Of a stretch of DNA of 64,000 bases, positions 1 through 64,000 are shown one piece after another. Every line of letters starts with the position of its first letter. Positions within the stretch are counted from its first letter, which is position 1. The DNA comes from Giardia intestinalis (taxonomy: Eukaryota). The notes below the pieces were generated by a model. That model was not told where the DNA came from and ran no database searches. It saw only the letters and a program-made list of their open reading frames with translations. Both the position numbers and the translations under genes were made by a program. The DNA lies in the NCBI GenBank assembly GCA_000002435.2, contig CM018793.1; one strand, written 5' to 3'.

Positions 1-501
1 GTCAAACAACAACTTGGGGTCTATGTAGTTGGTTATGAGACAATCGTCGTTTAGATAAACATAAAATTCTGACAACCCAGGTATACGGTGCAGGAAGCTT
101 TCGATGGCGAGCGAATTTCTCGAAATGTGGTCTGAGGGGGGAATGATGGTTTTGTGATAAACATATTCGATGGGCACCTTCCACTCTGAGGACTTCAACC
201 AGGAAATTCTCTCGCCGTTAGTGACAATGAAGACTCGTCTTATGTAAGGCATGTACCGTTCTACACCCCGCAGGGAATAGTAGAGTTCATCCATATTCCT
301 GAAACGGTGAATGCCCTCCGCATTCAGGGTGTCCAGTTTTTGGATCGGTGCGTGATGGCCTGCAGATCCATTTACCCATGTGTACACGAGATCAATGTTG
401 CTGCATCTGGGAAGATTGTCCCCAATTGTAATTTCATGGAATGAATGCCTGCTTCCTACGGCCACAGAAAGAATTCCGAAGAACACCCAAGCAGGGCACA
501 T
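1..501 (-). CDS. Stealth-family (GNPTAB-like) hexose-1-phosphotransferase, N-terminal 167 aa; the gene continues past the left edge
   Basis: The minus-strand frame is open from the ATG at 501..499 (preceded by an in-frame stop at 502-504) to position 1 with no stop. It is absent from the ORF track because it is incomplete. The translation starts MCPAWVFFGILSVAVG, a hydrophobic signal- or anchor-like N-terminus. It then contains IDLVYTWVNGS, matching the Stealth CR1 signature DVVYTWVNGSD. It also contains FRNMDELYYSLRGVERYMPYIRRVFIVTNGERISWL, matching the CR2 signature ELRYSLRS...IFIVTNGQxPxWL. Confidence 0.7.
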   Translation of the reverse strand, partial: MCPAWVFFGILSVAVGSRHSFHEITIGDNLPRCSNIDLVYTWVNGSAGHHAPIQKLDTLNAEGIHRFRNMDELYYSLRGVERYMPYIRRVFIVTNGERISWLKSSEWKVPIEYVYHKTIIPPSDHISRNSLAIESFLHRIPGLSEFYVYLNDDCLITNYIDPKLLFD

Positions 502-645
502 TTATTTAGTGCTCAAGTAAGCCGTAAACTCTTTCGTCTTTAATAGCTATCTACGGACAGCAGTGCAAAGTCCTTACGAAATTATTTACTAGCCAGGAGT
601 TTCCCTGCATGTACCCTGAGCAGGGAACGCCCCAAAGAAAATAAA

Positions 646-1395
646 ATGACAGCCCTCATAATCTTCTGTGGGTCCTTCAATCCAGTAACAAAAGCCCATA
701 TATCTATTATAGACAAAGCAATAGATTTTATCAACAATCTCACCTGCGACGATGGAACTTTGCTAGAAGCAGGGACCTACCGGGTCCTGATTTCACCGGT
801 TCACGACAGCTACCCTTGGAAGAAGCTTGCTCCCGCCAAGAACCGCATCCGGATGTTGGAGCTTGCCATTGAAGATAGCAGGTATCAAGACCTCATCGAG
901 ATCAATACCTACGAGGCTTTAATCCAGCAGAGCTTTACGCCCACATATGATGTCTTGTGCCATCTGAAGGAGGGATATCCGGACAAGAACATGTACTTTC
1001 TGTGTGGAGCTGACTTAGTGGAGTCTATGACCAATACAGCGGTATGGCCGGCGTCCAGCATAGAGAAGATCTTTCACATCTGCAAGCTTCTTGTAGCGCC
1101 GCGGAACCTCGGAACAGGGTCAATAGAGACCTGTGAGCTTTTCAGAAAGATCCTCGAGCACCCTTTGTTACACCATGCAAAGGAGAATGGGCAGCTATTC
1201 TTCCTACCAGACGTTTCTCTGGATTGCAGCAGCTCCGATGTAAGAGCATATTGTGCTGACAGCTCATCGACATTCAGCGGCTTTGGATTGCCTGACGAAA
1301 CAGACGTTGCCATGAAGAAGCTCGCACGATACGTGCCTTTCAGTATCATGGCCTACATAAAGAAGCACCATCTGTATGAAGCCCACTACAGCTAA
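646..1395 (+). CDS. NMNAT: nicotinamide/nicotinate mononucleotide adenylyltransferase (NMNAT)
   Basis: ATG at 646 is preceded by the A-rich stretch aaagaaaataaa. The protein carries GSFNPVTKAH (nucleotidyltransferase GxFxPxT/HxxH motif), ISPVHDSY, LCGADLVES, SSSDVRAY (SxT/SxxR-like) and a C-terminal YIKKHHLY. These are collinear with human NMNAT1 motifs. Confidence 0.85.
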   Translation: MTALIIFCGSFNPVTKAHISIIDKAIDFINNLTCDDGTLLEAGTYRVLISPVHDSYPWKKLAPAKNRIRMLELAIEDSRYQDLIEINTYEALIQQSFTPTYDVLCHLKEGYPDKNMYFLCGADLVESMTNTAVWPASSIEKIFHICKLLVAPRNLGTGSIETCELFRKILEHPLLHHAKENGQLFFLPDVSLDCSSSDVRAYCADSSSTFSGFGLPDETDVAMKKLARYVPFSIMAYIKKHHLYEAHYS

Positions 1396-1420
1396 TACGT
1401 TTACATAAAACGATAGTGCA

Positions 1421-3325
1421 CTAAGTGATAATATCAGAATTACTTAAACTATCCTGTGTATCAAAGAATGAGATGGAAGGATTGGATTCGCTGCTACTCT
1501 GAGTTCTGTCCACGGAGCGTCTGTGTGCAGAGACAGTCTTGACTGGTGGCTTAATGCAGAAGCTTATTAATGCAACCATAATTAGCGTAATATATATTGC
1601 GAAGGATATTGTCCCCATCATCATCATAAAGTCTTTGTCTGCTTGATGGAGATCGTGGGTCAGAATATAAGGAGAGACGACATCCAAATTCGGCATGTAC
1701 ATCTCGACGTACTTGAGAAGAACGTCGATTGCATTAACCTCTTGTCCATTCTGATCATAGTAGGGAGAAACAGAGTATGGACCGGATCCCTCTTCATAGC
1801 AAGCTCCTCCTTCCTGTAACAGAGCAAGAAAGCTCTCTGCGCTTTTTATGGTCGTTAGCAAGTCGTAGCACTTATTTGGGTTTAAGGTAAAAGGGTCCAA
1901 AGTTGTCTGGTAATTGATAAGGTGGGGGTCCTCCCAATCAAATAGACCTTCTGGAAGGGGATACATGGTTTCTGCAAGCCCATTCTTCACTGAAAAGAGA
2001 CACGCAATCAGGTTGGCTGTTAGCCCACGAATCGTCGACATGGTTTGCCAAGAGGGCTGGATTGCAATGCAATCATCTCTAGTGACGTTCCCAGGAAAAA
2101 AATCATACCTGGCCGTCCCAGAAGAAATCGTTGGAAAAGGGAGGCACGGAGTAGACCTTGTAGGATAGAACACCGCAGGAATTGCTCCATTGAGCCACAG
2201 GTTAAAGATAGAATCTTGATCTGTAGCGTTCTTGAACATGCTGTAGTAGTGCTTGTTATAGCCAATAAAGGCTGTCAGGTTTAGATCTGCCACCCACCCG
2301 GCAATCTTATTCGAGAGGATGGCCCCGTTCTCAGTCATGAACGTTTCCGTAGTAAGGTTGAATCTCTTTGCCAAACTCTCGGACGTAAAGTTGTAGGGTA
2401 AAGAGTAGTCTACGGAGGAAAACTGGTATCCTGTATACGTATTCCCTTCATGGCTATAAGTCATGGGCTTGAACTCATAGGTAACGTGCTGCATAAAGCG
2501 CAGATAACACCCACCCTCGACAATGTAGCACTGCTTGTCCTGACCGTCCATGCAATACGTGTTCTTAATTTGGTGGTAGTGACCGGCAATAATTATTATC
2601 GGAATGGTATAATTGATTTGGTTATAAAACGCACGCAGTTCTGTAACTATTTCGGATATCTCCAGGTCATATGTCGGTATATGACATGCGAGGACTAGCA
2701 GATCCGTTTGGTACTTATACTTCTCAAGGACACCGGTGATCTCCTGGGATGCAATGGCCTCCCTCGCAGGGATAGTGTAGACCCCGTCATATGGGCTGGT
2801 GTGGAATAGAAAGCCAAGCATGAGAACCCGGAGTCCAGTAGGAAGAACGAGATACTTATATCTTCCGCTTCCGACTGGCACGTTCGTATCGCGCATAAAA
2901 ACATTGGTGGTTATATATCTGTCACCGAAGAGGGCTTCAACCTTGCTGTGTATGTAATCTGTTGTCTCCTTATAGTATGATTCGTGGTTCCCTATCGTCT
3001 GTAGGTCGAAGCCAATATAGGATGCCGCCTCCAGTATCTTTTCTCCCTTAACTTTTGTGAGATCACTAAGCCCTGTTCCCTCTACCAGATCCCCCGCATC
3101 TACTGCTAACACAGATCGACCTTCGGACTCCAAAGCTTTTTGTCTTGTGCGCTCTATGTAAGAAAGAAGCGTGCCATAATCTCCATATTCTGGTAGATGT
3201 CTGTGGCCGTAAATCCAGCCGTGAGTGTCTGACACAGAGATAACGTCGAGGACAATTTTTGACTCTGTACTAAGATACGCTGATCTGATGAGTAATAACA
3301 GCGTGTGCAGTAGTGCCAATATCAT
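1421..3325 (-). CDS. 5'-nucleotidase / calcineurin-like metallophosphoesterase with N-terminal signal peptide and C-terminal transmembrane anchor
   Basis: The ORF-track start at 3385 is GTG (plus strand cac), so I moved the start to the first ATG at 3325, giving MILALLHTLLLLIRSAYLS, which is signal-peptide-like. Metallophosphatase motifs appear in order: SVSDTHG (DxH), AVDAGDLVEG (GDxxD/E), GNHE, and later AGHYH. The C-terminus has a hydrophobic span (FAIYITLIMVALISFCI) followed by a basic tail. Confidence 0.75.
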   Translation of the reverse strand: MILALLHTLLLLIRSAYLSTESKIVLDVISVSDTHGWIYGHRHLPEYGDYGTLLSYIERTRQKALESEGRSVLAVDAGDLVEGTGLSDLTKVKGEKILEAASYIGFDLQTIGNHESYYKETTDYIHSKVEALFGDRYITTNVFMRDTNVPVGSGRYKYLVLPTGLRVLMLGFLFHTSPYDGVYTIPAREAIASQEITGVLEKYKYQTDLLVLACHIPTYDLEISEIVTELRAFYNQINYTIPIIIIAGHYHQIKNTYCMDGQDKQCYIVEGGCYLRFMQHVTYEFKPMTYSHEGNTYTGYQFSSVDYSLPYNFTSESLAKRFNLTTETFMTENGAILSNKIAGWVADLNLTAFIGYNKHYYSMFKNATDQDSIFNLWLNGAIPAVFYPTRSTPCLPFPTISSGTARYDFFPGNVTRDDCIAIQPSWQTMSTIRGLTANLIACLFSVKNGLAETMYPLPEGLFDWEDPHLINYQTTLDPFTLNPNKCYDLLTTIKSAESFLALLQEGGACYEEGSGPYSVSPYYDQNGQEVNAIDVLLKYVEMYMPNLDVVSPYILTHDLHQADKDFMMMMGTISFAIYITLIMVALISFCIKPPVKTVSAHRRSVDRTQSSSESNPSISFFDTQDSLSNSDIIT

Positions 3326-3537
3326 TGTGGAAAGATTATTAATTTTAAGCAGTTCCTGGTCAATTTTCGGCAAGCCCGTACCCACAGGCTCCTGACAGTA
3401 ACTGGGTAACTATCCAGGCCAAAGAAGGGGCCATTCCTGTTATTTTAAAACTAAGATAATTATTTTGTAATGTTCAGTTACGTTCATCGTATGTTATTAT
3501 AAGTCTGCCTTAAGGACTAACTATCGCGCTGCTTGAG

Positions 3538-3590
3538 TCTACAGATTTACAAGCGAGAGAAAGGACGGTAACAGCTATTAAATCTGTAGA
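3538..3590. repeat. perfect 12-bp inverted repeat (tctacagattta ... taaatctgtaga) with a 29-nt loop in a 431-bp divergent intergenic region
   Basis: The left arm is at 3538-3549 and the right arm at 3579-3590. The two arms are exact reverse complements. Confidence 0.8.
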
Positions 3591-3756
3591 GTTGTCAATG
3601 TGTTCGTTGACAGGGTGGAGCCAACTCAGAGCGCGCAATCTCCTCTGTGTAGTCATACCCGTTTTAGAGCAATGGGTACTCGACGCATCTCTTCTGTTAG
3701 TATTGCCATTGTAATTGAAATGGCAACGAATCTTCTTGAACTAGCATTGCAGATAG

Positions 3757-6666
3757 ATGTCGTCCCAGGATAGCTCTACAGATTGCTCCACAGACGAAGT
3801 TGATGGACCATATGTATCGACAATCCAGTTCGCCATTCAGGACATGGCGCACAGATATGCGCCGAAATTTACCAAAGTCCACACACTGGACACGCCCATC
3901 CCCACAAGTCAGATCCACGTTCACGAGCTTCTGAGTGGGAATATTTACATGCCAATACAGAACCTTCCTCCTCCTTGCGACGATCCCACCTCCCCATGGT
4001 TTTACATCAACGACTGCAGGCCGCAATATCCGAGCCAACCGTACTACTCTGTTGTTCCTCAGCTCATTATCAGAGGAACTCCATACTATCCCCTCAACAG
4101 CCTAACCCCCAACAAGCACCACGTCCGCAATTCTGCCAGAGATCTTGCCGAGTTCTACATGGACAAGGAGGATGTTTATGGAATTGCCACTGCACTTCTT
4201 GCCAAGCTTTACATGAGCGCGATTTCCCAGGCCCGCGCTGTCCGGGACACAATCCATGCAACGACAGCTGAGATTCGCGCATCCAAGATCCACCTTGCGG
4301 CTCCAACCGACTTTGGTTTTCCAGCGTCAGAATCGGACTGTTTTTCTTCTCAATGTCACGAGCTAACAAAGCAGTTGCAAACTAGGTTCGTCGGTCTTAA
4401 GCCATACGCTGATTTGTCAATTGCTCAGGGCATCAAGGATCCTCTGTACCTACTCGACTGGGACGAATATAACGAGTTCACGGTGGGAGGCGGGATTTTT
4501 GACAGCTACCTTCTTAATGATTATAAAGCCATAGACTTCTCCACAGCATGTGGCCTCCTTAGTGCGGTGTACAACGATATGTTTGACCCTCCCATGGAGA
4601 TCCCGCACATATGCGAAAATTCTACTGGGGTCTTCTACAGGCAATCAAACGGGTTTTCCATTGACTGTCTTGCAACCCTTCCGCACGCAGAATATATTAT
4701 TGTACGACCCATTGGAGATCATGGTGGTGAGTCACTCTCCAATCCACTCCTTATTAAGCCTACAGGAAGGTGGTGCACAACATACGAGTTGCTTATGGCG
4801 TTCGCTGAGTCCTTAATGTTGAGGGATTCTGGCTTCCAGGACGATTTCACGCACAGGGCTAAGCAAAAGTTCGAATCTGTTAAGGAAAAATTTGAGCAGA
4901 GAAGCGTAGGTGACTCCTCCGGGCGATGCACAGTTTGCGGGAACATCGACTTTGACAGTTATGCTGAGCACGTGGCCTCTACACAGCATTTGAAAAACTA
5001 CCGCAAAGAGCTCAACAAACTATTCAGGCCGACACTCTTGGAGACGGAAGCAGAAAAGGGGCTGATCAAGCTGGACGACTCAAATGGACATTTCCTGGCT
5101 CACAGATCTCCCACTTGTTTAGAGTACATTAAGCATGTCAGCAAACACATGGAGCTGAAGAATACAGCGCTTGCCCAACTGTCCTATCTCGCTAACTGCA
5201 TTGCAACACGTGAGAACGTAGATTACACCCTTGCATGTGCTGCAGTAACACGCTCCTGTTATTCGATGGGACTTCCACTCATGCTCGATGCCGGCGACAA
5301 ACCCGTGCGTGCCTCAAGCCCGACTCTGAAGGAAAACAGATCTGTTCGAGCATGGTTGGCAGATGTGCGGCGCGCTCGAGCAGATGAGTTCAATGAGGTC
5401 GATGCCAGAAACAGCAATGCAGAGTCTGAGGAGAGGTGCGCCATAGAAGCACAGATCCTTTATGCACTAGCCGCAATGTTCGAGCAAGTGGGCTGCGAGC
5501 CTCTTTCCCTTCTGAATGCAGACTTTCCTAACATATTGGCGAACGAAAACAGACCCAACAGGCGCCACGTAATAGAGATTTTCATCTCTGGAGATGACGT
5601 GCGCAGTGCATACAGCTCAGCACATCCCTCGCAGCGTATGGGGTTCTGTAACTTTGTTTCTATCTTCGCTCCGCATCTTTGTGAAGTAAGCTCAAGCCAA
5701 AGCAGTTCTGGTCTCAGTACAATCGTCTCAAAAGGCCAAGATAGACTATACTTATCCCAGAGCGATATAACAGCTTTGGTCTCGGAACTCAAGGACTATG
5801 AAGTGGGGAATTACGCACCTGGTGGCGTTATGTCCCGGATAGCCAGATTCACACGTTTGGCCCTGGAAGCCGATCCTCTCTTTACCACAGAGCTGGTTAC
5901 TAGGCAAGATACAGCGGTGTCACAAGCAGAAGATTCCACCAAGGATGGTTCCAGTGCTACAAGTACACCATTTGATCCTCCGGAGATAACACTGCCTAAT
6001 ATGCGGAGAAGTATATCCGTAGGAGGAGATGAATTACAGCAGGACTTAAGCTTCGACAGATTTACCGAAGATCTCAATGGAGATACGTCAGCTCTATCTA
6101 CTGACCTGCAAGATTATCCCATTGATATTTATCAAAGTCTCCTCACGGAAGTAGATAGATATCTTGAGCCAGACGACAGTGAGCCCTTGCAGCTCAGCAA
6201 TCTTCAGTCAGTCTCATTTGGAGGATTCAACGAAGCGTACAGTGAAGAGTGCTCCTATCGAGATGACTTGATATTTTCCAACAGCTTTGATACAGGATCA
6301 GGCATAGCGAGAGATTGTTACAGTATGCAAATGTTACAGGCTGACATAAATAGGCGTGATTATATAGACAAGGCTCTGGCCGGAGACTTTGCCTCCCAGG
6401 TCTCTGCTATCTACTCTGCCGTCATTCCATCACACATAGGCCCCAGGTCATACCTTCATGCGTGCAGCGACCTCCATACACAAGTGCTGGATTCATTAAC
6501 AGCCTATAACGGGGTTTCCTCGGTGGATACGGCGGACGCCGTGGCTATAGCACTCAATGCAACGCGGATTGTGCGCCAGGATGTATATGACATTGCATCA
6601 ACACGGTCTGTGACATATTTACCGGGAAGCAGAACAGTCCTGCGAAAAACAGCCTTCGGAAATTAA
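3757..6666 (+). CDS. hypothetical protein, 969 aa, with one C2H2 (U1/matrin-like) zinc-finger-like motif
   Basis: The start is ATG and the ORF is long and uninterrupted. CTVCGNIDFDSYAEHVASTQH (Cx2Cx10Hx5H) lies at about 4927-4989. I recognise no other domain. Confidence 0.7.
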   Translation: MSSQDSSTDCSTDEVDGPYVSTIQFAIQDMAHRYAPKFTKVHTLDTPIPTSQIHVHELLSGNIYMPIQNLPPPCDDPTSPWFYINDCRPQYPSQPYYSVVPQLIIRGTPYYPLNSLTPNKHHVRNSARDLAEFYMDKEDVYGIATALLAKLYMSAISQARAVRDTIHATTAEIRASKIHLAAPTDFGFPASESDCFSSQCHELTKQLQTRFVGLKPYADLSIAQGIKDPLYLLDWDEYNEFTVGGGIFDSYLLNDYKAIDFSTACGLLSAVYNDMFDPPMEIPHICENSTGVFYRQSNGFSIDCLATLPHAEYIIVRPIGDHGGESLSNPLLIKPTGRWCTTYELLMAFAESLMLRDSGFQDDFTHRAKQKFESVKEKFEQRSVGDSSGRCTVCGNIDFDSYAEHVASTQHLKNYRKELNKLFRPTLLETEAEKGLIKLDDSNGHFLAHRSPTCLEYIKHVSKHMELKNTALAQLSYLANCIATRENVDYTLACAAVTRSCYSMGLPLMLDAGDKPVRASSPTLKENRSVRAWLADVRRARADEFNEVDARNSNAESEERCAIEAQILYALAAMFEQVGCEPLSLLNADFPNILANENRPNRRHVIEIFISGDDVRSAYSSAHPSQRMGFCNFVSIFAPHLCEVSSSQSSSGLSTIVSKGQDRLYLSQSDITALVSELKDYEVGNYAPGGVMSRIARFTRLALEADPLFTTELVTRQDTAVSQAEDSTKDGSSATSTPFDPPEITLPNMRRSISVGGDELQQDLSFDRFTEDLNGDTSALSTDLQDYPIDIYQSLLTEVDRYLEPDDSEPLQLSNLQSVSFGGFNEAYSEECSYRDDLIFSNSFDTGSGIARDCYSMQMLQADINRRDYIDKALAGDFASQVSAIYSAVIPSHIGPRSYLHACSDLHTQVLDSLTAYNGVSSVDTADAVAIALNATRIVRQDVYDIASTRSVTYLPGSRTVLRKTAFGN

Positions 6667-6679
6667 GAGCAAGGTGACC

Positions 6680-7543
6680 TTACAGGCATCGACAGCATCC
6701 CTTCTTTGGACTTGGGGTTTTGCCCTTCTTGGACGCCTCTTCGTCCGAGTCTTCTGTACTATGCTCACTGTCTACCAACTTTTTCTCTTCTTTTTCCTCG
6801 CTACTGGGGGTACTCTCCTCTTCATCAGGGTTTCCTTTATTAGCGACGTCCTGATTGCCGGTGTCTCGTCCATTGGCATCCTCAACGTCTTTGAGAGCTT
6901 TCTGTTTTTCAGTCTCCTTCTTCACACAGTCGTTGCTCGTATCTAGAAGGGGGCGTTGCACAGGCTGCTCCTCGAAAACGAGACACACATCTTCAGAGGC
7001 AACAGATGGCACGCGAGAGACGTACCCTGGCGACAGCGTACAATCTCGTATCCCAATAACAAATTCCTCGGTCAGTTCACCGAGCCTCTCATTCAGCTCT
7101 TTCTTAGTAATGGCGTCTGAGTCGTGCTGCTCCTTGAGCCTCTTCACCCTGTTCTCAAACGATTTGTCTGGGTGAAGCATTAGAAGGATGAAGCAGGCAT
7201 CGTAGTAGTACAGCTTTAGCGCGATCTCTACTGGGTACTTGTTCGAAACGTCGGGTATCTTGTACTCACGCGCAGCAAGTATCTCCACAGACGCCAGCTT
7301 ATGTGCATAGATTGCGCGAATCAAGCCACTGCAGCCGGTCTCGGTTGTCGAGCCACCCAATAGATCAAGATTCTCCTCCAGATATTCGGTATTACCAGCT
7401 GTGGCAGCATCGAACCAGCCGTCCATCACTTCCTGGTCCTCCATAATTACGTTTGTAACGACTTTTTTGTACCCCTGTCTTGGATTCATGTGTCGTGCAT
7501 AATTATTTAAACAAGTGGAAACAGTACGGAAACACATGAACAT
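6680..7543 (-). CDS. ankyrin-repeat protein with acidic, Lys-rich tail and C-terminal CaaX-like box (CRCL)
   Basis: The start at 7543 is ATG. An alternative start is MNPRQG at 7489. Ankyrin-like repeats include GWFDAATAGNTEYLEENLDLL and TGCSGLIRAIYAHKLASVEILAA. The protein ends KKGKTPSPKKGCCRCL immediately before the stop. Confidence 0.6.
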   Translation of the reverse strand: MFMCFRTVSTCLNNYARHMNPRQGYKKVVTNVIMEDQEVMDGWFDAATAGNTEYLEENLDLLGGSTTETGCSGLIRAIYAHKLASVEILAAREYKIPDVSNKYPVEIALKLYYYDACFILLMLHPDKSFENRVKRLKEQHDSDAITKKELNERLGELTEEFVIGIRDCTLSPGYVSRVPSVASEDVCLVFEEQPVQRPLLDTSNDCVKKETEKQKALKDVEDANGRDTGNQDVANKGNPDEEESTPSSEEKEEKKLVDSEHSTEDSDEEASKKGKTPSPKKGCCRCL

Positions 7544-7552
7544 GAAAATACA
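7544..7552. promoter_or_regulatory. 9-bp A/T-rich spacer (gaaaataca) between head-to-head start codons of two divergent genes
   Basis: The minus-strand gene starts with cat at 7541-7543 and the plus-strand gene with atg at 7553-7555. The local sequence is catGAAAATACAatg. Confidence 0.5.
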
Positions 7553-9346
7553 ATGCTCACTCTGCAGCTCTTAGCGTTTCTGGAAATTTCAATGGGACGT
7601 GAGAAAGACCACATTTATTCATATGTATCTCCACAGAATTGCCCTGGACTAGATGTCACGGAGTTCACTAGTACATACGCAGACGGATTCTGTAAGATTT
7701 ACCTTCCAAAGGAGGCTTTTATGGGCGGTGATGTGCGTGTCACAATACGGTCTTTGGATTCTCCCAGCTCCGCGGACACTACTGAGCAGGTCCTTCATAA
7801 TGAGCTCACTCCAGCTATTTTCCCCGTGTACTCGTACAGTTCTTACACTTTTTCCCTTGCCGATGATAGCTGTCCAGCAAGTGCAGAGCAAACTTTGTTC
7901 TGCGTGCCTCCGGCGGAGCAAACTTCAGTGCTGTCTACGGAAGCGATCGCGATACTGTACGTGCTCTATGACCTAGAAATTAAGAGGGTTCTCCGTACAG
8001 ATTTACCAGTTCGTTCCACAAGAGGGTCGGGGCACTGTCTCGGTTTTTTCGATGGAATTTTCCCCGAGCACAACGTGCTATCTACGCTGCTTTCTCATGC
8101 CCTGTCTTCACAGTTTGGACGGCTTAACCTAGCGCTTATTCGGTTTCTTCAGCCAGGACCTGCCACTACTGGCTACTGGGCAAGAGCCCTGGGAGACATA
8201 GATGACTTTGATGTCGTCAGCAAGCTTTTCTCATCAACCTACACAGCGACCCTCCGAAAGCGGGAGGACGAGGATGGCGGCTTTCGCCTGGTTCTGGTTG
8301 TTGCGGACGAAGACGGGGACATCGTTGTTAGCATGGAATCCCAACCCTACCGGCCGCCTCATCTGGCTCCTCTAACCCGAGACGACGTACGCTACGAGAG
8401 TACTGGGACCCTAGGTACTGGAATGAACGTGTACTTGCGACGGAAGCCAGGCGTTGTCGTCCTCTTCAACTACTTCTCCCAGCCCGGTAGAGGATCTAGC
8501 CGCGGCCCATCGTGTTTGGATTACTTAGACATTCTCGGCCAACACTGCACATCCTACTCGTCCGGATATAACCTCTGTCCGGTCCAGTCAAAGCTTTCTA
8601 AGAACGATGTCCTAAACGCTATCGCCGAACAGCCAATTTATCTATCCACCGCCGAGGGGGAGGGCGATTGGACGAAACTATTTACTTTAGAAACTGGTGA
8701 CATGCTCAATGTTTGCGGATACTGGATGATAGACCAGCCCACTGTTGCCATTACGGAAGAGGGAGACGGGGCGATATATTTTTCAAACAAGAGCAGGCCA
8801 TCCCCGCTGACCTTCTTCCTCCTAGTCACAGCAGGGTGCTTTACTATATGCATGTGTGTAATCATGATGCTTCTATGCATAACGTCCTTTTGTGCTTGCC
8901 TGCGCTTGTATGCAGTGGATTTGCGTTGGTCTCCTCACAGAACCCCGGTGCCGGAGAGTCCGGGAGAGCTGAAGAAGCAGGTAGAACTGCAGAGAATTGG
9001 AGCTGAGACAGATACGTCGGTGGCGTGTGTATCTCCACTGCCCTCAAAAGCTATGTCTCCGCTCTTGCTACCACGGGGCGACGCGGCCAAAAAGCTTGCG
9101 TCTAAACAGAATCAATGTACTGGAGTCGCACTCGCTATTGCTGGCGCTACAACAAGTCTTGCAACAGGGTCTCCCCTCAGTGACCGAGAGCACAGCAGCG
9201 TCACGAGAGATACCATATATAGCAGCATAAGCGCAGGAAGCATGGCGAGCTCAATGGTGTGTGCACCGCCTACCGATTCCACGGCGGTACACTCAGAAGA
9301 CAAGCAAGATATGGACACTCCTGCAGTGTCAGGTTCGCTGGCATAA
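7553..9346 (+). CDS. type I membrane protein (signal peptide, one transmembrane helix, Ser/Ala-rich cytoplasmic tail), hypothetical
   Basis: ATG at 7553 sits in the A-rich context gaaaataca. The N-terminus MLTLQLLAFLEISMG is signal-like. There is a single strongly hydrophobic span, LTFFLLVTAGCFTICMCVIMMLLCITSFCACL. I recognise no conserved domain. Confidence 0.65.
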   Translation: MLTLQLLAFLEISMGREKDHIYSYVSPQNCPGLDVTEFTSTYADGFCKIYLPKEAFMGGDVRVTIRSLDSPSSADTTEQVLHNELTPAIFPVYSYSSYTFSLADDSCPASAEQTLFCVPPAEQTSVLSTEAIAILYVLYDLEIKRVLRTDLPVRSTRGSGHCLGFFDGIFPEHNVLSTLLSHALSSQFGRLNLALIRFLQPGPATTGYWARALGDIDDFDVVSKLFSSTYTATLRKREDEDGGFRLVLVVADEDGDIVVSMESQPYRPPHLAPLTRDDVRYESTGTLGTGMNVYLRRKPGVVVLFNYFSQPGRGSSRGPSCLDYLDILGQHCTSYSSGYNLCPVQSKLSKNDVLNAIAEQPIYLSTAEGEGDWTKLFTLETGDMLNVCGYWMIDQPTVAITEEGDGAIYFSNKSRPSPLTFFLLVTAGCFTICMCVIMMLLCITSFCACLRLYAVDLRWSPHRTPVPESPGELKKQVELQRIGAETDTSVACVSPLPSKAMSPLLLPRGDAAKKLASKQNQCTGVALAIAGATTSLATGSPLSDREHSSVTRDTIYSSISAGSMASSMVCAPPTDSTAVHSEDKQDMDTPAVSGSLA

Positions 9347-10279
9347 TCAATTTGAATCAAGGTAGTTCCTTATCTCTTCCTCTGGAACAACATGTACGCG
9401 CCCAAAGTGAACACCTGGCTCCATTGATCTGGCACCCCAGACGCTGATCATGCGAAATTCGGCGCTATCGTCTGCTGATGGCCCATGCTTATATAATTGT
9501 AAGGCACTTATAACTGTTGGAAAGATGTCACACTCGTGGACATACTTTGTGGGGTCTATTTGGTCCACCACTGCTTGCCTGTCTTTAGAAGGAAGCAGTG
9601 GGGGCATGTCGTATCCATATAATACCATGGCCTTCGGATGGAGCTGCTGCAATATTTCCATCGGTGTGCCATCAATCTGTTCATCGTCCGTCTCATCTTC
9701 GTGGTCATTGTTGATCTTTGCCCGTTCAAGTTCTCCTGAAGCAAGCTGCACCTGTTCTTGTTCAACTGGATACGAGCGCAGGTCGAAGGCTGGGAGTGAA
9801 CTACAGATCTTCAGATATGGTATGCCGTCTTGTTCCGTTGCTGAAGAAGTAGTCGCGGAACTAGATTCGGGAGCAGCAGAGACTGATAGCGATGCTCCTT
9901 TCAATGCACCAAGCAGGTCTGCAGATGCATTACCTACATCTTCCAGAAGAGATTGCTGCGGAGCTATGTGGGTTTGGGTTTGGGTTTGGCTGTTGACTTT
10001 TTCTTTCCAACAGTATGGAATGTTCACCGTCAAGGCGAGACCGGTGTCAACACAATGGACGCTATTGCATATGAATGTATAGGTCACCCTGTGTATGGTT
10101 ACCGTGGAGCCTGGAGAGATATGCTGTAGAAGCAGGACAAGGGGCTTGCGGCAATACTGACAGAGAAGATCGGGGGGATTGAACTGTAGAGGGAAACACG
10201 CACAGCCGCCAAGCTGACTATACATAATTGAAAGCTCGGAGGAGGCCAAGCGCCCGTTTAACACTGCAATTTTGTACAT
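9347..10279 (-). CDS. PDCD2/TSR4-like protein
   Basis: The start is ATG. The N-terminal block SQLGGCACFPLQFNPPDLLCQYCRKPLVLLLQHISP...HRVTYTFICNSVHC parallels the PDCD2 N-domain pattern SKVGGRPAWL...CxxCGxPLSFLLQVYAP...FHRxIFLFCCxxxxC. The match to the PDCD2_C region is weak. Confidence 0.5.
   Translation of the reverse strand: MYKIAVLNGRLASSELSIMYSQLGGCACFPLQFNPPDLLCQYCRKPLVLLLQHISPGSTVTIHRVTYTFICNSVHCVDTGLALTVNIPYCWKEKVNSQTQTQTHIAPQQSLLEDVGNASADLLGALKGASLSVSAAPESSSATTSSATEQDGIPYLKICSSLPAFDLRSYPVEQEQVQLASGELERAKINNDHEDETDDEQIDGTPMEILQQLHPKAMVLYGYDMPPLLPSKDRQAVVDQIDPTKYVHECDIFPTVISALQLYKHGPSADDSAEFRMISVWGARSMEPGVHFGRVHVVPEEEIRNYLDSN
9969..9991. repeat. (TGGGTT)n hexamer microsatellite, about 3.5 units, inside the PDCD2-like CDS
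   Basis: The sequence gtgggtttgggtttgggtttggc encodes QTQTQT in the minus-strand protein. Confidence 0.8.
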
Positions 10280-10319
10280 TGACTATCGAAAAATATTCAA
10301 AAAACAAATTTCCGAGATT

Positions 10320-13300
10320 ATGGCTACATCCTTGGTTTTGGAGAAGTACAGATTCGGTGAATGCATCAGTAATGGTTTCAACGGAAAGGTTCACAAAGTT
10401 TTTGATAAGACCGACGACACTCTTTACGCCTGTCGAAGCGTTAGCTATGAAAACATCTCAAGTAAGCTTATCAAACAGGCCCGAAAGGAATGGCCTCTCC
10501 TCAAGAAGGTGGAGCATGCTTCTGTGGCCCAGATCATCGAGGTGATAGATGACGAGGCCGCGAAGACCGTTCATTACATAATGGAATATTATCCTCATGG
10601 AGATTTAGGTGCATACATACGGAAGCGGGCGCAGGAGCAGGACCATGTCCCTGAACAACTGGTCTGGCTCATCATGACTCAACTCATAGAGGGGCTTGCA
10701 TACCTTCATAACCCCCACAAAAGAAACGCTCAAGGGATTGGTGCGATCGTTCACAGGCATCTGTCCCCCTCTAATGTGCTTATTTCTGAAGACAACGAAG
10801 TTCGCATATCGGATTTTAAGGTCATTCGCGACGAAAGTGACTCTTCGTATATCGCTGATGAAAACTATATGAAGCGGCAGTCATACAGGTCCCCGGAGAC
10901 CCTAGCCAATGAACCTGAAAATGAAACAGGCGACATCTGGTCCCTAGGGTGCATCATCTACGAGCTCTGTACGTTTCAGGCCCCGTTCGTGGCGACAGAC
11001 GTTTCATCAATGCTTATGCTTCAGCAGATGGACCACACGGACGATATTAGTAAGCTGCCTGCTATCTACAGCGACGACTTGCGCAGCGTGCTGGGATCTA
11101 TGCTGGTTGCGAACAAGAAGCGACGTAATTCAGTGGTCGGCCTCAAAGCCAACAAGACCATTCGGGAATACAATTTGGAAGTCCACAAGCTTTACGAGCG
11201 ACGGTACGTGCGCGAACGGGAGCGAGAAAGGACACAACGGGGCCTGGCCCCGCCAGAGATAATTGACTATCAGCGGACGCCACTAATGCTTGCCGCGGAG
11301 GAAGGTGATATAAAGCAAGTTAAGCGGCGCCTTAAGAAAGATGTAGGCATGCAAGATTTGGTTGGGAAGACTGCGCTGATGTACGCTGCACAAGCCGGTA
11401 AGGATGGAGTGTGTCGCATCCTTTTGGATATGGAGGCTAGAATGGTCTGCAAGAAAGGCAAGACGGCGCTTATCTACGCAACTGAAGCCGGTGCCAATGC
11501 ATGCATAGAGCTTTTGGTGAAGTATGAAGCAAAGATGCAGTCTAATGATCAACGCACCGCGCTTATGTTCGCCATACTCAAGAAGAATGCTCATGCTGTT
11601 CAAGTACTTGCTCCCTATGAGCACTCCATCTGCAATTCGGATAATGTAACGCCGACAATGCTGGCATGCTGCGAAGGAAACCCTTTTGCAGTAAATGTTC
11701 TGAGTGCCTACGAGGCCGGAATGCAGGACATAAAGGGGTGGACAGCTCTACACTATGCAGCTGCTCAGAACTCCGTCCTGTGCATGAACTATCTGCTGGA
11801 CAAAGAGATCAAGAAGCTCACCCTCTCTGGACTGACCCCATTGATGATCGCAGCGCACTCCGGTCATGCAAAGGCCATTAAGCGCCTGCTTCCTTACAAT
11901 AAGCGGGTCTGGGATCACGAAAACCGAACAGCACTTATGTATGCTGTAAGGCAAGGCCATCTTGAGGCAACGATGCTTCTTTTAGACGAGGAGGCGAACT
12001 TCCAGGACAAGCAGCACAAGACCGCGCTGATGATGGCCGTGGAGCGTAACCATAAGCACATAGTGGAATATATGGTTAAGTCCTCCAAAGTGGAGTGGGG
12101 CCTCCGGAATACCCAAGGCTATACGGCACTACACATGGCCGTGTTATACAACTATTCAGAGTGTGCAGCTCTGCTTCTGCCCAGAGAGGCCCGAATACCA
12201 ATACTCCTAGATCCACATGGCCCCGAGTATGGAGAAACGGCCTTTGAATTAGCGTTTAATAGAGAAAACTACCAGATGGCCATGCTGTTGGCTCCGATTG
12301 AGGGCCCACGAGCCACAAACGAAATCGATCAGGAACGTCGCACTGACCTAATCAGAGCAGCAGAAAGAGGCGACGCCATGTCAGTCATCTGTTTTGCTAG
12401 CCAAGCTGGGTGCATAGACATCTACAACAAAACTGCATTGATGTATGCCGCAGAAAGCAACAACCAGACCATCGTGAAAGCACTTATTCCATATGAGGCG
12501 AATATCGAGGCGAATGGTCTCAAGGCCCTGACATATGCTCTCTTGAATAACAACATAGAAGTTGCAGAGCTGCTTGCGCCCAGTGAGAGCATAGATATCT
12601 CCAAGTACTCACGCCTTGATAACCGTGAGACAGAGCTGATGAAGGCAGTGGCAGAGGGTGACATACTCCGGACATGGTGCTTGCGCTTCCAAGCTGGGCT
12701 CCACAATACGGACGGCACCACTGCCCTAATGATTGCTGCTACTACCGGCAATCTATATGCGACGCGTCTTTTGGTGGCCCATGAGGCTGGGATGCGGCGC
12801 AATGACCATCAGCGGGCGTACACACTCGCAATGCTGGCAGGTAACCATGGAATAGCAAAGATTTTGTCAGACTATGAAGACACAGACCTCAATGTGCAAA
12901 ACAACACTCCACTCATGTTGGCCGCTGTTGAGAACCGGATTTTGGACATCAAAGCCAATATTAGATACCTCGGGTCACGAAACGCTGATAATAAAACTGC
13001 GCTGATGTTCGCTGCAGAGCGGGGACACCTGGATGCCGTGAAGCTCCTCTTGGACGAGGCCAAGACAAAGATGATAACAATGGACTGGCGCAATGGATAC
13101 ACAGCTCTGATGTTAGCAGCTAAATATAACAAGGTGTCTGTCTGCGAGTGCCTGCTGAGCAGAGAACGTGGGATGAGGAATAAAGCAGACTGGACGGCGC
13201 TAATGATTGCTGCTCAGGCAAACTCTATCGATGCTGCCCGTGTGCTTTTTACAGAAGAGGCAGGTATGCTTCTATTGTCTGGTGAGACGACCACTTGCAA

Positions 13301-13931
13301 AACTGCGATGATGATAGCTGCCGAGTACGGGCGACACGAGGTGGTGCAACTACTACTGCCCTATGAGGGCGGTAAGCAGACCAGCGAAGGGCGCTCAGCA
13401 CTCATGTTTGCTGCCGCGAATGGTCATGTGGAGGCCGTGAATATTCTGGCCAAGGTGGAGAGCCGCCTTCAGCTATCCTCCAGATCTTCGGCACCGGGAT
13501 CAACAGCTATCCATATTGCCGCTGAGTTTGGGCAACTGGACTGCGTGAAGGCTCTGATACCTCACTGCCTTGCCATTAAGCGCAACGATGGCTTTACGTC
13601 GCTGATGCTTGCAGCCGGTCGGAACCATCTGGAGATTGTCAAGCTCTTGGCAGAGCGTCAGATAAGACTCCAAGCTAACAATGGACTGTCGGCCCTGATG
13701 ATTGCGGCAAGCAGAGGATACTCGGACATTGTAAAGATCCTAATGGACGACGAGGCTGGCCTGACCAATGCAGATGGATACACAGCGCTGATGCTGGCTG
13801 CACAAGCAGGTCACGCAGATGTCTGCAGTTTACTTCGTCCACGGGAAGAAGCTATTACTCATCGCAGCGGAGCATCCCTGTTGGATATGGCGCAAGGAGA
13901 AGCAAGGGACTTGTTCATCAGTACTATCTAA
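10320..13931 (+). CDS. Nek-family protein kinase domain (predicted pseudokinase) fused to more than 20 ankyrin repeats
   Basis: The ORF-track start at 10272 is TTG, so I moved the start to ATG at 10320 (MATSLVLEKYRF). The kinase subdomains are degenerate. The glycine-rich loop is weak (ISNGFNGKV). The VAIK lysine appears replaced (LYACRSV). The catalytic loop reads HRHLSPSN instead of HRDLKPxN. DFK replaces DFG. SPE and DIWSLGCIIYEL are retained. Downstream there are about 24 repeats of the TALMxAAxxGHxxxVxxLL ankyrin type. Confidence 0.85.
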   Translation: MATSLVLEKYRFGECISNGFNGKVHKVFDKTDDTLYACRSVSYENISSKLIKQARKEWPLLKKVEHASVAQIIEVIDDEAAKTVHYIMEYYPHGDLGAYIRKRAQEQDHVPEQLVWLIMTQLIEGLAYLHNPHKRNAQGIGAIVHRHLSPSNVLISEDNEVRISDFKVIRDESDSSYIADENYMKRQSYRSPETLANEPENETGDIWSLGCIIYELCTFQAPFVATDVSSMLMLQQMDHTDDISKLPAIYSDDLRSVLGSMLVANKKRRNSVVGLKANKTIREYNLEVHKLYERRYVRERERERTQRGLAPPEIIDYQRTPLMLAAEEGDIKQVKRRLKKDVGMQDLVGKTALMYAAQAGKDGVCRILLDMEARMVCKKGKTALIYATEAGANACIELLVKYEAKMQSNDQRTALMFAILKKNAHAVQVLAPYEHSICNSDNVTPTMLACCEGNPFAVNVLSAYEAGMQDIKGWTALHYAAAQNSVLCMNYLLDKEIKKLTLSGLTPLMIAAHSGHAKAIKRLLPYNKRVWDHENRTALMYAVRQGHLEATMLLLDEEANFQDKQHKTALMMAVERNHKHIVEYMVKSSKVEWGLRNTQGYTALHMAVLYNYSECAALLLPREARIPILLDPHGPEYGETAFELAFNRENYQMAMLLAPIEGPRATNEIDQERRTDLIRAAERGDAMSVICFASQAGCIDIYNKTALMYAAESNNQTIVKALIPYEANIEANGLKALTYALLNNNIEVAELLAPSESIDISKYSRLDNRETELMKAVAEGDILRTWCLRFQAGLHNTDGTTALMIAATTGNLYATRLLVAHEAGMRRNDHQRAYTLAMLAGNHGIAKILSDYEDTDLNVQNNTPLMLAAVENRILDIKANIRYLGSRNADNKTALMFAAERGHLDAVKLLLDEAKTKMITMDWRNGYTALMLAAKYNKVSVCECLLSRERGMRNKADWTALMIAAQANSIDAARVLFTEEAGMLLLSGETTTCKTAMMIAAEYGRHEVVQLLLPYEGGKQTSEGRSALMFAAANGHVEAVNILAKVESRLQLSSRSSAPGSTAIHIAAEFGQLDCVKALIPHCLAIKRNDGFTSLMLAAGRNHLEIVKLLAERQIRLQANNGLSALMIAASRGYSDIVKILMDDEAGLTNADGYTALMLAAQAGHADVCSLLRPREEAITHRSGASLLDMAQGEARDLFISTI

Positions 13932-13954
13932 AGTATTCTCATACATGTTGGCCC

Positions 13955-15766
13955 TCATAGGTCTTGAATGGTGTTTATGTTTGCATGCGTAGAGTCAAAC
14001 CCAAACAGCTCAAAGGTGTCAACATCGTTTTCTGCTAGTAGGCCTTGGACACTTTTAGAGATGGCCCGCATGAGGACGTTTCTTTTCTGTTCATTCTCCA
14101 CAGTTACAACACACTGAGCAGTCGCAGACATGAATGACAAAAACCGGTCCACATGCTGAATCGACTGTGTATACCCGCAGTGGTGTTTGTTTATGGAGCT
14201 TTTGCTATGCTGATTAGGATGGGCCCCTGTTCCTGGTGTTTGAACAAGTGTATCTGGCCTAGACAATTTAAAGTTATTATCGTGCGCTGTGTCTGGGGGC
14301 CCTGTCCTGTTAGGCCGGGCTTCTTCGACTTGCTGCATCTTTTTACTAGTGGTACGGGAATTGCGTTTTGTTTCTGTCGATTTTGGTCGCTTTCGGGGGA
14401 GATTGACCCCTATTAGTTCTGAGGTGTGCAAGTCCCTATCTCTACTTCTATTTGCCCCGTCTCCAGACGTCCGCTTATTATATTCTCCTGCAGACTCTGG
14501 TCTCTTGGGGCGGTTATTAGTCATGCGGAATACTGCCGCTTCCATTGCGTTGCCGTCGGGGACAATCGTCTCTAGGGCTACTTGAGGAACGATAGGTTCA
14601 TGGGCAGGATGCCTCTGTGGGTATCGGCTGTACTCGTATGCAGTTTCTGTTCCAGAATTGTTCCGCGTGCTGGCCAACGATTCCCGGGGTTGGGGCGTGA
14701 CATTTTCTGAAGCCCTCTCCATTGTATCTCGTAAAGAGTACATGTAAATTCGCACATTGTCGAAGGTATCAAAACGCTTGATCTGCCCAGACGTGTGATG
14801 TATCGTCACAGGCTTGAGGCTCAGCGAATTGATGCGGTCGCAGATAGCGGGAAAGTCATAGGCAGAAGGGACTACGTTAAAGGAGAAGTGATAGTATGGA
14901 TTGCGAAGAGCCAGGCTACTGCTGTATAGCTCAGAAAGCGCGTGTTCTTTTCCAACCTCCCCTTGCTTTGACAGCTGATAGGATTCCAGCTGAAGCTTAC
15001 GTTTTCGATAGAGCTCTACAAGTTCCTTTCCAGTTACTTCATTTATGTATGCATTATTGGCGCTGTCATAGATGTCAAGAGCAGCAGCAAGGACCTGCTT
15101 CCGTACTGACTGATGCTTTGTTGAGTAGATGTATGACTCTGTTATGGCAAGCTTGTTTCTGCTTGTGCTACTGGCCCATGCGTTTCCAAATATGCATGAT
15201 GACGCAGAAATACCGTCCTGAGAAGGGATTAGTGCGTATGTGGCCTTCTGCACTGGAGCCGGAATCTCTCGCTCAATGTATATCGGCCTATACTCTGCTG
15301 CAAGTCCAGGCCAGAGCACGGCTAGTAGACCAGTGGAGATCCGTGTGTCTGTTTTGAAAACCTCAACAAACTGGGTCTGCACATAGTGCGTCCTACGCTG
15401 CAGATCAACGTTACAGGGGGATCTGTCCAGTGTAACCTTGGTCTGCTCAGGCCCCTTAACGAGAAATGAGAAGCTCCAGCGCCCCTGATTATGCTTACAA
15501 CGGAAGAAAAGATTCTTCTTCGTTGCAGCGGAATGCAAGAAGCGGACAAGCTGTGAAGGAATCCAGATCGAAAAGCAAGCGAGTCCGAGAAGCATGCTAG
15601 CGATTTCGCCTACTGCGGAGGCTTCGTCATGCCCTCTAGTAATGCCCTCCACGGGGTCTTTGTCTGGTGCTAAGACGGCTGCCAAGGCACTAATAGCGTC
15701 GTGTATTTGCCTCCGCTGAGTTCTATCTAGAAGATCGGTCATCGAAGTGACCAGGTTTGTTGTCAT
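13955..15766 (-). CDS. hypothetical protein (about 603 aa), basic Ser/Arg-rich central region
   Basis: The ORF-track start at 15817 is TTG (plus strand caa), so I moved it to the first ATG at 15766 (MTTNLVTSMTDLL). It is a long uninterrupted ORF and I recognise no domain. Confidence 0.55.
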   Translation of the reverse strand: MTTNLVTSMTDLLDRTQRRQIHDAISALAAVLAPDKDPVEGITRGHDEASAVGEIASMLLGLACFSIWIPSQLVRFLHSAATKKNLFFRCKHNQGRWSFSFLVKGPEQTKVTLDRSPCNVDLQRRTHYVQTQFVEVFKTDTRISTGLLAVLWPGLAAEYRPIYIEREIPAPVQKATYALIPSQDGISASSCIFGNAWASSTSRNKLAITESYIYSTKHQSVRKQVLAAALDIYDSANNAYINEVTGKELVELYRKRKLQLESYQLSKQGEVGKEHALSELYSSSLALRNPYYHFSFNVVPSAYDFPAICDRINSLSLKPVTIHHTSGQIKRFDTFDNVRIYMYSLRDTMERASENVTPQPRESLASTRNNSGTETAYEYSRYPQRHPAHEPIVPQVALETIVPDGNAMEAAVFRMTNNRPKRPESAGEYNKRTSGDGANRSRDRDLHTSELIGVNLPRKRPKSTETKRNSRTTSKKMQQVEEARPNRTGPPDTAHDNNFKLSRPDTLVQTPGTGAHPNQHSKSSINKHHCGYTQSIQHVDRFLSFMSATAQCVVTVENEQKRNVLMRAISKSVQGLLAENDVDTFELFGFDSTHANINTIQDL

Positions 15767-15851
15767 TAGCCCAGTAAATCCTATTTTTGCCCGTCCATCT
15801 CCTTCCTTATGAGCCAAAGACTGGTTGCCCTAGCACCAGTAATTTACATAG

Positions 15852-18800
15852 CTAAATAATGTCGTCGACTATTTGGTTAGCAAAATACTCCTCCAAGGAC
15901 GTAATCGCTCCCCCCAATGCCGCAGATACACTGTCCGCATCTACTTCTAGGAGCCCGACAAGGATAGTATCTATGGCGTGCTTGATGCTTAGCAGTGCGT
16001 GGTGGTGATCGTAGCACGTGATGTCACTCGCCACAACAGCAAGGTTGTCCTTCATCTTCCTGATCACACCTACTCGCCTTGCGGTCCCGTTAAGTATGTC
16101 CTCACACATGAGCTGCTTGGACGCCTCCTCAGATAGAGACTTTAGGCGATCGAAAAGCCGCATGGTGATGTAGATGCTGCGCTTTACCTCGGAGTCCACG
16201 CTTGTCTCTAGGATGTCTGTCGAGAGAGTCAAAAACCGACCCAGCTGGTTGCTAACAAACATGTCGATGAAGTTGTCTGTGTCCATTAATCGCTGAGCTG
16301 TTTGCTTGCGTACTAGCTCTGCATCGTTGTCTTGAGGAATGAGCGCGGTGGGCTTATCCGCCAGCTGAGTGACAGAGCTCGCACTGGGCGCTGGCCGTAT
16401 GAGGGCAGCCGACGGAGGGATCTCCTCTATCTGGCTAAAGCTGTAGAATTGCTCGGCTATCACTTCTGAATTCCACTGTTTAATGGTGTGACTGCAAAGC
16501 TCTCTGAAAGCAGCCTCGTTGATTCTGTTGACGCATCCGTGCTCTCGGCCGAAGTGCAAAAGGATTGTCTGCAGCGCCTGATATAATGTCTTCCTGAAAG
16601 AGGAGTAAGCATAGAAGATTATTGCTACAACCCTGGAGAATGGTATAGTGAGCTCTCTGTATTGCTCTGCTGATCGAGTACGCCTATCATAAACGCTTCC
16701 TATGATAGACGCAGCCAAATCTTCTCTTCGAGCTCGCTCCCAGTTAGTGAACATGATGCTGAGCAGGGGCTCAATAGAGGTGATAGGGATTGGCTCAAGG
16801 ATGTTAATGGTCGCATCACGTAATTCCTTAGCACTGTCAGCAATATATGTGTTGAGCTGAAGCGACCTACGAAGATCCAAGTATGCTAAGAAGTAGTCGT
16901 TATCTAAGTCACTGAAGAGCATGCGGGCAAACAGGTATACTTCATCGTTCTCGTACTGATAGAAAATAACATTTGCGATGATGCAGTATAACAAGCTCGA
17001 AACAAGGGAGCGCAATCCATATCTGCTCTTGCACCAATACACCAAAAAGTGAGGAAGAGATTCTGCGTCTTCTCTACAAAGCTCCCCAGGAACAAGCATG
17101 AACTCATATGCTGTTGTGATGTGTTCGTCAGCCATCGGTGCTGCCCCAACACTGGTAGTGAGTAGATTTTTCTCCACTAAATGCTCAGCCTTGTGTTCAT
17201 CGTGTCGGGCGATAATGATAGTCTCTGTGGCTATTTGGCGCTTATAGAGTACCATTCGAATAATCTTGAGTGTCCATATAAGTGATTTTAGATAGCATGC
17301 AGTGATTGGGATCCTGATGTATGCCTGCTTGCTGACCAGTGATGTTACGATTTGGGTCGGGGTGAGAGTAACTTGCTCCAGTAGCTTGAAGATGATAGGT
17401 AACGAATCTATCGGCGCCATGAGGTCGTGCGAGCTCCCTGCCCCCTTGTCCACATCAAGCATTCCGCGATCTGATGCATAGTGCAGGCTTGCAGAAGATA
17501 GCCGAACGAACGAGACCTGATCACCAACAGTCGGCAATAGGGTGGCCGGCTGCTTGGCCAGTGGCTTCACTATCGGGGACCCCATGCTGGCGTCTTGGGT
17601 CCTTTTGAGTTCGGTATCTATCTGATTAATCGTAGCCTTCTGCAATGCTGATGTTGCAGCCAAATCCTTATGGAACTTAACTCTACTGCTCAAGAGGCAC
17701 GGAGAGCACATGATCTGTCTTGTAGCAGTATTTGCCGGCTTCAGCACTTTGTCGTCAGACGATTCCTGCATTTGAAGAAGAGATGTTTGATTTGAGCTCG
17801 TAGACAGGGTGTACTTGGCAAAGATCTTGTCTAGAGTTGTCTGCATTAGGAAGTAACAATACGGAGTAATGTTGAGTGGATTAGCTTGCATATATGTCAA
17901 GGAGCCATATCTGGGATGAGGTACCGATCCCACCGGAATTGGACCGGTGAACTGCACAAGCTTCGAATCAGTAGGAGATACGTTGTTGAGTGAAGTGACA
18001 ATAAGAAGATCATTTGTTGCGGGTTGCTTTCTATCCTGATGCATCAGCTTAGCTGTTGGAGAGGGTGCTGGAGACTCTGGGGCGGTAACAAAGACGTTGG
18101 TGAGTGCCTTCGTTCCAGTGGATAATGCCTTGTAGTGTGAAGAGGGATCTGTGTTGTCCGCCACACCGATGACTGAGTTGATTGCCCTACTTACGGGCCT
18201 TCGTTGCTTGGCGAAAAGTACATTACTGTTTTGGATGATGTGTTTGATTTCACTAGGCGAAATTCCCATAGATATGGCAGTGTGGTTAGCCATGTAAGGA
18301 TCTGAGCCAAAGAATTTTCTAGTACTTGCCTTGTTTTTGATAATAAAAGGTCGGATAGGCGATACCCCAAAGTTACTGATAAATCTACTCTCCGGCTGTG
18401 CAAGCACATTTAGGTACGCTGCTGACAGTAGCTTTGCGTGTTCGGAATTACTAGGCAGCATGCCTGGCTGGGCTATCTGAATGTACTTCTTGTTATCTCC
18501 TTCAGCTTCAGCCTCTGGCACGGCCGGCAAGTCGGTATGGAGTAGGAACTCGCCCGACGAGCCTCTCCGTAGTTTGTTTACGATTCTGGCAAACTTATTG
18601 CTTGATGTTTGACGGAGCAGTGTGTTGAGCTCCTGTCCTTGGCCATCTAGTGTGGGATCTAGTTCATCGTCCTGATCATCGAGGCTAGTATTTAGACTCG
18701 AATTAAGGTATTTATCAGGGTGCTCCACAAGATTTATGGCTGATTGAAAAGGGAAAAGAGGGGTCACCTGGAGAAGATTTCGCTTTCCACCGGACGCTCC

Positions 18801-21800
18801 GTCAACGGCATTGTCCACCTTATTAGCAGATGTAAGCTGGTTGTTCATGTACAGAAAATCTTCCACAACACTTGTCCTAGGATACTTCGACGGATTGAGT
18901 CCACCAGCAGCCAAAAGACCGGATGTGCCTGGATGTGGTTGGCTCTCTTCAGAGTCGGGCAGGGTGCTCTGCTGTGTGGCTAGAAGAGGGTTGTCAGCAA
19001 AGTCCGCTAAAACGGATCTTCTTGTTTTCTTTCCTTGTGCCTCTTGTAGCAACCTTGCACTAGGCAGCAGGGGCAGGTTTTTCGGTCCAATTATTCCTGG
19101 CAAGATATTATTTCCAGTAATCTGTGTTGCTTCTGTGTGCGGGGCCGATGGCTGGTGCCTATTCTGAGGCCCTTCTGGTTGGGCTGTGGCATAATGTGAC
19201 GTGTCCATGGTAGGAAGGTTGCTCTTTGTGTTCATATTAATACATGAGACATCCACGCCCCGTAAGTGCCTCGGGTTGTCATAGCGGAGGTACTCTCGCG
19301 GGTTTGTTACCTCACGCGCTAGACGGACGGCAGACACAAGCTTGTCAATGTGGTAAGAGTAGACATCTGTTTGAACAGATACTATCTTGGGGGCTTTCAG
19401 GGGCGTAAACAGAGGCTTGTAAATAGAGACATCTTTGTCGGAAGAGCAGATAGAAATAACATCGGTCTGGATTAACTGAGAAAACGACTGGATGAACAGC
19501 TGGATCTCTTCCTGCTTTGCAAAATTATAACGCATAGCAGGGTCGTCACGGGGATAGTGTCCAAATGCATAGCCGCTTATGAAGGACGAGTGGTAGAGCA
19601 CGGGATTGCGCTCCAGAACATCGTTCCATTGCAAGAGTGGTTTGTCTGGTATTGTGTCTGGGACCTTCTCATGCTGATCAGACTGACTACTTACGACAAT
19701 GTGCAGGTCGACCATTGTCTCTGGTTTAATAGTTAGTAGCGACTCGGACTTATCGATAGTCACGTCCTCGTACAACAATTCTCTACAAACACACGTGACA
19801 TTTGTCTGCACTGCACATTCTTCTAGACTCAGTGCACGAAGCTTCGATTGGGAGCGCAGCTTGACAGAGCGGCTATTAGGAGATGTGGAGCCAGTTGACT
19901 TGCGGTCTATAAGCTCCTGAAGTTCAACGGTGAGAGTGTTTAACTCTTCATCTAGATTAGTCAGTTCATTAAGTTGCTCTTTCCACGAAGAGGATTCTGA
20001 CGGCTGTTGAGCGGGCTCCTCTGTCTTTGGCTTGCCGTTAGTGGAGGTATACGCAGAGAAGATAAGATCTGATGTTGCAGAAGCCATTTGCCCAGGTACT
20101 TTTCCGGTGGATAGGATCTCCCGATTAGCAGATAACAGATGCGTAGCTTTGGGTTTAAATTTGGTGCAAGGTTTTGTAGCAGTACCATTGAGATCGGAAA
20201 AGATTACTTCTACATCGGAATTTTGTAGGTCTCCATAGAATTTGGTACCTTGGACTAAGATAGGAACAGGGGCTCCTTTGGCATCTTGTAGGTAAGCCAG
20301 GAAGTGTTTGCTTGTAGAACTGGGGACAGAAAGTTGCTCATCTATTGACTGACGCCCAGTTCCAAGACGAGAAATAGATTGCTCAGAAAGCTGCTTCAAA
20401 GAGGAAGACTCTCTAACATTGACAGGGACAGCGCTCGAAGCTCCACGATGGACTGGATCCTTTTCTATCGGGTTGTCGAGGTCTTTAGGCGTGAGATTAG
20501 TATCATGACCAGGAGGTTTGGAGCAAGAAATCTGAGAAGGCTTTGCTTCATGTGCTGATGAATTGCGAGTACACACAAGAAAGTCAGTAGTAGAGCTCGG
20601 CTTGAGAGATTGTTGCAGCCCCTGGGTAGCGCTGAAAAGATCTACAACGGAGTCGGACACATGCTTAGATACGCTTTTCTCCACGTCTAGCAAGTTATGG
20701 CTAGAGGCAAGGGCATTCTCAGGGTTTCTCTCTAAAGCATCCTTAGTGCTGTGGAAGGCCAGAGTGAATCCGCTTGGAAAGTCTTTGAGCTCTGCATGCT
20801 TCATAGCGTTGTCAAAGCTGTCCATCGCTTCCTGCGAAAAGTATGCAGACGACTGTGCAGCATCCGAGTGAACGGTGATGATGGCGCTTGTCGCACGAGA
20901 TACATAACGAGGATGCTCATCAGAGAAGACAATTGCAGACAAGCCTTCGTCAACAGTCGTTGGCGGAACCGTTTCGAGACCAAGGTGTCTGAGAGTCGGT
21001 CGATCTGAACGGTCTGGTGAAGAGCAGAAACGTTGTTGTTGTGCAGACACAGGTGGAGGCTCTCGAGCTGCTCCTGTAGCATCTTTCTCCTTTTGCACAA
21101 GCGCCTCCGAGCTGCGCTTCTTAAAGCCTTTGTAAAGGAGCTTTTTGTCTTCCTTCCTGAGGACCGGGCCTACTCTATTCATGATCGATTTCACTTGCTC
21201 GGGTATCGGCACAGAGGGGCCAGGGCTATCGACATTCTCTGCTGAAGCTTTTCTATCCTTAAGAGCCCCAGCTCTTCGACGAACTGTCTCAGCAAAGCCC
21301 TTCTTGATGTTCCTTAGTCTAATGGCCTTTGCATTTGTGGTATCGTTGAGGCGCGTCTTTCCAGCTGCATCTATGTATGCATACTTGGTAATGTGCTGCT
21401 GGGTGGCAACGGTCTGTTGCACTGCTTGGTCGCTCACCTCAGTCACAGGTGGCTGCGAACAGCTTTGGTCCGCAATAAAGCTCTGCTTGTCACTTGTTAT
21501 CTCCTCTGCTGCCACGCATTCGTCTGCATAGCAATTGTCCAGTTGTAGTTCTGGCTCGCAATCCAAATCATCCGCCATCAAAATATCTGCGTACATGTGT
21601 TCTGTGGCACGGCTCACCATGGGCACGACAAAGGTGAGCTTCCGCCGTGGCTTGGATGTAGTGACCTTGGCTTCGACGCCGACAGTGTTCACTTGAGGGA
21701 CACCCTGCAGACGCTCTTGTGCGCGGACTGTATGATCTAGAGTGACAGCTTCGCTGTTATCCTTCTCTTCTATAGTGGACGGTGGATCGTTCAGGTGGTT

Positions 21801-24800
21801 GTCCCCCTGCGCATGATCGCTGTCAAGTAAATTGTACGGGATGCTGGATAAGTGTGAGATCTCTGTTCGTTCGTCATCAAGAATGCGCATACGCAACTTA
21901 AAGTCATCAACGAATGAAAACACTATGTCTTGCTTCTCCTCGTCGGTCATGCTAGGTTTGGCGAAATCACTGCCATAAGAATTGTAGAAATCTAGGAACA
22001 GATACTTGAATTCGTCACAAAAGGCACTCTTAAAGAGCATGTAGCTAAGGACCATCTTGATTTGGGCCGCTATCCGTGCGCTCTCCATATTATCGGTCAA
22101 GATAGCCATCATTCTTTCGAAGTCTTCGGCAGAGAGTGTTTCCAGCTCTAAGCTGGTCTCTCGCACATAGGAGGTAGCGAGATGTTGCTTGGTATCTGCG
22201 TCAGGGACGTCTATAACAAGGCCCAACTCATCGGAAGCAGAGTATGCTAGGTCAGATGCAGTATTGCTTTCCACACACGAGTCCCTGGAATCAGCAAGAT
22301 CTTGGGTACGTTGCTGTGCCTGCGCTATGATAGTATTCTTTACGGTATCTTTGCCCTTCTGTGTGCCAGAAGATCTGGCTTTATCAATTGAAGGCTTGGA
22401 GCTACGCTTCTTTGAAATCTTCTTTGGTTTGTTATCCTCTTCGGTCAGATCTTTGTTGGTACCAAGCGTTCGCGTTCTCTCTTTCTCGCCACTCGGCATG
22501 GTGTTGGATGCGGTCGACGCAAGCTGCTTGCCTGACTTGTTGGCTCTAAACGCGCTATTGTGGGCGGAAACTGTTTGACTAACCAAGTCAGCTATGTTCA
22601 GAGGGGTTTCTGCTCCGTGACTACCCAGGACAAGTCCTGCATCTATGACGTGCTCATCACCCAGTACGTCTATCCCTGCATCTCCCGCTGCGGTCTTCAA
22701 AACGTTTTTAATAGCTGTACGCTCTTCCTTGACCAGATCTTGCTTGGTCTTTCCATCCTTTTCAACAATACTATCTGGGCGATTGTAGTCTAAAGCGTAC
22801 GCCGGAATTGCCTGGCCCAGCTGCTTGGAGTATAGATTCTTCAAGGACACGTTCTTCGGTGCAAAAGCAGCAGGATAGCCTTCATAGCTTGCTTTAGATT
22901 GAGCCACGGTCTGCACACCCACAGCTTTTCTAACAACTGTTATCAGCGGTTCCTTATTGATGATGGTGAAAAAGTGGTGGATAGTTGGCGGATCGCGGAG
23001 AGTTCTGAGAAGGTGGACAAGACACGCCAGTCCCAGCTGGTCTATCTCTGGACAAGAGGAGCATATATGTATCACCGTTTCTGGCAGGCTGAGCGTTTCC
23101 ACAGTCTCTGCTGCCATCTGCATTATCTTAGAGGCATTGCCAGATTCCATGATGGAGCGTATGACCGTACGGGTGTCAATTGCCTGAAAATCCTCCGCAG
23201 CATTCAAATCCTCGATTACAGCCCTTAGCTTAGTGATCTCGTGCTCCAACTCCTGTAGTTCTCCTTTGTACTGGATATCTTGCCGTTTCAACTTCTGCAT
23301 CAGAAAGCTAGTCTCTTCAGAAGCCTTTTTGTAGGCCTTTTCCAGTTCCTGCTTGGCCTTGATCTCTAGAATGACCCGCTTCTCTGCATTCTGCGCCCGC
23401 GTGACTGCGCTGTCCGCTATTGTGCGAAGCCGACCTGCTGCAACTGTAAGTCGTTTAGATCGAGCAAAGGCCTCGTCCTTTTCGAGGGCCAGCTCTCCCA
23501 TTTCCACCTCCATGGCGATTCTGGTTTTCTTCATGGCTTCATAGTTATCCTGGAGAGAGTTCAGTTCCCGTTCCACTTTAGCCTTAGCATACTGCAGTGA
23601 GTCCAGTGAGCCGATGGTATTGGCGAGGCTCTCTTTGACCTTATCATATGAAGCCCGCAAGTCACCAAGCTCTTTATACAAGTTCTTGTTTTCTTCCAAC
23701 GTGATCTTAAGGCGCTTTTCCATATCTCGCGCTTGAGTCTTCAGGAGGTCAACTTTACCCGTGCGACGCACAGAGCGTGCAACGAGGTAATCCTTGGACC
23801 TCTCAAGAGTATTAAGCAGGCTGGGAAGTTGCTTATAAAGGCTCGAGATGCTTTCCAAGCGCTGGTCACCCTGGAGGCCGTCGTACTCGTCATACTTCTG
23901 CTGCAACAGCTCCAGCGCAGAGTCAAATGCCATGACAAATGCCTCCAATTCGCTGATTGCTTGACCGCTCTTGAGAGACGGTTCATTGCTTATTAAGCCG
24001 AGTGGGTCCTGTTCATCAGCATTTATATCAGCGATGAGCTCGGCAACTGTGGTGTACTCCTCCGGACTGACAACTCTGCCGGGGACCGCTTTATTGGAGC
24101 GAATCACAGACGTTCTTTGTGTCTCGTGGTCCCTAACTATGATGGCCGACTTTTCTCGCATGTTTCTTATTTTATCCAATTGCTCAACAATCTTCATGTC
24201 TGTACGGTAGTGAAGAACATGGTTTGAAATCTTGACTGGTGCCTGCCCGACGTCAGAGATGCCCTTTTTCTCACGCTGTAAAATAGGGTTTAGCTGCTTG
24301 AACTTATGCTCAGCAGGCGACAAGTCACCAGATCCCTTTGATGTGAAAACGCCCTTGTCTTCATCTTGTTCGCTGTCCGTTAGGACATCTGCGGGAAAAC
24401 AGTCCAGTTTGGTATGGCTGCACGCCTCCTGCTCCAAGCAGTCGAACGTCTGGATGGGTACGCCTGCCTCTTCGTCCGGCGCTCCGGGGTCGTTCGAGAA
24501 AAGCGGGTCAAACCCGTCCAGCGAAATAAGCCGCTCAATACTCAGCTTAAGATTCATTAGCCTCGAGGCGGGTGTCTTGGCCACCTTGATTGTGCCCACC
24601 TTGTCCCCGTCACTTCCAACGATGTGCATGCGTATTCGATCTACATCGTCCTTTACGGTTGCTATTTGCCAATTTCCCATGCTTGCACGCTCTGTGAAGG
24701 TCTTTTCGCGTGCCAGTGTGGTTGAGCGGGACATATCTTTATCAATTGGGTTGATAGCCTCATGTGCGAAAGCGCTGTTCGGTATAAGATCGCCAGGGAT

Positions 24801-25118
24801 GAGAGGGGTGAAAGCATTTGCCTCGGCCTGCGCATCTTCACTGACGCGGGCCTTCGGAAGTCCACTGTCAAGGATGGGGGGCAACTTGTACCTCGCGTTG
24901 GTTAACTTAGGTATCACATATGGATGCTTGCTGTACTCAATGATATCTCCCACGCTGGAAAGGGTTATCGCCCCATCCAGCTCCTCTCGCAGGTTGACCA
25001 TATGAGATGGGGAGTAGGTGGCGGTGGAGCTGGATCGTCTATCTGAGAGCCCCTTTAACTGATACGTACTAGAAGAGGCGTCACTATCCTGCTCCCGTAG
25101 CCTGCCGATAAACTGCAT
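15852..25118 (-). CDS. giant hypothetical protein, 3088 aa, with long central coiled-coil segment
   Basis: The start is ATG at 25118, and the single-exon ORF spans 9.27 kb. The segment LKTQARDMEKRLKITLEENKNLYKELGDLRASYDKVKESLANTIGSLDSLQYAKAKVERELNSLQDNYEAMKK... and the following roughly 200 aa have heptad-like periodicity. The remainder is Ser/Thr-rich low-complexity sequence plus a hydrophobic, helical C-terminal region. Confidence 0.75.
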   Translation of the reverse strand: MQFIGRLREQDSDASSSTYQLKGLSDRRSSSTATYSPSHMVNLREELDGAITLSSVGDIIEYSKHPYVIPKLTNARYKLPPILDSGLPKARVSEDAQAEANAFTPLIPGDLIPNSAFAHEAINPIDKDMSRSTTLAREKTFTERASMGNWQIATVKDDVDRIRMHIVGSDGDKVGTIKVAKTPASRLMNLKLSIERLISLDGFDPLFSNDPGAPDEEAGVPIQTFDCLEQEACSHTKLDCFPADVLTDSEQDEDKGVFTSKGSGDLSPAEHKFKQLNPILQREKKGISDVGQAPVKISNHVLHYRTDMKIVEQLDKIRNMREKSAIIVRDHETQRTSVIRSNKAVPGRVVSPEEYTTVAELIADINADEQDPLGLISNEPSLKSGQAISELEAFVMAFDSALELLQQKYDEYDGLQGDQRLESISSLYKQLPSLLNTLERSKDYLVARSVRRTGKVDLLKTQARDMEKRLKITLEENKNLYKELGDLRASYDKVKESLANTIGSLDSLQYAKAKVERELNSLQDNYEAMKKTRIAMEVEMGELALEKDEAFARSKRLTVAAGRLRTIADSAVTRAQNAEKRVILEIKAKQELEKAYKKASEETSFLMQKLKRQDIQYKGELQELEHEITKLRAVIEDLNAAEDFQAIDTRTVIRSIMESGNASKIMQMAAETVETLSLPETVIHICSSCPEIDQLGLACLVHLLRTLRDPPTIHHFFTIINKEPLITVVRKAVGVQTVAQSKASYEGYPAAFAPKNVSLKNLYSKQLGQAIPAYALDYNRPDSIVEKDGKTKQDLVKEERTAIKNVLKTAAGDAGIDVLGDEHVIDAGLVLGSHGAETPLNIADLVSQTVSAHNSAFRANKSGKQLASTASNTMPSGEKERTRTLGTNKDLTEEDNKPKKISKKRSSKPSIDKARSSGTQKGKDTVKNTIIAQAQQRTQDLADSRDSCVESNTASDLAYSASDELGLVIDVPDADTKQHLATSYVRETSLELETLSAEDFERMMAILTDNMESARIAAQIKMVLSYMLFKSAFCDEFKYLFLDFYNSYGSDFAKPSMTDEEKQDIVFSFVDDFKLRMRILDDERTEISHLSSIPYNLLDSDHAQGDNHLNDPPSTIEEKDNSEAVTLDHTVRAQERLQGVPQVNTVGVEAKVTTSKPRRKLTFVVPMVSRATEHMYADILMADDLDCEPELQLDNCYADECVAAEEITSDKQSFIADQSCSQPPVTEVSDQAVQQTVATQQHITKYAYIDAAGKTRLNDTTNAKAIRLRNIKKGFAETVRRRAGALKDRKASAENVDSPGPSVPIPEQVKSIMNRVGPVLRKEDKKLLYKGFKKRSSEALVQKEKDATGAAREPPPVSAQQQRFCSSPDRSDRPTLRHLGLETVPPTTVDEGLSAIVFSDEHPRYVSRATSAIITVHSDAAQSSAYFSQEAMDSFDNAMKHAELKDFPSGFTLAFHSTKDALERNPENALASSHNLLDVEKSVSKHVSDSVVDLFSATQGLQQSLKPSSTTDFLVCTRNSSAHEAKPSQISCSKPPGHDTNLTPKDLDNPIEKDPVHRGASSAVPVNVRESSSLKQLSEQSISRLGTGRQSIDEQLSVPSSTSKHFLAYLQDAKGAPVPILVQGTKFYGDLQNSDVEVIFSDLNGTATKPCTKFKPKATHLLSANREILSTGKVPGQMASATSDLIFSAYTSTNGKPKTEEPAQQPSESSSWKEQLNELTNLDEELNTLTVELQELIDRKSTGSTSPNSRSVKLRSQSKLRALSLEECAVQTNVTCVCRELLYEDVTIDKSESLLTIKPETMVDLHIVVSSQSDQHEKVPDTIPDKPLLQWNDVLERNPVLYHSSFISGYAFGHYPRDDPAMRYNFAKQEEIQLFIQSFSQLIQTDVISICSSDKDVSIYKPLFTPLKAPKIVSVQTDVYSYHIDKLVSAVRLAREVTNPREYLRYDNPRHLRGVDVSCINMNTKSNLPTMDTSHYATAQPEGPQNRHQPSAPHTEATQITGNNILPGIIGPKNLPLLPSARLLQEAQGKKTRRSVLADFADNPLLATQQSTLPDSEESQPHPGTSGLLAAGGLNPSKYPRTSVVEDFLYMNNQLTSANKVDNAVDGASGGKRNLLQVTPLFPFQSAINLVEHPDKYLNSSLNTSLDDQDDELDPTLDGQGQELNTLLRQTSSNKFARIVNKLRRGSSGEFLLHTDLPAVPEAEAEGDNKKYIQIAQPGMLPSNSEHAKLLSAAYLNVLAQPESRFISNFGVSPIRPFIIKNKASTRKFFGSDPYMANHTAISMGISPSEIKHIIQNSNVLFAKQRRPVSRAINSVIGVADNTDPSSHYKALSTGTKALTNVFVTAPESPAPSPTAKLMHQDRKQPATNDLLIVTSLNNVSPTDSKLVQFTGPIPVGSVPHPRYGSLTYMQANPLNITPYCYFLMQTTLDKIFAKYTLSTSSNQTSLLQMQESSDDKVLKPANTATRQIMCSPCLLSSRVKFHKDLAATSALQKATINQIDTELKRTQDASMGSPIVKPLAKQPATLLPTVGDQVSFVRLSSASLHYASDRGMLDVDKGAGSSHDLMAPIDSLPIIFKLLEQVTLTPTQIVTSLVSKQAYIRIPITACYLKSLIWTLKIIRMVLYKRQIATETIIIARHDEHKAEHLVEKNLLTTSVGAAPMADEHITTAYEFMLVPGELCREDAESLPHFLVYWCKSRYGLRSLVSSLLYCIIANVIFYQYENDEVYLFARMLFSDLDNDYFLAYLDLRRSLQLNTYIADSAKELRDATINILEPIPITSIEPLLSIMFTNWERARREDLAASIIGSVYDRRTRSAEQYRELTIPFSRVVAIIFYAYSSFRKTLYQALQTILLHFGREHGCVNRINEAAFRELCSHTIKQWNSEVIAEQFYSFSQIEEIPPSAALIRPAPSASSVTQLADKPTALIPQDNDAELVRKQTAQRLMDTDNFIDMFVSNQLGRFLTLSTDILETSVDSEVKRSIYITMRLFDRLKSLSEEASKQLMCEDILNGTARRVGVIRKMKDNLAVVASDITCYDHHHALLSIKHAIDTILVGLLEVDADSVSAALGGAITSLEEYFANQIVDDII

Positions 25119-25307
25119 CGTTACTGTCTCAAAGTCTGTGCAAGCTTTTAAAGATTTCAGATTAAAGTTTGGCCAGACCTAACCAGAGAAGCCTGCCTTA
25201 GCCATTTCAGCGGATCAGTGGTTCGGATTACTAAGTGACTGCACTGTTTTATAAGTGCCACTGAGCAGGGCGATGACAGAGGGGTGCTTCAAGGTAAATA
25301 TTATAAA

Positions 25308-26132
25308 ATGGCGACACCCTTAGACAGGCCATTAACTAGAGGTGGTGCCTTCGGAGGCTGCTGCGGTAGTAGCGGGGACGCTCAAGGAGACGACGCAGAA
25401 ATTTCTTTGGCAAAGACCTACAACACCTCCCAGGGAGGGGGCTGGAGGCCTCCCGAGGACAAAAAGCCCAGGAAACAGAAGTCTGTCGTGGATTTACTAG
25501 AGGCGGTCACGGTCAAATACAAAACGGCACAGGACGCACCAATTCTTCCTCCGCGGGCCGGCAATGACAACAAGCCCACCCTGGTATTGGATATGGACGA
25601 GACCCTGATTGCAGTGAAGTTTGATCTCTATTTGCCTGGCTCCGATTACATAGTTCCACTGAGGCTTTGCCATCTGACCGAAACGGGGACGGGAATGACA
25701 GAATTATACACTATAGCATGGGTTAGAAAGCGGCCCTATCTGGAAGACTTCTTGGCATCCGTAGCCAAGGACTGGGAGGTAATAATAATGACCGCAGGGA
25801 TTGAAGATTATGCAAAGCCGATCATTGCAGAGTTCGATCGCAACAAGATCGTGTCTTACTCTCTCTACAGGGACTCTTGCTCATGTGATAAGTCCGACGG
25901 AATCATATACAAGGACCTCAGCATCCTCGGCAGGGACGTAAACCGTACAGTAATAGTGGACAATACCCCGACATGCTATAAGAAGCACCCTGAGAACGCT
26001 ATTCCAATAAGCACGTGGGAGAGCTCCAGCAAGGACCGAGCTCTCAGGTCCCTCATCCCGATCCTTCAGGAGCTGTCGAGAGCCCCAAATATAGTTAAAG
26101 CTCTAAAGCGGATGCGGCTAAATGAGTTCTAG
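25308..26132 (+). CDS. NIF/FCP1-homology small CTD-like phosphatase (HAD superfamily)
   Basis: The ORF-track start at 25284 is GTG, so I moved it to ATG at 25308 in the context tattataaaATG. TLVLDMDETLI carries the DxDxT catalytic motif. Collinear blocks KRPYLEDFL, YKDLSILGRDVNRTVIVDNTP and ENAIPISTWE match the human SCP1/CTDSP1 core. Confidence 0.85.
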   Translation: MATPLDRPLTRGGAFGGCCGSSGDAQGDDAEISLAKTYNTSQGGGWRPPEDKKPRKQKSVVDLLEAVTVKYKTAQDAPILPPRAGNDNKPTLVLDMDETLIAVKFDLYLPGSDYIVPLRLCHLTETGTGMTELYTIAWVRKRPYLEDFLASVAKDWEVIIMTAGIEDYAKPIIAEFDRNKIVSYSLYRDSCSCDKSDGIIYKDLSILGRDVNRTVIVDNTPTCYKKHPENAIPISTWESSSKDRALRSLIPILQELSRAPNIVKALKRMRLNEF

Positions 26133-26179
26133 GGCTCGCTTCCCCCAGCAATCCCAGCGACTTGGCTTCGGGAGGGCTT

Positions 26180-26446
26180 CTAAACATATTCATACACGGG
26201 CTGCATTTCTGCATCGTGGCCGACAACGGTTCTCAGTTTATATGTGACGGACGAACGCTCGTCCATGGCAAGGTCAAATATTCCGTAATCTGCGTCTAAT
26301 GGCTGATTGTTCAGGAATAGTTGGATATCTTGGGGGTCGTTTCCAATTAGACGTCCTAGTATTCTGCAAATGTCCCCCACCTTCCCAGAAGGATCTACGA
26401 GGATATAGTATGCGTCCTTACCACGTTTAACAAGAATGTACAGCAT
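26180..26446 (-). CDS. small ubiquitin-like-fold protein, Elongin-B-like
   Basis: It is 88 aa with an ATG start. MLYILVKRGKDAYYILVDPSGKVGDICRILGRLIGNDPQDIQLFLNNQPLDADYGIFDL aligns position by position with the Elongin B UBL [62 protein letters not shown]. There is no C-terminal GG. Confidence 0.4.
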   Translation of the reverse strand: MLYILVKRGKDAYYILVDPSGKVGDICRILGRLIGNDPQDIQLFLNNQPLDADYGIFDLAMDERSSVTYKLRTVVGHDAEMQPVYEYV

Positions 26447-26543
26447 CTAGATGGACGGTAGTAACAGTATCTGTAAGCGTTTGAGTCGGTCGTTTTTAAA
26501 AGTTTAATGCAAAATTTAATATGCAAATTCTGGTGCGGATCTC

Positions 26544-27980
26544 ATGATGCTAGAGGACAGATACTATCACTCTCCACGCACACAGCTGACGCCTCTAGTA
26601 AGGAGTGTGCAGAATAGTCTAGATGTAAGGGATAAATCAGTCTCGGGCACGGACGATGATATGGAGCCCACAGCCATAGCCCCGACGCTGGGGGCACCTG
26701 GCTCGTCCCGGGTGGTTTCAAAAACGCCACCCATATCAGCCGCATGCTACGTCCCCCGGATACCCCGGACAGACCATCGCGGACATTTTTTGCGGGGAGC
26801 TACTCTCCAAAAGCTCGAGATACGCGATCCACCGAGGAAGCAATACCGGTCTGTAGCACGGCCGGCCACTACCGCCTTTGATCCGCCATGCTTTCCCGGC
26901 GCCAAGGCAGTGCATCAGATATACCTTGCCAATCAGGCGCATCCAGCCTTTTACCCGCCCCCCTTTCGCCGAAGGAAAAACAAGCTTCTCAGCCAGATTG
27001 CGCTGCCCTTTTCTGTTCCCGACATCGTCACGACTAGTGCTGTTCTGGGCAGAGGGCTGCTTGATGGTATGGATTCCGATCGAGATGGCTTTTCTGCTCC
27101 ACTGTCAGACGGCACCGACGGTACTGACGCCGCAGACATGGTCAGTGCGCCTTATCCTCAGCGGATGCTGTCCCTGATGCTTGCACAGCCTGCCTGCGCT
27201 CGCCTCCTCCACTTCAACGTGTGCATCTCAAACGAACTCTCATCTTCGTCATTTGCCAGTATAAACACAGAGAACTTGGAGCCCACAACGCCTGGTGCTG
27301 AATCGTATCTTGGTAAATCCCCTATCGCAACAATTCTCTCCACACCGTTACCCCAGCCACCCAAGCAATTTCCAATGGCACCCTCTCTTTGTTTAAACGA
27401 GGAGTCTGTTGATCACCAGGGCTCAACCAGAAGCGTATGCTCGGGTCGGAGTCTAGAACCAAATCTCTTTCGCTCCGCCTCTGTCGTGTCCGATTCTGAT
27501 GCACCTACCCCGTTGTCTGGGGAAATCTCTCAGCTCTTCCGTCCGCTCCCAGCCCCAAATGTCCTCCCCTTGCGCTTGGGAGGAGTCCTTTTGCCGGGAG
27601 ACGCTGTCTTGGCTGTACACCCTAAGACGCGTAGGGTTAGCTCCTGCGTTTGGTATAGCAACAGGTGCGTTTTATTCCCTGACGGCACACAATCACATTC
27701 CCATCCCCTGTATCGGGATGCCACACAGCGCGAAGCAGCATACTCTGCAGCGCGCTCCGTTCGGCATGAAGAAATCACTGATCCCTTTGTGTTGGCCGGC
27801 CTTATATTCAGCGCGTTGGGTAATGAGATATCGTGCTCTCCTCGCACCCGGGATTACGACATCATCTCCCTCAGTGAGCTCGTGCTCTCCCCCGTAAAGC
27901 ATCTGCTGAGTGCTGACGAAATAAAGAGAATGGGGGAGAGCCTGGTCCTGGCGCTCTCAGCCGTCAAAGTGAGTATGTAG
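26544..27980 (+). CDS. hypothetical Pro/Ser-rich protein (478 aa). Its C-terminal part may be the degenerate N-lobe of the USP-like gene downstream
   Basis: The start is ATG ATG. Most of the protein is low complexity. The last roughly 120 aa contain RRVSSCVWYSNRCVLF and YRDATQREAAY, which are positioned like very degenerate USP Cys-box and QQD-box remnants. Confidence 0.5.
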   Translation: MMLEDRYYHSPRTQLTPLVRSVQNSLDVRDKSVSGTDDDMEPTAIAPTLGAPGSSRVVSKTPPISAACYVPRIPRTDHRGHFLRGATLQKLEIRDPPRKQYRSVARPATTAFDPPCFPGAKAVHQIYLANQAHPAFYPPPFRRRKNKLLSQIALPFSVPDIVTTSAVLGRGLLDGMDSDRDGFSAPLSDGTDGTDAADMVSAPYPQRMLSLMLAQPACARLLHFNVCISNELSSSSFASINTENLEPTTPGAESYLGKSPIATILSTPLPQPPKQFPMAPSLCLNEESVDHQGSTRSVCSGRSLEPNLFRSASVVSDSDAPTPLSGEISQLFRPLPAPNVLPLRLGGVLLPGDAVLAVHPKTRRVSSCVWYSNRCVLFPDGTQSHSHPLYRDATQREAAYSAARSVRHEEITDPFVLAGLIFSALGNEISCSPRTRDYDIISLSELVLSPVKHLLSADEIKRMGESLVLALSAVKVSM

Positions 27981-28035
27981 CTTTTAGTACGCGCTGCAAG
28001 TCTTTCATGTAAATTCTATGGTGCAATAAAAGCGC

Positions 28036-29322
28036 ATGGAAAGATACCTCCCCCTGGATGCGTCTGAAATCGCAGCAACTGCGCTCCGAGCGTGCAGACA
28101 GAACCATGGAAGCATGGTCGAGGCGCTTCACTCAGTGTCGGCTCAGGTTTCACCCGTTTCGGGATCACTGTCTTCACAGACCACCTGCCAGGAATGTGGC
28201 TACTCGGCCGATCCTCAAATCGTGCAGTACTCTCTCTTGGAAATAGAGACCCCTGCGTTGGATGCTGATCCTTTAACGGCTTCCCGCGAAGGCTATGCTG
28301 CGGCGCTCTCAGAGACGGCCTATTATACTAGAGTCCTGGTACTTCCTCCAAATGGTTCTCCGATCTTCAACTTCCGCCTTCTCTCTACCAAATTGAGCGC
28401 CGCTTACTTGCAAGAATTAATCACGAGCACTCTTGAACTCCCACCAGACACTCCGCTTGCAGCCCTTAGTATAGATAAGGAAATAATCGGGCTTGCAGAC
28501 ATCTTTGCCGAGGAAGATGACACCGGTGATCAGGACCGCAGCGCAAGCCTAGAGCGCTATTGCCGGCTGAACTTCGGTGCCAACCATTGCCTTATCGTTG
28601 CCCCTGTTTTACCAGAAGAGCTTCCTACGGATGATAGGAAAGACGTGATCGTTGACATCTTTATTCAGGGCTCACCAGAGAGTGTTTCAATTCCGCTCAT
28701 TGTGTGCCCAGAGAGCCTAGACAACATTGCCAGGATCGTGCGCCAGCGGCTGGCCCTCTTCTATCCGGATGGGGCTGCACGCAACAGCATTCTGTCCCAA
28801 AGCACGCTCTTATCTTTGACTCCAACTACGGAGTGCTCCCTTAAGTGCGTTGTCTCCTTTGATGCTTCTGTAAGTCCTACTGCGCGGAGTCACGATCTTT
28901 GTAGTGTGTTTCGATCTAGCCCAAGAGTCTTCCCGGTCATGCAGTACACACTGAAAGATTGCATAGAGAATTTCCTGAAAGAAAAACTAGAACCGTCTTT
29001 TGTGTGCCCGAACTGCAAGGCAACGGGGTCGATAATGGTGCAGAAAACGCTGATCAATCAAGGGAAGATCTTACCTACACTGATTTTGAACTCAGCCTCA
29101 CATATCCTATTGCAGGATACTGTTGCTTTTGATTCGTTGCAGCACACAGTTGTCTTGGCAGTCTTACGGGATGGCTCTGGAGAGCTTCTGGTAGCAAATA
29201 GGGTGGATACTCAACTGTGGAGCGTTGATGGGGAAACGCGTAGCCTTGCAGAGTTACAGTCTCTTTCGTGTGTGTTCTTTATCGCTGTGGAGAAACACAT
29301 ATCAAAGGAGATTGACTATTGA
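28036..29322 (+). CDS. USP-fold pseudo-deubiquitinase (zinc ribbon and degenerate His box, no catalytic Cys or His)
   Basis: ATG at 28036 sits in the context aataaaagcgcATG. TCQECGYSADPQIVQYSLLEI and TLKDCIENFLKEKLEPSFVCPNCKATGSIMVQKTLINQGKILPTLILNS match the USP finger-subdomain zinc ribbon (CxxC...sLxdcLxxFxxxExL...CxxC...kxxxixxxPxvLxlhL). HTVVLAVLRDGSGELLVANRVDTQLWSVDGETRSL matches the His-box pattern YxLxAVxxHxGxxxxGHYxAxxxxxxxWxxFDDxxV. In that stretch the catalytic H is replaced by R and GHY by GEL. Confidence 0.45.
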   Translation: MERYLPLDASEIAATALRACRQNHGSMVEALHSVSAQVSPVSGSLSSQTTCQECGYSADPQIVQYSLLEIETPALDADPLTASREGYAAALSETAYYTRVLVLPPNGSPIFNFRLLSTKLSAAYLQELITSTLELPPDTPLAALSIDKEIIGLADIFAEEDDTGDQDRSASLERYCRLNFGANHCLIVAPVLPEELPTDDRKDVIVDIFIQGSPESVSIPLIVCPESLDNIARIVRQRLALFYPDGAARNSILSQSTLLSLTPTTECSLKCVVSFDASVSPTARSHDLCSVFRSSPRVFPVMQYTLKDCIENFLKEKLEPSFVCPNCKATGSIMVQKTLINQGKILPTLILNSASHILLQDTVAFDSLQHTVVLAVLRDGSGELLVANRVDTQLWSVDGETRSLAELQSLSCVFFIAVEKHISKEIDY

Positions 29323-30009
29323 ATTGGCCTGTCTATAAATGGACAGGCGTCGGAGTATAACCATTTGCAAATGTTTGTTCTAGATAAGATAGTTGAAAGT
29401 CACGTGCTTTTCGTTGCAAAAGCGATACGAAAGGAGCTGCTCTTGATGGGTCGACGTGTCACTCTCACGAAGCAGCCAGAGAGCGACTTGCAATCAGTTC
29501 GGTATTCGGATCTCATTTATCTCGCAAATATATCCTGTTCTACACGTTGATCACTCATCGGCATCAACAGCTCCTGGACTAGAGAGAGTGAAAATGCATG
29601 AGATGTACTGCCTGTCGCTTGCGACACATAACGGCCGCCAAGTACTTAGTCCACTAAGTTTTGTGACTGCGCAATGCCCTATAGTGTTGTCTGCAAGCCT
29701 CACTTTAGACACCTCGCTGAGATTGCTACCCAGAGCAGCCTTGCCGCCTTTGGAAACTTCGAACCAACCAGAGCGGAAGGTGCGCAATAATGGATCATTT
29801 TTCCCAGTCTATGAACAGAGAACATGCCGTTTAATCAGACCATTGACTCTCCCAGAACAGCGTAAATTGCTAGGTCCCAAATTTCTAAGTTCGCTTTGAG
29901 GATACGTGCATAAAATGGTATAGTGCACATGTAAAGATTAGCTGGCCATCTGCGTTAACAGAATACTTCTGCTCTAATAAATCGATTGCGGAGTACAAGA
30001 TCACACACC

Positions 30010-33000
30010 ATGACCATTCGACCTGTTGCGCTACAGCTTAGGATTCCTCGCTCTCTCCTTGTGTTTAACCAGGAGTGCGTCACAGAAGAGGAGCGTTGGA
30101 TCAACTTCTCGTGGATTCTTTCTCCACGGCTTCTTCAAAGCCCACACGTATCACGCCAGACCAGTCGCGCACTAAGCCGCGCAGCTAGCAAGGCAATGTG
30201 TCGCAATCTGACAGAAAGAATTCGGAACACCGCCGGTCGCCCAGACGGCCTAAGGAATTATATCTGGGTTCAGCAAGATCCAGCCACCGCCTTTCGGGGC
30301 TCCCAGCAGGAGAAGCTCCATCCAGCATTCATCAGCTACTCTACTTTCTACCTCCTTCCTGTGTTTGTTAGGACGCTGAACATTTTGACCAATCTAGCCC
30401 ATTGCACGATGTTTGAGAAGATATGTACGCCAGAAATAACTTTGCACAGAGCTGCTGTGGTTACTGTCCCGATCTCTCTCCTGATCCTCAACCAGCACAA
30501 TGCCCCAGTCGCCCAGCCACCCGCCGTAATGGCTCAGATGCTTCCAGAGTGTGTAGACTTGTCGCAGAACCCGTACGTCGCGGAGATTCGGAAAATCAAA
30601 GACAAAGAGTTCGTCGGAGAGATCTACGTAGAGAACAGCTACCTTGCGAATTCTGCCTACACGGTCCTCTTGGACCTAATTAACTTCAACATCTATTACT
30701 TGAGGAAAATGCATGCGCTGACAGATCAGTTCTTTGCCAACTACAAGTATGACAAAGAGTCGATAACAGCACTGTCCCCCTTGGATACACGGCTTGTAAA
30801 AGCGCCTCGAGACACATATATAGTTGAGAGCAACCTAATAGATCAGCACGCCCTTGAAACGTGTAACAGCTTTGCCTCTATCCATGTAGAGGAGCTGGCA
30901 CAAGATACCATTCTTCCACTCTCACTCCCCATGCACTATGATGCTATTTACCCCGTGAAACGAACAACAGCACTCCCTGCTGCACTGCAGAACCTTTTAA
31001 CCGAACATCAGTGGGAGTACAAGCACATACTCCTGACCCTTCTGCATAGGCAATGCACCATTACCAAGACTAGTTTAGGCACTGTGAGCTTTGCATACAA
31101 GGAGGAGGAGTCGGAGCATGTTATTCTGAAGCGCCGTGTCACTTCCCCCATTACTCTGTGCTCACACTATGACGGACCAATGTTTCAGTTCTTTGTGCGC
31201 AGTGCCGCTAAGGGGCCCTCTTTTTTCCGCTTTTTTCGCGGAACGAAGGCAGAGATCCATGGTATCGTGACATATACAGAGCGGTATGGCCCGAGACAGA
31301 CCCTTTCCGCGGACAAGCAGTGGTACGACGAGCAACTAAAGCGTTTAGGCTTTCCAATCATGACGCTCACCAGTGTTTGCATGCAGCTCTTCCCATACAA
31401 GCATTTTGCGTTTTGTACGCAGTCCCACAACGACGATATCAACACTACTAATTTGCCAGCGCAACGAACACCCGGTGGCATACTGGCACGTAGGGGCCAT
31501 ACAGCCCAGGCAGTCAAGCGTTCTAATCCTGCACTTGCTAAACTAATCCCCAACTGCACAGGAAGCTTTTCAGAATTTGGCTTGTTTGGAACGAATCGAC
31601 CATCCTCGCGCAGAGACCTACCATCGCTTCCCATCCACAACGTGACATTAGAGTTGTTAAACGATAACGACCAGAGTCTTCAGAACATGGAGGCAGGTGT
31701 TCTTGCTCACCCTCTAGAAGATTGTGCCACGTTCCCCGGCGCATTATCCGCTGCTTCCAATAGGCCATCGTGTGCATTTGACTCCCCAACACTACTTAGT
31801 TCACCACGTTTCTGCGCTTCCTATGTATCCCTTCAGGTTACATTTCTAAATCTTATATGTAAGTTTATCGACGCCGTCCCTCTATCGATTTCTGCGGTCA
31901 AAACAGGCAAGGAGTCTGTCGGCGTGATCCTTCAAGCATTTAATTCTCTTTTTAGCGCACTGCACGCACGCTACTATGATGTGGGATACAGCTTCATTAC
32001 AATCAAAAAGCGTATATTCTTTCTCCTTAAGTCGTTTTCAACTGAAACGGTTAGCCTAGTAGATTACTACACTCATCACTATCATATAGAAAAAGGGCTA
32101 TCCTCATCGGTCCTCGACTTCCTCATGAATCCCTCAACGAAACGGATGCTCCAGAAAGACTCCTTACCAAATATCTATGCATACATGCATCTATATCTCA
32201 AGAAAGAAATATATCTCGAAGATCAGAACAAATATTATAGGCTTGACAAGATTTCAGACGACGATGATGCAGAGGAAAACGGCACGTTATTTATGAGGAA
32301 GTTCACGGGACCTGGGAAGAAAAACCTTGTTAATTGCTACCTGGGCGACCCCAGTGACCTTCTCGGTGAGGATGGCCAACTGAAGCCGACAGAGGAGGAC
32401 GAGGAGGCAAGTGAAGAAGCGCAGCCAGCATATGTTTGTTCCGGCAAGGTTCCCACTCTAGAGCGGATAGAGGTTGACGAGGCCAGCCCCATGCTCCACT
32501 TTGCCATGCTCTACATCCGTCTCTTCGGTCTATTTGCTCGTGAGCTGACTCCGGTTATATGCAGCTTATTCGCCAGAGATTGCATACTAAGCAACATACA
32601 TCTGGAGAACGAGCTGCTTCGACAGAGCCCGCTTCTGTGCTACAAACTCTTTTGCCGGGTAGTAATATCTAAATTTCAAGAGGCATACCTTCACGATTTA
32701 AATGAATGGGCCGAATACATCTGTCCGCAGTCCCATGTCCCAGTTCCCTCATCCCTGCAGGAATCGTCGCAGCCTTCTTCCGTGATTCAGCCAGAGACCA
32801 CAGTACCTACTCTGGTTTTGGATCTGGAGCCAGTGTCTACCGACGGAAATCAAACCATCACTGCGGCAGCAGCTGTGGCAGACAGTATAATAACGAGGCG
32901 ATTCCTGAGCCAGGGCTTTTTTACCACCTCTGATAGACAGGAGATGGACTTTCTGCACTTTGAGTTTAATTGCCAGCAGATTTCAAAGGATAATAGGCGC

Positions 33001-36000
33001 TACGTGACAGGAGGCGATACAGAGGGTCTTTCTAATCTAAAGATTATCTACGCAAATTCCCTAGACTTTGAACTATCGCAGTTCCGTACACTGATAGCCG
33101 CCATCTTCACCTCTGTTACAGAGCTCAAGTGCAACATAGAGCAGCACCTAGAATTCGATCTCCTCTTTCTCTCTCGCAGTGTCGTCCCAGGCTTTGATTC
33201 CCTGCTATCTCTGCAGGACTATGTAATACAGCACGTTCAGAAAGAGATGGAGCTGATTCAGGAGAGCCTCACAGACAACATTCTAAATCCACAGACCTTT
33301 CGAGATGATATTAAGCGTGCAGAGTACCTCACCGAGATCTCATCGTCCCGTATCCCAGACTTCATCACAAGCTACTACAACATGCGCAAGGAGATGCGCA
33401 TACAGTACAGCAGATTGTTGATGGCCAACATGCAAGAGCTTACTCGAGTCAAGGAAGTGTACGGGCTTTCATTGAAGAGGCTTAACGAGAACCTCCATGA
33501 TCGGAGAGCCTTTGACCGGTCCATCCTGCATCTGGAAAGGGATGTCTTTGTGGCATTTGAAAAGCTTCTCTCTTCAATCGGCTCTGTGTCTCAGCTTTGC
33601 TTAGCATTCATTGAGCAGGAGTTCGGCACGAACAATTTACACATTTCAGCCAAAAACCTTGTGTTTAGTTTGTGCTTTGATCCCCTTCAAGATGTGAAAA
33701 AACTGGAAACCGTGTCAGAGGATAGGCATGGTAAGAAAGCAGTCAGTGTCGTTTATCCTCCAAAGTTCCTATTGAATTGTGAAGGCAGTCAGCTCATAGT
33801 CTTTAGCTTTGAGTCACTTCTTGGGTTAGACACTCCACTTGAGCAGTCTGCTTCAACAAAAGGAAGTGGGCGCGGACGGGCTATCGACGGTATGTCCTTG
33901 CCCATCGGCGCAACCATCCCCAGGTACAATGAACCCTGTAACGGAGCTAGTGCCGTTGGCGCAAGCTCCCTTCTCGATCATTCCAAGATGCTGGAGCTTA
34001 TCGAAAACGCAATTGTCGTTACCAAGGACATTATAACGTATATAGAAAATAACCTCCTTCCTCTCCCAGATGTCCTCTACACCAGGTTTGCTACATACAC
34101 GATTAAGATCCTCAAAAATCAGGCGATTAACAAGCTCTTGTCGCTGGTACGGAAGATTCGACAGCACGTTCAGGAGACCATTTATGCAGTTATAAGGGAG
34201 GCGTCTCAAAGAATTCAGGCTTTTAAGGGGTCTCTGGTGGTGGATGTGGACACGCCGGATAACCTGGAGTTGGTATTGCAGTCCAAGAATGCAGCCCAAC
34301 GGTTCCTCACCATCTGGATGCCGGCTGTCTTTGTCTGCCTTCTGGCCTTGCCCAAGATGTCATATCTTGAATCTTACAGACACGTAAGTAGTATTCAGTG
34401 TATTAATAGTGATCCGGAGATAGAGCTTCGTCCAGGCTCTACCGCTCAAGAGCAACAACGATCAACAACTCAGCCCCCAGATATTTACACACTGCTAGAG
34501 TCAGACGTATCCTTCGACCAAAAAATGGACCATCTATTCGACGCGCAGTTCTGGATGCGGTGTCGGAGAGACGTAGAAGTGTATGAAGGCGTGAGGCAGA
34601 AAGAGGTGCAGAAACAAATAGAGAAGCAACAAGAGCTGATCCGTCAGCAGGAAGTGGAAAGGCGGGATATGATCAAGAAGTTAGCCAGAGGCAGCAGCGA
34701 ATTGGCAGATGAAGACCCGGCCTGTCTTCAGAACCTTCACAACGAGTTTGTTTCGGAGAAGGGCCTGCTTTCTGTCAAGAAGATACCTCTCACTCGTAAG
34801 TATCTTTCGTCAGAGGCTAAAGCTTCCAGTATTAAGCTGCAGCCTATCTTGCGCAAGCAATCTGCTCTTGTCAGCTACCGACAGGAGCTGCTCATGCTCG
34901 ATCTCTGCGATTACAAGTTCAACATCCTCGATTTCATTCAACTCCTGGCATCTATTAAGGCGCTAATGAGGCGTGCCGACAGGAACATCCAGGCCAAAAT
35001 ATGTCCATTCTCTAAGTATATTTACTTATCTGTAGAGTACCTCATGTATCTGCGCACAGTCTGCACCAATTATGCTGTCGAGATATGCTACATGACAGCC
35101 GCCGATCTCATCCTCTCGGTGCGAAATCCCAGCCAGTTTCGAATCAAGTACCCTTACATGACAAGCAATCTAGTTCTCAATCAGATAGACCCCTACTTTG
35201 CGTCAGAGGACATAGAGGTCTCATATGCATATCTCAACTTCTTACAGCGGTCCACCTCTCTGGCCATCACTCGCTATGCAAACGAACGTGCTCTGTCTCT
35301 TTCGGCTCTTTATACAAGACCGAGCGATTCCAATCTTGTTGGGGTGGACTCGGTGGTTACGCTCGATGACTTCCTGGCCTTTCTGATCCAGCGTGTAAGC
35401 GCACAGGACTCGCGACGGGGCTACAACACATCGACAAAAAGTGCTGGCGAGACAGATACCTATTATGACATATACCATATTTTTTCTGACATAGGCCATA
35501 TCGCATCAGAATCACAAAAGATCTACAACTCTCTAGAAAAATGGGCCATGCTTGTTGGAATAAAGCTTTCTATTTCTAAGCCAACCTTCCTTGAGGTTAC
35601 CACCTCGCTAAAGCATCCCATCAGCTTTTTCCTCTCTCTAATTAACATTTATGCAACGTACGCGCAAAGCCTGAAGGCTTCTATAAACTTCTTCAACTAC
35701 AAGTTCTTTGAAAAACACAGCGAGGAGCTTTATTTGGCAGCCAGAGAAATGCATCTTGCCGATAAGCAGAGGTTCAAGTGTGCACAGGAGAAGTCCAAGA
35801 GCCGAAATGTGAAGTCGTCGTCCTTCTTCATTGAAGCACTGGACCAGAGCTCGTCATCAAATCCCCATAGAATCCGTCAATCTGGCGCTGTCCATCGGCG
35901 CTCTCCGGCAGAAAGCACGTTGAAAGGGCAAGTCGCGCACACCGCCTCTGTGGCCAGTATCAGCAGATACATGGATTCAACCATTGTGCTAGATGGGTCA

Positions 36001-39000
36001 GCTGCCACATCGTTGCCAATGTCCAGCAAACTCGAGAATAATGCTTCTGATACCCTTCTTACGTTGATAGATAGCATGCAAGAGCTACCACCTAGGTCTG
36101 TGCACTCTCAAGACCCAGGATCTACCAATCTGATGGCGAGCAAGCTCAGAGAGCACTATTATGAATTACCCGATCCGCGCAGTGAGAGTAGCAACTCGTT
36201 ATCGGTCTCCAGCACAGTTGCCAGACATCCGGACTCAAAGGATGACTCTGAGTCAGAGATTATCACCGTTGTGACAGCTGATCAACTTCGGAATGATAAA
36301 GGCGCATCCTCAAAGCTCTTGATGACTCAGCTTGCTAACACGCTCGATCCCGAAGATTGTAAGACTACACCTAGCCACAGTGACGATGATGGTGGTGATC
36401 TGCAAGGCAAGACATCTAGAGTTAGCGAGACAGATTCTGAATATAGCGACGGAAAAGACCCCGACGAAAAGCTAGACATTGGTTTATTGCGTATGCGACG
36501 ACAAGAGCCAACTGGCTTTGCAACGTCATACTCGACTGCACAGATGCGCCTAAACACAGCAGTAGCCGAACGCATTAAATTGCAAACCGGCACTGTCAGG
36601 CCAGCCGCTGCAACAAGGATCATAACTGACATATGCGCTGATCGTCAACCACTCTCTTCATCAGACATAGCAGGTCCAGATACACACCTTACAGATACCA
36701 GTTTTCATATGGAGCCATCGTCATCTGCAACGGATACCAAGAACACGCTGCTCAGGCGACGCCCAAAGCTATCCATTAAGACAGAAGCCGATGAGGAGAA
36801 GCAGGAGCCCTGCATGGAGAGCGTCGACTCTGTTGATCCAGACCTTCTTTCTTACCGAATTCAGCAGATTATAACGGACTATTGTAGGAAGAATGAGCAG
36901 CCGCCCTTCACCGTACAGTACTCCAGCTGGATCGACACTGCCGACAGGGTGGTTCAAGTGCACTTGTTGGCTATCACGCAGCGTATCATCTTCCTTTCAG
37001 AGATACGACGCCTTTTTACCAGCAGATGCTTTGTAGAGCGCCTCTTCACAATGCTTGACAAATCGTGCGGGGACATAAGTGTGACGAACGCCAAAGCCCT
37101 GCTTAAGGCAACCACAGTCGATGATATGACGAGACTGCTTAATGCGCAGAACTTTGCGTTGATAACAAATATGACCAGACAGTATGAGCACAATCTAGCG
37201 GCAGAGAAGAAGCTTCACGAAATCTATAAGTGGATTCTTTCCCTTAAAGTCTGGGTTATTAAGTACAGCCTCGATATTCCCCTTCATACTGCCTTCAAGA
37301 CCTATGTGTCGGCCAAGTTAGGCCGCTCAAAGACTCAGTCACACACAAAAAGATCCTACTCGTCACGTGTAAGCAAAGCGCTTCATCGCCCTGCTCGTAG
37401 CGCAATGGCAGACACATCCCCGAGCTCATATCAACTCATTACACGGATAGACCAGGCACGGCGGCCCGTGACTATTGCAGACGTGGACTGCTCCCTTTAC
37501 TGCCCAATAACTCTTGACTACAGTACGCGGTTCCGGAAGAAATATATCAATCACCACAGGCCAACTAGGGTTCTCCTATTTGACAGGCTGGAGCCATTAA
37601 TAGATCTGTTCAAGGATCAAACCATGGAATACGACGCTGTTTATCAGAAGGCTCGTGTTTCCTGCGCAGATGTTGGACCCGGGGATACGTCACTGAGCAG
37701 CGTATCAATAATTTCTGACGACTCAACCTTCAATGAAACGTCTATCAATGTAACACAATCGACCTCGCACAATGCCTCCGGATCCCGGAAGCGTACTGCT
37801 AGCGCCAGGAGGCGTCCTGCTCAGAGCTATGACATGCAAGAAACTATTGAGCTACCGTATCCTTCTCTCCAGCCCTACCTGCTGAAGGCTATACGGGAAG
37901 CGTTGTTCATGGTCTCCACTGTACTCGGAGATGACCAGATAGTAGAGTCTGTCAAGACAATGGCGCGAAGGCTGCACATTTTCCTCTCGGCCGCAAGGAT
38001 CTTCGCAGCTACCGTTGAAAGAGTACGCATGCACCTTCCGGAGGTGCTTGCACTTCTGAATGTGATATTTGACGAGGTTCCAGAAACGAGCTTTCTGTCC
38101 ATTGATCTAGAGCGCTATAAAGGCGTAGTAGCAACCCTGCTTCAGGTCCTTCACTTATTCTCCGAGATCTGCGTTGCAATGCATGAGTCAGATAAGAAGG
38201 TTGACTTGGCCAGGTTTTCCAGTCCTTCCTTCGAGCATTTAAAGGCTGTTTCACTGGTAAAGAATAAGAGACTGGACATCCCAAGATTCGAATTCATCTC
38301 CTTCCTCTCTGATCTCACTGATGACACTTCCGAATATAGTGCGCAAACAAAGCACACTAGATTGGCGAGCTACCTTGACGGGGATAGCACCTGTATGCCC
38401 CTTGCTTTTCTCTTTGAACAGCAACAGTACTCGCTGGTTGAGAACTTCATTGCGGCAGCCAACCAATGTGATGGCCTTTTACAAGACGCTAGAGAGCTAT
38501 TTTGGAAGAAGAGAATTGGACATGTTATTTCAGGCCGTCTTGAGCTGGGGCTTGAAAACCTCCCAGAGTCGTTCTATATTGTTTTTAGCAAATTCAACGG
38601 ATCATTCACTAATGCACAGCTTTCCAATCAATTCTTCGACGTGGCGCACACAGGATCTGAAATGAAGCCTCCTCTCCCTGACCACGTACACACCACCCTT
38701 TCTGGTGTCCTCCAACTCCCATCGCAGCGAGACACACGCCTACAGACCACAAGGCATCGAGGTGGGTCCTACGTTAGTGCCAGATCTGCTCTGCCCACTA
38801 CTCGCCTCTCAGCAGACACCTTTAGCAAGCTTAAATATGCATATACATCGGGTCACATCATTGCAAACAAGCTCCTGTACTCTAAAGGTGGCACACAGAT
38901 AAGCTTCTTTGGAATCCAGAGTGGCCACGAAGCCATTCTTTATGATAAGGTAATTAACTTACGATGCCGCTTGCACATGGCGTCTGTACTCCTTCATCCC

Positions 39001-42000
39001 AAGATTCTTACCTCGGCCATCCAGGCAGAGTTCCGTAAAGCAATCATCCTTCTCCTCAACGAGCAATATTCTCAATGCCTGTGCTACTGCACCTACCAGG
39101 CAGTTATCTATGCGCTCTCTGCATGCGTGCTCGTCTACCTGGATGGAAGATATGAGTCATTTGAGTACTGCTACTACCACGTTCTTGGTGGACTGAAGCG
39201 AATTATCGAGTGCTCTTATCCGGACCTCCTTGCCCACATGGGCAATGCAAGCGCTTCCATCTTTAACAGCCCAACTGACACTGACACAGCGGTAACAAAG
39301 CTTTTCACTTTAAAGGCAATCTATGCTAGAGTCATAGAGTTCATGAACTTGTTAGACATTATCGCCCTTAGCGTCGTTTCATATATATTCTCACTAAACC
39401 CGCTCTATTTGTCTCGGTTTCACAAACTTGAGCCTCCCTTTTCTCTGCAGAACTACAGTAAGCTTCTAACAAAGTTTTCTAGGAGTGCCATGCTCAACGA
39501 GCGTAGTAAGAAGCAAGGAATCTCACTGTCTTTTATGCATAACAAGTTCACATCATGTCTTTTCTTATCACTTCCGAGTCTGAAGCTGTTCCAGAAGACC
39601 CACTGTAGCTATGACGCCGCAAGAATGGATGAGAAGGCCCTTATTACAGAAGCATACAGAAGGGCTGTAGTGGCCCTGCGGCGAGCAGTCCCATTACGTT
39701 CGGTGCTTGAGATGCAAAGCGCGTCTCATGGACTTTCAGATATAGTCGCAGTTCCGGACATCCGGACAGTGAGTTCTGTGGAGTCCACTAACGATGAGGA
39801 CTTCAGCGACGCACAAGCAGGCACACCAAGCAAAGCGCTAGCGACGTTTTCGAGTGCAGAGATCGCCTGCCTGTCCCCTGGTGTAGCTTCCGCTCCGCCA
39901 GTGGCTAGCGGTGCTGCTGTTTCACATGGATTGTCTAGAGGAGAGGGAGAGACACTCTTTATTGATCCTCTTCCTCGGCTAGTGCCGAACGACATTGTCT
40001 ACATAGATGCAGACGAACATGGGGATATAGACATACCGCTAGAAACTCCTGCGTCTTTGACATCTATTCTGCTAGGGCCGTGGGGACTGAAAGACTTCAA
40101 TCTTGCCCATGTGTCTTGCTGTACTCAGTATGATACGGTTTTTATTGACTACACACACAAACGCAAGTGTGCACTTCTCATCAGCTCATTGATTGACAAC
40201 ATTCCAGTAGTGATATTCACCGACCGGCACATGGGCTATCGAAGCATGGAGGTCCCATACATTCTGGAGCACGCTACGAGATTATCTGGACTACGCTATT
40301 GCTTCCTCAACGTCGCTCCAGGGAAGCTGGAAAGCTATCGCATGGCGATCTATGCAAATATGCTATCCGGAGTGACGACAGTCTTAACGGGACTGGAGCT
40401 CTCCGCCACGGATGGACATGCAGAGTGGGCATTGATATCTGCGTTGTTTACGCTCTCACCTGGAGCAGATTTCCCACCCATCTATGATCGCATAAGCGCA
40501 ACTCCCATGGACTCAAAGGCATATCGCAACTCATGGCACACATCCAGACTCGGAGGAATCATCTTCTGGATTGCAGACGCAGTATGTCTGAACAACAGCG
40601 AGGACCAAAACTACATTGTTTCTGATTGGGCCCTCAAATTTCTTCGCCTCTTTAGGCAAAAGACCCAACTCTACTTTCCCACCTCATACCTCACTAACGA
40701 CTGTCATGTGCTTGCAATGGAATACACTATGGATATGCCTACCTACATCCAGCGCATATCCTTCATTAAGAATCAGTTCAGCGCCAGCATATTTGATCTG
40801 GTCAACAAGAAGGCCACACTATCAGAGAACCTATCCGTAAAGGCGTCCGCTTCTCTCGCAAGTTCTGTCATTTCGTCGAGGGAAACCATAAAAGCAGCTA
40901 CATACGCGGGCAGCAGCCACCTTCCGCGCCTATTCAACGATCTCCACATTGTTTCGGATCTATCCTCATCTTGCACACTCGAGGCTCTCTTTTGCATCAT
41001 CCCACAGTTTTCTAGCCAGCTGGCAATATTTGCAGAGTTCCTATTGCGTCAAACTACCGCTTTTCCAAAGCTGGTCCTGGGGGATATCCGTACCATTATA
41101 CAGACATTGCAGTCGCCCATTACAGCGCTAAACATGTCTCTTGCCCTGCTCTTTTATTTGACCGTCCTAATGTGGACAGAGGAGACTGCGACAAACCAGT
41201 TTTCTGCGAAACAGATGTATTTGATGGAGTACTTGGCAACATTGTTTCACCTCGATGCACACGAGCGCTCAAGGTTTAAATCTCTGGTAGAGTCTCCTCT
41301 CAGCAAGTTCGAGCAGATCATTCAGACTTACGCTTCAGACACGTATATCTCACAGTTGGGCCTCTTGGCACAAAGCTCTGGCCTCCTCTCTTTGTTTGGC
41401 TCTCACTCGCTTTTCACACTGGGCCGCATTTTGGCAACTGGCAGGCCGTGCCTCCTATTTCTGGACACCATGGACCCCGGAACGCTCACCCGCATTCAAG
41501 CTGGCGTTGAGCATGTGTCACGTCTTCATGTCCTAATAGTCTATAGTATCTATGATCTATTTGAGATGACGGAGTCCATAGAGAGGAGCGCAGATGACAC
41601 CGGCCTCATGCTAGTGTGTGCCGACCCAGCGGACTCTCACTGGATCGGATCCATTTTTGCCATGTGCTCGTGCAGGCAAGAAATATGCCTTCCAAATAAA
41701 ATCAGGTATGTGTTCCCTCGCCATTGTAAAGTAGTCGTTGTGGCGCACTCAAAGTGCCTATCTTTGAGGAAAATATCCTGTCCAAGTATCCACTTTAATC
41801 GAAACGTGCACCTCTCTCCTCTCGGTCTCCTCCAAGTCAGCTTCTCTTCAGTAGCCTTCCTAAATATGAAGTACTTCAATGACATCAGAAACATCGAAAC
41901 AAGCCACCTGTCAACATACAAGGATGTCGTCGAGCACATAGCAATGAAGTATGACGTTGACTATCACCTCTATACGCACGCAGAAGAAACCCGCATCAAG

Positions 42001-45000
42001 CAGGACGTCTATCTCAATTACCTCAATTTCTTTTATTACAATCTAACAATCTTGGCGTCGCGAAGAGTATTTAACATGTATGCGTTTACAATCAGGGATT
42101 GGCGCGTACTAAAGGCATTGATCACGCTCTTTCTTGTGTACGATAATGTCCTGAACATCAAGCACTACATGGACGTCATGGACGGCGAGGATTATCGGTT
42201 ATTCATCGGATCCTCCACTAAGCAGCAAGCAAAGCCAGGCTCTGCAGACATAAGGGCCCCAGAACAAAGCACCATGTCTCAGCAGATAGCAAGAACTATA
42301 GAAGCCGTCCTTCCCCCACGCCGTGTCTCTGATCTGAATCCGTATGCAGAGCTTGCTTACTTTTCATATTACGATCAGGAGGAGCGCAGATCAGAGAAAA
42401 ATGAGGCAGAATACATCAAGGAGTGCCGCAAAGACATTGACTTTTCGGCAGTTGGTCTGTCCGACCTGCGCTATATTACCGGAAGCCCTATCTATCTGCC
42501 ATGGGCGAGCAACTTCAGCCGTAAAACGCAGATCATTTGCGAGTTTAGTTACTCCTTTACTAAGCTTATCTTTGTCAACACTAGCACTGCAGAAGTTATC
42601 AGGAGGATCCACTCATCAATCTTTGCCGCCATCTTTAACGCCTTTACCCTTCTTATTGCAGCCCCTTATGAGCTTCATAGCGCAGAGCAGGACAGCGCAA
42701 GCTATCGCTCCTACTATCGGAGATATTTGGAGCTTCTTCCCTCCTTTCTTCACCTTGTGCACAAGTTCTTTTGCCCTGCGTATCTCTTCCATTCTAACCC
42801 ATCAATGCAGCAATGGTTCGTCAGCTTCTATGCGTCTCTCAAGGCTAGCCTGCAAGACCTTTATGCAGTACAGTTATCTATGCACGGCTTTATAGGAGCG
42901 GAGAAATACTGCAGGTACACATGCCTGACCCATACACAGAGCATGTCCGATGTCACACTTCTTCGAGCAGCTAACTTTCTGGGTGTCAAGAACCAACTCC
43001 GTAGTGACGTGGTAGAGCATGTCCAGCTATTCAACTTAAAGTGTGGGCAGCTGGATAGAGAGGCACAGGAGGATCTCTGGATCCCCGGGGAACAGCAGCT
43101 GCCCTCAGCCAGATATGACAAGCTTTCGCTCAGCCAACTAGACAAAGATTCATTTCACACAGCAGAAACATCATCTACCACAGCTATTGCAGATACTCCT
43201 GCTTCTGAGCAGAGTTGCCGCGCATCTACTGATGGCGATTCAGTGCTTCACCGGACTCCCCAAATAGATAACGTTTTGTTGAAAAGATTCGCAGAAAAGG
43301 CCTATGTACACGAATTATTCGATTCTTACCATGACCTTGGCCGTAGTAGAGCTGAAGAATGCATGCACCTGCAAATTGCTGAAGATCTCAAACAAGAGCT
43401 TCCCAGCGATCTACAGCTTAGCGGGCACGATAGTCATCTAAAGCCTGTCACAGACATATCCCTGACAGGTTCTGCTCCTCACTGTAACACCTCCAGGACT
43501 ACTGAAGAGAAACAAGAGCTAGAGGGGCCTGCATCTTACCATAATCCAGACACCACTTCTGAAGCACAGCTTGATTCTGCGCATGCAACTGACTATTTGG
43601 CGTTTGTGCGGCAAACATATCAATTCCTCCCTGTCCCATACCACATAGGAGATGGCTTGTTTTCTAATCCTGCACTATCTCACTATATGCAATTGTATAG
43701 CGATAACGACGTAGAGCCACCACTGATCATAACTACTGAGCTCTCTGCAGTTGCTGTCTTTTTAGCCGGGCTCATTTTAGCAGGTGAGTGCTTTGCTCTG
43801 ACTGGCAAGCGGTTCTCGGGGAAGACAACTCTTCTGAAATTGGCATATGCTCTTCTTCCTCAGAATATTGTGTCTCTAACATCCTTTAGGGTTCCGTGTG
43901 GAGAGGATTTGGACCCGCAGGAATTCATGCAAAGGATCCTTCAAAGAAACCTAGTCTTTAAGCCAGACACAACCAGTCCCGGTGAGCGCTATAGTGTCGC
44001 GTTGCCTGAACGAAAACTCCTCGTCGCTCATATAGAGAGGATCGATCAAGGAGCCTGGGAGAAACTAATGAATCTCAATCTGCAAAGTGGCTTGCTGAGC
44101 CTTAGCCACAATGTCTCGCAGAGCCTCGAGCTGGGATCAGACAACGTGGGAGTGCTGTTTCTTCCTGGAGTGGTCTTTGCGTATGAGGCCTCCGCCGATT
44201 ACTCCGATCTGTCAAGCAACCAGAATGACCTTTACTTTATACAGCACTCCAGCACCTCCACGCCATCCTTCCTGCATAACTTTCTCTACTGGGGCTTGAT
44301 TCGGCGTCGCTTTCATCTTTCGGACTATGTGCCTCTAAGTGACTCGTCCGCTCCACTCAACGGAGGGCATGCTCTGGAAGATTATTTTTCGAACGCATTG
44401 CTTACCAAATTGCATGAGGCAATCTGTGCAGGACCGTCCAAAGATGTTCAGAACTCCTATACTAGGGTTTCGTATCGAAACAAGACGCCGCAGCTCCACG
44501 AAGAAACACTTTGTAAGCTTCCAGTGCCAAGCGCTGAGCTTCCCAACACTCTTAAGACGTTCGTTCATTTTCTCAAGCAACTGGAGAGCACCACCCCCAT
44601 TTCATCTCTACGCCTTGTTTGGTCGATGCTTCAAAACTCTGCCAGTGACGACGGCTTTCTGGTCACGTCAGTTAATGTTCCTCCTGTTCCTATCTCACGA
44701 GAAAATGCATGCTTCCAGTTTCCGTGCATTAACCTACTGCTATCTACTATCGTCCGTCACACAGAGCTTCCAGTTGATGTGGTTTTTCAATCTATTAGTC
44801 AGCTGATTAATACCAATACCCTCGACGAAGTTCTCAAAGGGAAAGAGGAACTGCCTTCCAGTAGCCTTCCGCTACGAAGGGCAGATCCTGGTAATCTGTA
44901 TCTACTCCATGAAGGGTGGATCCAGGGCCTTAGCTTGCTTCTAAAGCACCATGATCAATCCATTGAGGACTTTGTTATGGATTTAGCTGGCGACTCCTAT

Positions 45001-48000
45001 TATATGAAGCACAAGAGGATACTCTATTCGCAGGAGGACCAGTTGAGCGGGCGCAGCCCATCCCACACAAGGGTTCTGCTTCCCTACTTTAGCAAAGCTG
45101 GTCACATGCTGTACTTCAAAACAGACTTAGGTGGCCATAGCTCTCCAGATCGTCGCGCTCTAGCTGCCTCCAGCGGCTTTTTCTCTGACCCCCACTTGAT
45201 TGGAAGCCTTACCTCCGGCCTTGGTCTGATGAGCAAGCTCCGTCCGCAGAGCACTCTTGACTCTGAAAGACTCAAGGCAAAGCTTCCGCAGCATCTTCTG
45301 GACAAGGGAAGCATCTTGATGGGGCGGAGCCTGCGTGCCTCGATGATGAATATAGACGGAGTCCAAACCTTTCCATCTGGCGAGCTGGTCTATCCGCAGG
45401 ATCAAGCAGATTGCCCTGCAAGGGCTGTCAGCTCCAAAGTGCTTTCCTCGGCCAACCTTTGCCGATCGCGCGTAGACATAGATAGCGACTCGTCAGAAGA
45501 AGACGATAAGATGCAGAAAAGCTTTGTGCTTGAGCAGCAAGCCTCTCTGGAAGAGCAGAAACACAACGTTGTTGCGTGCTTATTGTCACGGTGCCGCACG
45601 GTAGCACACGTTGACACCTATGCAATAGCTGCGATTATACACATTTATCTGGCGATTACTAGAGCGTTTCAGTCCAATGTCTTGAAGATGGCAGAGTACC
45701 TCCTTTACATGCGAAGGGGATCAAACCGCGCTTGCCCACAGTTTGTGCAATTCAATCCCTTGGCAAACCCGCCAAGAATGCCCATTATCAACATGCTCGT
45801 TCCATCTGGGTCGACACATTTTGACTCTTATTCCCAATATCTCCAGGTCCTAAGAAGTATAGGGAAGTACGTCATGTTCGACACAGTGGAGTTCTTCGAG
45901 TTTGTTTGTAGAAATACATACAGTCCGAACAATGGAATTCTGAAAATATCTATCGAAAAAAAGGCTGAGACGTTCAGAATCTATGAGAGCGCTGTTTTGG
46001 AAGAAGTTTTAGGAAGTTCGGTTCAGAAGATCGAGCCTGATGCTGCCCCAAAGGCCAAAAAGGAAGTAACCCTCCGGAACGTCTTTCAAGGACGCGTCGC
46101 TTTTGCTAATTACGCGGTCCATTTAGCACGAACTCACCGATTTATCATTGACATCAATCAGGTCCTGCAATACGTCCAGGCAGCAGCAAGATGCATCAAA
46201 CCCGCCAGCACTACGCACGAGGTTTACCACAGCAATAAGGATCCCTTAGAAGATGAAGAAGAGCTGTCAGACGAGGACCAATTCGTCTCTCGTGTCGATC
46301 CACGAGTTCTGCGAAAAATGCCACTCAAGCCAGTCATCTCACCGGATGGAACTGAGTTCAAGAGGAATAACGAAGTGGTGAAGACGTATAGTGGGAAGCT
46401 GTCCAAGACAGATCCTTTCTTCTGGATATTCAAGGAACAGGAGGACAGGACTGGCGGCGGCTTCGTTCCGACGTATGACTACAGACACCACCGGCATCGC
46501 TATTTCAATAAGCTTGTTTCTGTGTTTCTTGATTCTCACGATCCTCGGCAGCTAGTACACTACATCATCCGATCAATGCTTCTCATGGCCCTGGGTTTCA
46601 GCCCTCTCCTCGGTTTTGTTGATCTGTCATATTTCAAGCGTGATGTCTACAACTATCGGACATGCTACACATGTGAGCTATGGCCCTACGTTGACATGGA
46701 GAAAATGCAGACAGATTTGGAGGCTAGCGATCTTGCCGAGCTTGTTCTCACCGAGCCCTGCGACATACTTCTGACGGTCCCTTTCGAGTACCTTGATCGC
46801 AAGAAGATCAGTTTTCTCCCAGAAAGCTGTCCTTACTTCAGCCCCACAGAGCTCAAGTTCCTAGGCTACCTTGTCTCCTTTGTGTATGGACTGCAGCACC
46901 TACTTTCAGAAACAGAGCTGTTGTGGCTTTGTAGTCGCAACCTAGCCATTGTTATTCTCGAGGGCGGCGAGGTGTGCAATACAATCGACTCTGTGCGCTA
47001 TACGGCATTTTCACCCCGCATACACACGGCTTTATTGGAAGAGCGACTCAGCAGGCTACACCCCCGATTAACTACCACATACAATGACGCGAACCAGCAG
47101 CCTATTTCTCTGCATGTGTCTTCTGCCATGAAGCAAGCATTGAGCAGCCTCGCCACGAAGGGATTGCTGTTGGAGCGCAATATAGGGTCACCTAAGGGAG
47201 ATTCTACTATTGGTTCTCTGGAGAACTCGATTCCGTACCAGTTTCTCAAGATCCTTAACGAGAAATATAATGCAGCAAAGATGCTGAAAAATGGCCCTTT
47301 GCCAGGCGTCCTTCTGATTGCGGAGATAGCATGGAAACTCTATGAGTATCGTGTTGAGACACTTAGCAATATACTACAGGCATGCAATACGATTTTGTGG
47401 GGGGCTAATAGACTCAATGCCGACGAGCTAGTGGCAGACAATGGGCCACAAACGCCGCTTAGCCATATGCACACAAGTAGTGTCAATACCTCTGTGCGGT
47501 CCTTTTCAGCTGTATCGTTTTCTGTGCCTAATACGCAGTCTAGATCAAGGACGAGAAAGCGCGCTCTTAAGTCAAGAACCAGAGACCAGCAGACCACGAG
47601 TCAGACAATTCATGAGTCTGCCTTTGGCATCAACTCATTACTCAGTGAGCCGAAGGGCTTTAAAGCCGAGGCCCTCGATCCAGAGCCGGCTCATGAGGTG
47701 GACAGAGATGAGGTGACACAGCGCTATCTGACTATCATTCAGGAGATGAAATCTGAGTTAGAAGGTCTGCTACCTTGCCAACTTGAAGCGTGTATTGATA
47801 TGGCTGTGAGGTTTCTTTGTCTCAGTGAAGACTGCTTTAGCTCCTCTGATGCTGGCAGGGATGCTGCTTCATCGATGTCCTTATCACAAGGAAAGAGGTC
47901 TGTGTCTGCTTCTATGGCACATGACGTATTTAAGCAACACCGCCATTCTTGTGATAGCGAATCAGATCCGCACTTACCACCTACCTGTGCCTGCACTACC

Positions 48001-51000
48001 GACTTTCTCCTCGAAGAGTTCAGCTACTTTACTATCCCAGAGAGCTATCCTACTCCTGCTCTTTTGACAGCGTTTTTCAACATCCTCCACATCAACCTTG
48101 GGGAAGCTTTAGCAATCGCTGAGATCTTGCTTGACTCCAAGGCAAGGTGCTTGCCGGAAGAATTTCGTTCCGGTGAGATGCGGTCTTATGCCAAGAGCTT
48201 GCTCGTTGACAGGAGGATGCTATCTATATTTGCAATATATCTCATATCTGCGCAAATCCCACGACTGGTGCCGCTTCTTCCTTTCAATTATTCATTCATT
48301 GTGGTCCTAGTACTAGAAGCGTGTCAGAGGCCAGCTTTGTTCAAAGACCTGGTACTTCGTCGCAAGGACGCAGACATTGACGTTGATGCAGAATTCCGTA
48401 TTAGCTACGTTAACTGCGCAGTCTCCAAGCAGGAGTTTGCAAAGAGCTTAGATAGCATTCTCCAAGATGACGGTAACCAAGACGGGGCAGTCGTATTATA
48501 TAATTGCTTCTCATGCAAAGGCCAAGCGACAGAGTACTTAGTAACGTTTATTAGCCTCCTATCGAGTGCAACGCTGTTGCATGGCGATACACTCGTCTTC
48601 GATGGAGCCACAAGGATAAGGTTGAAATACGACCTAGCTAGGACTCGATTCTACTTTACTTCAGCTAGAAACGTTGACTACTCCTCTCTATCTAAGTTGC
48701 AAGAGAGCGTTTACCCCATCTATACGCCACAATACTTGCAGCAAGCCCTTATTCACCGGATTGAGGCATTGAAGTCTGGGGAGACCGTCCAGGATCCCAC
48801 CGACGGTCTGAAGGAGTTGTTCATAGATCTTTTTTACTACATGTTGCACTACTGCACAATGTACGACACACACCCTTTGTTCCGCAATCTTCTTCTCCTC
48901 GAAGCAAAGAGGGACGTCATCAGGGAAGTCCTGAAAACTAGCGCGACCATCCACAGTATCACGATGGCAGAGCGCGGCGCCATAAGCTCAGCTAAGCGGC
49001 AGATTATGGGCAGCATTTACAAAGATGCAACTGCACTCCTACCAAAAGTCATGCTCCTGAAGAGAGGCTGCCTAAATGGTCAGCAACTCGAAGATACACC
49101 TCAACTTATGCAGAAAATTGCACAGGCGTATGCCGCACTGTTTGGCTACTTTTATTCTTTAAGCGCGGACTATCAGCAGGTATTATCCCTCCTTACTCCA
49201 AGATTCTTTGCTGGCTGGCTTGACAATATGATCGAGCTGATACACCACAGCAGATGCAGTATGGGCGATCCCACTATCACACAGCTGGTTGGTTGGCTGG
49301 CCCATCATACTGTAAGGTATCCATTACAATATGTTTCTCGTTTGCTCCCGTTAACAAAGATAGAGCCTGTGCTATTCACATGTACGGCCATCTACTGCAC
49401 GGCGCTGGAGCACATGAGCACCAAGGAGCTTAGTGTGATAAAGCTGCTGATTGCTATAGAAGATAATCAGCTGCACACGCTAGAAAGGATTATCTTGCGT
49501 GGAGGCAAGAAGGAGGCAGCTGAGTATGATGCAACTCAACGCCCATTCATCAAGATGCTGTCACTAGCCGAAGAGGACTGCGCTGCAGCAGCACTCATTG
49601 CCAATTGCTGCGGGTTCCCGTCCCAGAAGGCTTCCAATGCATGGATCAGATTGTCCGTTCTATACGCATTTCTACCCAAGCTTGTTGGCCCGTGGGTAGC
49701 CCATTTCAGGAAGGAAAGGCGCTCGTTCGTGAAGTTAGCCTCTGGTAATACCTTCCGTTCATTACTTAATCAGTATCTCGGTTTGGAAAGCGAGCCTGCA
49801 TGCAAATTCATCGGGACAGAAGAACTTTTTCAAAGCAGAGTCGCCGGGGTCAATCGGGATTCGGTCACAGCTATTGACCACTTGATAAGAGACCAACGGA
49901 TCCCCTACTACCAAAGAAAGCGCGCAAAGACCGCGCCGTCCAAGAAGCAGACGGAGGGCGCATACACAAAGAAAGCCACCATAAAGCCAATGATTATCAA
50001 CCAACCCCTTCCTAAGCTGGCGGACAATGTACAAGCAGTAGCACAACCAGAAAAAGACCTCTCTGGGGACAATAGAACCGATGCGACTGTGCACAGGGAA
50101 GTAGATAGAAGCAATTTACAGATTAAGGAGCTATTTCTACTGAGCTACACATCCATGAATGGCTCTTTCTGTCCGCAAAGGAGACAGCTTCTTACCACTG
50201 CCTCATCAACGGCACAGCAACATGAAGCCGACTCGGATACTCTTCTGCTGCAATCAACCGCTAAAGGGCTGGATTTGGAGCTAGAGAAATGCACTGAGCC
50301 ATTAGCGCTGCCAGCTGACATGACGTCGTATTCCATCAGAACCATATGGAAAGCACTTCTATTGAGCCTGGCATGTGACAGAGAAGCGCGTTCTGATGCA
50401 TGTAGCCTTCTTCTCCGAATCTGTCCACTTTGTAACGTCACAGACACAGTGAAGGAATATTACAAAGAGCTATCCGCTGACAGCACCGCACTCGCCGAGT
50501 TTCTAGGCGTGTCAGGTGGCACGCTTTCTCCCAACTTAACCCTTATAGTCAGAAGCCACCTGTTACCACATTCATGTGAGGAAGAAAGCCAACCATTAGG
50601 TGCGGTTCTACAAGAAATGGATCCTCAAGTATCTGCTGCACGGAGAAATCTACTTTTGTGGTACGACGAGTCTGTTGATATCGAGCGCCTAATCAGCTAC
50701 TCCTATACGTGTGTTTGGAAGAGTCTTTCCTCCTACTCGTCTTTGTCATTCAGTAGATATCCTACCAAGGAAATGCTCATGACACCGGAGTCTGTCATCG
50801 CTGTAATATGCGTAGATCCTAACCTACAAATTTCACACCTCCTTGCTATTAGAGAGGGGCTGTGCGATACGACCGCCGCATCTATCATCATATGCATACC
50901 ATCTAGCTCTAGGCCGTCGGTTACTGTGTCCCAAGTCATAGCGTTAACAAATATCTTCTGCACCCGTACAGAGAGCCTGATAATGCCTGAATGCGTCTTT

Positions 51001-53025
51001 AGACGGTACAAGGAGTACTTCACCTTAGTTTTGGCACTAGCGGCAAGAAATACAGACATCGCCAAGCAACTGTGCGCACTGTCCGCAGATGAGTCCCAGT
51101 TGATAGTGTCGCTTCTTTTATTCTTCAGTGCAATGAATCACAAAACCAGTAGGATCTCCTTCGTGGCAAAACAACTGCGCTCATGTGACAGCCACGGATC
51201 TCCTGTCTTTGGTCCGTGCATCGTTCACTCTGAGCATATATACTTCACATGGTTAATAGAAGCATTTTCCACGATGCAGCGCGGATGGGCCACTCTTACA
51301 GAAATACGGGCATTCCTCCAGACGTACATAGCGCCAGAGGAACAAGCATTTATGGAGAACACGGCAGAGGACAACGCAGAGTACGAGCAGACGCATCGTT
51401 ACTCACTTGAATCGCTGATAACAACAGCTGCAAAAATAATGGGCACACTTGCAGCAGAGGCGACTAAGGAGCGAGAGGGCCGCACGAGCGCCTTAGCCGC
51501 GGCAGACAAATCAGCAATCAATCTCTTGAACCTGTCTCTTCCATGTCGCGTAGCACGGGACTTCTCCCAGTCGAAAAAGCAGACGGCTTGCTCGCCTCTT
51601 CGCGCTAATTATCTCCTCGAAAACATTTTCAGCCACCAACTGATCAAAGCCTTTGAGAAGGGCGCTGTCCTCGGAAAGTACCCCCTGGTGTATCCACGTG
51701 TGTGCATTAAGGCTAATTTCTATAGACAAGATGAAACAATAGATGGAGAAGAGCCTCCTATTGACCCAGTGTGTGCTACTGACCTGAGCGCAACCGCGTC
51801 AGCGCCAGATAAACACGCCTCGGGTGAGTGCGCTTACGGGGCCAGTATTTATAATGTCAGCGAACAGGACACGTGCTCTGCAGACAGAGGAAGCTCCTCG
51901 AACAACATATTGTGTTATTTAGATCATGGTGGCAATGCAGGGCAGACAGACACTGATTCAATAGACAGTACAAGCCAGGATCCGCAGCATACATATGCGT
52001 GCGAGATAGAAGACTACACAGTATCATATGCACGGGAAATCGGTACATGTAGCATGGACATAGCCGAAGTATCTGCGCTAGTTACCAGTAGTACACCACT
52101 CATGCAATCCCTTGAGAGCGTAGGTCGCGCCTTCGAGACGCTTGCATCTGTAGCAAGAATCCATGGGACGCCAGAACAAAAGTTCCTCCTAAGTCAGCCT
52201 ACGTGCCTTACTGACAACTCTTCTGCTCAAGAGTATAGTGAAGCGATGCTTAGCTTAGCAGTCCGCGTGATTACGACTGTGTGTGGCGCTCCCCAGACTC
52301 TTTTTTACGATAAGACGATGGAGTATGGAGACGACTCCAGAGGAATCTCACAACTTCTTGTACAGTACTCAACACTCAGCGATTATGCTCGCCCAGCAGC
52401 GCTCCCTTATGCACAGCACTTAGTGGAGGACGCCAGCCTCATGTTGCGGAGTCTCGGACGCTCCGGCGGGCTCATGACAGCACACCCCTGTGTCTATGGA
52501 TCAGCGCTATTTGAAGTCATGGCGTACCACAAACTTAGCTTTGCCAGCGCATACTCTATTCCCCCAGAAAACGTACGCACCGCATTATTCGCCAAGTTCC
52601 CAGATTGTACAGGATATAACCACGCCATCGTAGGCGAAAGCATGATCGTGGAGAAGCGAGAAGACGGGAACCCAGAATACAACTACATACCATTCTGCAC
52701 CAAGCTAGTCGGGATGAAGCTGTATGGAATGCTTTACGACGCACAGACGGGATCTCTAGTGGACTTTATAACTCCCGCACACAGGACTCCGTCTAGAATC
52801 GATGTCTACGCAGTCCCCCTCTGCTACGAACCGAAGGAGGAGACACAGCAGCATACAGACCCAGCCCACCCAGGGAGGCAGGGCCCAGATACGCAGCCCA
52901 ATCCCCTACAATTTGTGCGCGTGCGATGTCCGCCGCTGCCAGGCATATACGCATACTTCAGGAATGAGACCGGCCTGAAGGCCGACGAGCTCCTGCAGCG
53001 GGGGCTGCGCCTGGAGATGGAGTAA
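30010..53025 (+). CDS. giant hypothetical protein, 7671 aa, single exon, with one P-loop (Walker A) motif near aa 4600
   Basis: The ORF-track start at 29986 is TTG, preceded by an in-frame TAA at 29956. The first ATG is at 30010 (MTIRPVALQL). The ORF is uninterrupted for 23 kb, which is impossible by chance. A Walker A motif GKRFSGKTT lies at 43804-43830, followed by LLVAHIERIDQGAWEKLMNLNLQSGLLSLSHNVSQSLELGSDNVGVLF. I can call no other domain. The protein is mostly predicted helical with Ser-rich linkers. Confidence 0.8.
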   Translation: MTIRPVALQLRIPRSLLVFNQECVTEEERWINFSWILSPRLLQSPHVSRQTSRALSRAASKAMCRNLTERIRNTAGRPDGLRNYIWVQQDPATAFRGSQQEKLHPAFISYSTFYLLPVFVRTLNILTNLAHCTMFEKICTPEITLHRAAVVTVPISLLILNQHNAPVAQPPAVMAQMLPECVDLSQNPYVAEIRKIKDKEFVGEIYVENSYLANSAYTVLLDLINFNIYYLRKMHALTDQFFANYKYDKESITALSPLDTRLVKAPRDTYIVESNLIDQHALETCNSFASIHVEELAQDTILPLSLPMHYDAIYPVKRTTALPAALQNLLTEHQWEYKHILLTLLHRQCTITKTSLGTVSFAYKEEESEHVILKRRVTSPITLCSHYDGPMFQFFVRSAAKGPSFFRFFRGTKAEIHGIVTYTERYGPRQTLSADKQWYDEQLKRLGFPIMTLTSVCMQLFPYKHFAFCTQSHNDDINTTNLPAQRTPGGILARRGHTAQAVKRSNPALAKLIPNCTGSFSEFGLFGTNRPSSRRDLPSLPIHNVTLELLNDNDQSLQNMEAGVLAHPLEDCATFPGALSAASNRPSCAFDSPTLLSSPRFCASYVSLQVTFLNLICKFIDAVPLSISAVKTGKESVGVILQAFNSLFSALHARYYDVGYSFITIKKRIFFLLKSFSTETVSLVDYYTHHYHIEKGLSSSVLDFLMNPSTKRMLQKDSLPNIYAYMHLYLKKEIYLEDQNKYYRLDKISDDDDAEENGTLFMRKFTGPGKKNLVNCYLGDPSDLLGEDGQLKPTEEDEEASEEAQPAYVCSGKVPTLERIEVDEASPMLHFAMLYIRLFGLFARELTPVICSLFARDCILSNIHLENELLRQSPLLCYKLFCRVVISKFQEAYLHDLNEWAEYICPQSHVPVPSSLQESSQPSSVIQPETTVPTLVLDLEPVSTDGNQTITAAAAVADSIITRRFLSQGFFTTSDRQEMDFLHFEFNCQQISKDNRRYVTGGDTEGLSNLKIIYANSLDFELSQFRTLIAAIFTSVTELKCNIEQHLEFDLLFLSRSVVPGFDSLLSLQDYVIQHVQKEMELIQESLTDNILNPQTFRDDIKRAEYLTEISSSRIPDFITSYYNMRKEMRIQYSRLLMANMQELTRVKEVYGLSLKRLNENLHDRRAFDRSILHLERDVFVAFEKLLSSIGSVSQLCLAFIEQEFGTNNLHISAKNLVFSLCFDPLQDVKKLETVSEDRHGKKAVSVVYPPKFLLNCEGSQLIVFSFESLLGLDTPLEQSASTKGSGRGRAIDGMSLPIGATIPRYNEPCNGASAVGASSLLDHSKMLELIENAIVVTKDIITYIENNLLPLPDVLYTRFATYTIKILKNQAINKLLSLVRKIRQHVQETIYAVIREASQRIQAFKGSLVVDVDTPDNLELVLQSKNAAQRFLTIWMPAVFVCLLALPKMSYLESYRHVSSIQCINSDPEIELRPGSTAQEQQRSTTQPPDIYTLLESDVSFDQKMDHLFDAQFWMRCRRDVEVYEGVRQKEVQKQIEKQQELIRQQEVERRDMIKKLARGSSELADEDPACLQNLHNEFVSEKGLLSVKKIPLTRKYLSSEAKASSIKLQPILRKQSALVSYRQELLMLDLCDYKFNILDFIQLLASIKALMRRADRNIQAKICPFSKYIYLSVEYLMYLRTVCTNYAVEICYMTAADLILSVRNPSQFRIKYPYMTSNLVLNQIDPYFASEDIEVSYAYLNFLQRSTSLAITRYANERALSLSALYTRPSDSNLVGVDSVVTLDDFLAFLIQRVSAQDSRRGYNTSTKSAGETDTYYDIYHIFSDIGHIASESQKIYNSLEKWAMLVGIKLSISKPTFLEVTTSLKHPISFFLSLINIYATYAQSLKASINFFNYKFFEKHSEELYLAAREMHLADKQRFKCAQEKSKSRNVKSSSFFIEALDQSSSSNPHRIRQSGAVHRRSPAESTLKGQVAHTASVASISRYMDSTIVLDGSAATSLPMSSKLENNASDTLLTLIDSMQELPPRSVHSQDPGSTNLMASKLREHYYELPDPRSESSNSLSVSSTVARHPDSKDDSESEIITVVTADQLRNDKGASSKLLMTQLANTLDPEDCKTTPSHSDDDGGDLQGKTSRVSETDSEYSDGKDPDEKLDIGLLRMRRQEPTGFATSYSTAQMRLNTAVAERIKLQTGTVRPAAATRIITDICADRQPLSSSDIAGPDTHLTDTSFHMEPSSSATDTKNTLLRRRPKLSIKTEADEEKQEPCMESVDSVDPDLLSYRIQQIITDYCRKNEQPPFTVQYSSWIDTADRVVQVHLLAITQRIIFLSEIRRLFTSRCFVERLFTMLDKSCGDISVTNAKALLKATTVDDMTRLLNAQNFALITNMTRQYEHNLAAEKKLHEIYKWILSLKVWVIKYSLDIPLHTAFKTYVSAKLGRSKTQSHTKRSYSSRVSKALHRPARSAMADTSPSSYQLITRIDQARRPVTIADVDCSLYCPITLDYSTRFRKKYINHHRPTRVLLFDRLEPLIDLFKDQTMEYDAVYQKARVSCADVGPGDTSLSSVSIISDDSTFNETSINVTQSTSHNASGSRKRTASARRRPAQSYDMQETIELPYPSLQPYLLKAIREALFMVSTVLGDDQIVESVKTMARRLHIFLSAARIFAATVERVRMHLPEVLALLNVIFDEVPETSFLSIDLERYKGVVATLLQVLHLFSEICVAMHESDKKVDLARFSSPSFEHLKAVSLVKNKRLDIPRFEFISFLSDLTDDTSEYSAQTKHTRLASYLDGDSTCMPLAFLFEQQQYSLVENFIAAANQCDGLLQDARELFWKKRIGHVISGRLELGLENLPESFYIVFSKFNGSFTNAQLSNQFFDVAHTGSEMKPPLPDHVHTTLSGVLQLPSQRDTRLQTTRHRGGSYVSARSALPTTRLSADTFSKLKYAYTSGHIIANKLLYSKGGTQISFFGIQSGHEAILYDKVINLRCRLHMASVLLHPKILTSAIQAEFRKAIILLLNEQYSQCLCYCTYQAVIYALSACVLVYLDGRYESFEYCYYHVLGGLKRIIECSYPDLLAHMGNASASIFNSPTDTDTAVTKLFTLKAIYARVIEFMNLLDIIALSVVSYIFSLNPLYLSRFHKLEPPFSLQNYSKLLTKFSRSAMLNERSKKQGISLSFMHNKFTSCLFLSLPSLKLFQKTHCSYDAARMDEKALITEAYRRAVVALRRAVPLRSVLEMQSASHGLSDIVAVPDIRTVSSVESTNDEDFSDAQAGTPSKALATFSSAEIACLSPGVASAPPVASGAAVSHGLSRGEGETLFIDPLPRLVPNDIVYIDADEHGDIDIPLETPASLTSILLGPWGLKDFNLAHVSCCTQYDTVFIDYTHKRKCALLISSLIDNIPVVIFTDRHMGYRSMEVPYILEHATRLSGLRYCFLNVAPGKLESYRMAIYANMLSGVTTVLTGLELSATDGHAEWALISALFTLSPGADFPPIYDRISATPMDSKAYRNSWHTSRLGGIIFWIADAVCLNNSEDQNYIVSDWALKFLRLFRQKTQLYFPTSYLTNDCHVLAMEYTMDMPTYIQRISFIKNQFSASIFDLVNKKATLSENLSVKASASLASSVISSRETIKAATYAGSSHLPRLFNDLHIVSDLSSSCTLEALFCIIPQFSSQLAIFAEFLLRQTTAFPKLVLGDIRTIIQTLQSPITALNMSLALLFYLTVLMWTEETATNQFSAKQMYLMEYLATLFHLDAHERSRFKSLVESPLSKFEQIIQTYASDTYISQLGLLAQSSGLLSLFGSHSLFTLGRILATGRPCLLFLDTMDPGTLTRIQAGVEHVSRLHVLIVYSIYDLFEMTESIERSADDTGLMLVCADPADSHWIGSIFAMCSCRQEICLPNKIRYVFPRHCKVVVVAHSKCLSLRKISCPSIHFNRNVHLSPLGLLQVSFSSVAFLNMKYFNDIRNIETSHLSTYKDVVEHIAMKYDVDYHLYTHAEETRIKQDVYLNYLNFFYYNLTILASRRVFNMYAFTIRDWRVLKALITLFLVYDNVLNIKHYMDVMDGEDYRLFIGSSTKQQAKPGSADIRAPEQSTMSQQIARTIEAVLPPRRVSDLNPYAELAYFSYYDQEERRSEKNEAEYIKECRKDIDFSAVGLSDLRYITGSPIYLPWASNFSRKTQIICEFSYSFTKLIFVNTSTAEVIRRIHSSIFAAIFNAFTLLIAAPYELHSAEQDSASYRSYYRRYLELLPSFLHLVHKFFCPAYLFHSNPSMQQWFVSFYASLKASLQDLYAVQLSMHGFIGAEKYCRYTCLTHTQSMSDVTLLRAANFLGVKNQLRSDVVEHVQLFNLKCGQLDREAQEDLWIPGEQQLPSARYDKLSLSQLDKDSFHTAETSSTTAIADTPASEQSCRASTDGDSVLHRTPQIDNVLLKRFAEKAYVHELFDSYHDLGRSRAEECMHLQIAEDLKQELPSDLQLSGHDSHLKPVTDISLTGSAPHCNTSRTTEEKQELEGPASYHNPDTTSEAQLDSAHATDYLAFVRQTYQFLPVPYHIGDGLFSNPALSHYMQLYSDNDVEPPLIITTELSAVAVFLAGLILAGECFALTGKRFSGKTTLLKLAYALLPQNIVSLTSFRVPCGEDLDPQEFMQRILQRNLVFKPDTTSPGERYSVALPERKLLVAHIERIDQGAWEKLMNLNLQSGLLSLSHNVSQSLELGSDNVGVLFLPGVVFAYEASADYSDLSSNQNDLYFIQHSSTSTPSFLHNFLYWGLIRRRFHLSDYVPLSDSSAPLNGGHALEDYFSNALLTKLHEAICAGPSKDVQNSYTRVSYRNKTPQLHEETLCKLPVPSAELPNTLKTFVHFLKQLESTTPISSLRLVWSMLQNSASDDGFLVTSVNVPPVPISRENACFQFPCINLLLSTIVRHTELPVDVVFQSISQLINTNTLDEVLKGKEELPSSSLPLRRADPGNLYLLHEGWIQGLSLLLKHHDQSIEDFVMDLAGDSYYMKHKRILYSQEDQLSGRSPSHTRVLLPYFSKAGHMLYFKTDLGGHSSPDRRALAASSGFFSDPHLIGSLTSGLGLMSKLRPQSTLDSERLKAKLPQHLLDKGSILMGRSLRASMMNIDGVQTFPSGELVYPQDQADCPARAVSSKVLSSANLCRSRVDIDSDSSEEDDKMQKSFVLEQQASLEEQKHNVVACLLSRCRTVAHVDTYAIAAIIHIYLAITRAFQSNVLKMAEYLLYMRRGSNRACPQFVQFNPLANPPRMPIINMLVPSGSTHFDSYSQYLQVLRSIGKYVMFDTVEFFEFVCRNTYSPNNGILKISIEKKAETFRIYESAVLEEVLGSSVQKIEPDAAPKAKKEVTLRNVFQGRVAFANYAVHLARTHRFIIDINQVLQYVQAAARCIKPASTTHEVYHSNKDPLEDEEELSDEDQFVSRVDPRVLRKMPLKPVISPDGTEFKRNNEVVKTYSGKLSKTDPFFWIFKEQEDRTGGGFVPTYDYRHHRHRYFNKLVSVFLDSHDPRQLVHYIIRSMLLMALGFSPLLGFVDLSYFKRDVYNYRTCYTCELWPYVDMEKMQTDLEASDLAELVLTEPCDILLTVPFEYLDRKKISFLPESCPYFSPTELKFLGYLVSFVYGLQHLLSETELLWLCSRNLAIVILEGGEVCNTIDSVRYTAFSPRIHTALLEERLSRLHPRLTTTYNDANQQPISLHVSSAMKQALSSLATKGLLLERNIGSPKGDSTIGSLENSIPYQFLKILNEKYNAAKMLKNGPLPGVLLIAEIAWKLYEYRVETLSNILQACNTILWGANRLNADELVADNGPQTPLSHMHTSSVNTSVRSFSAVSFSVPNTQSRSRTRKRALKSRTRDQQTTSQTIHESAFGINSLLSEPKGFKAEALDPEPAHEVDRDEVTQRYLTIIQEMKSELEGLLPCQLEACIDMAVRFLCLSEDCFSSSDAGRDAASSMSLSQGKRSVSASMAHDVFKQHRHSCDSESDPHLPPTCACTTDFLLEEFSYFTIPESYPTPALLTAFFNILHINLGEALAIAEILLDSKARCLPEEFRSGEMRSYAKSLLVDRRMLSIFAIYLISAQIPRLVPLLPFNYSFIVVLVLEACQRPALFKDLVLRRKDADIDVDAEFRISYVNCAVSKQEFAKSLDSILQDDGNQDGAVVLYNCFSCKGQATEYLVTFISLLSSATLLHGDTLVFDGATRIRLKYDLARTRFYFTSARNVDYSSLSKLQESVYPIYTPQYLQQALIHRIEALKSGETVQDPTDGLKELFIDLFYYMLHYCTMYDTHPLFRNLLLLEAKRDVIREVLKTSATIHSITMAERGAISSAKRQIMGSIYKDATALLPKVMLLKRGCLNGQQLEDTPQLMQKIAQAYAALFGYFYSLSADYQQVLSLLTPRFFAGWLDNMIELIHHSRCSMGDPTITQLVGWLAHHTVRYPLQYVSRLLPLTKIEPVLFTCTAIYCTALEHMSTKELSVIKLLIAIEDNQLHTLERIILRGGKKEAAEYDATQRPFIKMLSLAEEDCAAAALIANCCGFPSQKASNAWIRLSVLYAFLPKLVGPWVAHFRKERRSFVKLASGNTFRSLLNQYLGLESEPACKFIGTEELFQSRVAGVNRDSVTAIDHLIRDQRIPYYQRKRAKTAPSKKQTEGAYTKKATIKPMIINQPLPKLADNVQAVAQPEKDLSGDNRTDATVHREVDRSNLQIKELFLLSYTSMNGSFCPQRRQLLTTASSTAQQHEADSDTLLLQSTAKGLDLELEKCTEPLALPADMTSYSIRTIWKALLLSLACDREARSDACSLLLRICPLCNVTDTVKEYYKELSADSTALAEFLGVSGGTLSPNLTLIVRSHLLPHSCEEESQPLGAVLQEMDPQVSAARRNLLLWYDESVDIERLISYSYTCVWKSLSSYSSLSFSRYPTKEMLMTPESVIAVICVDPNLQISHLLAIREGLCDTTAASIIICIPSSSRPSVTVSQVIALTNIFCTRTESLIMPECVFRRYKEYFTLVLALAARNTDIAKQLCALSADESQLIVSLLLFFSAMNHKTSRISFVAKQLRSCDSHGSPVFGPCIVHSEHIYFTWLIEAFSTMQRGWATLTEIRAFLQTYIAPEEQAFMENTAEDNAEYEQTHRYSLESLITTAAKIMGTLAAEATKEREGRTSALAAADKSAINLLNLSLPCRVARDFSQSKKQTACSPLRANYLLENIFSHQLIKAFEKGAVLGKYPLVYPRVCIKANFYRQDETIDGEEPPIDPVCATDLSATASAPDKHASGECAYGASIYNVSEQDTCSADRGSSSNNILCYLDHGGNAGQTDTDSIDSTSQDPQHTYACEIEDYTVSYAREIGTCSMDIAEVSALVTSSTPLMQSLESVGRAFETLASVARIHGTPEQKFLLSQPTCLTDNSSAQEYSEAMLSLAVRVITTVCGAPQTLFYDKTMEYGDDSRGISQLLVQYSTLSDYARPAALPYAQHLVEDASLMLRSLGRSGGLMTAHPCVYGSALFEVMAYHKLSFASAYSIPPENVRTALFAKFPDCTGYNHAIVGESMIVEKREDGNPEYNYIPFCTKLVGMKLYGMLYDAQTGSLVDFITPAHRTPSRIDVYAVPLCYEPKEETQQHTDPAHPGRQGPDTQPNPLQFVRVRCPPLPGIYAYFRNETGLKADELLQRGLRLEME

Positions 53026-53164
53026 ACAAAAGCAAAGAAGGAGCGAAACCGTGCGGGCCCGAAGGCTAATGGCATGGCCGCCTGCTCAGCTGCGTGCGGC
53101 ACCCTCCCCGGGCTTCCCCGTTTTATGGAGTGCGAGACGGCTATCTCGGCTGAGGCCATTTACA

Positions 53165-53686
53165 TTACTTGGTGTACACAACCTCGAACTCACGCTCAAC
53201 CCAGGCACGGGCCTCATCAGGGGTTATCTTATGCGACGCACCAACGTGCTGCTGCTGTGCCCGGCGCTTATTGACGCGGAACCCGGGGCGAGAAAGGACC
53301 ACGTAGAAGTCCATACCATAGATACCCATGGACGGGTCGTACTTGATCCCGAGATCAATGTGTTCCGTGATGCCGAACCCGAAGTTTCCAGTGGTGGAGA
53401 AGCAAGAGTAGGGCAGTTCAAAGTTCTTGACGCGGAGGCCGCGCTCGATGATCTCGCGGGCCTTTTCGCCGCGAACGGTGACGTGTGTGGAGATCTTCTG
53501 ACCGCGGCGGATCCCGAAGCCGCGGATGGTGAGGCGAGACTTGGAGAACGTCGGCTCCTGGTCGGTGAGCTGCTGGAGGACCTTAGCAGCCTTTGTCAGC
53601 GCGTCGCCCTCTCCTCCGATGCAGATGTTGAGGACGAGCTTCTCAATGCGGATACGCCTCATGGGGTTCTCACTCTCCTGGGACAT
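53165..53686 (-). CDS. RPL11: 60S ribosomal protein L11 (uL5)
   Basis: The start is [39 protein letters not shown]...[21 protein letters not shown]...[38 protein letters not shown] is near-identical in block order to human RPL11. Codon usage is GC3-rich. Confidence 0.95.
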
Positions 53687-53734
53687 CTCGGGGGGACCTT
53701 TTTTCAGCTCATGAATTTCAATTTAAATTACTAG

Positions 53735-56700
53735 ATGGCATGTCCCTCGCCAAGCGCAGAGTTCTCTGATCTCGTCGCTGGAGGTGACCCAGTGGCTTGT
53801 CAGCTACACCCCACGCCAAACCCTATATTGGAGATGGCACCCGAGCACATCTTCGATGACCCGGTCAGTTCATCCCCGGATACCGACCATAGTCTTGGCA
53901 ACGAACCAAACGAAAGCGAGGACGACGACACCGACGAGGATGCCTTTTCTACTGTTTCTCTCAAAGATATTGACACCTTAGTTGCATTCTACGAGACGCT
54001 ACTCAAGCACTCTGTCAATACAGATGCCTTCCATGCCATCTCTAAGGTGACCCTGGATCTGAAGGACCTAAAACTCTGCCACGGTGAGTATCCGAAGGAC
54101 ATGCAGGCCACTCTGGGGGACAGGCTCTACCTTGCAGCACAGCTGACTGACTACTGCATTGTTTGCCTCTCTCTGGTGCCGCATCACGAGAACCTTTTTC
54201 TGAAGATACGGTGCCCGACGTGTCAGGCCGTCGAGTTCTGCTCTGGATTTTGCTCGCTAGAACAAAATACGCATCCTTGTAGGCTTTTGAGCAAGCTAAG
54301 AATGATGTCTCGCTGCAAGGACACGTATATAGATACTTATCGTGATAGGAAGAACATGGTGATAGAGCGAGCCAATATGCTTGAGGCACATCACGCAGAA
54401 GCGCTTGCGCTAGATGCACAGAAGGAGGAGCTTATTCGGCGGCGTGGAGTGAGTGAGGAAATCACGGATTTGCCGGAAAGCAACGCAGAGCTCGTCCTCA
54501 CAGAGAGTGATCAGTATATCTTGAACAAGCTCCAGCCGGTGTGCAATATCTTGGGTCTTACTAGGAAGCTGTACACAAAGAAGGACCAGGTGTTTCTCAA
54601 GGACCTAGCAGAGTCTAGCTTCACCATTGCAGACTTGCGTGTTAAGGATCCGTTCACCTACGCCTTCATACTCAAAATCGCCTTTCTCTTCAGCGGCGGT
54701 ATGACAAAGGTCCAGCAGGAGAAGGATAAGCTCACGAGTGTCCTCAAAGAGATTCGGAAGATGTCTGCTGAGTTCGACTTCAACTACAGCTTTCTTCATC
54801 AGACGCTGACAGACCTGAAGAAGATCATGCTTACAGCCTCCAGCGAAGCTACAGACCTGGCCTCTATCCAGAGCGTGTACCAAGCTTGCAGAAACACCCT
54901 CAGTATGACCGACAAGATCAAGCTTCCTGAGCAGTGTCAAGCCGCTCTAAATGACATCCGGAAGGTGGTGTACTTTTGGAACGAGATACGGATGTCGAAT
55001 CACTTGATTGATGCGCTCAACAGATACTACGACTTTATCAAGGGTATAAATCTTCATGAGGCGCGAAAGAAGCAGCTCCAACAGGAGTCAGCAAACCTCA
55101 CAGACCAGATCAGAGAGTGCCAGGAAAATATAGCTGAAGTCAAGCAGGCCACACTAGAGCTTCAGGCCCGTTTGGATAAGCTCAAGGTTGGTATTTTTCC
55201 TTCGTCAGGTCCATCCCCTGCCGAAGACACTGGTTCAACCGCGGCGTCCGCTGGCGACTCGAATACCAAGCAGCCAAGCATTGTCAAAACCCGTGGAAGT
55301 GTGATGGGAGCCAGCACGGCTGCACATAATGGCGTGACTGATTCACTATTGAAGGAGCACAACCTATCCGCTTTCTCCAATAGCAGCAGGTTACTGGGTA
55401 ATGTAACCTCAGCAACAAGGCCGGCTGCTCATGCTCAGGCCTCCATTGCAGAAGGAAAGGCCTCTACATTAACTCGGTCTCAAGACCCAGATACCTTGCC
55501 GCGTCTATATTCCCAATCAGACGATGGCACACTTACAAATCGTACATCATGCATCTCCACCAACATATTACCTAAGTATCTTAACGAGGCGCAAAACGTA
55601 TTGGCACTATCGACGGTAGATGTAGAGCACGGAGGAACCGAGGAGTCCGATCATCTCCAAAGACAGGAGGGCACACACTCGAAGGGCGGATTGGACAATC
55701 TTCTTTCCTTCTCCGACGTGGTTGTTAGCATTAATGATATCATGTCTGCTCCAACGTCACCCCAACTTCCATCACTGCCGCCACATCAGGTTGAAAATCT
55801 TAGCGAAAGCATATCAGCAGAACCTGCACCTCTTACGAAGCGAAGCATACTTGAGCAGCACCCTCCTATGGCGCCATTTTCTCAATGCGACGGTAGCCCA
55901 GAGATTCCACACCTTGAAAATGCGTTGCACCTTTCTCAAGCACCGCCATTGGACAGATCGCTCTCCAAATCTACCCCCGATGACGTGCCTTTAAACCTTA
56001 CGCGCCCCTTAACGAGATCCGTGAACATCCTTCCTGGAGCCGATGACATAATCGCTTCAGAATCTGACCCTTTGCGTCTAGCAACCATAGCCCGCTCCAT
56101 TATATCCAAGCCCCAGGTGGATACCTGCAAATCTGACAGCAGTCCGCTTCTGACTAGATCCTCAACTAGCGACCAAGTGCTCCTGGAGTTCAACGAGGAG
56201 CAGAACCGAGAGTCCACTACAATGCAGAGCCCCACTTTTGGTGCAGACATGCAAGAAAGCACCGTAAATACCCTGCAGAAGCAGCAGAATCCAGCTCATG
56301 ATCAGGAGCTTCGCATTCGCGAGTCGTCTAACCTACATGTCGCCCATTTCAGATCACTTAGTGACAGCATGCTTACTAATAAAGAAAAATCAAGCGAGAC
56401 AGATCGTGCAGAGAATGTATCGGCGATTCACATTATTCCACCCAAACCCCCGATCAACACATTTAATAAGGCTACCGAGGAAGGCACAGACATGGCAAAT
56501 AGCTGCATCAGAAACTCGACTACATCAGTCACAACGGCGATTAATCAATACGAAGCTGACCCGGCTGCTGGCCGTATCCCTGCAAAGGTGGAAGCACAGA
56601 CAGATACAGACGCATCTTCTCAGACCACAGAGTTTGGACTAAGCTCTCTGACCAGTTCGTCCACACAGACTGATAGACAAACGAGCCATGTGCCCACAGA

Positions 56701-57523
56701 CATTTCTGCAGATCATCCACGGATTCCAGAGCAGGATAGCAAGCATAGGTCACTGTCTGATAGATATAGAGATATGCATGCCAAAATGATAAGGCAAAGA
56801 TCGATATTCGACAACGTTGACGGGGCGTCCAAGAGCACATCTGATGCACGCGGGAATGAACATAAGCTGAGAAAGAGTATGCACATATCAAGCATACCTA
56901 AGAACCTACTTGATTTCAATGTCACTGCAGAGAATACCAATATCCTGGCGTACTTTAACAAGCCTCCGAGCAACCCCAAGTTGAGCCAGGTGGTGCAGCT
57001 CAACTCCCAAAAGATATCAAAATATCTAGATGATCTCACCACATCCATGTACACAACAGAGGTTATATTCTTAGCGAAGGTGTGGAAGACCATGGCCAGG
57101 GGGCTGCTCCTTTTGGGTAGAATAAACAGCTACTACAGCAAGAAGGCAGCTGCTTCAGGAGAGACATATGTGGACAGGGTGGTTGGAACACATGAGCAAA
57201 TGCTTGTCAAACGAATCTATGAGATGATCCTCACCAAGCTGATAAACACTAAGTTCGAATACTACAGCTACATCAAGCTGTGCCAACTTCGTTTCAACAT
57301 GAGCATAGGGACGGCAAAAAACTGCAAGTGGAAGAGCAGCGACGATGTGCTCAAGTTTTCGTTAACCGAGGATCAGTATAGACGCCTTAAACAAGCTAAC
57401 GCCCTCCGAGTTAATACAGAAAAGATGAGCATCGCGCAACGAAAAGCGTTATACACATCCTTAAAGAACTACATCATGGACGGTGTACAGATAGACCCCA
57501 ATGAAGTGTTGAGGGCTGGCTGA
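53735..57523 (+). CDS. MYND-type zinc-finger protein with long coiled-coil and Ser/Thr-rich C-terminal half (1262 aa)
   Basis: ATG sits in the context caatttaaattactagATG. CIVCLSLVPHHENLFLKIRCPTCQAVEFCSGFCSLEQNTHPC (about 54155-54280) fits the MYND pattern Cx2Cx(7-16)Cx2Cx(4-6)FCSxxCx(6-8)HxxC. Coiled-coil heptads occur around aa 200-480. Confidence 0.6.
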   Translation: MACPSPSAEFSDLVAGGDPVACQLHPTPNPILEMAPEHIFDDPVSSSPDTDHSLGNEPNESEDDDTDEDAFSTVSLKDIDTLVAFYETLLKHSVNTDAFHAISKVTLDLKDLKLCHGEYPKDMQATLGDRLYLAAQLTDYCIVCLSLVPHHENLFLKIRCPTCQAVEFCSGFCSLEQNTHPCRLLSKLRMMSRCKDTYIDTYRDRKNMVIERANMLEAHHAEALALDAQKEELIRRRGVSEEITDLPESNAELVLTESDQYILNKLQPVCNILGLTRKLYTKKDQVFLKDLAESSFTIADLRVKDPFTYAFILKIAFLFSGGMTKVQQEKDKLTSVLKEIRKMSAEFDFNYSFLHQTLTDLKKIMLTASSEATDLASIQSVYQACRNTLSMTDKIKLPEQCQAALNDIRKVVYFWNEIRMSNHLIDALNRYYDFIKGINLHEARKKQLQQESANLTDQIRECQENIAEVKQATLELQARLDKLKVGIFPSSGPSPAEDTGSTAASAGDSNTKQPSIVKTRGSVMGASTAAHNGVTDSLLKEHNLSAFSNSSRLLGNVTSATRPAAHAQASIAEGKASTLTRSQDPDTLPRLYSQSDDGTLTNRTSCISTNILPKYLNEAQNVLALSTVDVEHGGTEESDHLQRQEGTHSKGGLDNLLSFSDVVVSINDIMSAPTSPQLPSLPPHQVENLSESISAEPAPLTKRSILEQHPPMAPFSQCDGSPEIPHLENALHLSQAPPLDRSLSKSTPDDVPLNLTRPLTRSVNILPGADDIIASESDPLRLATIARSIISKPQVDTCKSDSSPLLTRSSTSDQVLLEFNEEQNRESTTMQSPTFGADMQESTVNTLQKQQNPAHDQELRIRESSNLHVAHFRSLSDSMLTNKEKSSETDRAENVSAIHIIPPKPPINTFNKATEEGTDMANSCIRNSTTSVTTAINQYEADPAAGRIPAKVEAQTDTDASSQTTEFGLSSLTSSSTQTDRQTSHVPTDISADHPRIPEQDSKHRSLSDRYRDMHAKMIRQRSIFDNVDGASKSTSDARGNEHKLRKSMHISSIPKNLLDFNVTAENTNILAYFNKPPSNPKLSQVVQLNSQKISKYLDDLTTSMYTTEVIFLAKVWKTMARGLLLLGRINSYYSKKAAASGETYVDRVVGTHEQMLVKRIYEMILTKLINTKFEYYSYIKLCQLRFNMSIGTAKNCKWKSSDDVLKFSLTEDQYRRLKQANALRVNTEKMSIAQRKALYTSLKNYIMDGVQIDPNEVLRAG

Positions 57524-57569
57524 GACGGACAGAACAGAACACGGCAAGGTGGTCGTAATGATCTCTTCT

Positions 57570-58787
57570 TCACTTGCCTATCTTAGGGAGACACTTGAGC
57601 GTAGACATGGACCCAGCTAAGGGCGTTGTCATGCTATGAGTAGGAGAGGCAAGCAGTTGTTTAGACCTATTTTCTTGCAGCAATGGCGGCTTAGCGCTTT
57701 TCCCACCTGTGTCCTGATCATAGGCTTGGTGTGCTACAATGCCCCGGAGTCTAATAAGATCTGCTTCTGTTAGGCTCTTAGCTGACTCCACGAGCTCTTG
57801 CGAAATGGCAAGTGCAACCTCGCTAACCTTGGCTGTATTGGTTATGGTGTTCTGTATCTTTTCCACTTTCTTGAGTAAATAGTTGTACTCAATCTCTAGC
57901 ATACTTCTGACTCTGATGATGAATTCGCCAGTATAGTCTGACGCCGTTAATTTCAGCTCACGCAATGTACTGGCATCATAGATGGGTGGATCTACCACCT
58001 GCTCTTCAGGCTCTGGCTGTTTTTCTGGACCTGTCCCGGATTGATCTCTAGTCGGCGGGCTATCAATAGCGTAAAAGTCTACGTCACCTTCATCTTCATC
58101 ACTACCATCACTGTTATCATTACCACTATCCTTCATAAGAGTATGCACCTGTGGCACTACTTGTACTGGAGAAGAAGGGATTGGATTGAGGGCTGGAGCT
58201 GCTTCCTCGAGAGACGGTAAATGCGACGTGTATGCATGTAATGTGGAAGGTGTATCTCCAACCGTACTAGGTGCCGAGGTAGCAAAGAGAGAGTCGCTGA
58301 CATAGCTGATATGTTTAGCATCCGCCTGGCCGGCCAGTGTTTTAACGGTTTTCGAGGAGAGGATGCGTTGGACAACCTTGGATGCTTTAAACTTCTCTTG
58401 CTTGTGATATGCTTCTGCTACCTCGTTAAGACGTCGTGCTTGACTCTTTGACCTCGACACTAGAGCCCTTTTCTCTGGCCCAGACTGTTTCAGCAAGTCA
58501 ACGACCTCTTTAAGCAATGCCTCATGCTCGCCGAAGTGGGGATAGAGACCCATTGTCTGGATCAAGGTACTAGCAGAATCGGAGGCAGTGACCACGTTGG
58601 CAAACATGTCACATAGTATTTCAGCATTGGTCAGCGCTTCATGGTAGACATCTGCATTACGCTCCACCAGATCTTTTCCTACCGCGTGAAGGGCGAAGTC
58701 CCGATCGGCGGGGGTTGTCTTTTCCTGGATGATGTCCCACACCAATCTAATGCCTAGACAGTTCTCTGCTTGTTGAGAGGCCAACAT
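57570..58787 (-). CDS. hypothetical protein (405 aa) with acidic Ser/Asp-rich insert
   Basis: It has an ATG start and a compact gene context. I recognise no domain. Confidence 0.5.
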   Translation of the reverse strand: MLASQQAENCLGIRLVWDIIQEKTTPADRDFALHAVGKDLVERNADVYHEALTNAEILCDMFANVVTASDSASTLIQTMGLYPHFGEHEALLKEVVDLLKQSGPEKRALVSRSKSQARRLNEVAEAYHKQEKFKASKVVQRILSSKTVKTLAGQADAKHISYVSDSLFATSAPSTVGDTPSTLHAYTSHLPSLEEAAPALNPIPSSPVQVVPQVHTLMKDSGNDNSDGSDEDEGDVDFYAIDSPPTRDQSGTGPEKQPEPEEQVVDPPIYDASTLRELKLTASDYTGEFIIRVRSMLEIEYNYLLKKVEKIQNTITNTAKVSEVALAISQELVESAKSLTEADLIRLRGIVAHQAYDQDTGGKSAKPPLLQENRSKQLLASPTHSMTTPLAGSMSTLKCLPKIGK

Positions 58788-58846
58788 GCATGCACAGACA
58801 GCCGGAAATTAGAGGGCACAAAGGCTTTTTACTAATCCTTAACTAA

Positions 58847-60115
58847 ATGATTCTTCCCAACAATCCTACTCCAAAGGACATCGCAAAGTTCCGCAGCCGC
58901 CTCCCAAAGCCGGGGCAGACAAATACCACGGGAAAGACGGCGCTTATGCTTGTAGCTGGGGAAGGTTTGACAGATTTGGTAAGGGAGTATGCCGAGTACA
59001 CTCCTCCTGCGAAAAAGGGCGTACAGCAGCCCAACCCATATTTGAAGGCTAGAGATACCGAGACATGCGCCACAGCCCTCATTATCGCCACAAAGCACCG
59101 CCACACAGAAGCAGCGGCCATCTTGGCCAAGTATGAAGCAGGCATACGCGACAGCCACGGAAGAACGGCTTTAATCTATGCCGCCATAGATGACAATATA
59201 GAGTTAGTTGCCCTTCTCATGGACGCAGAGAAAACGGTGGTTGATAAATCGGGGATGACGGCACTTATGTATGCAGCCAGCAAAGGAAACCTGCAGACGG
59301 TCAAACTTCTTGCACCACTCGAAAAAGGAATGTATACACGCAACCATTTCAATGACACCAGAGAGCAAAGGGAAGAGACCAGGAGAAGCATAACGGCCCA
59401 ACGCATGGCAGTCATGGACGAGATTGCTTGTAATTTGCTTGACCACATTGGTGGGCCAAGTGGCCTGCCACCCATGCACCCCACGCACTCTCCTGGCTTT
59501 TCAGTAGGGACTCGCAGAAGTATGATGCTATCGGCCATTGCTGATGGATCAGCGCCACGCTCCACAAGAGCCAGTATTGACAGCGCTGGAATTCGAAAGT
59601 CAATGAGCATTGCTGCAGAGAGTTTGGCAGAAGATGGCAAAGTAGTCGAGAATGCTGCTTCGTACACAGCTTTGATGCTAGCGGCTAAGGAGCATCATCC
59701 AATGTGTGTGAAGGTTCTGGTCGACTACGAGGCCGGTATCAAGGACCAGATCTTTGAGCAAACAGCGTTAATGAAGTGTCTCTCGGCCATGCACAAGTTC
59801 ATGTCCAGCGGATTCCACGAGGATTATACCAGTGTATACACCGAGTTCTATCAGTGCGCTTCTATTCTCATTCAAAAGGGAGGTGCAAAGGGCGAGCTTG
59901 GCATAGTGGATGTAGAAAGCAGAACAGCCCTACAGCGTATCTTGATGCTTCCCGTCGACGACTCCAACATGGAGGATATCAATGAGCTGATCCAGCTTGC
60001 TTTCAAGGAGTGTCCGCGGGAATATACTCTGACTATAGAAGGATGTGAGATCAGAGGAGAAACTGACCTAGTGCAAGTCCTCAAAAATTTGGAGAACCAT
60101 CCAGTAATAGAGTAA
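58847..60115 (+). CDS. ankyrin-repeat protein of the Giardia protein-21.1 type
   Basis: ATG sits in the context ctaatccttaactaaATG. Repeats include GKTALMLVAGEG, HGRTALIYAAIDDNIELVALLM, SGMTALMYAASKGNLQTVKLLA and SYTALMLAAKEHHPMCVKVLV, matching the TALMxAA...V..LL 21.1 ankyrin signature. Confidence 0.8.
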   Translation: MILPNNPTPKDIAKFRSRLPKPGQTNTTGKTALMLVAGEGLTDLVREYAEYTPPAKKGVQQPNPYLKARDTETCATALIIATKHRHTEAAAILAKYEAGIRDSHGRTALIYAAIDDNIELVALLMDAEKTVVDKSGMTALMYAASKGNLQTVKLLAPLEKGMYTRNHFNDTREQREETRRSITAQRMAVMDEIACNLLDHIGGPSGLPPMHPTHSPGFSVGTRRSMMLSAIADGSAPRSTRASIDSAGIRKSMSIAAESLAEDGKVVENAASYTALMLAAKEHHPMCVKVLVDYEAGIKDQIFEQTALMKCLSAMHKFMSSGFHEDYTSVYTEFYQCASILIQKGGAKGELGIVDVESRTALQRILMLPVDDSNMEDINELIQLAFKECPREYTLTIEGCEIRGETDLVQVLKNLENHPVIE

Positions 60116-60211
60116 AGCTATTCATTATAGTGGAATTGCCTGGTCTATCCGTCTAGTTTTTGGTGATCCCAGCTCTTATATCCTCTTGGTCTTGATTTTA
60201 TAGAAGTGCAC

Positions 60212-60227
60212 AGGGGCGCAGATTTCG
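60212..60227 (+). promoter_or_regulatory. histone-gene upstream motif GGGGCGCAGATTTCGG about 36-50 bp 5' of the H2B ATG
   Basis: The sequence is seen directly. It resembles the conserved Giardia core-histone promoter element GRGCGCAGATTVGG as I recall it, followed by the A-rich initiator ggaaagaaATG. The last two to three positions deviate from the recalled consensus. Confidence 0.45.
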
Positions 60228-60262
60228 GCTGCGGAAGGGGGGAAAAAGCGGGCGGGAAAGAA

Positions 60263-60655
60263 ATGTCGAAGGTGGAGACGAAGCGCCTGATGAAGAAGAC
60301 GGAGGCCGGGGACAAGGGCGACGCGAAGCGCAAGCACAAGCGCCACGAGACGTACGCGACGTACATCTACAAGGTCCTCCGCTCGGAGAACATCCGCTCC
60401 GAGGCAGACACGGACCTCGGGATCTCGAACAAGGGCATGGAGGTGATGAACTCGCTCGTGAACGACCTCTTCGAGCGCATCGCGTCCGAGGCGTCGAACC
60501 TCGCGAAGATCAGCAAGCGGAACACGATCGGGAAGAAGGACATCGAGTCCGCCGCGAAGCTCGTCATCCCGGGCGAGATCGGCCGCCTGATCCGCGACGA
60601 GGCCGACAAGGCCCTCTCGAAGTTCACGTCCTCGAAGGAGTCCACGAAGAAGTAA
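60263..60655 (+). CDS. H2B: histone H2B
   Basis: The ORF-track start at 60206 is spurious. The true start is the ATG at 60263, giving a 130-aa product. It has a Lys-rich N-tail, then HETYATYIYKVL...GISNKGMEVMNSLVNDLFERIASEASNLAKISKRNTI..KDIESAAKLVIPGEIGRL, which is the H2B histone fold. Third codon positions are strongly GC-rich (AAG, GAG, CTC, TCG, ACG). Confidence 0.95.
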   Translation: MSKVETKRLMKKTEAGDKGDAKRKHKRHETYATYIYKVLRSENIRSEADTDLGISNKGMEVMNSLVNDLFERIASEASNLAKISKRNTIGKKDIESAAKLVIPGEIGRLIRDEADKALSKFTSSKESTKK

Positions 60656-60657
60656 AT
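60651..60657 (+). terminator. putative polyadenylation signal AGTAAAT overlapping the H2B stop codon
   Basis: aagTAAattat contains AGTAAAT, and the H2B TAA stop at 60653-60655 lies inside it. This fits the Giardia AGTRAAY 3'-end signal. Confidence 0.55.
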
Positions 60658-61400
60658 TATAGCCCGCGTGCCGTTTTGCAGAGTGTGCGTCTCAGCTACC
60701 AGCGGTGTGGGGCGGAGCATCGCTGCTGGGGGCGAGAGTCTCGTATTGCGAGGCCGTACCGTTTGAATGGTTTGTAAGGTAATATCTGAGCCGCTGACCT
60801 TCAGAGTAATAGGTGACGCTACACCATTCTCGGAAAAGGTAAAAGAAGCAAGTTCGTCGGAGGTCATACGGCATTCTGGGCAGGAGAAGAAAATCTAATC
60901 TGTCTTTGGATAAGCAGAAGAGGGCTATGCTTTGATGGACACAACAAATCCGTCTACGGCCGCGCTGTGGTTCTGGACACGTCGCCCCAGTGTGAAGGTC
61001 TTATTCTTCGTAGATTCGGAAGATAGATATGAAGAAAGCAGGAAAGCCCTGTCCGTTCTACTCAATCCTCCAGCACACTCCTGCCCAAACGCTACGACTT
61101 GTCTTTCGGCACCATCAGAAGGAGCGCCTGCTAGTGCGAACTCCCCAACATTAGAAGCTAAGGACATGCTCTACCATCCAACTTGAGCGCAATTCCACCG
61201 ACTCACCGAGTGTTGAAGAGCGTAGCTGCAGAGACTCCTGGCGTTGTGATCCATCCAAAGTGTGTATCATGTCTCAGAAAGTGTACATTTATCACCAAAA
61301 AGTGTCCATTGAACGATTTTATTCTGCAATTTCAGCTTTAGCTTACAAATTCACAATTGTTTGCTGCTAGAATTGCTTGCCCCTAATCAACAGGAAGGCC

Positions 61401-64000
61401 ATGTCCTGGAATACAATCTATAGGGCACACCTTGCGCAAATACCCTATCCTGACGTATTAGCAACGACCAAAGACGGCCGTGCCTTTGGCGCTATGATCT
61501 GGGGGATCAACGACATCTCGTTTTCGGCGTCCTTTGCAAGTAAGCGGCAGGGGGGGCAGCTCGGAATCTGGTTCCGGGTTTCCATTTTTGACATGACCAA
61601 CAGACTCATTGTAGGGAATGAGCTTGTCTCCAAAATTGCCCGTAGTCCATCCTTGACCGATGACGGAGCGTACCGGGAGCTTTCGTCGCCTATGCCTTAC
61701 GTGTTTGTCACTCACGTCCCGCCAGAGCATGGGCTTCTCATCCAGCTCTGCGCTATCATATACACCGGTGAGACCCGCGTTATAGAGTCCCACCCCTCCT
61801 GCTTCGTACCTGAACTAGCCAATAACGTGGTAGTTCAGGATGAAATAGTCTTGGGGTGGACTCTATTTCGCTATGAGGACAAGGGGATACGCAGAATAGA
61901 GTCACTCCTAGCAGAGACAGGTGACACCGCTGTTTTTGAGCAGCAATTAATTCGTGGAAATCCTGCAGACTTGTTTAACGATAGCCATGACGTCCTTTCT
62001 ATCCTATCCAGAAAGAGTAAGGGGAGCAGGAAGGCGCCCTTTCTCCGCTACATCCTATTTAAGTATAAACAGCGGGACCTAGCCATTCCCGATACTCCGC
62101 GTTATGTCATCCCCTTCTTCTCACTCATTGACGCAGTTCATTGTCCTCCTATCTTTGCCCCTCGAGGAAAGGTCAGGCTTCAGAGTCGGCTAGACTGCAT
62201 AGAAGTCCCAGGGACTCTCCTGGACTCTCCAGATCGCACAGAGATGATCCGCTTATCAGTTGACGCAGCAGCAGCGTCGGTTGCACGCTTCTATGACTTC
62301 AACAGCTGCGAAGGGCCTCAGAGCCCGCATGCGTCTAGATCCGGAGCATGCGTGGGAGCCCTTCGGATGGTTGAGACGTACGCATTTGAACAGCACATAA
62401 AAGAGTGTATTGCACAGCTTCTGGCTCCAAAGTTGGCGGATAGAGCAGGCCATGACGTGGATGAGAGAAGCATTCGTATTCACATTTTGGGGTACACTAT
62501 TAAGATCCTCCCCCACGACGGATTTCAGCCCATGGCAGACGCTCCCTACGAGATTCCCCTGGGCTGGATAGCAGAGGGAGGGCGCAGATCTGCATCCAGA
62601 AGGCATCGTAAGAAAATGAGCGCGCCGTCTGACGCCAGCAGGACATTAATGGAATCCCAAAAGGGCGCTCTTTACGACATTTCATCGCGACAAGTTTCCT
62701 CCGAAGCAATGGCTCGGACAGACCTCAAATATGATATGAGTAGCATTCTGCATGCAGACTCCAGATCCAAGAAGAAGCAATCACACAAGAAGGTTGGCCA
62801 TCGGCCTATAGCTGTGCAGATGCATGCGGGGCTTGTTGTCGCCATCTGCGTCACAATATCAATTGGCCTAAATACCACGGGTCACAAGGACATCTTCTTG
62901 CCACGCTGTGAGTTCTGTTTAGGCTGGGGAGCTATCGACGTGCTTCCTGCTTTATTCAGCTCCCAAACAAAAAGCGTCCCATGCACGATTCAGCTTAAAA
63001 CAGAAGACGAGTTCACTGTGGGTGTTCCGGGAATTAACCTGCCGATTCTTAATTGTAACAAGGTCACACGGATTGACATTTGGGCCAAGGATGATGACAT
63101 AATTGAGCGATCCAAGCACGCAAAGCACAGAGCGCATTCGCGATCTACTTCCAATGATGCTCATGGACGCGAACGAAGCTGGTCCAGAGTGCGAAGTTCC
63201 TCGCAAAATAGAGTAGATGCAAAGGCGCGGTCTGCTCAGAGGTCTGCAAGCAGGTACTCAGACACAAGGTCGGCCTCAGAGTCCTACACTGAAGTGTCAT
63301 CTACTAGTGATTCCGAATCTGATGGTGGATACAGCCATACGATGAGTGGATCTACCAGCATGATGGATTGCTTCTATGAATACATATGTCCGGTTGTCTC
63401 GCTTTCATTCCATCTCACAAAGGAAGAGGAGACTGCATCGGCGACAAATCGCAGCTCTCCGAGGGTGCAGGCAATTGCAGAATCGACGAAAAAAGTCGAG
63501 GATTCTCTCGGGCCCAGCGTTGTCCTAAATTCTCCGCAACAGACATCCAGGCTTGACTCAGACAGTGACTCAGACTATATAACCCAGACTCCCACAGTAA
63601 AGCAGAGGAAGGTCCAAGGAAACGATTCGGTTGAATCACTAATTAAGCTTTCGTCAGCGCCAAATACAAGCGATCCCTTGGACGGGTCCCTCGGTGAGGT
63701 GCCTGAAGACATCTCTGACCAAACAGATGGCAGACCGATAGATAAGAATAGCTATGTGTTAGAAGCATCCAGCAGCCCTGAGCGCATTGAGCGAGACCGT
63801 CGCTCTGAGCACTCGCACCGCTCATCGACCCCTTGTAGCAGGGACTCCACTGTGCCCCAGCACCTCCCGCCCATTGGCTTCGAGGCTCAAAGTCGAGGGT
63901 CAGGACCACACACCCAGAAGAAGAGCAAGTGTACAGACGAAGGAGGCGCTAGTCAAGCGAGCAGGGATACCGCGTTACAGATGACTGCAAACTTAGAGCA
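61401..64000 (+). CDS. hypothetical protein, N-terminal 866+ aa; the gene runs off the right edge
   Basis: ATG at 61401 is preceded by an in-frame TAG at 61368-61370. My hand translation of that frame finds no stop up to position 64000. It is not in the ORF track because it is incomplete. The first roughly 500 aa look globular. From about 63100 onward the sequence is Ser/Arg/Asp-rich low complexity. Confidence 0.7.
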   Translation, partial: MSWNTIYRAHLAQIPYPDVLATTKDGRAFGAMIWGINDISFSASFASKRQGGQLGIWFRVSIFDMTNRLIVGNELVSKIARSPSLTDDGAYRELSSPMPYVFVTHVPPEHGLLIQLCAIIYTGETRVIESHPSCFVPELANNVVVQDEIVLGWTLFRYEDKGIRRIESLLAETGDTAVFEQQLIRGNPADLFNDSHDVLSILSRKSKGSRKAPFLRYILFKYKQRDLAIPDTPRYVIPFFSLIDAVHCPPIFAPRGKVRLQSRLDCIEVPGTLLDSPDRTEMIRLSVDAAAASVARFYDFNSCEGPQSPHASRSGACVGALRMVETYAFEQHIKECIAQLLAPKLADRAGHDVDERSIRIHILGYTIKILPHDGFQPMADAPYEIPLGWIAEGGRRSASRRHRKKMSAPSDASRTLMESQKGALYDISSRQVSSEAMARTDLKYDMSSILHADSRSKKKQSHKKVGHRPIAVQMHAGLVVAICVTISIGLNTTGHKDIFLPRCEFCLGWGAIDVLPALFSSQTKSVPCTIQLKTEDEFTVGVPGINLPILNCNKVTRIDIWAKDDDIIERSKHAKHRAHSRSTSNDAHGRERSWSRVRSSSQNRVDAKARSAQRSASRYSDTRSASESYTEVSSTSDSESDGGYSHTMSGSTSMMDCFYEYICPVVSLSFHLTKEEETASATNRSSPRVQAIAESTKKVEDSLGPSVVLNSPQQTSRLDSDSDSDYITQTPTVKQRKVQGNDSVESLIKLSSAPNTSDPLDGSLGEVPEDISDQTDGRPIDKNSYVLEASSSPERIERDRRSEHSHRSSTPCSRDSTVPQHLPPIGFEAQSRGSGPHTQKKSKCTDEGGASQASRDTALQMTANLE

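Follow-up and report, generated by a model that had tools for sequence, protein, structure and literature searches.

A minimal Stealth-family gene, 'SacB', in Giardia intestinalis assemblage A, encoding a predicted hexose-1-phosphate transferase

Introduction

Human GNPTAB, an animal member of the Stealth family, has a length of about 1256 aa, compared with 363 aa for the Giardia protein described here. The family is defined in Pfam by the conserved regions CR1-CR4 (PF17101/PF11380/PF17102/PF17103). Its defining paper, Sperisen et al. 2005, reported a patchy distribution across bacteria and eukaryotes and listed Giardia among the protists with a Stealth gene (PMC1285062). Regarding the catalytic site of the human enzyme, Asp408 and Asn1151 bind the Mg2+ that bridges two phosphates, Asp407 binds the ribose and a second Mg2+, Asn406, Glu389 and Ser385 contact the sugar, and His956 is the general base for the acceptor hydroxyl; His959 and Gln992 contact the GlcNAc, and Asn1153 helps to place the acceptor mannose (PMC9388126). 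Arg986 is essential and neutralises the transferred phosphate (PMC9388126; structural papers including PMC10668966).

Bacterial members such as CpsY of M. tuberculosis and SacB/CsaB of N. meningitidis consist of a compact single catalytic domain of a size similar to that of the Giardia protein, with the same order of CR1-CR4. In Stealth proteins of the CpsY type, CR3 contains an Arg that is essential, and CR4 carries the motif CIND/CLND (PMC10668966). For the Stealth proteins of Dictyostelium and Leishmania a role in phosphoglycosylation was proposed by Sperisen et al. 2005 (PMC1285062), and GlcNAc-1-P-Ser has been demonstrated chemically in Dictyostelium according to work cited in that paper. 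In Dictyostelium and other protists, as in Giardia, the classical animal mannose-6-phosphate (M6P) pathway is not the obvious role for these proteins (PMC1285062).

Here we summarize the features of the Stealth gene that runs off the left edge of a stretch of 64,000 nucleotides of Giardia DNA (in the following, the window), together with its full-length form, its orthologues and its proposed function. A preliminary description made from the letters of the window had recognized the fragment as Stealth and had offered a lysosomal-targeting role, a role in phosphoglycan or cyst-wall glycan synthesis, and a laterally acquired bacterial-type gene as possible interpretations.

Gene features and existing annotation

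On the minus strand, positions 1-501 of the window translate into 167 residues with 0 stops, open to the left edge (MCPAWVFFGILSVAVGSRHSF...IDLVYTWVNGS...ELYYSLRGVERYMPYIRRVFIVTNGERISWL...YVYLNDDCLITNYIDPKLLFD). The two blocks on which the preliminary description was built were both recovered in these 167 open codons, the CR1 motif at aa 36-46 and the ELYYSLRG...RVFIVTNGERISWL block of CR2 at aa 72-102. The frame is missing from the ORF track for the reason given there, namely its incompleteness, as the ORF list omits frames which run off the end of the window. The features of the region are as follows (positions in the window, strand, feature, basis).

1..501, minus strand: Stealth-family gene 'SacB', codons 1-167 of 363 (translation; full gene from identical contigs)
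499..501, minus strand: 'SacB' start codon ATG, with an in-frame TAA at 502-504 immediately before it (sequence read)
451..501, minus strand: hydrophobic N-terminus, aa 1-17 MCPAWVFFGILSVAVGS, a putative signal peptide or short signal anchor (Kyte-Doolittle)
364..396, minus strand: Stealth CR1 motif IDLVYTWVNGS, aa 36-46 (Pfam PF17101, 25.3 bits, and alignment)
4..306, minus strand: Stealth CR2, aa 66-166, with R66, E72, S130, E134 and N151-D152-D153 (Pfam PF11380 and alignment)
43..51, minus strand: N151-D152-D153, codons AAC GAC GAT, the presumed sugar-, ribose/Mg2- and Mg1-binding triad, human Asn406-Asp407-Asp408 (sequence read; roles from PMC9388126)
502..645, no strand: intergenic region of 144 bp between 'SacB' and the divergent NMNAT-type gene (same gene pair in contigs L013 and L014)
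646..1395, plus strand: cytidylyltransferase-like (NMNAT-type) gene of 249 aa, divergent neighbour (ORF list and domain match)

An A/T-rich stretch (CTAAATAA) adjoins the 'SacB' ATG in the 144-bp intergenic region, which presumably holds the short promoters of both 'SacB' and the NMNAT-like gene.

The ORF of the NMNAT-like neighbour occurs on many public contigs. Over its first 4 kb, the window matches the Logan contigs L003 and L007, both from Giardia, with 100% identity, in agreement with the diplomonad origin that had been suspected from the genome context. The identity of this part to GCA_000498715.1 (AHGT01000004.1), an assembly whose protein ESU39272.1 is named Giardia intestinalis/duodenalis DHA2_151026, is about 98.3%. 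The window is from Giardia intestinalis assemblage A. Leftward extension, which the preliminary description had called for, was achieved on the identical contigs: the full gene was read at L003:8765-9856(-) as a protein of 363 aa with a stop codon present (P0009), so that the last 196 codons fall to the left of the window.

The protein differs from the reference protein of strain WB (XP_001706816.1 / UniProt A8BIC9 'SacB') by one residue, R314C, which lies outside the part covered by the window; aa 1-167 as read from the window are identical to XP_001706816.1. The window thus holds codons 1-167 of the gene known as 'SacB' in Giardia intestinalis WB. By exact-sequence look-up, the 90% cluster of P0009 holds XP_001706816.1 / A8BIC9 (WB), EFO61827.1 'SacB' (P15) and ESU39272.1 (DH), and the sister cluster is the 'SacB' of assemblage B (EES99050.1 from GS, and KWX14931.1). 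The orthologue of G. muris, A0A4Z1T011, which is likewise named 'SacB', was found in the homologue search. Orthologues are therefore present in assemblages A, B and E (P15) and in G. muris, and their neighbours are conserved.

The gene is not new, because the reference genomes of Giardia already carry it under the name 'SacB' and Giardia is named in the founding Stealth paper (PMC1285062). No paper characterising the Giardia 'SacB' protein was found in literature searches, and neither 'SacB' nor 'Stealth' was found by name in the supplementary text searched for one secretome paper and two encystation RNA-seq papers. The database name is a label transferred by similarity and is not to be taken as a function.

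The catalytic domain

The fragment in the window was compared with the Pfam models, which yielded a match to Stealth_CR2 (PF11380) with 99.9 bits and E=1.2e-28 (cutoff 39.4 bits; model positions 1-100 of 108) and a match to Stealth_CR1 (PF17101) with 25.3 bits and E=1.2e-5, slightly under the cutoff of 27.2 bits. At the level of profile comparison the match to Stealth is far beyond chance, and the family assignment made in the preliminary description holds. An NCBIfam scan of the fragment matched no family.

With the full protein of 363 aa, Pfam again yielded only CR2 and the sub-threshold CR1, and the CR3 and CR4 models gave no match at E<=1. Most of the genuine Stealth proteins in the homologue search also lack Pfam matches to CR3 or CR4, and the two models are therefore regarded as insensitive. 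The preliminary description had held that a full-length protein lacking CR3 and CR4, with no significant match to Stealth models, would speak against it; the Pfam models for CR3 and CR4 were indeed not matched, but CR2 was, and both CR3 and CR4 are recognizable by alignment, by hhalign and in an AlphaFold2 (AF2) model.

In a MAFFT alignment of the Giardia protein and 106 homologues (n=107), D37, V39 and W42 of CR1 occupy invariant or nearly invariant columns, and R66, E72, S130 and E134 of CR2 are conserved. The triad of CR2 is present almost throughout (N151 in 105/107, D152 in 105/107 and D153 in 107/107 sequences). The part of the gene beyond the window contributes H238 at the position of the general base (106/107) and R264 (107/107) in conserved columns of CR3, and the motif C325-I-N-D of CR4 (C325 in 99/107 and N327 in 95/107 sequences), which is found in 5/5 Giardia orthologues. 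H238, R264 and CIND are invariant across all Giardia orthologues. With HMMER, 'LTLCINDILD' was aligned to 'FNCINDNLD' of Drosophila, below significance.

A profile of the five Giardia sequences was compared using hhalign with nine Stealth proteins having Pfam-positive CR1-CR4, which resulted in a probability of 100% and E=7e-43 over columns 26-354. The alignment pairs 'YPxHxF..FRRSV' with 'HTP...S', 'R(S/T)xxSIS' with 'FRxxxD' and 'CIND' with 'CLND' (ClND consensus), and thus spans CR1-CR4.

The AF2 model computed on the alignment had a pLDDT of 87.7 and a pTM of 0.88. The 13 best matches of this model to the PDB, as determined with Foldseek, were all GNPTAB (human, zebrafish, Drosophila) or CpsY, with E-values from 5e-19 to 6e-15, followed by ordinary GT-A glycosyltransferases at about 1e-5. 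Regarding sequence, the closest solved relatives were Drosophila GNPT 7dxi (E=6e-24), zebrafish and human GNPTAB, and M. tuberculosis CpsY; CR2 of the Giardia protein is alignable to CR2 of the Drosophila, zebrafish and human GNPT. The structural alignment with CpsY (PDB 8j2n) showed a TM-score of 0.82 normalised to CpsY, an rmsd of 3.3 A and an identity of 22-23%. Judged by alignment, hhalign and the AF2 model, the protein has a complete, divergent Stealth catalytic domain with CR1-CR4, in which every catalytic residue is conserved (E134, N151-D152-D153, H238, R264 and C325-I-N-D).

Comparison with human GNPTAB assigns Asp408 and Asn1151 to D153 and N327 of Giardia, Asp407 to D152, Asn406, Glu389 and Ser385 to N151, E134 and S130, Arg986 to R264, and His956 to H238. 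The two GlcNAc contacts of GNPTAB are not conserved in Giardia: His959 is replaced by V/A/T/F and Gln992 by Ser, for which reason the donor sugar is not readable from the sequence. The position of Asn1153 is taken by Ile329 in G. intestinalis and by Val in G. muris; a mannose acceptor is not indicated by this position.

The Giardia protein has the Stealth catalytic fold in common with animal GNPTAB (PDB 7s05, 7s6n/7sj2 and 9bgf; Drosophila 7dxi), but differs from it by the lack of the Notch/LNR and DMAP modules, of the large spacer insertions, of the site-1-protease activation segment and of the C-terminal membrane span. PF00066 is carried by the GNPTAB-type homologues and is absent from the Giardia protein (Pfam). 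From the bacterial Stealth enzymes it differs in being eukaryotic, in having a signal-like N-terminus and in being encoded outside a capsule gene cluster.

The N-terminus

The hydrophobic N-terminus mentioned in the preliminary description was confirmed by Kyte-Doolittle analysis, which places it at residues 5-16 (AWVFFGILSVAV). The best 11-residue window reaches 2.4 at aa 5-16, whereas the best 19-residue window reaches only 1.15, on account of which the segment looks closer to a signal peptide than to a full membrane anchor. All five Giardia orthologues begin with a short hydrophobic segment of this kind, and in the AF2 model aa 3-14 form a helix of low confidence. Most likely the protein uses this segment to enter the secretory pathway; this is consistent with four Cys residues, besides the Cys of CIND, that are conserved in all orthologues.

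Selection, synteny and origin

Comparison of assemblages A and B yielded pN=0.119 and pS=0.672 for 'SacB', corresponding to a dN/dS of about 0.076, with similar values in both parts of the gene (codons 1-167, 0.083; codons 168-363, 0.071); the dN/dS of the NMNAT-like neighbour was 0.035. 'SacB' is under strong purifying selection. In G. intestinalis the gene order is divergent NMNAT-like gene, Stealth gene, giant ORF (2006 aa, with weak similarity to E1-E2 / P-type ATPases); the other neighbours are lineage-specific ORFs. The same layout was found in assemblage B (L013) and in G. muris (L014), the giant ORF of the latter having no Pfam match on record. The Stealth proteins of G. intestinalis and G. 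muris are 50% identical. The gene order shared with assemblage B and G. muris places the gene in the ancestor of Giardia, and it has been inherited vertically within the genus.

An exhaustive phmmer search among 1.84 billion cluster representatives resulted in 5525 relatives at E<=1e-3, including actinobacterial and rhizobial proteins alignable over their full length. The scores drop from 361 bits for G. muris to generic Stealth domains, each of which reaches at most about 105 bits, with no relative in between. Matches with 110-164 bits were considered as diplomonad orthologues and rejected, because several Stealth domains in tandem add up to an inflated score in these proteins; such tandem-domain proteins occur in Rikenellaceae, an alphaproteobacterium, the rumen fungi Anaeromyces and Piromyces, diplonemids and an oomycete. 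A single-protein pattern query of bacterial and archaeal genomes matched 87 sites, 0 of which were confirmed by tblastn. A neighbor-joining (NJ) tree was calculated from 224 domains and 297 columns with 200 bootstraps. Giardia was monophyletic in 200/200 replicates, and the best sister grouping was found in 60/200. Two of the recurrent sister candidates (P0076 and P0182), whose contigs were examined, adjoin genes of eukaryotic type (UBA domain, split protein kinase).

These data bear on the suggestion that the gene was acquired recently by Giardia from a bacterium through lateral transfer. The patchy distribution of the family (PMC1285062), the similar scores of bacterial and eukaryotic matches, the size, which is that of the bacterial single-domain form, and the lack of any closer relative outside Giardia among the cluster representatives searched speak in favour of such an event. 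The comparison of codon usage and GC3 with neighbouring genes, which had been proposed as a check for lateral origin, gave native values in both respects: the log-likelihood per codon under the codon usage of the window was -1.169 versus -1.194 +/- 0.038 for 15 window genes, and GC3 was 0.60, within the native range of 0.47-0.60 although at its upper limit. The phylogeny proposed along with it provided no supported bacterial sister, and the two recurrent candidates examined have neighbours of eukaryotic type. With the synteny and the 50% protein identity, which date the gene before the radiation of Giardia, and with the purifying selection, a recent bacterial acquisition is improbable. An ancient transfer into the Giardia lineage may have occurred; that reading stays compatible with the tree because the best sister grouping was obtained in only 60/200 replicates.

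Alternative functions

A capsule-type polymerase, which would make a poly(hexose-1-phosphate) like CsaB/SacB of N. meningitidis serogroup A, belongs to the same family, would use the same catalytic residues and is suggested by the database name 'SacB'. That name, however, was transferred by similarity only, and in the trimmed alignment of domains the catalytic domain is only about 25-31% identical to bacterial members. The neighbours of the gene (NMNAT-like gene, lineage-specific ORFs and P-type-ATPase-like giant ORF) do not form a capsule or export cluster. Literature searches found no phosphate-linked polymer for Giardia, and the cyst-wall polymer is a beta-1,3-GalNAc (PMC2924369). We regard a polymerase of this kind as unlikely.

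A second alternative, a functional analogue of GNPTAB, would set an M6P-like tag that sorts hydrolases to the lysosome-like peripheral vacuoles of Giardia. It is in line with the sequence and the fold, both of which come closest to the animal GlcNAc-1-phosphotransferases among solved structures, and with the catalytic residues, which the Giardia protein has in common with them; bacterial Stealth enzymes, however, have these residues equally. According to PMC2924369, which cites Samuelson et al. 2005, the N-glycan of Giardia is a very short GlcNAc2 with no mannose, so that mannose on N-glycans is not the acceptor. In addition, Giardia has been shown to possess a functional sorting receptor of the Vps10 type (PMC8717582). 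The protein has 363 aa only and, in Pfam, no Notch/LNR, DMAP or other substrate-recognition modules, and Ile or Val takes the place of Asn1153. The lysosomal-targeting role put forward in the preliminary description is thus very unlikely.

Finally, a decaying or catalytically dead remnant, which might be suspected from the lack of Pfam matches to CR3 and CR4 and from a G. intestinalis frame that is shorter than that of G. muris, with the tail in a separate overlapping ORF, can practically be dismissed in view of the low dN/dS in both parts of the gene, the invariant His238, Arg264 and CIND, the hhalign alignment across CR1-CR4, the confidently modelled fold and the insensitivity of the two Pfam models. 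G. muris has one ORF of 527 aa, whereas in G. intestinalis the ORF of 363 aa meets a second one of 214 aa to the left of the window; these two may yield separate products or be connected by a +1 shift.

Proposed function

Positions 1-501 (minus strand) of the window hold the 5' part of 'SacB', which encodes a minimal single-domain Stealth protein, most likely a secretory, metal-dependent, one-step hexose-1-phosphate transferase; we hold this view with good confidence on the basis of the sequence, the model and the analogy with characterised members of the family. The hexose-1-phosphate transferase activity and the type of donor are predicted by homology with the Stealth enzymes, and the location in the secretory pathway is predicted from the N-terminus.

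By analogy with other Stealth enzymes, the Giardia enzyme would bind a UDP-sugar, probably UDP-HexNAc. D153 and N327 would hold the Mg2+ bridging the two phosphates, and R264 would neutralise the beta-phosphate. The acceptor hydroxyl, deprotonated by H238, would then attack the beta-phosphate, whereupon UMP would leave and a sugar-1-phosphate-O-acceptor would be the product. The sugar-1-phosphate might be accepted by Ser/Thr on secreted proteins or on proteins of the surface, by GlcNAc within the GlcNAc2 N-glycan, or by a glycan containing GalNAc/GlcNAc.

The most economical interpretation would be a protist-type phosphoglycosylation enzyme, as proposed for the Stealth proteins of Dictyostelium and Leishmania. 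The Dictyostelium product, GlcNAc-1-P-Ser, has no known counterpart in Giardia, for which literature searches found no phosphodiester-linked glycan. A role in the synthesis of a phosphoglycan or of a cyst-wall glycan, as also considered in the preliminary description, is possible. More specifically, and more tentatively, Giardia might make an undescribed phosphodiester-linked sugar modification, e.g. HexNAc-1-phosphate on Ser/Thr of surface or cyst-wall proteins or on the GlcNAc2 N-glycan, which would be installed by the conserved Stealth enzyme with its intact catalytic residues; we consider this a serious possibility, although somewhat short of an even chance. If it is true, a minimal eukaryotic Stealth enzyme acts outside any mannose-6-phosphate pathway.

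The sequence finding itself adds nothing to what was known, and the functional question remains the point of interest. The N-glycans of Giardia are free of mannose, and yet the organism keeps, under strong selection, a relative of the mannose-phosphorylating enzyme, which is the only characterised eukaryotic relative. The donor and the acceptor of 'SacB' would reveal a new glycan of Giardia, and would show what the minimal eukaryotic Stealth enzyme did before, or outside, the M6P pathway.

Gene structure at the Stealth 3' end

The 3' end of the Stealth gene lies left of the window and was read on contig L003, which is 100% identical to the window over 4 kb. The ORFs compared were as follows.

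L003:8765-9856 (-), full Stealth gene of G. intestinalis
L003:8131-8775 (-), downstream ORF, overlapping the Stealth gene
L013:5082-5720, downstream ORF of assemblage B
L014:5001-6584, single 527-aa Stealth ORF of G. muris

In G. intestinalis A and B the downstream ORF encodes 212-214 aa, is in the +1 frame and begins 11 nt ahead of the stop of the Stealth gene (junction sequence ctcccc-ATG-tca-gaT-AA). G. muris has one ORF, whose C-terminal extension (~170 aa) is a collinear homologue of the 212-214-aa ORF (BLASTP E=6e-13) and shares with it the motif LPPLxxDRKLILxMDNIER. The 212-214-aa ORF is also under purifying selection (dN/dS ~0.16). Three readings fit this arrangement: the gene was split in G. 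intestinalis (fission), two genes were fused in G. muris, or the two G. intestinalis ORFs yield one product through a frameshift.

Neighboring genes

The features next to the Stealth gene in the window were as follows.

646-1395 (+), 249-aa cytidylyltransferase-like protein (PF01467, E=1.4e-11)
1421-3385 (-), 654-aa ORF, weak similarity to PF21953 (NAD nucleotidase C-terminal domain)

The 249-aa protein is probably the Giardia NMNAT. Its gene and the Stealth gene are divergent, separated by a 144-bp intergenic region, and the pairing is kept in assemblage B and G. muris. The sole similarity of the 654-aa ORF is that to PF21953, at 21.7 bits, under the cutoff of 27; because this ORF adjoins the NMNAT-like gene, the two hint at a NAD-metabolism gene pair.

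Other ORFs with assigned features in the window were as follows.

10320-13931 (+), 1203-aa protein kinase (Pkinase E=1e-39) with a long ankyrin-repeat tail (Ank_2 in 12 stretches)
15852-25118 (-), giant uninterrupted ORF, 3088 codons
25308-26132 (+), 274-aa NIF/CTD-phosphatase-like protein (PF03031, E=1.1e-44)
30010-53025 (+), giant uninterrupted ORF, 7671 codons

Such a kinase is typical of the expanded Giardia NEK kinase family. Both giant ORFs entered the codon statistics. The majority of the remaining scanned window ORFs (3757-6666, 6680-7543, 7553-9346, 9347-10279, 13955-15766, 26544-27980, 28036-29322 and 53735-57523) had no match in the Pfam scan.

Stealth homologues outside Giardia

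Stealth proteins with two to four catalytic domains in tandem are numerous and include P0147, P0148, P0149, P0150, P0151 and P0155. Their sources include, among bacteria, a member of the Rikenellaceae and an alphaproteobacterium and, among eukaryotes, Neocallimastigomycota and diplonemids. Two of the domains closest to the Giardia clade are P0024, carried by metagenome contigs L009 and L010, and P0076, carried by L008. Neighbors of the Stealth gene include GT4 glycosyltransferase, zinc-finger protein and SNase-like genes on L009 and L010, and UBA and Nucleotid_trans genes on L008. All three contigs are tightly packed with genes, many of them ORFans, and look less like bacterial DNA than like that of a compact eukaryote or a giant virus.

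What the first reader, a model, noticed from the sequence alone, without database searches (positions are those of the whole stretch)
26544..29322. USP-fold pseudo-deubiquitinase apparently split across two adjacent same-strand ORFs
The downstream ORF (28036-29322) has a clear USP finger zinc ribbon and a His-box-like segment in which the catalytic His is replaced (LAVLRDGSGELL). The expected Cys box is missing from that ORF. A faint Cys-box-like remnant (RRVSSCVWYSNRCVLF) and a QQD-like remnant lie in the last 120 aa of the upstream ORF (26544-27980), at the right distance from the zinc ribbon. The two ORFs are 55 nt apart and in different frames. The interval starts with AAA|GTGAGTATGT, a canonical GTRAGT donor that overlaps the stop. 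An AG at 28031-28032 would rejoin the two frames exactly (hypothetical 64-nt intron 27969..28032, junction ...SAVK|RMERYL...). The intron lacks the extended CTRACACACAG-type 3' motif I recall for known Giardia introns, so this is unproven. Other possibilities are a frameshift or assembly error, or two separate genes derived from an ancient fission. In any case it is a catalytically dead USP-like protein.
Basis: partly seen in the sequence, partly recalled or inferred. Interest (0 to 1): 0.6.

Follow-up and report, generated by a model that had tools for sequence, protein, structure and literature searches.

The report
Two Giardia genes, one dead USP remnant
The two neighbouring reading frames are separate Giardia genes rather than one gene split by an intron, and the downstream one looks like a previously unlisted, catalytically dead, N-terminally truncated relative of ubiquitin-specific proteases.

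Summary
The window is Giardia intestinalis WB. The two ORFs are the annotated hypothetical proteins GL50803_14906 (478 aa) and GL50803_23694 (428 aa).

The split-gene and intron reading fails:
- The proposed AG acceptor is missing in assemblages E and B.
- The spacer is 55 nt in A and E but 53 nt in B, so the frame relation differs.
- The stop, the ATG and an in-frame stop just upstream of the ATG are conserved.
- The Giardia 3' intron motif is absent.
- In G. muris the 23694 orthologue stands alone, behind an unrelated phospholipase-B gene.
- Adding the upstream C-terminus gives no gain against USP profiles.

Assembly error is excluded, because the same proteins occur on more than 170 independent contigs. 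Both genes are under purifying selection (dN/dS 0.08-0.16).

The USP idea is partly right. The two CxxC pairs and their flanks match USP boxes 3-4 (hhalign E 1.7e-6, probability 90%, about 10.8 sd above shuffles). A roughly 220-aa insert sits between the pairs. The match stays below Pfam's cut-off. The "His box" is only positional, the Cys box and thumb are absent, and structure prediction failed. This is a modest finding: a new, divergent pseudo-USP.

The parts
26544..27980 (+). GL50803_14906, a conserved hypothetical protein of 478 aa and an independent gene
   Evidence: Exact protein is in NCBI as GL50803_0014906. Orthologues of 475-478 aa in assemblages E, B and two further lineages all end in ...SAVKVSM*. 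dN/dS is 0.08-0.11. No Pfam or PDB match.
27534..27977 (+). Strongly conserved C-terminal domain of 14906 (aa 331-478).
   Evidence: A vs B dN is 0.068 here versus 0.162 for aa 1-330. hhalign against the USP profile scores 16.4, inside the shuffle null of 14.1 +/- 2.6. The AF2 model is unusable, pLDDT 30.
27969..28032 (+). Not supported.
   Evidence: The AG at 28031-32 is replaced in P15 (AAAAACGCATG) and in B (AAATCACATG). P15 has no in-frame acceptor for this donor, and B would need a different acceptor inside the downstream ORF. No HCTRACMCVCAG motif within 5 kb, even allowing 1 mismatch.
27978..27980 (+). TAG stop of 14906
   Evidence: The stop is at the same position in A, E and B (TAG) and in L006/L007 (TAA).
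27981..28035 (.). 55-nt intergenic spacer
   Evidence: 55 nt in A and E, 53 nt in B, so the frame offset is +1 versus +2. A vs E identity is 67%, versus 82-86% in the flanking coding sequences.
28008..28013 (+). TGTAAA, a poly(A)-signal-like hexamer one mismatch from the Giardia AGURAA signal. Probable 3'-end signal of 14906.
   Evidence: Conserved in A, E, B and L007. The same ATGTAAATT follows the stop of the 3088-aa gene in this window. The AGURAA signal and its 13-15 nt distance to the cleavage site are from PMC9014877.
28022..28035 (+). A/T-rich element TGCAATAAAAGCGC directly upstream of the 23694 ATG. Probable initiator/promoter of 23694. It contains an in-frame TAA (28027-28029).
   Evidence: TGCAATTAAAAC precedes the ATG in B and L005, and TGTAATTAAAAC in L002, even where the upstream flank is unrelated. 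In-frame stops lie 2-3 codons (A, E) or 0 codons (G. muris) before the ATG. That short A/T-rich initiators sit next to Giardia start codons is established knowledge, not tested here.
28036..29322 (+). GL50803_23694, 428 aa: a USP-derived, catalytically dead protein lacking the Cys box and thumb. It is an independent gene.
   Evidence: Exact protein is in NCBI as GL50803_0023694 and occurs on 182 contigs. Orthologues of 420-439 aa include G. muris P0011. dN/dS is 0.11-0.16.
28138..28263 (+). USP box-3-like segment (aa 35-76) with the first zinc pair C51-x2-C54 (28186-28197)
   Evidence: hhalign maps aa 35-63 to USP21 catalytic-domain positions 159-187. Score is 23.4 versus a null of 12.4 +/- 2.9, maximum 21.4. 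C51 and C54 are invariant in all 7 orthologues.
28264..28923 (+). Insert of about 220 aa (aa 77-296) between the two zinc pairs. It is the best-conserved part and holds an invariant C176...H184-C185.
   Evidence: No similarity to the USP core: 15.1 versus a null of 15.6. It has the lowest dN in the protein. Invariant residues are listed. The position matches the insertion point of USP4/11/15, whose crystal constructs join D1 and D2 at this point. A UBL nature of the insert is inference only.
28924..29112 (+). USP box-4-like segment (aa 297-359): TLKDCIENFLKEKLEPSFVCPNCK..., with the second zinc pair C324-x2-C327 (29005-29016)
   Evidence: hhalign maps aa 303-359 to USP21 positions 204-264. Score is 37.0 versus a null of 13.9 +/- 2.8, maximum 20.7. 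Pfam UCH_1 positions 132-220 match across both zinc pairs in the insert-deleted construct. C324 and C327 are invariant.
29113..29319 (+). C-terminal segment (aa 360-428) that includes LAVLRDGSGELL. It sits where the His box and palm would be, but no similarity is detectable.
   Evidence: It aligns to the USP His box only as an extension of the box-4 hit. Alone it scores 12.1 versus a null of 12.7 +/- 2.6. No His or Asp is conserved in this segment, and W395 and G382 are invariant.

Best explanation
The locus holds two autonomous, adjacent Giardia genes, separated by an ordinary compact intergenic spacer. The spacer carries a poly(A)-signal-like UGUAAA for the upstream gene and an A/T-rich initiator for the downstream gene.

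The upstream gene, GL50803_14906, is a conserved Giardia-specific protein with no detectable relation to USPs.

The downstream gene, GL50803_23694, descends from a ubiquitin-specific protease domain. It keeps the finger zinc ribbon (two CxxC pairs with the flanking box-3 and box-4 motifs) and probably the palm. It has lost the whole N-terminal Cys-box/thumb half and the catalytic His and Asp, so it cannot be a cysteine protease. It carries a conserved insert of about 220 aa between the zinc pairs, at the point where USP4/11/15 carry theirs.

Shown: separateness of the genes, purifying selection, homology of the zinc-ribbon region, and absence of catalytic residues. Inferred: the protein acts non-catalytically as a binding or scaffold module, perhaps for ubiquitin or a ubiquitin-like protein through the fingers, with the conserved insert as the main functional surface.
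For: Identity and separateness:
- Both exact proteins are annotated separately in WB, DH and P15.
- The stop, the ATG and in-frame leader stops are conserved.
- The spacer is 55 nt versus 53 nt, which changes the frame relation. The proposed AG is not conserved and P15 has no in-frame partner for the donor.
- The Giardia 3' intron motif is absent (PMC4085374).
- The G. muris orthologue (439 aa) follows a Phospholip_B gene, with no 14906-like sequence within 5 kb either side.
- The same ORF ends occur on more than 170 contigs.
- dN/dS is 0.08-0.16 for both genes.
- Genome-wide RNA-seq and motif surveys of Giardia introns do not list this locus (PMC3610916; PMC4085374).

USP descent:
- hhalign of the 7-sequence family against a verified USP21/2/8/15 profile gives E 5.6e-4 for the full length.
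- With the insert removed it gives E 1.7e-6, probability 90% and score 49.7, versus shuffles of 15.0 +/- 3.2 with a maximum of 30.3.
- The two halves map independently and co-linearly.
- UCH_1 is the top Pfam hit, with E 0.0046.
- The four zinc Cys are invariant out to G. muris.

No contribution from the upstream ORF.
Against: - The USP match is below Pfam's gathering score (17.1 versus 22.2 bits).
- Much of the hhalign signal comes from the four zinc cysteines. Masking them drops the score to 24.1, about 2.8 sd above the null.
- The C-terminal 'His-box' part and the N-terminal 34 aa show no detectable similarity.
- AF2 models of both proteins are unusable, with pLDDT 34 and 30, so the fold is not confirmed.
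- The insert boundaries for the best hhalign score were chosen after seeing the motifs.
- No transcript data for this locus could be examined directly.
- The proposed non-catalytic binding function is pure inference.
Confidence: 0.72

Rival explanations
1. One USP-like gene interrupted by a 64-nt spliceosomal intron (27969-28032) that joins the two ORFs.
For: In WB a GTGAGT donor overlapping the stop and an AG at 28031-32 restore the frame. A Giardia-type GTATG also lies at 27973 in A1 (motif from PMC4085374).
Against: The AG is absent in P15 and B, and P15 has no in-frame acceptor for that donor. B has a 53-nt spacer and would need an acceptor inside the downstream ORF. GTATG reads GCATG in E and B. 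There is no HCTRACMCVCAG motif. Nine in-frame GT..AG pairs occur by chance in A1 alone. The G. muris orthologue has a different upstream gene. The fused protein gives no better USP score. The locus is not among published intron candidates.
Confidence: 0.02
2. Ancient gene fission. The C-terminal domain of 14906 would be the degenerate Cys-box/thumb half, and 23694 the finger/palm half, of one former USP. The two are now separate genes whose products might still associate as a two-chain pseudo-USP.
For: The genes are adjacent on the same strand in assemblages A, E and B. The lengths fit: about 70 aa from C368/C375 to the proposed QQD position, and about 90 aa from there to the first CxxC. The best, non-significant hhalign alignment places WYGNRC on the USP NLGNTC and covers USP positions 7-166, the part 23694 lacks. 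The 14906 C-terminal domain is strongly conserved.
Against: That alignment scores at the shuffle null, 16.4 versus 14.1 +/- 2.6. Fusing the domain adds nothing: 52.9 versus 53.8, with a shuffled control of 54.1 +/- 2.2, and Pfam UCH_1 15.9 versus 17.1 bits. There is no 14906 homologue next to the G. muris orthologue and none was found outside G. intestinalis. The low-confidence AF2 model puts beta-strands, not the Cys-box helix, over SSCVWY/RCVLF.
Confidence: 0.06
3. Sequencing or assembly frameshift, or a strain-specific disruptive mutation, in what is really one ORF.
For: The ORFs are only 55 nt apart and in different frames.
Against: The identical 428-aa protein is on 182 contigs, and the 477/478-aa protein with the same C-terminus is on more than 170 contigs from independent runs. 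The same two-ORF layout is seen in P15, in assemblage B and in DH. Stops in all three frames separate the ORFs in A1.
Confidence: 0.01
4. 23694 is not USP-derived at all. It would be an unrelated Giardia-specific zinc-ribbon protein whose CxxC...CxxC context resembles USP fingers by chance or convergence.
For: No Pfam or PDB sequence hit reaches threshold. Masking the four Cys removes about half of the hhalign score. Only about 100 of 428 residues show similarity. The fold is not confirmed.
Against: Two independent segments hit adjacent USP positions in the right order, each above every shuffle. With Cys masked, the alignment still lands on the same USP region. UCH_1 ranks first of 24,736 Pfam models for the insert-deleted protein. 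The non-Cys motif TLKDCIENFLKE..L matches the USP sLxDCLxlFtkEE.L.
Confidence: 0.18

Closest known systems
USP4/USP11/USP15-type ubiquitin-specific proteases (peptidase family C19), which carry a large insert inside the catalytic domain
   Same: A finger zinc ribbon made of two CxxC pairs with the flanking box-3 and box-4 motifs. A long insert lies between the two zinc pairs, at the point where USP15, USP4 and USP11 crystal constructs join D1 to D2.
   Different: No Cys box or thumb (USP21 positions 1-155 have no counterpart). No catalytic His or Asp. The His-box region is unrecognisable. The insert shows no detectable similarity to anything tested. The match is below the Pfam threshold.
Catalytically inactive USP-fold proteins: USP39/Sad1 of the tri-snRNP and the USP-like domain of PAN2 (the Pfam UCH_1 family)
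   Same: A USP-derived domain without a functional catalytic triad, presumably used as a binding or scaffold module. UCH_1 is the best Pfam match. USP39/Sad1 appears among the USP structures listed.
   Different: From established knowledge, not tested here, those proteins keep the complete thumb-palm-fingers fold and have accessory domains (ZnF-UBP in Sad1; WD40 and an exonuclease in PAN2). 23694 lacks the entire N-terminal half and has no such accessory domains.
Known Giardia spliceosomal cis-introns (for example ferredoxin, Rpl7a, GL50803_86945, GL50803_15525)
   Same: GT...AG ends and a short length (64 nt, against a known range of 29-220 nt) (PMC4085374).
   Different: It lacks the 3' HCTRACMCVCAG motif. 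The proposed donor is GTGAGT, not STATG. The splice sites and the frame relation are not conserved between assemblages.
Canonical Giardia USPs in the published ubiquitin-system inventory (GL50803_14460, 16090, 5533, 6317, ...)
   Same: The same superfamily, found in the same genome by Pfam UCH models (PMC7029713).
   Different: Neither 23694 nor 14906 is in that inventory or its supplement. 23694 does not reach the Pfam threshold and lacks the catalytic boxes.

Membership tests
USP / peptidase C19 (Pfam UCH PF00443, UCH_1 PF13423) | N-terminal Cys box (GLxNxGNTC...) with the catalytic cysteine, followed by the helical thumb and the QQD box | tested here: not met
   USP homology in 23694 begins at aa ~32-35, equivalent to USP21 catalytic-domain position ~156-159. 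The N-terminal 34 aa give no match. The C-terminus of the upstream ORF scores at the null level and adds nothing when fused.
USP / peptidase C19 (Pfam UCH PF00443, UCH_1 PF13423) | His box with the catalytic His and the Asp/Asn box | tested here: not met
   In the extended alignment the catalytic His column holds G, D, S or P, and the Asp column is not conserved. The segment aa 362-428 alone is indistinguishable from shuffles.
USP / peptidase C19 (Pfam UCH PF00443, UCH_1 PF13423) | Finger subdomain zinc ribbon: two CxxC pairs with conserved flanks (boxes 3 and 4) | tested here: met
   hhalign gives E 1.7e-6, probability 90% and about 10.8 sd above shuffles. Both halves are independently above all shuffles and co-linear. 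The four Cys are invariant, including in G. muris.
USP / peptidase C19 (Pfam UCH PF00443, UCH_1 PF13423) | Score at or above the curated Pfam gathering threshold | tested here: not met
   The native protein gives no UCH hit at E<=10. Two of 7 orthologues hit UCH_1 at E 0.17 or weaker. The insert-deleted construct scores 17.1 bits against a cut-off of 22.2.
USP / peptidase C19 (Pfam UCH PF00443, UCH_1 PF13423) | Thumb-palm-fingers three-dimensional fold | tested here: inconclusive
   The AF2 model built on 6 sequences has mean pLDDT 34.5 and pTM 0.21. It is too poor for a fold search, so none was run.
Giardia spliceosomal cis-intron | 5' motif STATG at the donor | tested here: not met
A GTATG lies 4 nt further on in A1, but its in-frame acceptors either lead into a stop codon or delete part of the downstream ORF. 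It reads GCATG in E and B. The motif is from PMC4085374.
Giardia spliceosomal cis-intron | 3' motif HCTRACMCVCAG ending in the acceptor, within 300 bp of the donor | tested here: not met
   With up to 1 mismatch, the nearest matches in the window are at 22359 and 42979.
Giardia spliceosomal cis-intron | Splice sites and reading-frame restoration conserved in other assemblages | tested here: not met
   The AG is lost in E and B. P15 has no in-frame acceptor for the donor. The spacer is 53 nt in B.
Giardia spliceosomal cis-intron | Spliced mRNA observed | not testable with these tools
   No read data are available here. Published genome-wide junction and motif surveys do not list this locus (PMC3610916; PMC4085374). 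The gene IDs were not found in the held supplements.

The most novel reading that the evidence does not exclude
GL50803_23694 may be a genus-wide 'thumbless' USP derivative. It would work only together with a partner that supplies the missing half, namely the conserved C-terminal domain of the neighbouring GL50803_14906, whose WYGNRC would be a relic Cys box. That would make it a two-gene, two-chain pseudo-USP produced by ancient fission, which I am not aware of having been described for the USP family.
Probability: 0.05. Interest if true: 0.6.

Novelty: new variant of a known kind. Interest (0 to 1): 0.28.

Why it matters
The result removes a false candidate from the very short list of possible Giardia introns. 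Giardia has only about eight cis-introns, so each candidate matters.

It also adds an unrecognised, highly divergent pseudo-USP to Giardia's ubiquitin-system inventory. The protein is conserved from G. muris to G. intestinalis and is under purifying selection. It retains only the finger/palm side of the USP hand plus a conserved insert, so it shows how far a USP domain can be cut down and still be kept. The practical impact is modest.

Tried and rejected
- Pfam on both native ORFs and on the 904-aa fusion gave no UCH hit.
- PDB sequence and profile searches with both families gave nothing at E<=10.
- An exhaustive profile search of 1.84 billion representatives with the 23694 family found only Giardia proteins, the G. 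muris orthologue and one spurious repetitive bacterial protein.
- AF2 on both families gave pLDDT 34 and 30. No fold search was run because the matches would be meaningless.
- Rfam on the whole window gave no hit.
- The bacterial promoter/terminator scan is not relevant to Giardia.
- The gene IDs were not found in the full text of the paper library, nor in the held supplements of three Giardia papers.
- I tried to bridge the junction in the more divergent C/D-like lineages. The contigs end or begin at the junction with unrelated sequence, so adjacency there is unresolved.
- A permuted or relocated thumb inside the insert was rejected: 15.1 versus a null of 15.6.
- Trans-splicing of 23694 was considered and rejected, because there is no acceptor motif upstream.
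- Frameshifting or readthrough was rejected, because stops in all frames lie between the ORFs and the frame offset differs between assemblages.
- The internal insert of USP15 that I recalled from memory could not be verified against any tool, so it was not used.
Full report
**What is there.** The window is from Giardia intestinalis WB (assemblage A1). The upstream ORF (26544-27980, 478 aa) is exactly GL50803_0014906. The downstream ORF (28036-29322, 428 aa) is exactly GL50803_0023694. Both are annotated as hypothetical proteins. Every sequence detail in the finding is present:
- the ORFs are on the same strand, 55 nt apart and in different frames;
- AAA|GTGAGTATGT overlaps the TAG stop;
- there is an AG at 28031-32;
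- removing 27969-28032 gives an in-frame junction SAVK|RMERYL.

**Is it one gene with an intron? No.** I fetched the orthologous loci from assemblage E (P15, L001), assemblage B-like genomes (L008, L004), more divergent G. intestinalis-group lineages (L002, L005-L007) and G. muris (L009).
- In A, E and B the upstream ORF ends at the same ...SAVKVSM-stop, and the downstream ORF starts at the same ATG.
- The proposed acceptor AG is not conserved. A1 reads AAAAGCGCATG, P15 reads AAAAACGCATG and B reads AAATCACATG.
- In P15 no AG at all restores the frame for the proposed donor. In B the only in-frame AG lies inside the downstream ORF.
- The spacer is 55 nt in A and E but 53 nt in B, so the frame offset between the ORFs is +1 in A and E and +2 in B. 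That is expected for a non-coding spacer and not for an intron or a programmed frameshift.
- In A1 alone nine different GT..AG pairs restore the frame, so one such pair is expected by chance.
- Giardia introns carry 5'-STATG and 3'-HCTRACMCVCAG (PMC4085374). No 3' motif occurs within kilobases, even with one mismatch. The GTATG at 27973 in A1 reads GCATG in E and B.
- The downstream frame is closed by an in-frame stop 2 codons (A1), 3 codons (P15) or 0 codons (G. muris) before the ATG.

**Is it an assembly or frameshift error? No.** The identical 428-aa protein occurs on 182 contigs. The 477/478-aa upstream protein with the same C-terminus occurs on more than 170 contigs from independent sequencing runs. 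Its length variants differ only at the N-terminus.

**G. muris.** The exhaustive profile search found a 439-aa G. muris orthologue, P0011 (E 5e-12), with all four zinc cysteines conserved.
- Its downstream neighbour is the same giant gene as in WB.
- Its upstream neighbour is a Phospholip_B gene that ends 68 nt away and is unrelated to 14906.
- No 14906-like sequence lies within 5 kb on either side.
- The truncated, stand-alone form of the gene therefore predates the G. muris / G. intestinalis split.

**The spacer looks like a normal Giardia intergenic region.**
- TGTAAA (28008-13) is conserved in A, E, B and L007. It is one mismatch from the AGURAA poly(A) signal, which normally lies 13-15 nt from the cleavage site (PMC9014877).
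- The same ATGTAAATT follows the stop of the 3088-aa gene in this window.
- TGCAAT(T)AAAA directly precedes the ATG, and does so even in lineages whose upstream flank is unrelated (L002, L005). The element therefore belongs to the downstream gene, as an A/T-rich initiator would.
- Spacer identity between A and E is 67%, against 82-86% in the coding regions.
- Both genes are under purifying selection, with dN/dS 0.08-0.16.
- Published genome-wide intron surveys do not list this locus.

**Is the downstream protein USP-like? Partly supported.**
- Native sequences give no Pfam UCH hit. Two of seven orthologues touch UCH_1 at E 0.17 or weaker. PDB searches find nothing.
- I built a USP profile from USP21 orthologues plus USP2, USP8 and USP15-D1D2.
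- hhalign of the 7-sequence Giardia family against this profile gives E 5.6e-4.
- With the roughly 220-aa segment between the two CxxC pairs removed, it gives E 1.7e-6, probability 90% and score 49.7. That compares with 15.0 +/- 3.2 (maximum 30.3) for 150 column shuffles and 16.4 for the reversed alignment.
- The two flanks hit independently and in the right order. Residues 35-63 map to USP21 positions 159-187 (23.4 versus 12.4 +/- 2.9). Residues 303-359 map to positions 204-264 (37.0 versus 13.9 +/- 2.8).
- Masking the four zinc cysteines lowers the score to 24.1, but the alignment stays on the same region.
- For the insert-deleted protein, UCH_1 becomes the top Pfam hit (E 0.0046, 17.1 bits, cut-off 22.2).
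- The finger zinc ribbon with its box-3 and box-4 flanks is therefore credibly USP-derived.
- The rest is weaker. The 'His-box-like' LAVLRDGSGELL segment aligns only as an extension of the box-4 hit and on its own is at the null level.
- The N-terminal 34 residues and the insert do not match USPs.
- No His or Asp is conserved in the C-terminal segment where the His and Asp boxes would lie. The protein cannot be an active USP, and it lacks the entire Cys-box/thumb half.
- AF2 failed (pLDDT 34.5), so the fold is unconfirmed.

**Does the upstream ORF supply the missing half? No evidence.**
- Its C-terminal 149 residues are strongly conserved.
- They score 16.4 against the USP profile, with a null of 14.1 +/- 2.6.
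- The best alignment curiously places WYGNRC on NLGNTC and covers USP positions 7-166.
- Fusing this domain to the downstream core does not raise the score. It gives 52.9 versus 53.8 for the core alone, and 54.1 +/- 2.2 with the upstream part shuffled. For Pfam UCH_1 it gives 15.9 versus 17.1 bits over the same matched region.
- AF2 of the upstream protein was unusable (pLDDT 30). There are no Pfam or PDB hits.

**What it most likely is and does.** GL50803_23694 is an autonomous, Giardia-genus-specific, catalytically dead remnant of a USP domain. It has fingers, a probable palm and a conserved insert at the USP4/11/15 insertion point.
- The insert is its best-conserved part and holds an invariant C176...H184-C185.
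- By analogy with other inactive USP-fold proteins (Sad1/USP39, PAN2), I infer a non-catalytic binding or scaffold role. This is not shown.
- The protein is absent from the published HMM-based inventory of Giardia's ubiquitin system (PMC7029713), so recognising it is new but incremental.

**Verdict.** The split-gene, intron and frameshift readings are refuted. The pseudo-USP reading is partly supported, for the zinc-ribbon region only. It is a new, divergent variant of a known kind, and interest is low to moderate.

Noticed in passing
window 28264-28923 (aa 77-296 of GL50803_23694): The insert between the two zinc pairs is the most conserved part of the protein (A vs B dN 0.187, versus 0.24-0.33 in the USP-like flanks). 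It contains C176...H184-C185, invariant even in G. muris. It has no similarity to the USP core, and its nature (UBL-like?) is unknown.
   Followed up: partly
L006:4435-4518, L007:4438-4655, L005:1-116, L002:1-325: In the more divergent (C/D-like) Giardia assemblies the contigs stop or start right at the 14906|23694 junction. They carry unrelated sequence after the 14906 stop and before the 23694 ATG. Only a ~22-nt CATACCTT..GT..AAATC..CAAA piece is shared (L007 and L005). This could be an insertion, a rearrangement or an assembly break, so adjacency in these lineages is unresolved.
   Followed up: partly
window 29323-30009: There is an unusually long spacer (~690 nt) for Giardia between GL50803_23694 and the first ATG of the 7679-aa ORF. 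It is 75% identical to P15 and has no blastn match in assemblage B. In G. muris the giant gene instead overlaps the 3' end of the USP-like gene (L009 6286 versus 6320). No Rfam hit.
   Followed up: partly
window 28007-28015 and minus strand just 3' of the stop at 15852: The same ATGTAAATT follows the stop codons of GL50803_14906 and of the 3088-aa minus-strand gene. It suggests UGUAAA acts as a variant of the AGURAA poly(A) signal.
   Followed up: no
window 26180-26446 (minus strand): An 88-aa ORF is called at the same place in all assemblages examined (77-89 aa). It has no Pfam match. By eye it looks vaguely ubiquitin-like or Elongin-B-like, but this was not tested further.
   Followed up: partly
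window 27534-27977 (aa 331-478 of GL50803_14906): This C-terminal domain is very strongly conserved (A vs B dN 0.068), with predicted beta-hairpins followed by four helices. It has no Pfam or PDB match, and no relatives were found outside the G. intestinalis group. The N-terminal 330 aa are less conserved, and the model predicts almost no regular secondary structure there.
   Followed up: partly
window 15852-25118 (minus strand) and 29986-53025 (plus strand): Two giant ORFs (3088 aa and 7679 aa) flank the locus. The 3088-aa protein has no Pfam domain at E<=0.01. The 7679-aa protein exceeded the size limit of the family search and was not examined.
   Followed up: no

Follow-up and report, generated by a model that had tools for sequence, protein, structure and literature searches.

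The window analysed here, i.e., the whole stretch of 64,000 nucleotides of Giardia intestinalis DNA, contains the single-exon gene GL50803_137689, whose features are collected in Table 1. Translation from the ATG at 30010 gave 7,671 codons followed by TAA, with no internal stop, and the encoded protein was identical (0 mismatches over 7,671 aa) to the G. intestinalis WB protein GL50803_137689 / XP_001706798.1, which is currently annotated as "hypothetical protein". The uninterrupted 23-kb ORF noticed in the original prediction was thus found intact. The ORF list gives an entry of 7679 aa (29986..53025, plus strand) opening on a TTG, and the automatic annotation ESU39258.1 (7,679 aa) begins 8 codons upstream of the ATG, at this same position. 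The TTG had been called an artefact and the ATG at 30010 the real start, and this is borne out by the 7,671-aa annotation and by the N-terminal peptide MTIRPVALQL..., conserved in assemblage B. The AT-rich element upstream of the ATG is a candidate Giardia initiator. At the other end of the gene, the AGTAAA hexamer is a candidate Giardia polyadenylation signal.

Table 1. Features of the GL50803_137689 locus (nucleotide positions in the window; aa, residues of the WB protein).
Feature	Residues (aa)	Position	Strand	Basis or remark
AT-rich TAATAAAT element		29976-29983	+	~30 nt upstream of ATG; read from sequence
In-frame TTG, start used by the ORF lister		29986-29988	+	Artefact of the bacterial start rule
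Single-exon gene GL50803_137689		30010..53025	+	7,671 codons + TAA; ORF list, translation, protein identity
Conserved island, motif C.YQA..YALS	2961-3125	38890..39384	+	Best shared with G. muris, BLASTP E 2e-10
Dynein AAA2-like large domain, degenerate P-loop	3778-3925	41341..41784	+	hhalign vs dynein fragments
Polar low-complexity insert	4349-4528	43054..43593	+	Composition scan; between AAA2-like block and Walker A module
Walker A-containing alpha/beta module	4547-4800	43648..44409	+	Conserved in five lineages
Walker A GKRFSGKTT	4599-4607	43804..43830	+	Family consensus G-x-x-[FYQ]-S-G-K-T-T
His4674, end of hydrophobic strand at Walker B position	4674	44029..44031	+	Invariant; LLVAH / FNILH / LLHMH / LQIFH
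AAA3-lid-like block, invariant LL.L.SRN	5588-5698	46771..47103	+	Marginal hhalign match
Dynein C-terminal-domain-like motif	7547-7605	52648..52824	+	hhalign vs dynein CTD
AGTAAA hexamer overlapping the TAA stop		53021..53026	+	Sequence read

The ORF was intact in many independent assemblies, its 90% cluster comprising 39 members, and the syntenic orthologue of assemblage B was also intact (7,678 aa). Between WB and assemblage B, dN/dS was 0.10 overall and 0.06-0.17 across all 16 windows of 500 codons, at a saturated dS of 1.7. Because the ORF is intact in many assemblies and in assemblage B with such a dN/dS, it lies far beyond chance, and GL50803_137689 is one real gene under purifying selection. 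An annotation or assembly artefact, i.e., fused genes or a non-coding ORF, is highly improbable in the face of these data and of the giant collinear homologues in a paralogue, in Giardia muris and in another diplomonad. What speaks for it is that the gene identifier is missing from the supplements of two proteomics studies. A literature search for 137689, A8BI98, GL50581_234 and GMRT_14745 returned no real match either, the lone match being to GL50581_2343.

Distribution and conservation of the family

A HMMER search of 1.84 billion representative proteins retrieved solely Giardia proteins and fragments. The G. intestinalis paralogue (7,808 aa; cluster GL50581_234) is collinear with GL50803_137689 at 22-30% identity (~25%), and the G. 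muris homologue (6,408 aa) shares conserved islands in collinear order. Besides, a partial homologue of 2,278 aa, collinear with the G. muris protein (E 1.6e-23), was found in a hexamitid diplomonad reading TAA/TAG as Gln, as illustrated by 42 in-frame TAA/TAG codons vs 2 TGA. Neither scans of JGI metagenomes nor other contigs of the hexamitid homologue added further relatives or a useful extension, respectively. As judged by these searches, the protein family is restricted to diplomonads.

In the four-way alignment, 6.2% of the columns were invariant. The N-terminal half was better conserved than the putative motor region, both between assemblages A and B and in the paralogue comparison. The conserved island of Table 1 contains YALS, the second-longest invariant run, and the 12-aa window starting at C3027 was the densest in invariant columns. 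Low-complexity inserts interrupt the protein. This is illustrated by the insert preceding the Walker A module, in which identity between assemblages A and B falls to 0.53-0.59 and which could not be aligned between the paralogues. Inserts of the same kind also occur elsewhere, e.g., at aa 1915-2303 and 5798-5908.

The single Walker A module

The position of the Walker A motif given in the original prediction was confirmed. Pattern matching alone proves little, since ~0.23 matches are expected by chance in a protein of WB composition, and it is conservation that carries the case. Indeed, G-x-x-x-S-G-K-T-T follows a hydrophobic strand and is invariant in five lineages, and SGKTT is the longest invariant run of the four-way alignment. 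Each of the four full-length members has exactly one Walker A. The WB protein has another match to [AG]xxxxGK[ST], GGDLQGKT at aa 2128. This match falls within low-complexity sequence and has no counterpart in assemblage B, in the paralogue or in G. muris, so that the P-loop can in substance be called solitary, as had been proposed. The idea of a relic NTP site does not fit with these data, the Walker A being the most conserved motif of the protein, and nucleotide binding at this site is probably functional, as far as conservation can tell.

At the Walker B position, hhhhH is read in all five lineages, and a search of the whole WB protein for [LIVMFA]4-D-[DE], i.e., the canonical hhhhD[DE] Walker B, was negative. 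A Glu is conserved at the end of the next strand (YEAS / YEIS / LESE / TEAS). In the AF2 model, helices and strands alternate downstream of the P-loop at a pLDDT of ~50-65, and no fold was assigned by two AlphaFold runs and fold searches, the outcome of the structural check that had been suggested. Searches of PDB and Pfam with the P-loop module returned generic P-loop matches alone (RecA, ABC, FlaI, AAA_14, AAA_22), and no internal repeat of the module was detectable within the protein.

Automatic GenBank annotation has given the name "ABC transporter ATP-binding protein" to ESU39258.1, ESU45201.1 and ESU44786.1, and a sub-threshold ABC_tran match covers 27 residues around the P-loop (E 0.18-0.25). 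This match scores 12 bits vs a Pfam cut-off of 25, and neither a Walker B nor, in any member, an LSGGQ-type signature was found. The H-loop of ABC ATPases obeys a spacing rule relative to Walker A. The invariant His, ~55-70 aa past Walker A, is too near for it. An ABC-type ATPase is effectively refuted by the missing signature, the missing Walker B and the sub-threshold match, and we give it next to no credence.

From a Walker A perfectly conserved under strong divergence, one could envisage an active AAA+ mechanoenzyme, for instance a motile dynein or a remodeller resembling midasin or RNF213, in which ATP is hydrolysed at the site starting at aa 4599, and the conserved Glu ending the following strand could in principle act in catalysis. 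However, the sole P-loop module of each full-length member carries an invariant His in place of a canonical Walker B, Pfam gave no midasin, dynein or AAA match, and no MIDAS-type D.S.S motif was found in the last 480 residues of the WB protein. Giardia also reportedly possesses a separate midasin gene. The mechanoenzyme proposed at the outset is consequently very unlikely.

Dynein-like segments in profile comparisons

The original prediction had seen dynein-like spacing in the segment following the P-loop, which was located at aa 4670-4717. This resemblance fell to null level once the P-loop columns were dropped: without them, the Walker A module had no dynein-specific similarity, the W-E-x-LN segment did not stand out as dynein AAA2, AAA3 or AAA4, and the segment upstream of the P-loop did not stand out as AAA1. 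The suggestion of a dynein-related giant thus loses the segment on which it was based, and what upholds it lies elsewhere, in an AAA2-like module and a C-terminal motif.

The AAA2-like module is located ~700 aa upstream of the Walker A. LFGSHSLFT aligned with dynein LGPSGAGKTT, and the core GLMLVCADPADSHWIGSIFAMCSCRQEICLPNKIRYVFPRHCKVVVVAH with a 49-residue stretch of dynein AAA2. The hhalign score was 33.3 (E 1.7e-4, Prob 50%, 141 columns). With an alignment of WB, assemblage B and the paralogue it rose to 37.9 (E 2.6e-5, Prob 75%), vs 29.0 for WB alone, the paralogue aligning in the same AAA2 register and increasing the score. With the trimmed template, nulls reached at most 22.0 for shuffles, 15.6 for the reversed sequence and 20.1 for other real windows; with the full template they were 25.6 or less. 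The match covered 127-145 columns and, with two templates, scored above the nulls obtained from shuffles, from reversed sequence and from 68 real windows. Its score dropped to 12.0-17.6 once G. muris was added, and a poorer 3-sequence alignment gave the same register at a score of 16.8 (E 0.27). The hhalign probabilities for the module ranged from 13 to 75%. Pfam searches with this region of three members found no match, nor did PDB HMMER searches with the region.

The C-terminal motif sits ~65-125 aa before the C-terminus, where KLVGMKLYGMLYDAQTGSLVD...VYAVPL aligned with the dynein CTD segment ending in ...MPVIRIYA. Over 53 columns, hhalign gave a score of 29.3 (E 0.005; own probability 3-7%), vs maxima of 24.8 for 150 shuffles, 21.7 for 56 other windows and 12.7 for the reversed sequence. 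When the paralogue and G. muris were used alone, the same CTD template columns were matched, with a score of 22.7 that none of 80 shuffles reached. HMMER, Pfam and PDB searches with the motif were negative and the flanking segments were at null level; a dynein C-terminal HMM run on the family (hmmsearch --max) returned negative scores. Two other C-terminal resemblances, noticed by eye, were rejected. The last 45 residues, compared with the C-terminal end of dynein, had a score reached by 13 of 150 shuffles, and HPCVYG...IPPENV, compared with the dynein PxxFWLSGFF region, was at null level.

A third and marginal match concerns aa 5588-5698, which ranked first among the windows scanned with AAA3. 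The block aligned with dynein AAA3 over its C-terminal half and its lid (FNLRDLSR region) at a score of 20.7 (E 0.034), reached by 2 of 100 shuffles (P ~0.02). The order along the protein is AAA2-like module, Walker A, AAA3-lid-like block and CTD motif, as in dynein. All these comparisons were made with shallow dynein templates of a single subfamily (outer-arm gamma), and the windows were picked after many comparisons, amounting to ~375 window-template pairs. AAA1, AAA5 and AAA6 were not found in the profile scans, AAA1 giving no match beyond the generic P-loop, and the C-terminal template set, including one fragment with stalk sequence, gave no match outside the CTD motif. The dynein models of Pfam (AAA_6/7/8/9, AAA_lid_11, Dynein_C, DHC_N2) were not matched, at E up to 1-10, by the WB tiles, four C-termini, the AAA2-like region of three members or the hexamitid homologue. 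The search in tiles that had been recommended found no known family in the WB protein beyond the generic P-loop, and Pfam searches with its neighbours did not go beyond this either. Nothing dynein-like was retrieved from PDB by phmmer and hmmsearch with five regions or alignments.

These results can also be read without any dynein ancestry. The protein would then be a lineage-specific diplomonad giant, a mostly helical scaffold with disordered inserts and one P-loop NTPase domain, and its dynein-like profile matches would be convergent or due to chance. We hold this, the main alternative, to be possible but rather unlikely. It agrees with the failure of Pfam, PDB HMMER and the 1.84-billion-protein search to place the protein in a known family, with the purely generic P-loop matches and the lack of internal AAA repeats, and with dynein matches that vary with alignment composition and emerge from many window-template comparisons. 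It accounts less well for an AAA2-like match that is free of the P-loop, stands above all nulls and gains in score when a paralogue of 25% identity is included, or for a second, independent match at the corresponding C-terminal position in both proteins, in dynein order.

A putative decayed dynein heavy chain

On balance, we slightly favor the view that GL50803_137689 is a hyper-divergent, enlarged and catalytically decayed dynein-heavy-chain-like scaffold, a view built on profile similarity and motif conservation. Under this hypothesis, a diplomonad family of giant cytoplasmic proteins would have arisen from a dynein heavy chain and decayed past ordinary sequence recognition. The N-terminal part (~3,400-3,700 aa) would be hugely expanded and comparatively well conserved, and the remnants of the AAA+ ring would be split by disordered lineage-specific inserts. 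The AAA2-like module would have lost its P-loop; the module with the perfect Walker A, next downstream by position, may tentatively be assigned to AAA3, with aa 5588-5698 as a possible remnant of the AAA3 lid and aa 7547-7605 as a putative remnant of the dynein C-terminal domain. Because the single Walker A module has an invariant His and no canonical Walker B, the power-stroke ATPase cycle of dynein would be impossible for this protein. Its one site would probably bind nucleotide as a structural cofactor or slow switch, like AAA2 of canonical dynein. We infer dynein descent, the numbering of the modules, binding without fast hydrolysis and a cytoskeletal role. The cell plan of Giardia is microtubule-based, with eight axonemes having long cytoplasmic stretches, a ventral disc and a median body, and a non-motile scaffold or regulator could plausibly act on this cytoskeleton.

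Like canonical dynein heavy chains (human DNAH5, PDB 8j07), the Giardia protein is a giant single chain, with an AAA2-like large domain including a ...CKIIFE block, a Walker A downstream and a CTD-like motif. However, it is 1.7 times longer, has one Walker A instead of four and no Walker B, lacks any Pfam dynein domain and an identifiable AAA1, and contains large disordered inserts. The better conservation of its N-terminal part than of its motor region is the reverse of the canonical pattern. With midasin/Rea1 and other AAA_5-type proteins it shares giant size and, in the AAA2-like module, a Walker-B-to-beta4 block of the dynein/midasin type, whereas the MIDAS domain, the six N-terminal AAA modules and a Pfam match of midasin are missing.

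Closer in concept are the non-motile dyneins DNHD1 and DNAHX, which have many insertions and an AAA1 without Walker B and are predicted to be scaffolds or regulators; DNAHX is reported absent from protists (bioRxiv 10.1101/2025.01.18.633724). The likeness, which lies in inserts and decayed catalytic motifs, is set by description and not by sequence, and these two proteins are still recognizable as dyneins by sequence, whereas the Giardia protein is far more decayed and much larger. Unclassifiable dynein heavy chains, including one whose tail could not be aligned with any known class, were described in Giardia and Spironucleus, and Giardia was found to be without cytoplasmic DHC1 / dynein-1 (Kollmar, 2016, PMC5100056). 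Those orphans were found through homology of their motor domains. Since GL50803_137689 has no HMMER-detectable motor, it is probably not one of them.

A stronger version of the decayed-dynein reading, which we regard as doubtful, would make the family an ancient, unrecognized class of dynein heavy chains that have lost catalysis and act as cytoskeletal scaffolds with a single structural nucleotide site. Such a class would comprise the largest known dynein-derived proteins, duplicated in Giardia and maintained throughout the diplomonads by purifying selection.

With 7.7-7.8 thousand residues each, the two G. intestinalis proteins take up ~46 kb of coding sequence within a genome of 12 Mb. The family escapes standard domain searches entirely, and the automatic name "ABC transporter ATP-binding protein" is wrong. 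Should the dynein link fail, the family would still be one of the largest orphan families of proteins, and one whose only NTP site is rigorously conserved. If these proteins are decayed dyneins, they would offer a natural example of a motor stripped to a nucleotide-binding scaffold, and the "ghost dynein" idea developed from DNHD1 and DNAHX would be extended to a deep-branching protist.

Coding status and surroundings of the giant gene

Translation from the ATG at 30010 yields 7,671 residues followed by TAA with no internal stop, which bears out the uninterrupted giant ORF of the original prediction. The product matches GL50803_137689 of G. intestinalis WB C6 (XP_001706798.1, UniProt A8BI98) with 0 mismatches; its database label is "hypothetical protein", so the ORF is already known, as a hypothetical one. 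GL50803_137689 was absent from the literature searched and was not listed in the proteomics supplements searched. The assemblage-B orthologue is an intact ORF of 7,678 codons with 70% identity, at a locus whose synteny with the window is conserved. Synonymous sites are saturated between the two copies (dS ~1.7), and dN/dS is 0.10 overall and low in each of sixteen 500-codon windows (0.06-0.17). The intact orthologue, the synteny and the low dN/dS in every window indicate that all 23 kb form a single coding unit kept under purifying selection, and an artefact is an unlikely explanation for it. The proposed start at the ATG, with the TTG upstream discounted, is supported by the N-terminal peptide, which is kept in assemblage B; the GenBank entry ESU39258.1 (7,679 aa) begins 8 codons 5' of this ATG, at the TTG position. 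AGTAAA at the stop presumably fits the Giardia polyadenylation signal.

Features of the window, in nucleotides, with residue positions in the giant protein where they apply
Feature	Position	Strand	Remarks
Cytidylyltransferase-like protein	646-1395	+	E 1e-11
NAD-nucleotidase C-terminal domain, weak match	1421-3385	-	E 2e-4, under the Pfam cut-off
Overlapping ORF, 310 aa	9347-10279	-	
Overlapping ORF, 210 aa	9450-10082	+	
Protein kinase with ~12 ankyrin-repeat units	10272-13931	+	NEK-ankyrin type
Second very large ORF	15852-25118	-	3,088 aa, no Pfam match
NLI-interacting-factor-like phosphatase	25284-26132	+	E 1e-44
AT-rich TAATAAAT	29976-29983		candidate Giardia initiator element, ~30 nt before the ATG of the giant gene
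Giant ORF as given by the ORF lister	29986-53025	+	7,679 aa from TTG
Giant gene	30010-53025	+	from ATG
Island C.YQA..YALS	38890-39384 (aa 2961-3125)		best conserved outside the P-loop; BLASTP E 2e-10 to G. muris
Walker A, GKRFSGKTT	43804-43830 (aa 4599-4607)		
AGTAAA	53021-53026		candidate Giardia poly(A) element, overlapping the giant gene's TAA stop
Ankyrin-only protein	58847-60115	+	

Kinase-ankyrin and ankyrin-only proteins are typical of Giardia. The TTG start listed for the kinase-ankyrin gene is likely artefactual, a product of the bacterial start rule, and it is likely that at most one of the two overlapping opposite-strand ORFs is a gene. At the upstream position corresponding to the second very large ORF, assemblage B carries a 3,068-aa gene on the same strand.

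Relatives of the giant protein

Relatives were sought by word-indexed searching and by running HMMER in full over 1.84 billion representatives, which recovered Giardia-lineage proteins only, including short fragments. One of them, P0032 (7,808 aa), was considered a paralogue since it shares a cluster with GL50581_234 from G. intestinalis GS; its alignment to the WB protein is collinear over nearly the full length, at 22-30% identity. The G. muris member GMRT_14745 (6,408 aa) is also collinear and is alignable in islands only. Its locus (L002, CM016926.1, 1746809-1786035) is not syntenic with that of G. intestinalis, its neighbours being an ABC transporter, a WD40 protein, kinase-ankyrin proteins and a kinesin. 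Besides, one short fragment was traced to a 6.8-kb metagenome contig (L003, 1-6834, ENA ERZ11466750) encoding a 2,278-aa homologue; it is collinear with the G. muris protein, which it matches around the P-loop at E 1.6e-23. Because its reading frame holds 42 TAA/TAG and only two TGA codons, TAA and TAG would be read as an amino acid; their reading as Gln is the hexamitine diplomonad code, and the source organism appears to be a diplomonad, either hexamitine or enteromonad. This organism recurs in several metagenomes (L004-L010), which look like human-gut studies from their sample labels, LOKM19 and BRIT16. With its Giardia members and this hexamitid homologue, the family is thus diplomonad-wide and very fast-evolving, and its proteins are interrupted by polar, poorly conserved inserts.

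A single nucleotide site

The Walker A motif was found where it had been reported, and the P-loop is indeed solitary: the other [AG]xxxxGK[ST] match (aa 2128) lies in low-complexity sequence, and even assemblage B does not share it. Each full-length member (4/4) has exactly one Walker A, at one shared alignment column, the paralogue carrying the same single motif as the WB protein, and the motif is also present at the corresponding position of the partial hexamitid homologue. Only 6.2% of the columns of the four-way alignment are invariant, and no invariant run anywhere in the protein is longer than SGKTT, which argues for a functional phosphate-binding loop and not for the relic NTP site that had been envisaged. 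At the Walker B position, the hydrophobic strand terminates in an invariant His (LLVAH, FNILH, LLHMH, LQIFH), and a motif scan of the WB protein found no [LIVMFA]4-D-[DE] anywhere and no ABC signature. Some automatic annotations name orthologues and the paralogue "ABC transporter ATP-binding protein" (GenBank ESU39258.1, ESU45201.1, ESU44786.1); this label comes with neither an ABC signature nor Pfam ABC_tran support and was rejected, an ABC ATPase being unlikely.

AlphaFold2 modelled aa 4536-4945 poorly (pLDDT 41.3); in the best-scored part (pLDDT 50-65), helices alternate with strands as in an alpha/beta NTPase core, and helices come after. Against PDB and Pfam, the Walker A module matched many P-loop families unrelated to one another, always below threshold and over stretches of ~25-45 residues. 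Against dynein AAA1, AAA2, AAA3 and AAA4 profiles, it exceeded the null only with the P-loop columns and fell to null level once these were removed. Hence, the vague dynein-type W-E-x-LN resemblance suggested for the segment after the P-loop (aa 4670-4717) finds no statistical support.

Dynein traces and their interpretation

Real dynein fragments were fetched with baits modelled on human DNAH5. One AAA1 fragment (P0054) and one C-terminal fragment (P0174) were each 100% identical to their bait, a third stretch was 100% identical to residues 2562-3130 of DNAH5 in PDB 8j07, and from the same search output as the latter, four dyneins supplied genuine AAA3 and AAA4 sequences. When 200-aa windows of the family alignment were scanned against the dynein AAA2 profile, an unexpected match of 127-145 aligned columns, spanning the AAA2 large domain, appeared ~700 aa upstream of the P-loop, at aa 3778-3925. 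There, a decayed P-loop, LFGSHSLFT, pairs with dynein LGPSGAGKTT, and the block GLMLVCADPADSHWIGSIF...CKVVVVAH pairs with a dynein block ending CKIIFEPH.

Scores of the AAA2-like region and its nulls against the dynein AAA2 templates
Query	Trimmed template	Full template
WB alone	29.0	24.9
Four-way alignment	33.3 (E 1.7e-4)	30.0
WB + B + paralogue	37.9 (E 2.6e-5, Prob 75%)	35.2
WB + B + G. muris	12.0	17.6
A5, separate 3-sequence alignment	19.5	16.8 (E 0.27), same register, repeated in a second hhalign run
Column shuffles, maximum	22.0 and 16.6 (two runs)	22.8
Reversed columns	15.6	18.0
68 other real windows, maximum	20.1	25.6

HMMER-level searches of this region were negative. The main rival explanation, an unrelated lineage-specific scaffold carrying a solitary P-loop domain, draws on the complete absence of HMMER-level signal, on how strongly the AAA2-like score depends on which sequences are aligned, and on the number of comparisons made; we regard it as possible rather than probable. 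The last 132 residues matched the dynein C-terminal domain with a score of 29.3 (E 0.005; Gumbel estimate P ~5e-4), KLVGMKLYGMLYDAQTGSLVD...VYAVPL pairing with a dynein stretch ending MPVIRIYA, when the nulls reached 24.8 (maximum of 150 shuffles), 21.7 (maximum of 56 other windows) and 12.7 (reversed columns). The paralogue and G. muris alone match the same template columns, and in the family the motif lies ~65-125 residues before the C-terminus, versus ~50-100 in dynein; it was negative in HMMER, Pfam and PDB. Two neighbouring C-terminal resemblances spotted by eye failed formal tests and were rejected. An AAA3-lid-like block at aa 5588-5698, which carries an invariant LL.L.SRN motif, scored highest of all windows with the AAA3 profile, matching its C-terminal half, and is marginal (score only 20.7, reached by 2/100 shuffles). 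The island at aa 2961-3125 may recall a dynein linker motif. In the giant protein, no internal AAA repeats were detected, nor were AAA1, AAA5 and AAA6 by dynein-profile tests.

The AAA2-like module, Walker A, the AAA3-lid-like block and the C-terminal-domain motif follow one another in dynein order. From the AAA2-like Walker-B block to Walker A, the distance is 723 aa in WB, 764 aa in the paralogue, 547 aa in G. muris and, by our own mapping, ~400 aa in the hexamitid homologue. In DNAH5, we take AAA2 to lie 253 aa from AAA3 and 619 aa from AAA4, the AAA2 coordinate being provisional and the others coming from PDB 8j07. Walker A was tentatively assigned to the next module, AAA3, because of the short spacing in the compact hexamitid homologue.

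We lean towards an expanded protein of dynein-heavy-chain-like type, hyper-divergent and with a decayed ATPase machinery. Such a protein would keep one nucleotide-binding site without a canonical Walker B, where nucleotide would be bound as a structural cofactor or slow switch, in the manner established for AAA2 of canonical dyneins. A power-stroke cycle would be beyond its capability, an active mechanoenzyme being unlikely, and its role would be one of scaffolding or regulation, with microtubule structures as a plausible site, a step that we purely infer. The non-motile dyneins DNAHX and DNHD1, with inserts and a Walker-B-less AAA1, offer a precedent (bioRxiv 10.1101/2025.01.18.633724). Orphan dyneins are reported from diplomonads, and DHC1 is reported as absent from Giardia (Kollmar 2016, PMC5100056); GL50803_137689 is probably not one of these orphans. 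None of the following appears in the literature searched: the family itself, the paralogy within it, the hexamitid member, the conserved Walker A paired with a His at the Walker B position, or the dynein traces. The giant protein was not filed as a dynein heavy chain, since tests found a match neither to the sequence models that define the class nor to a catalytic AAA1; it may derive from a dynein heavy chain, and may work like a non-motile dynein.
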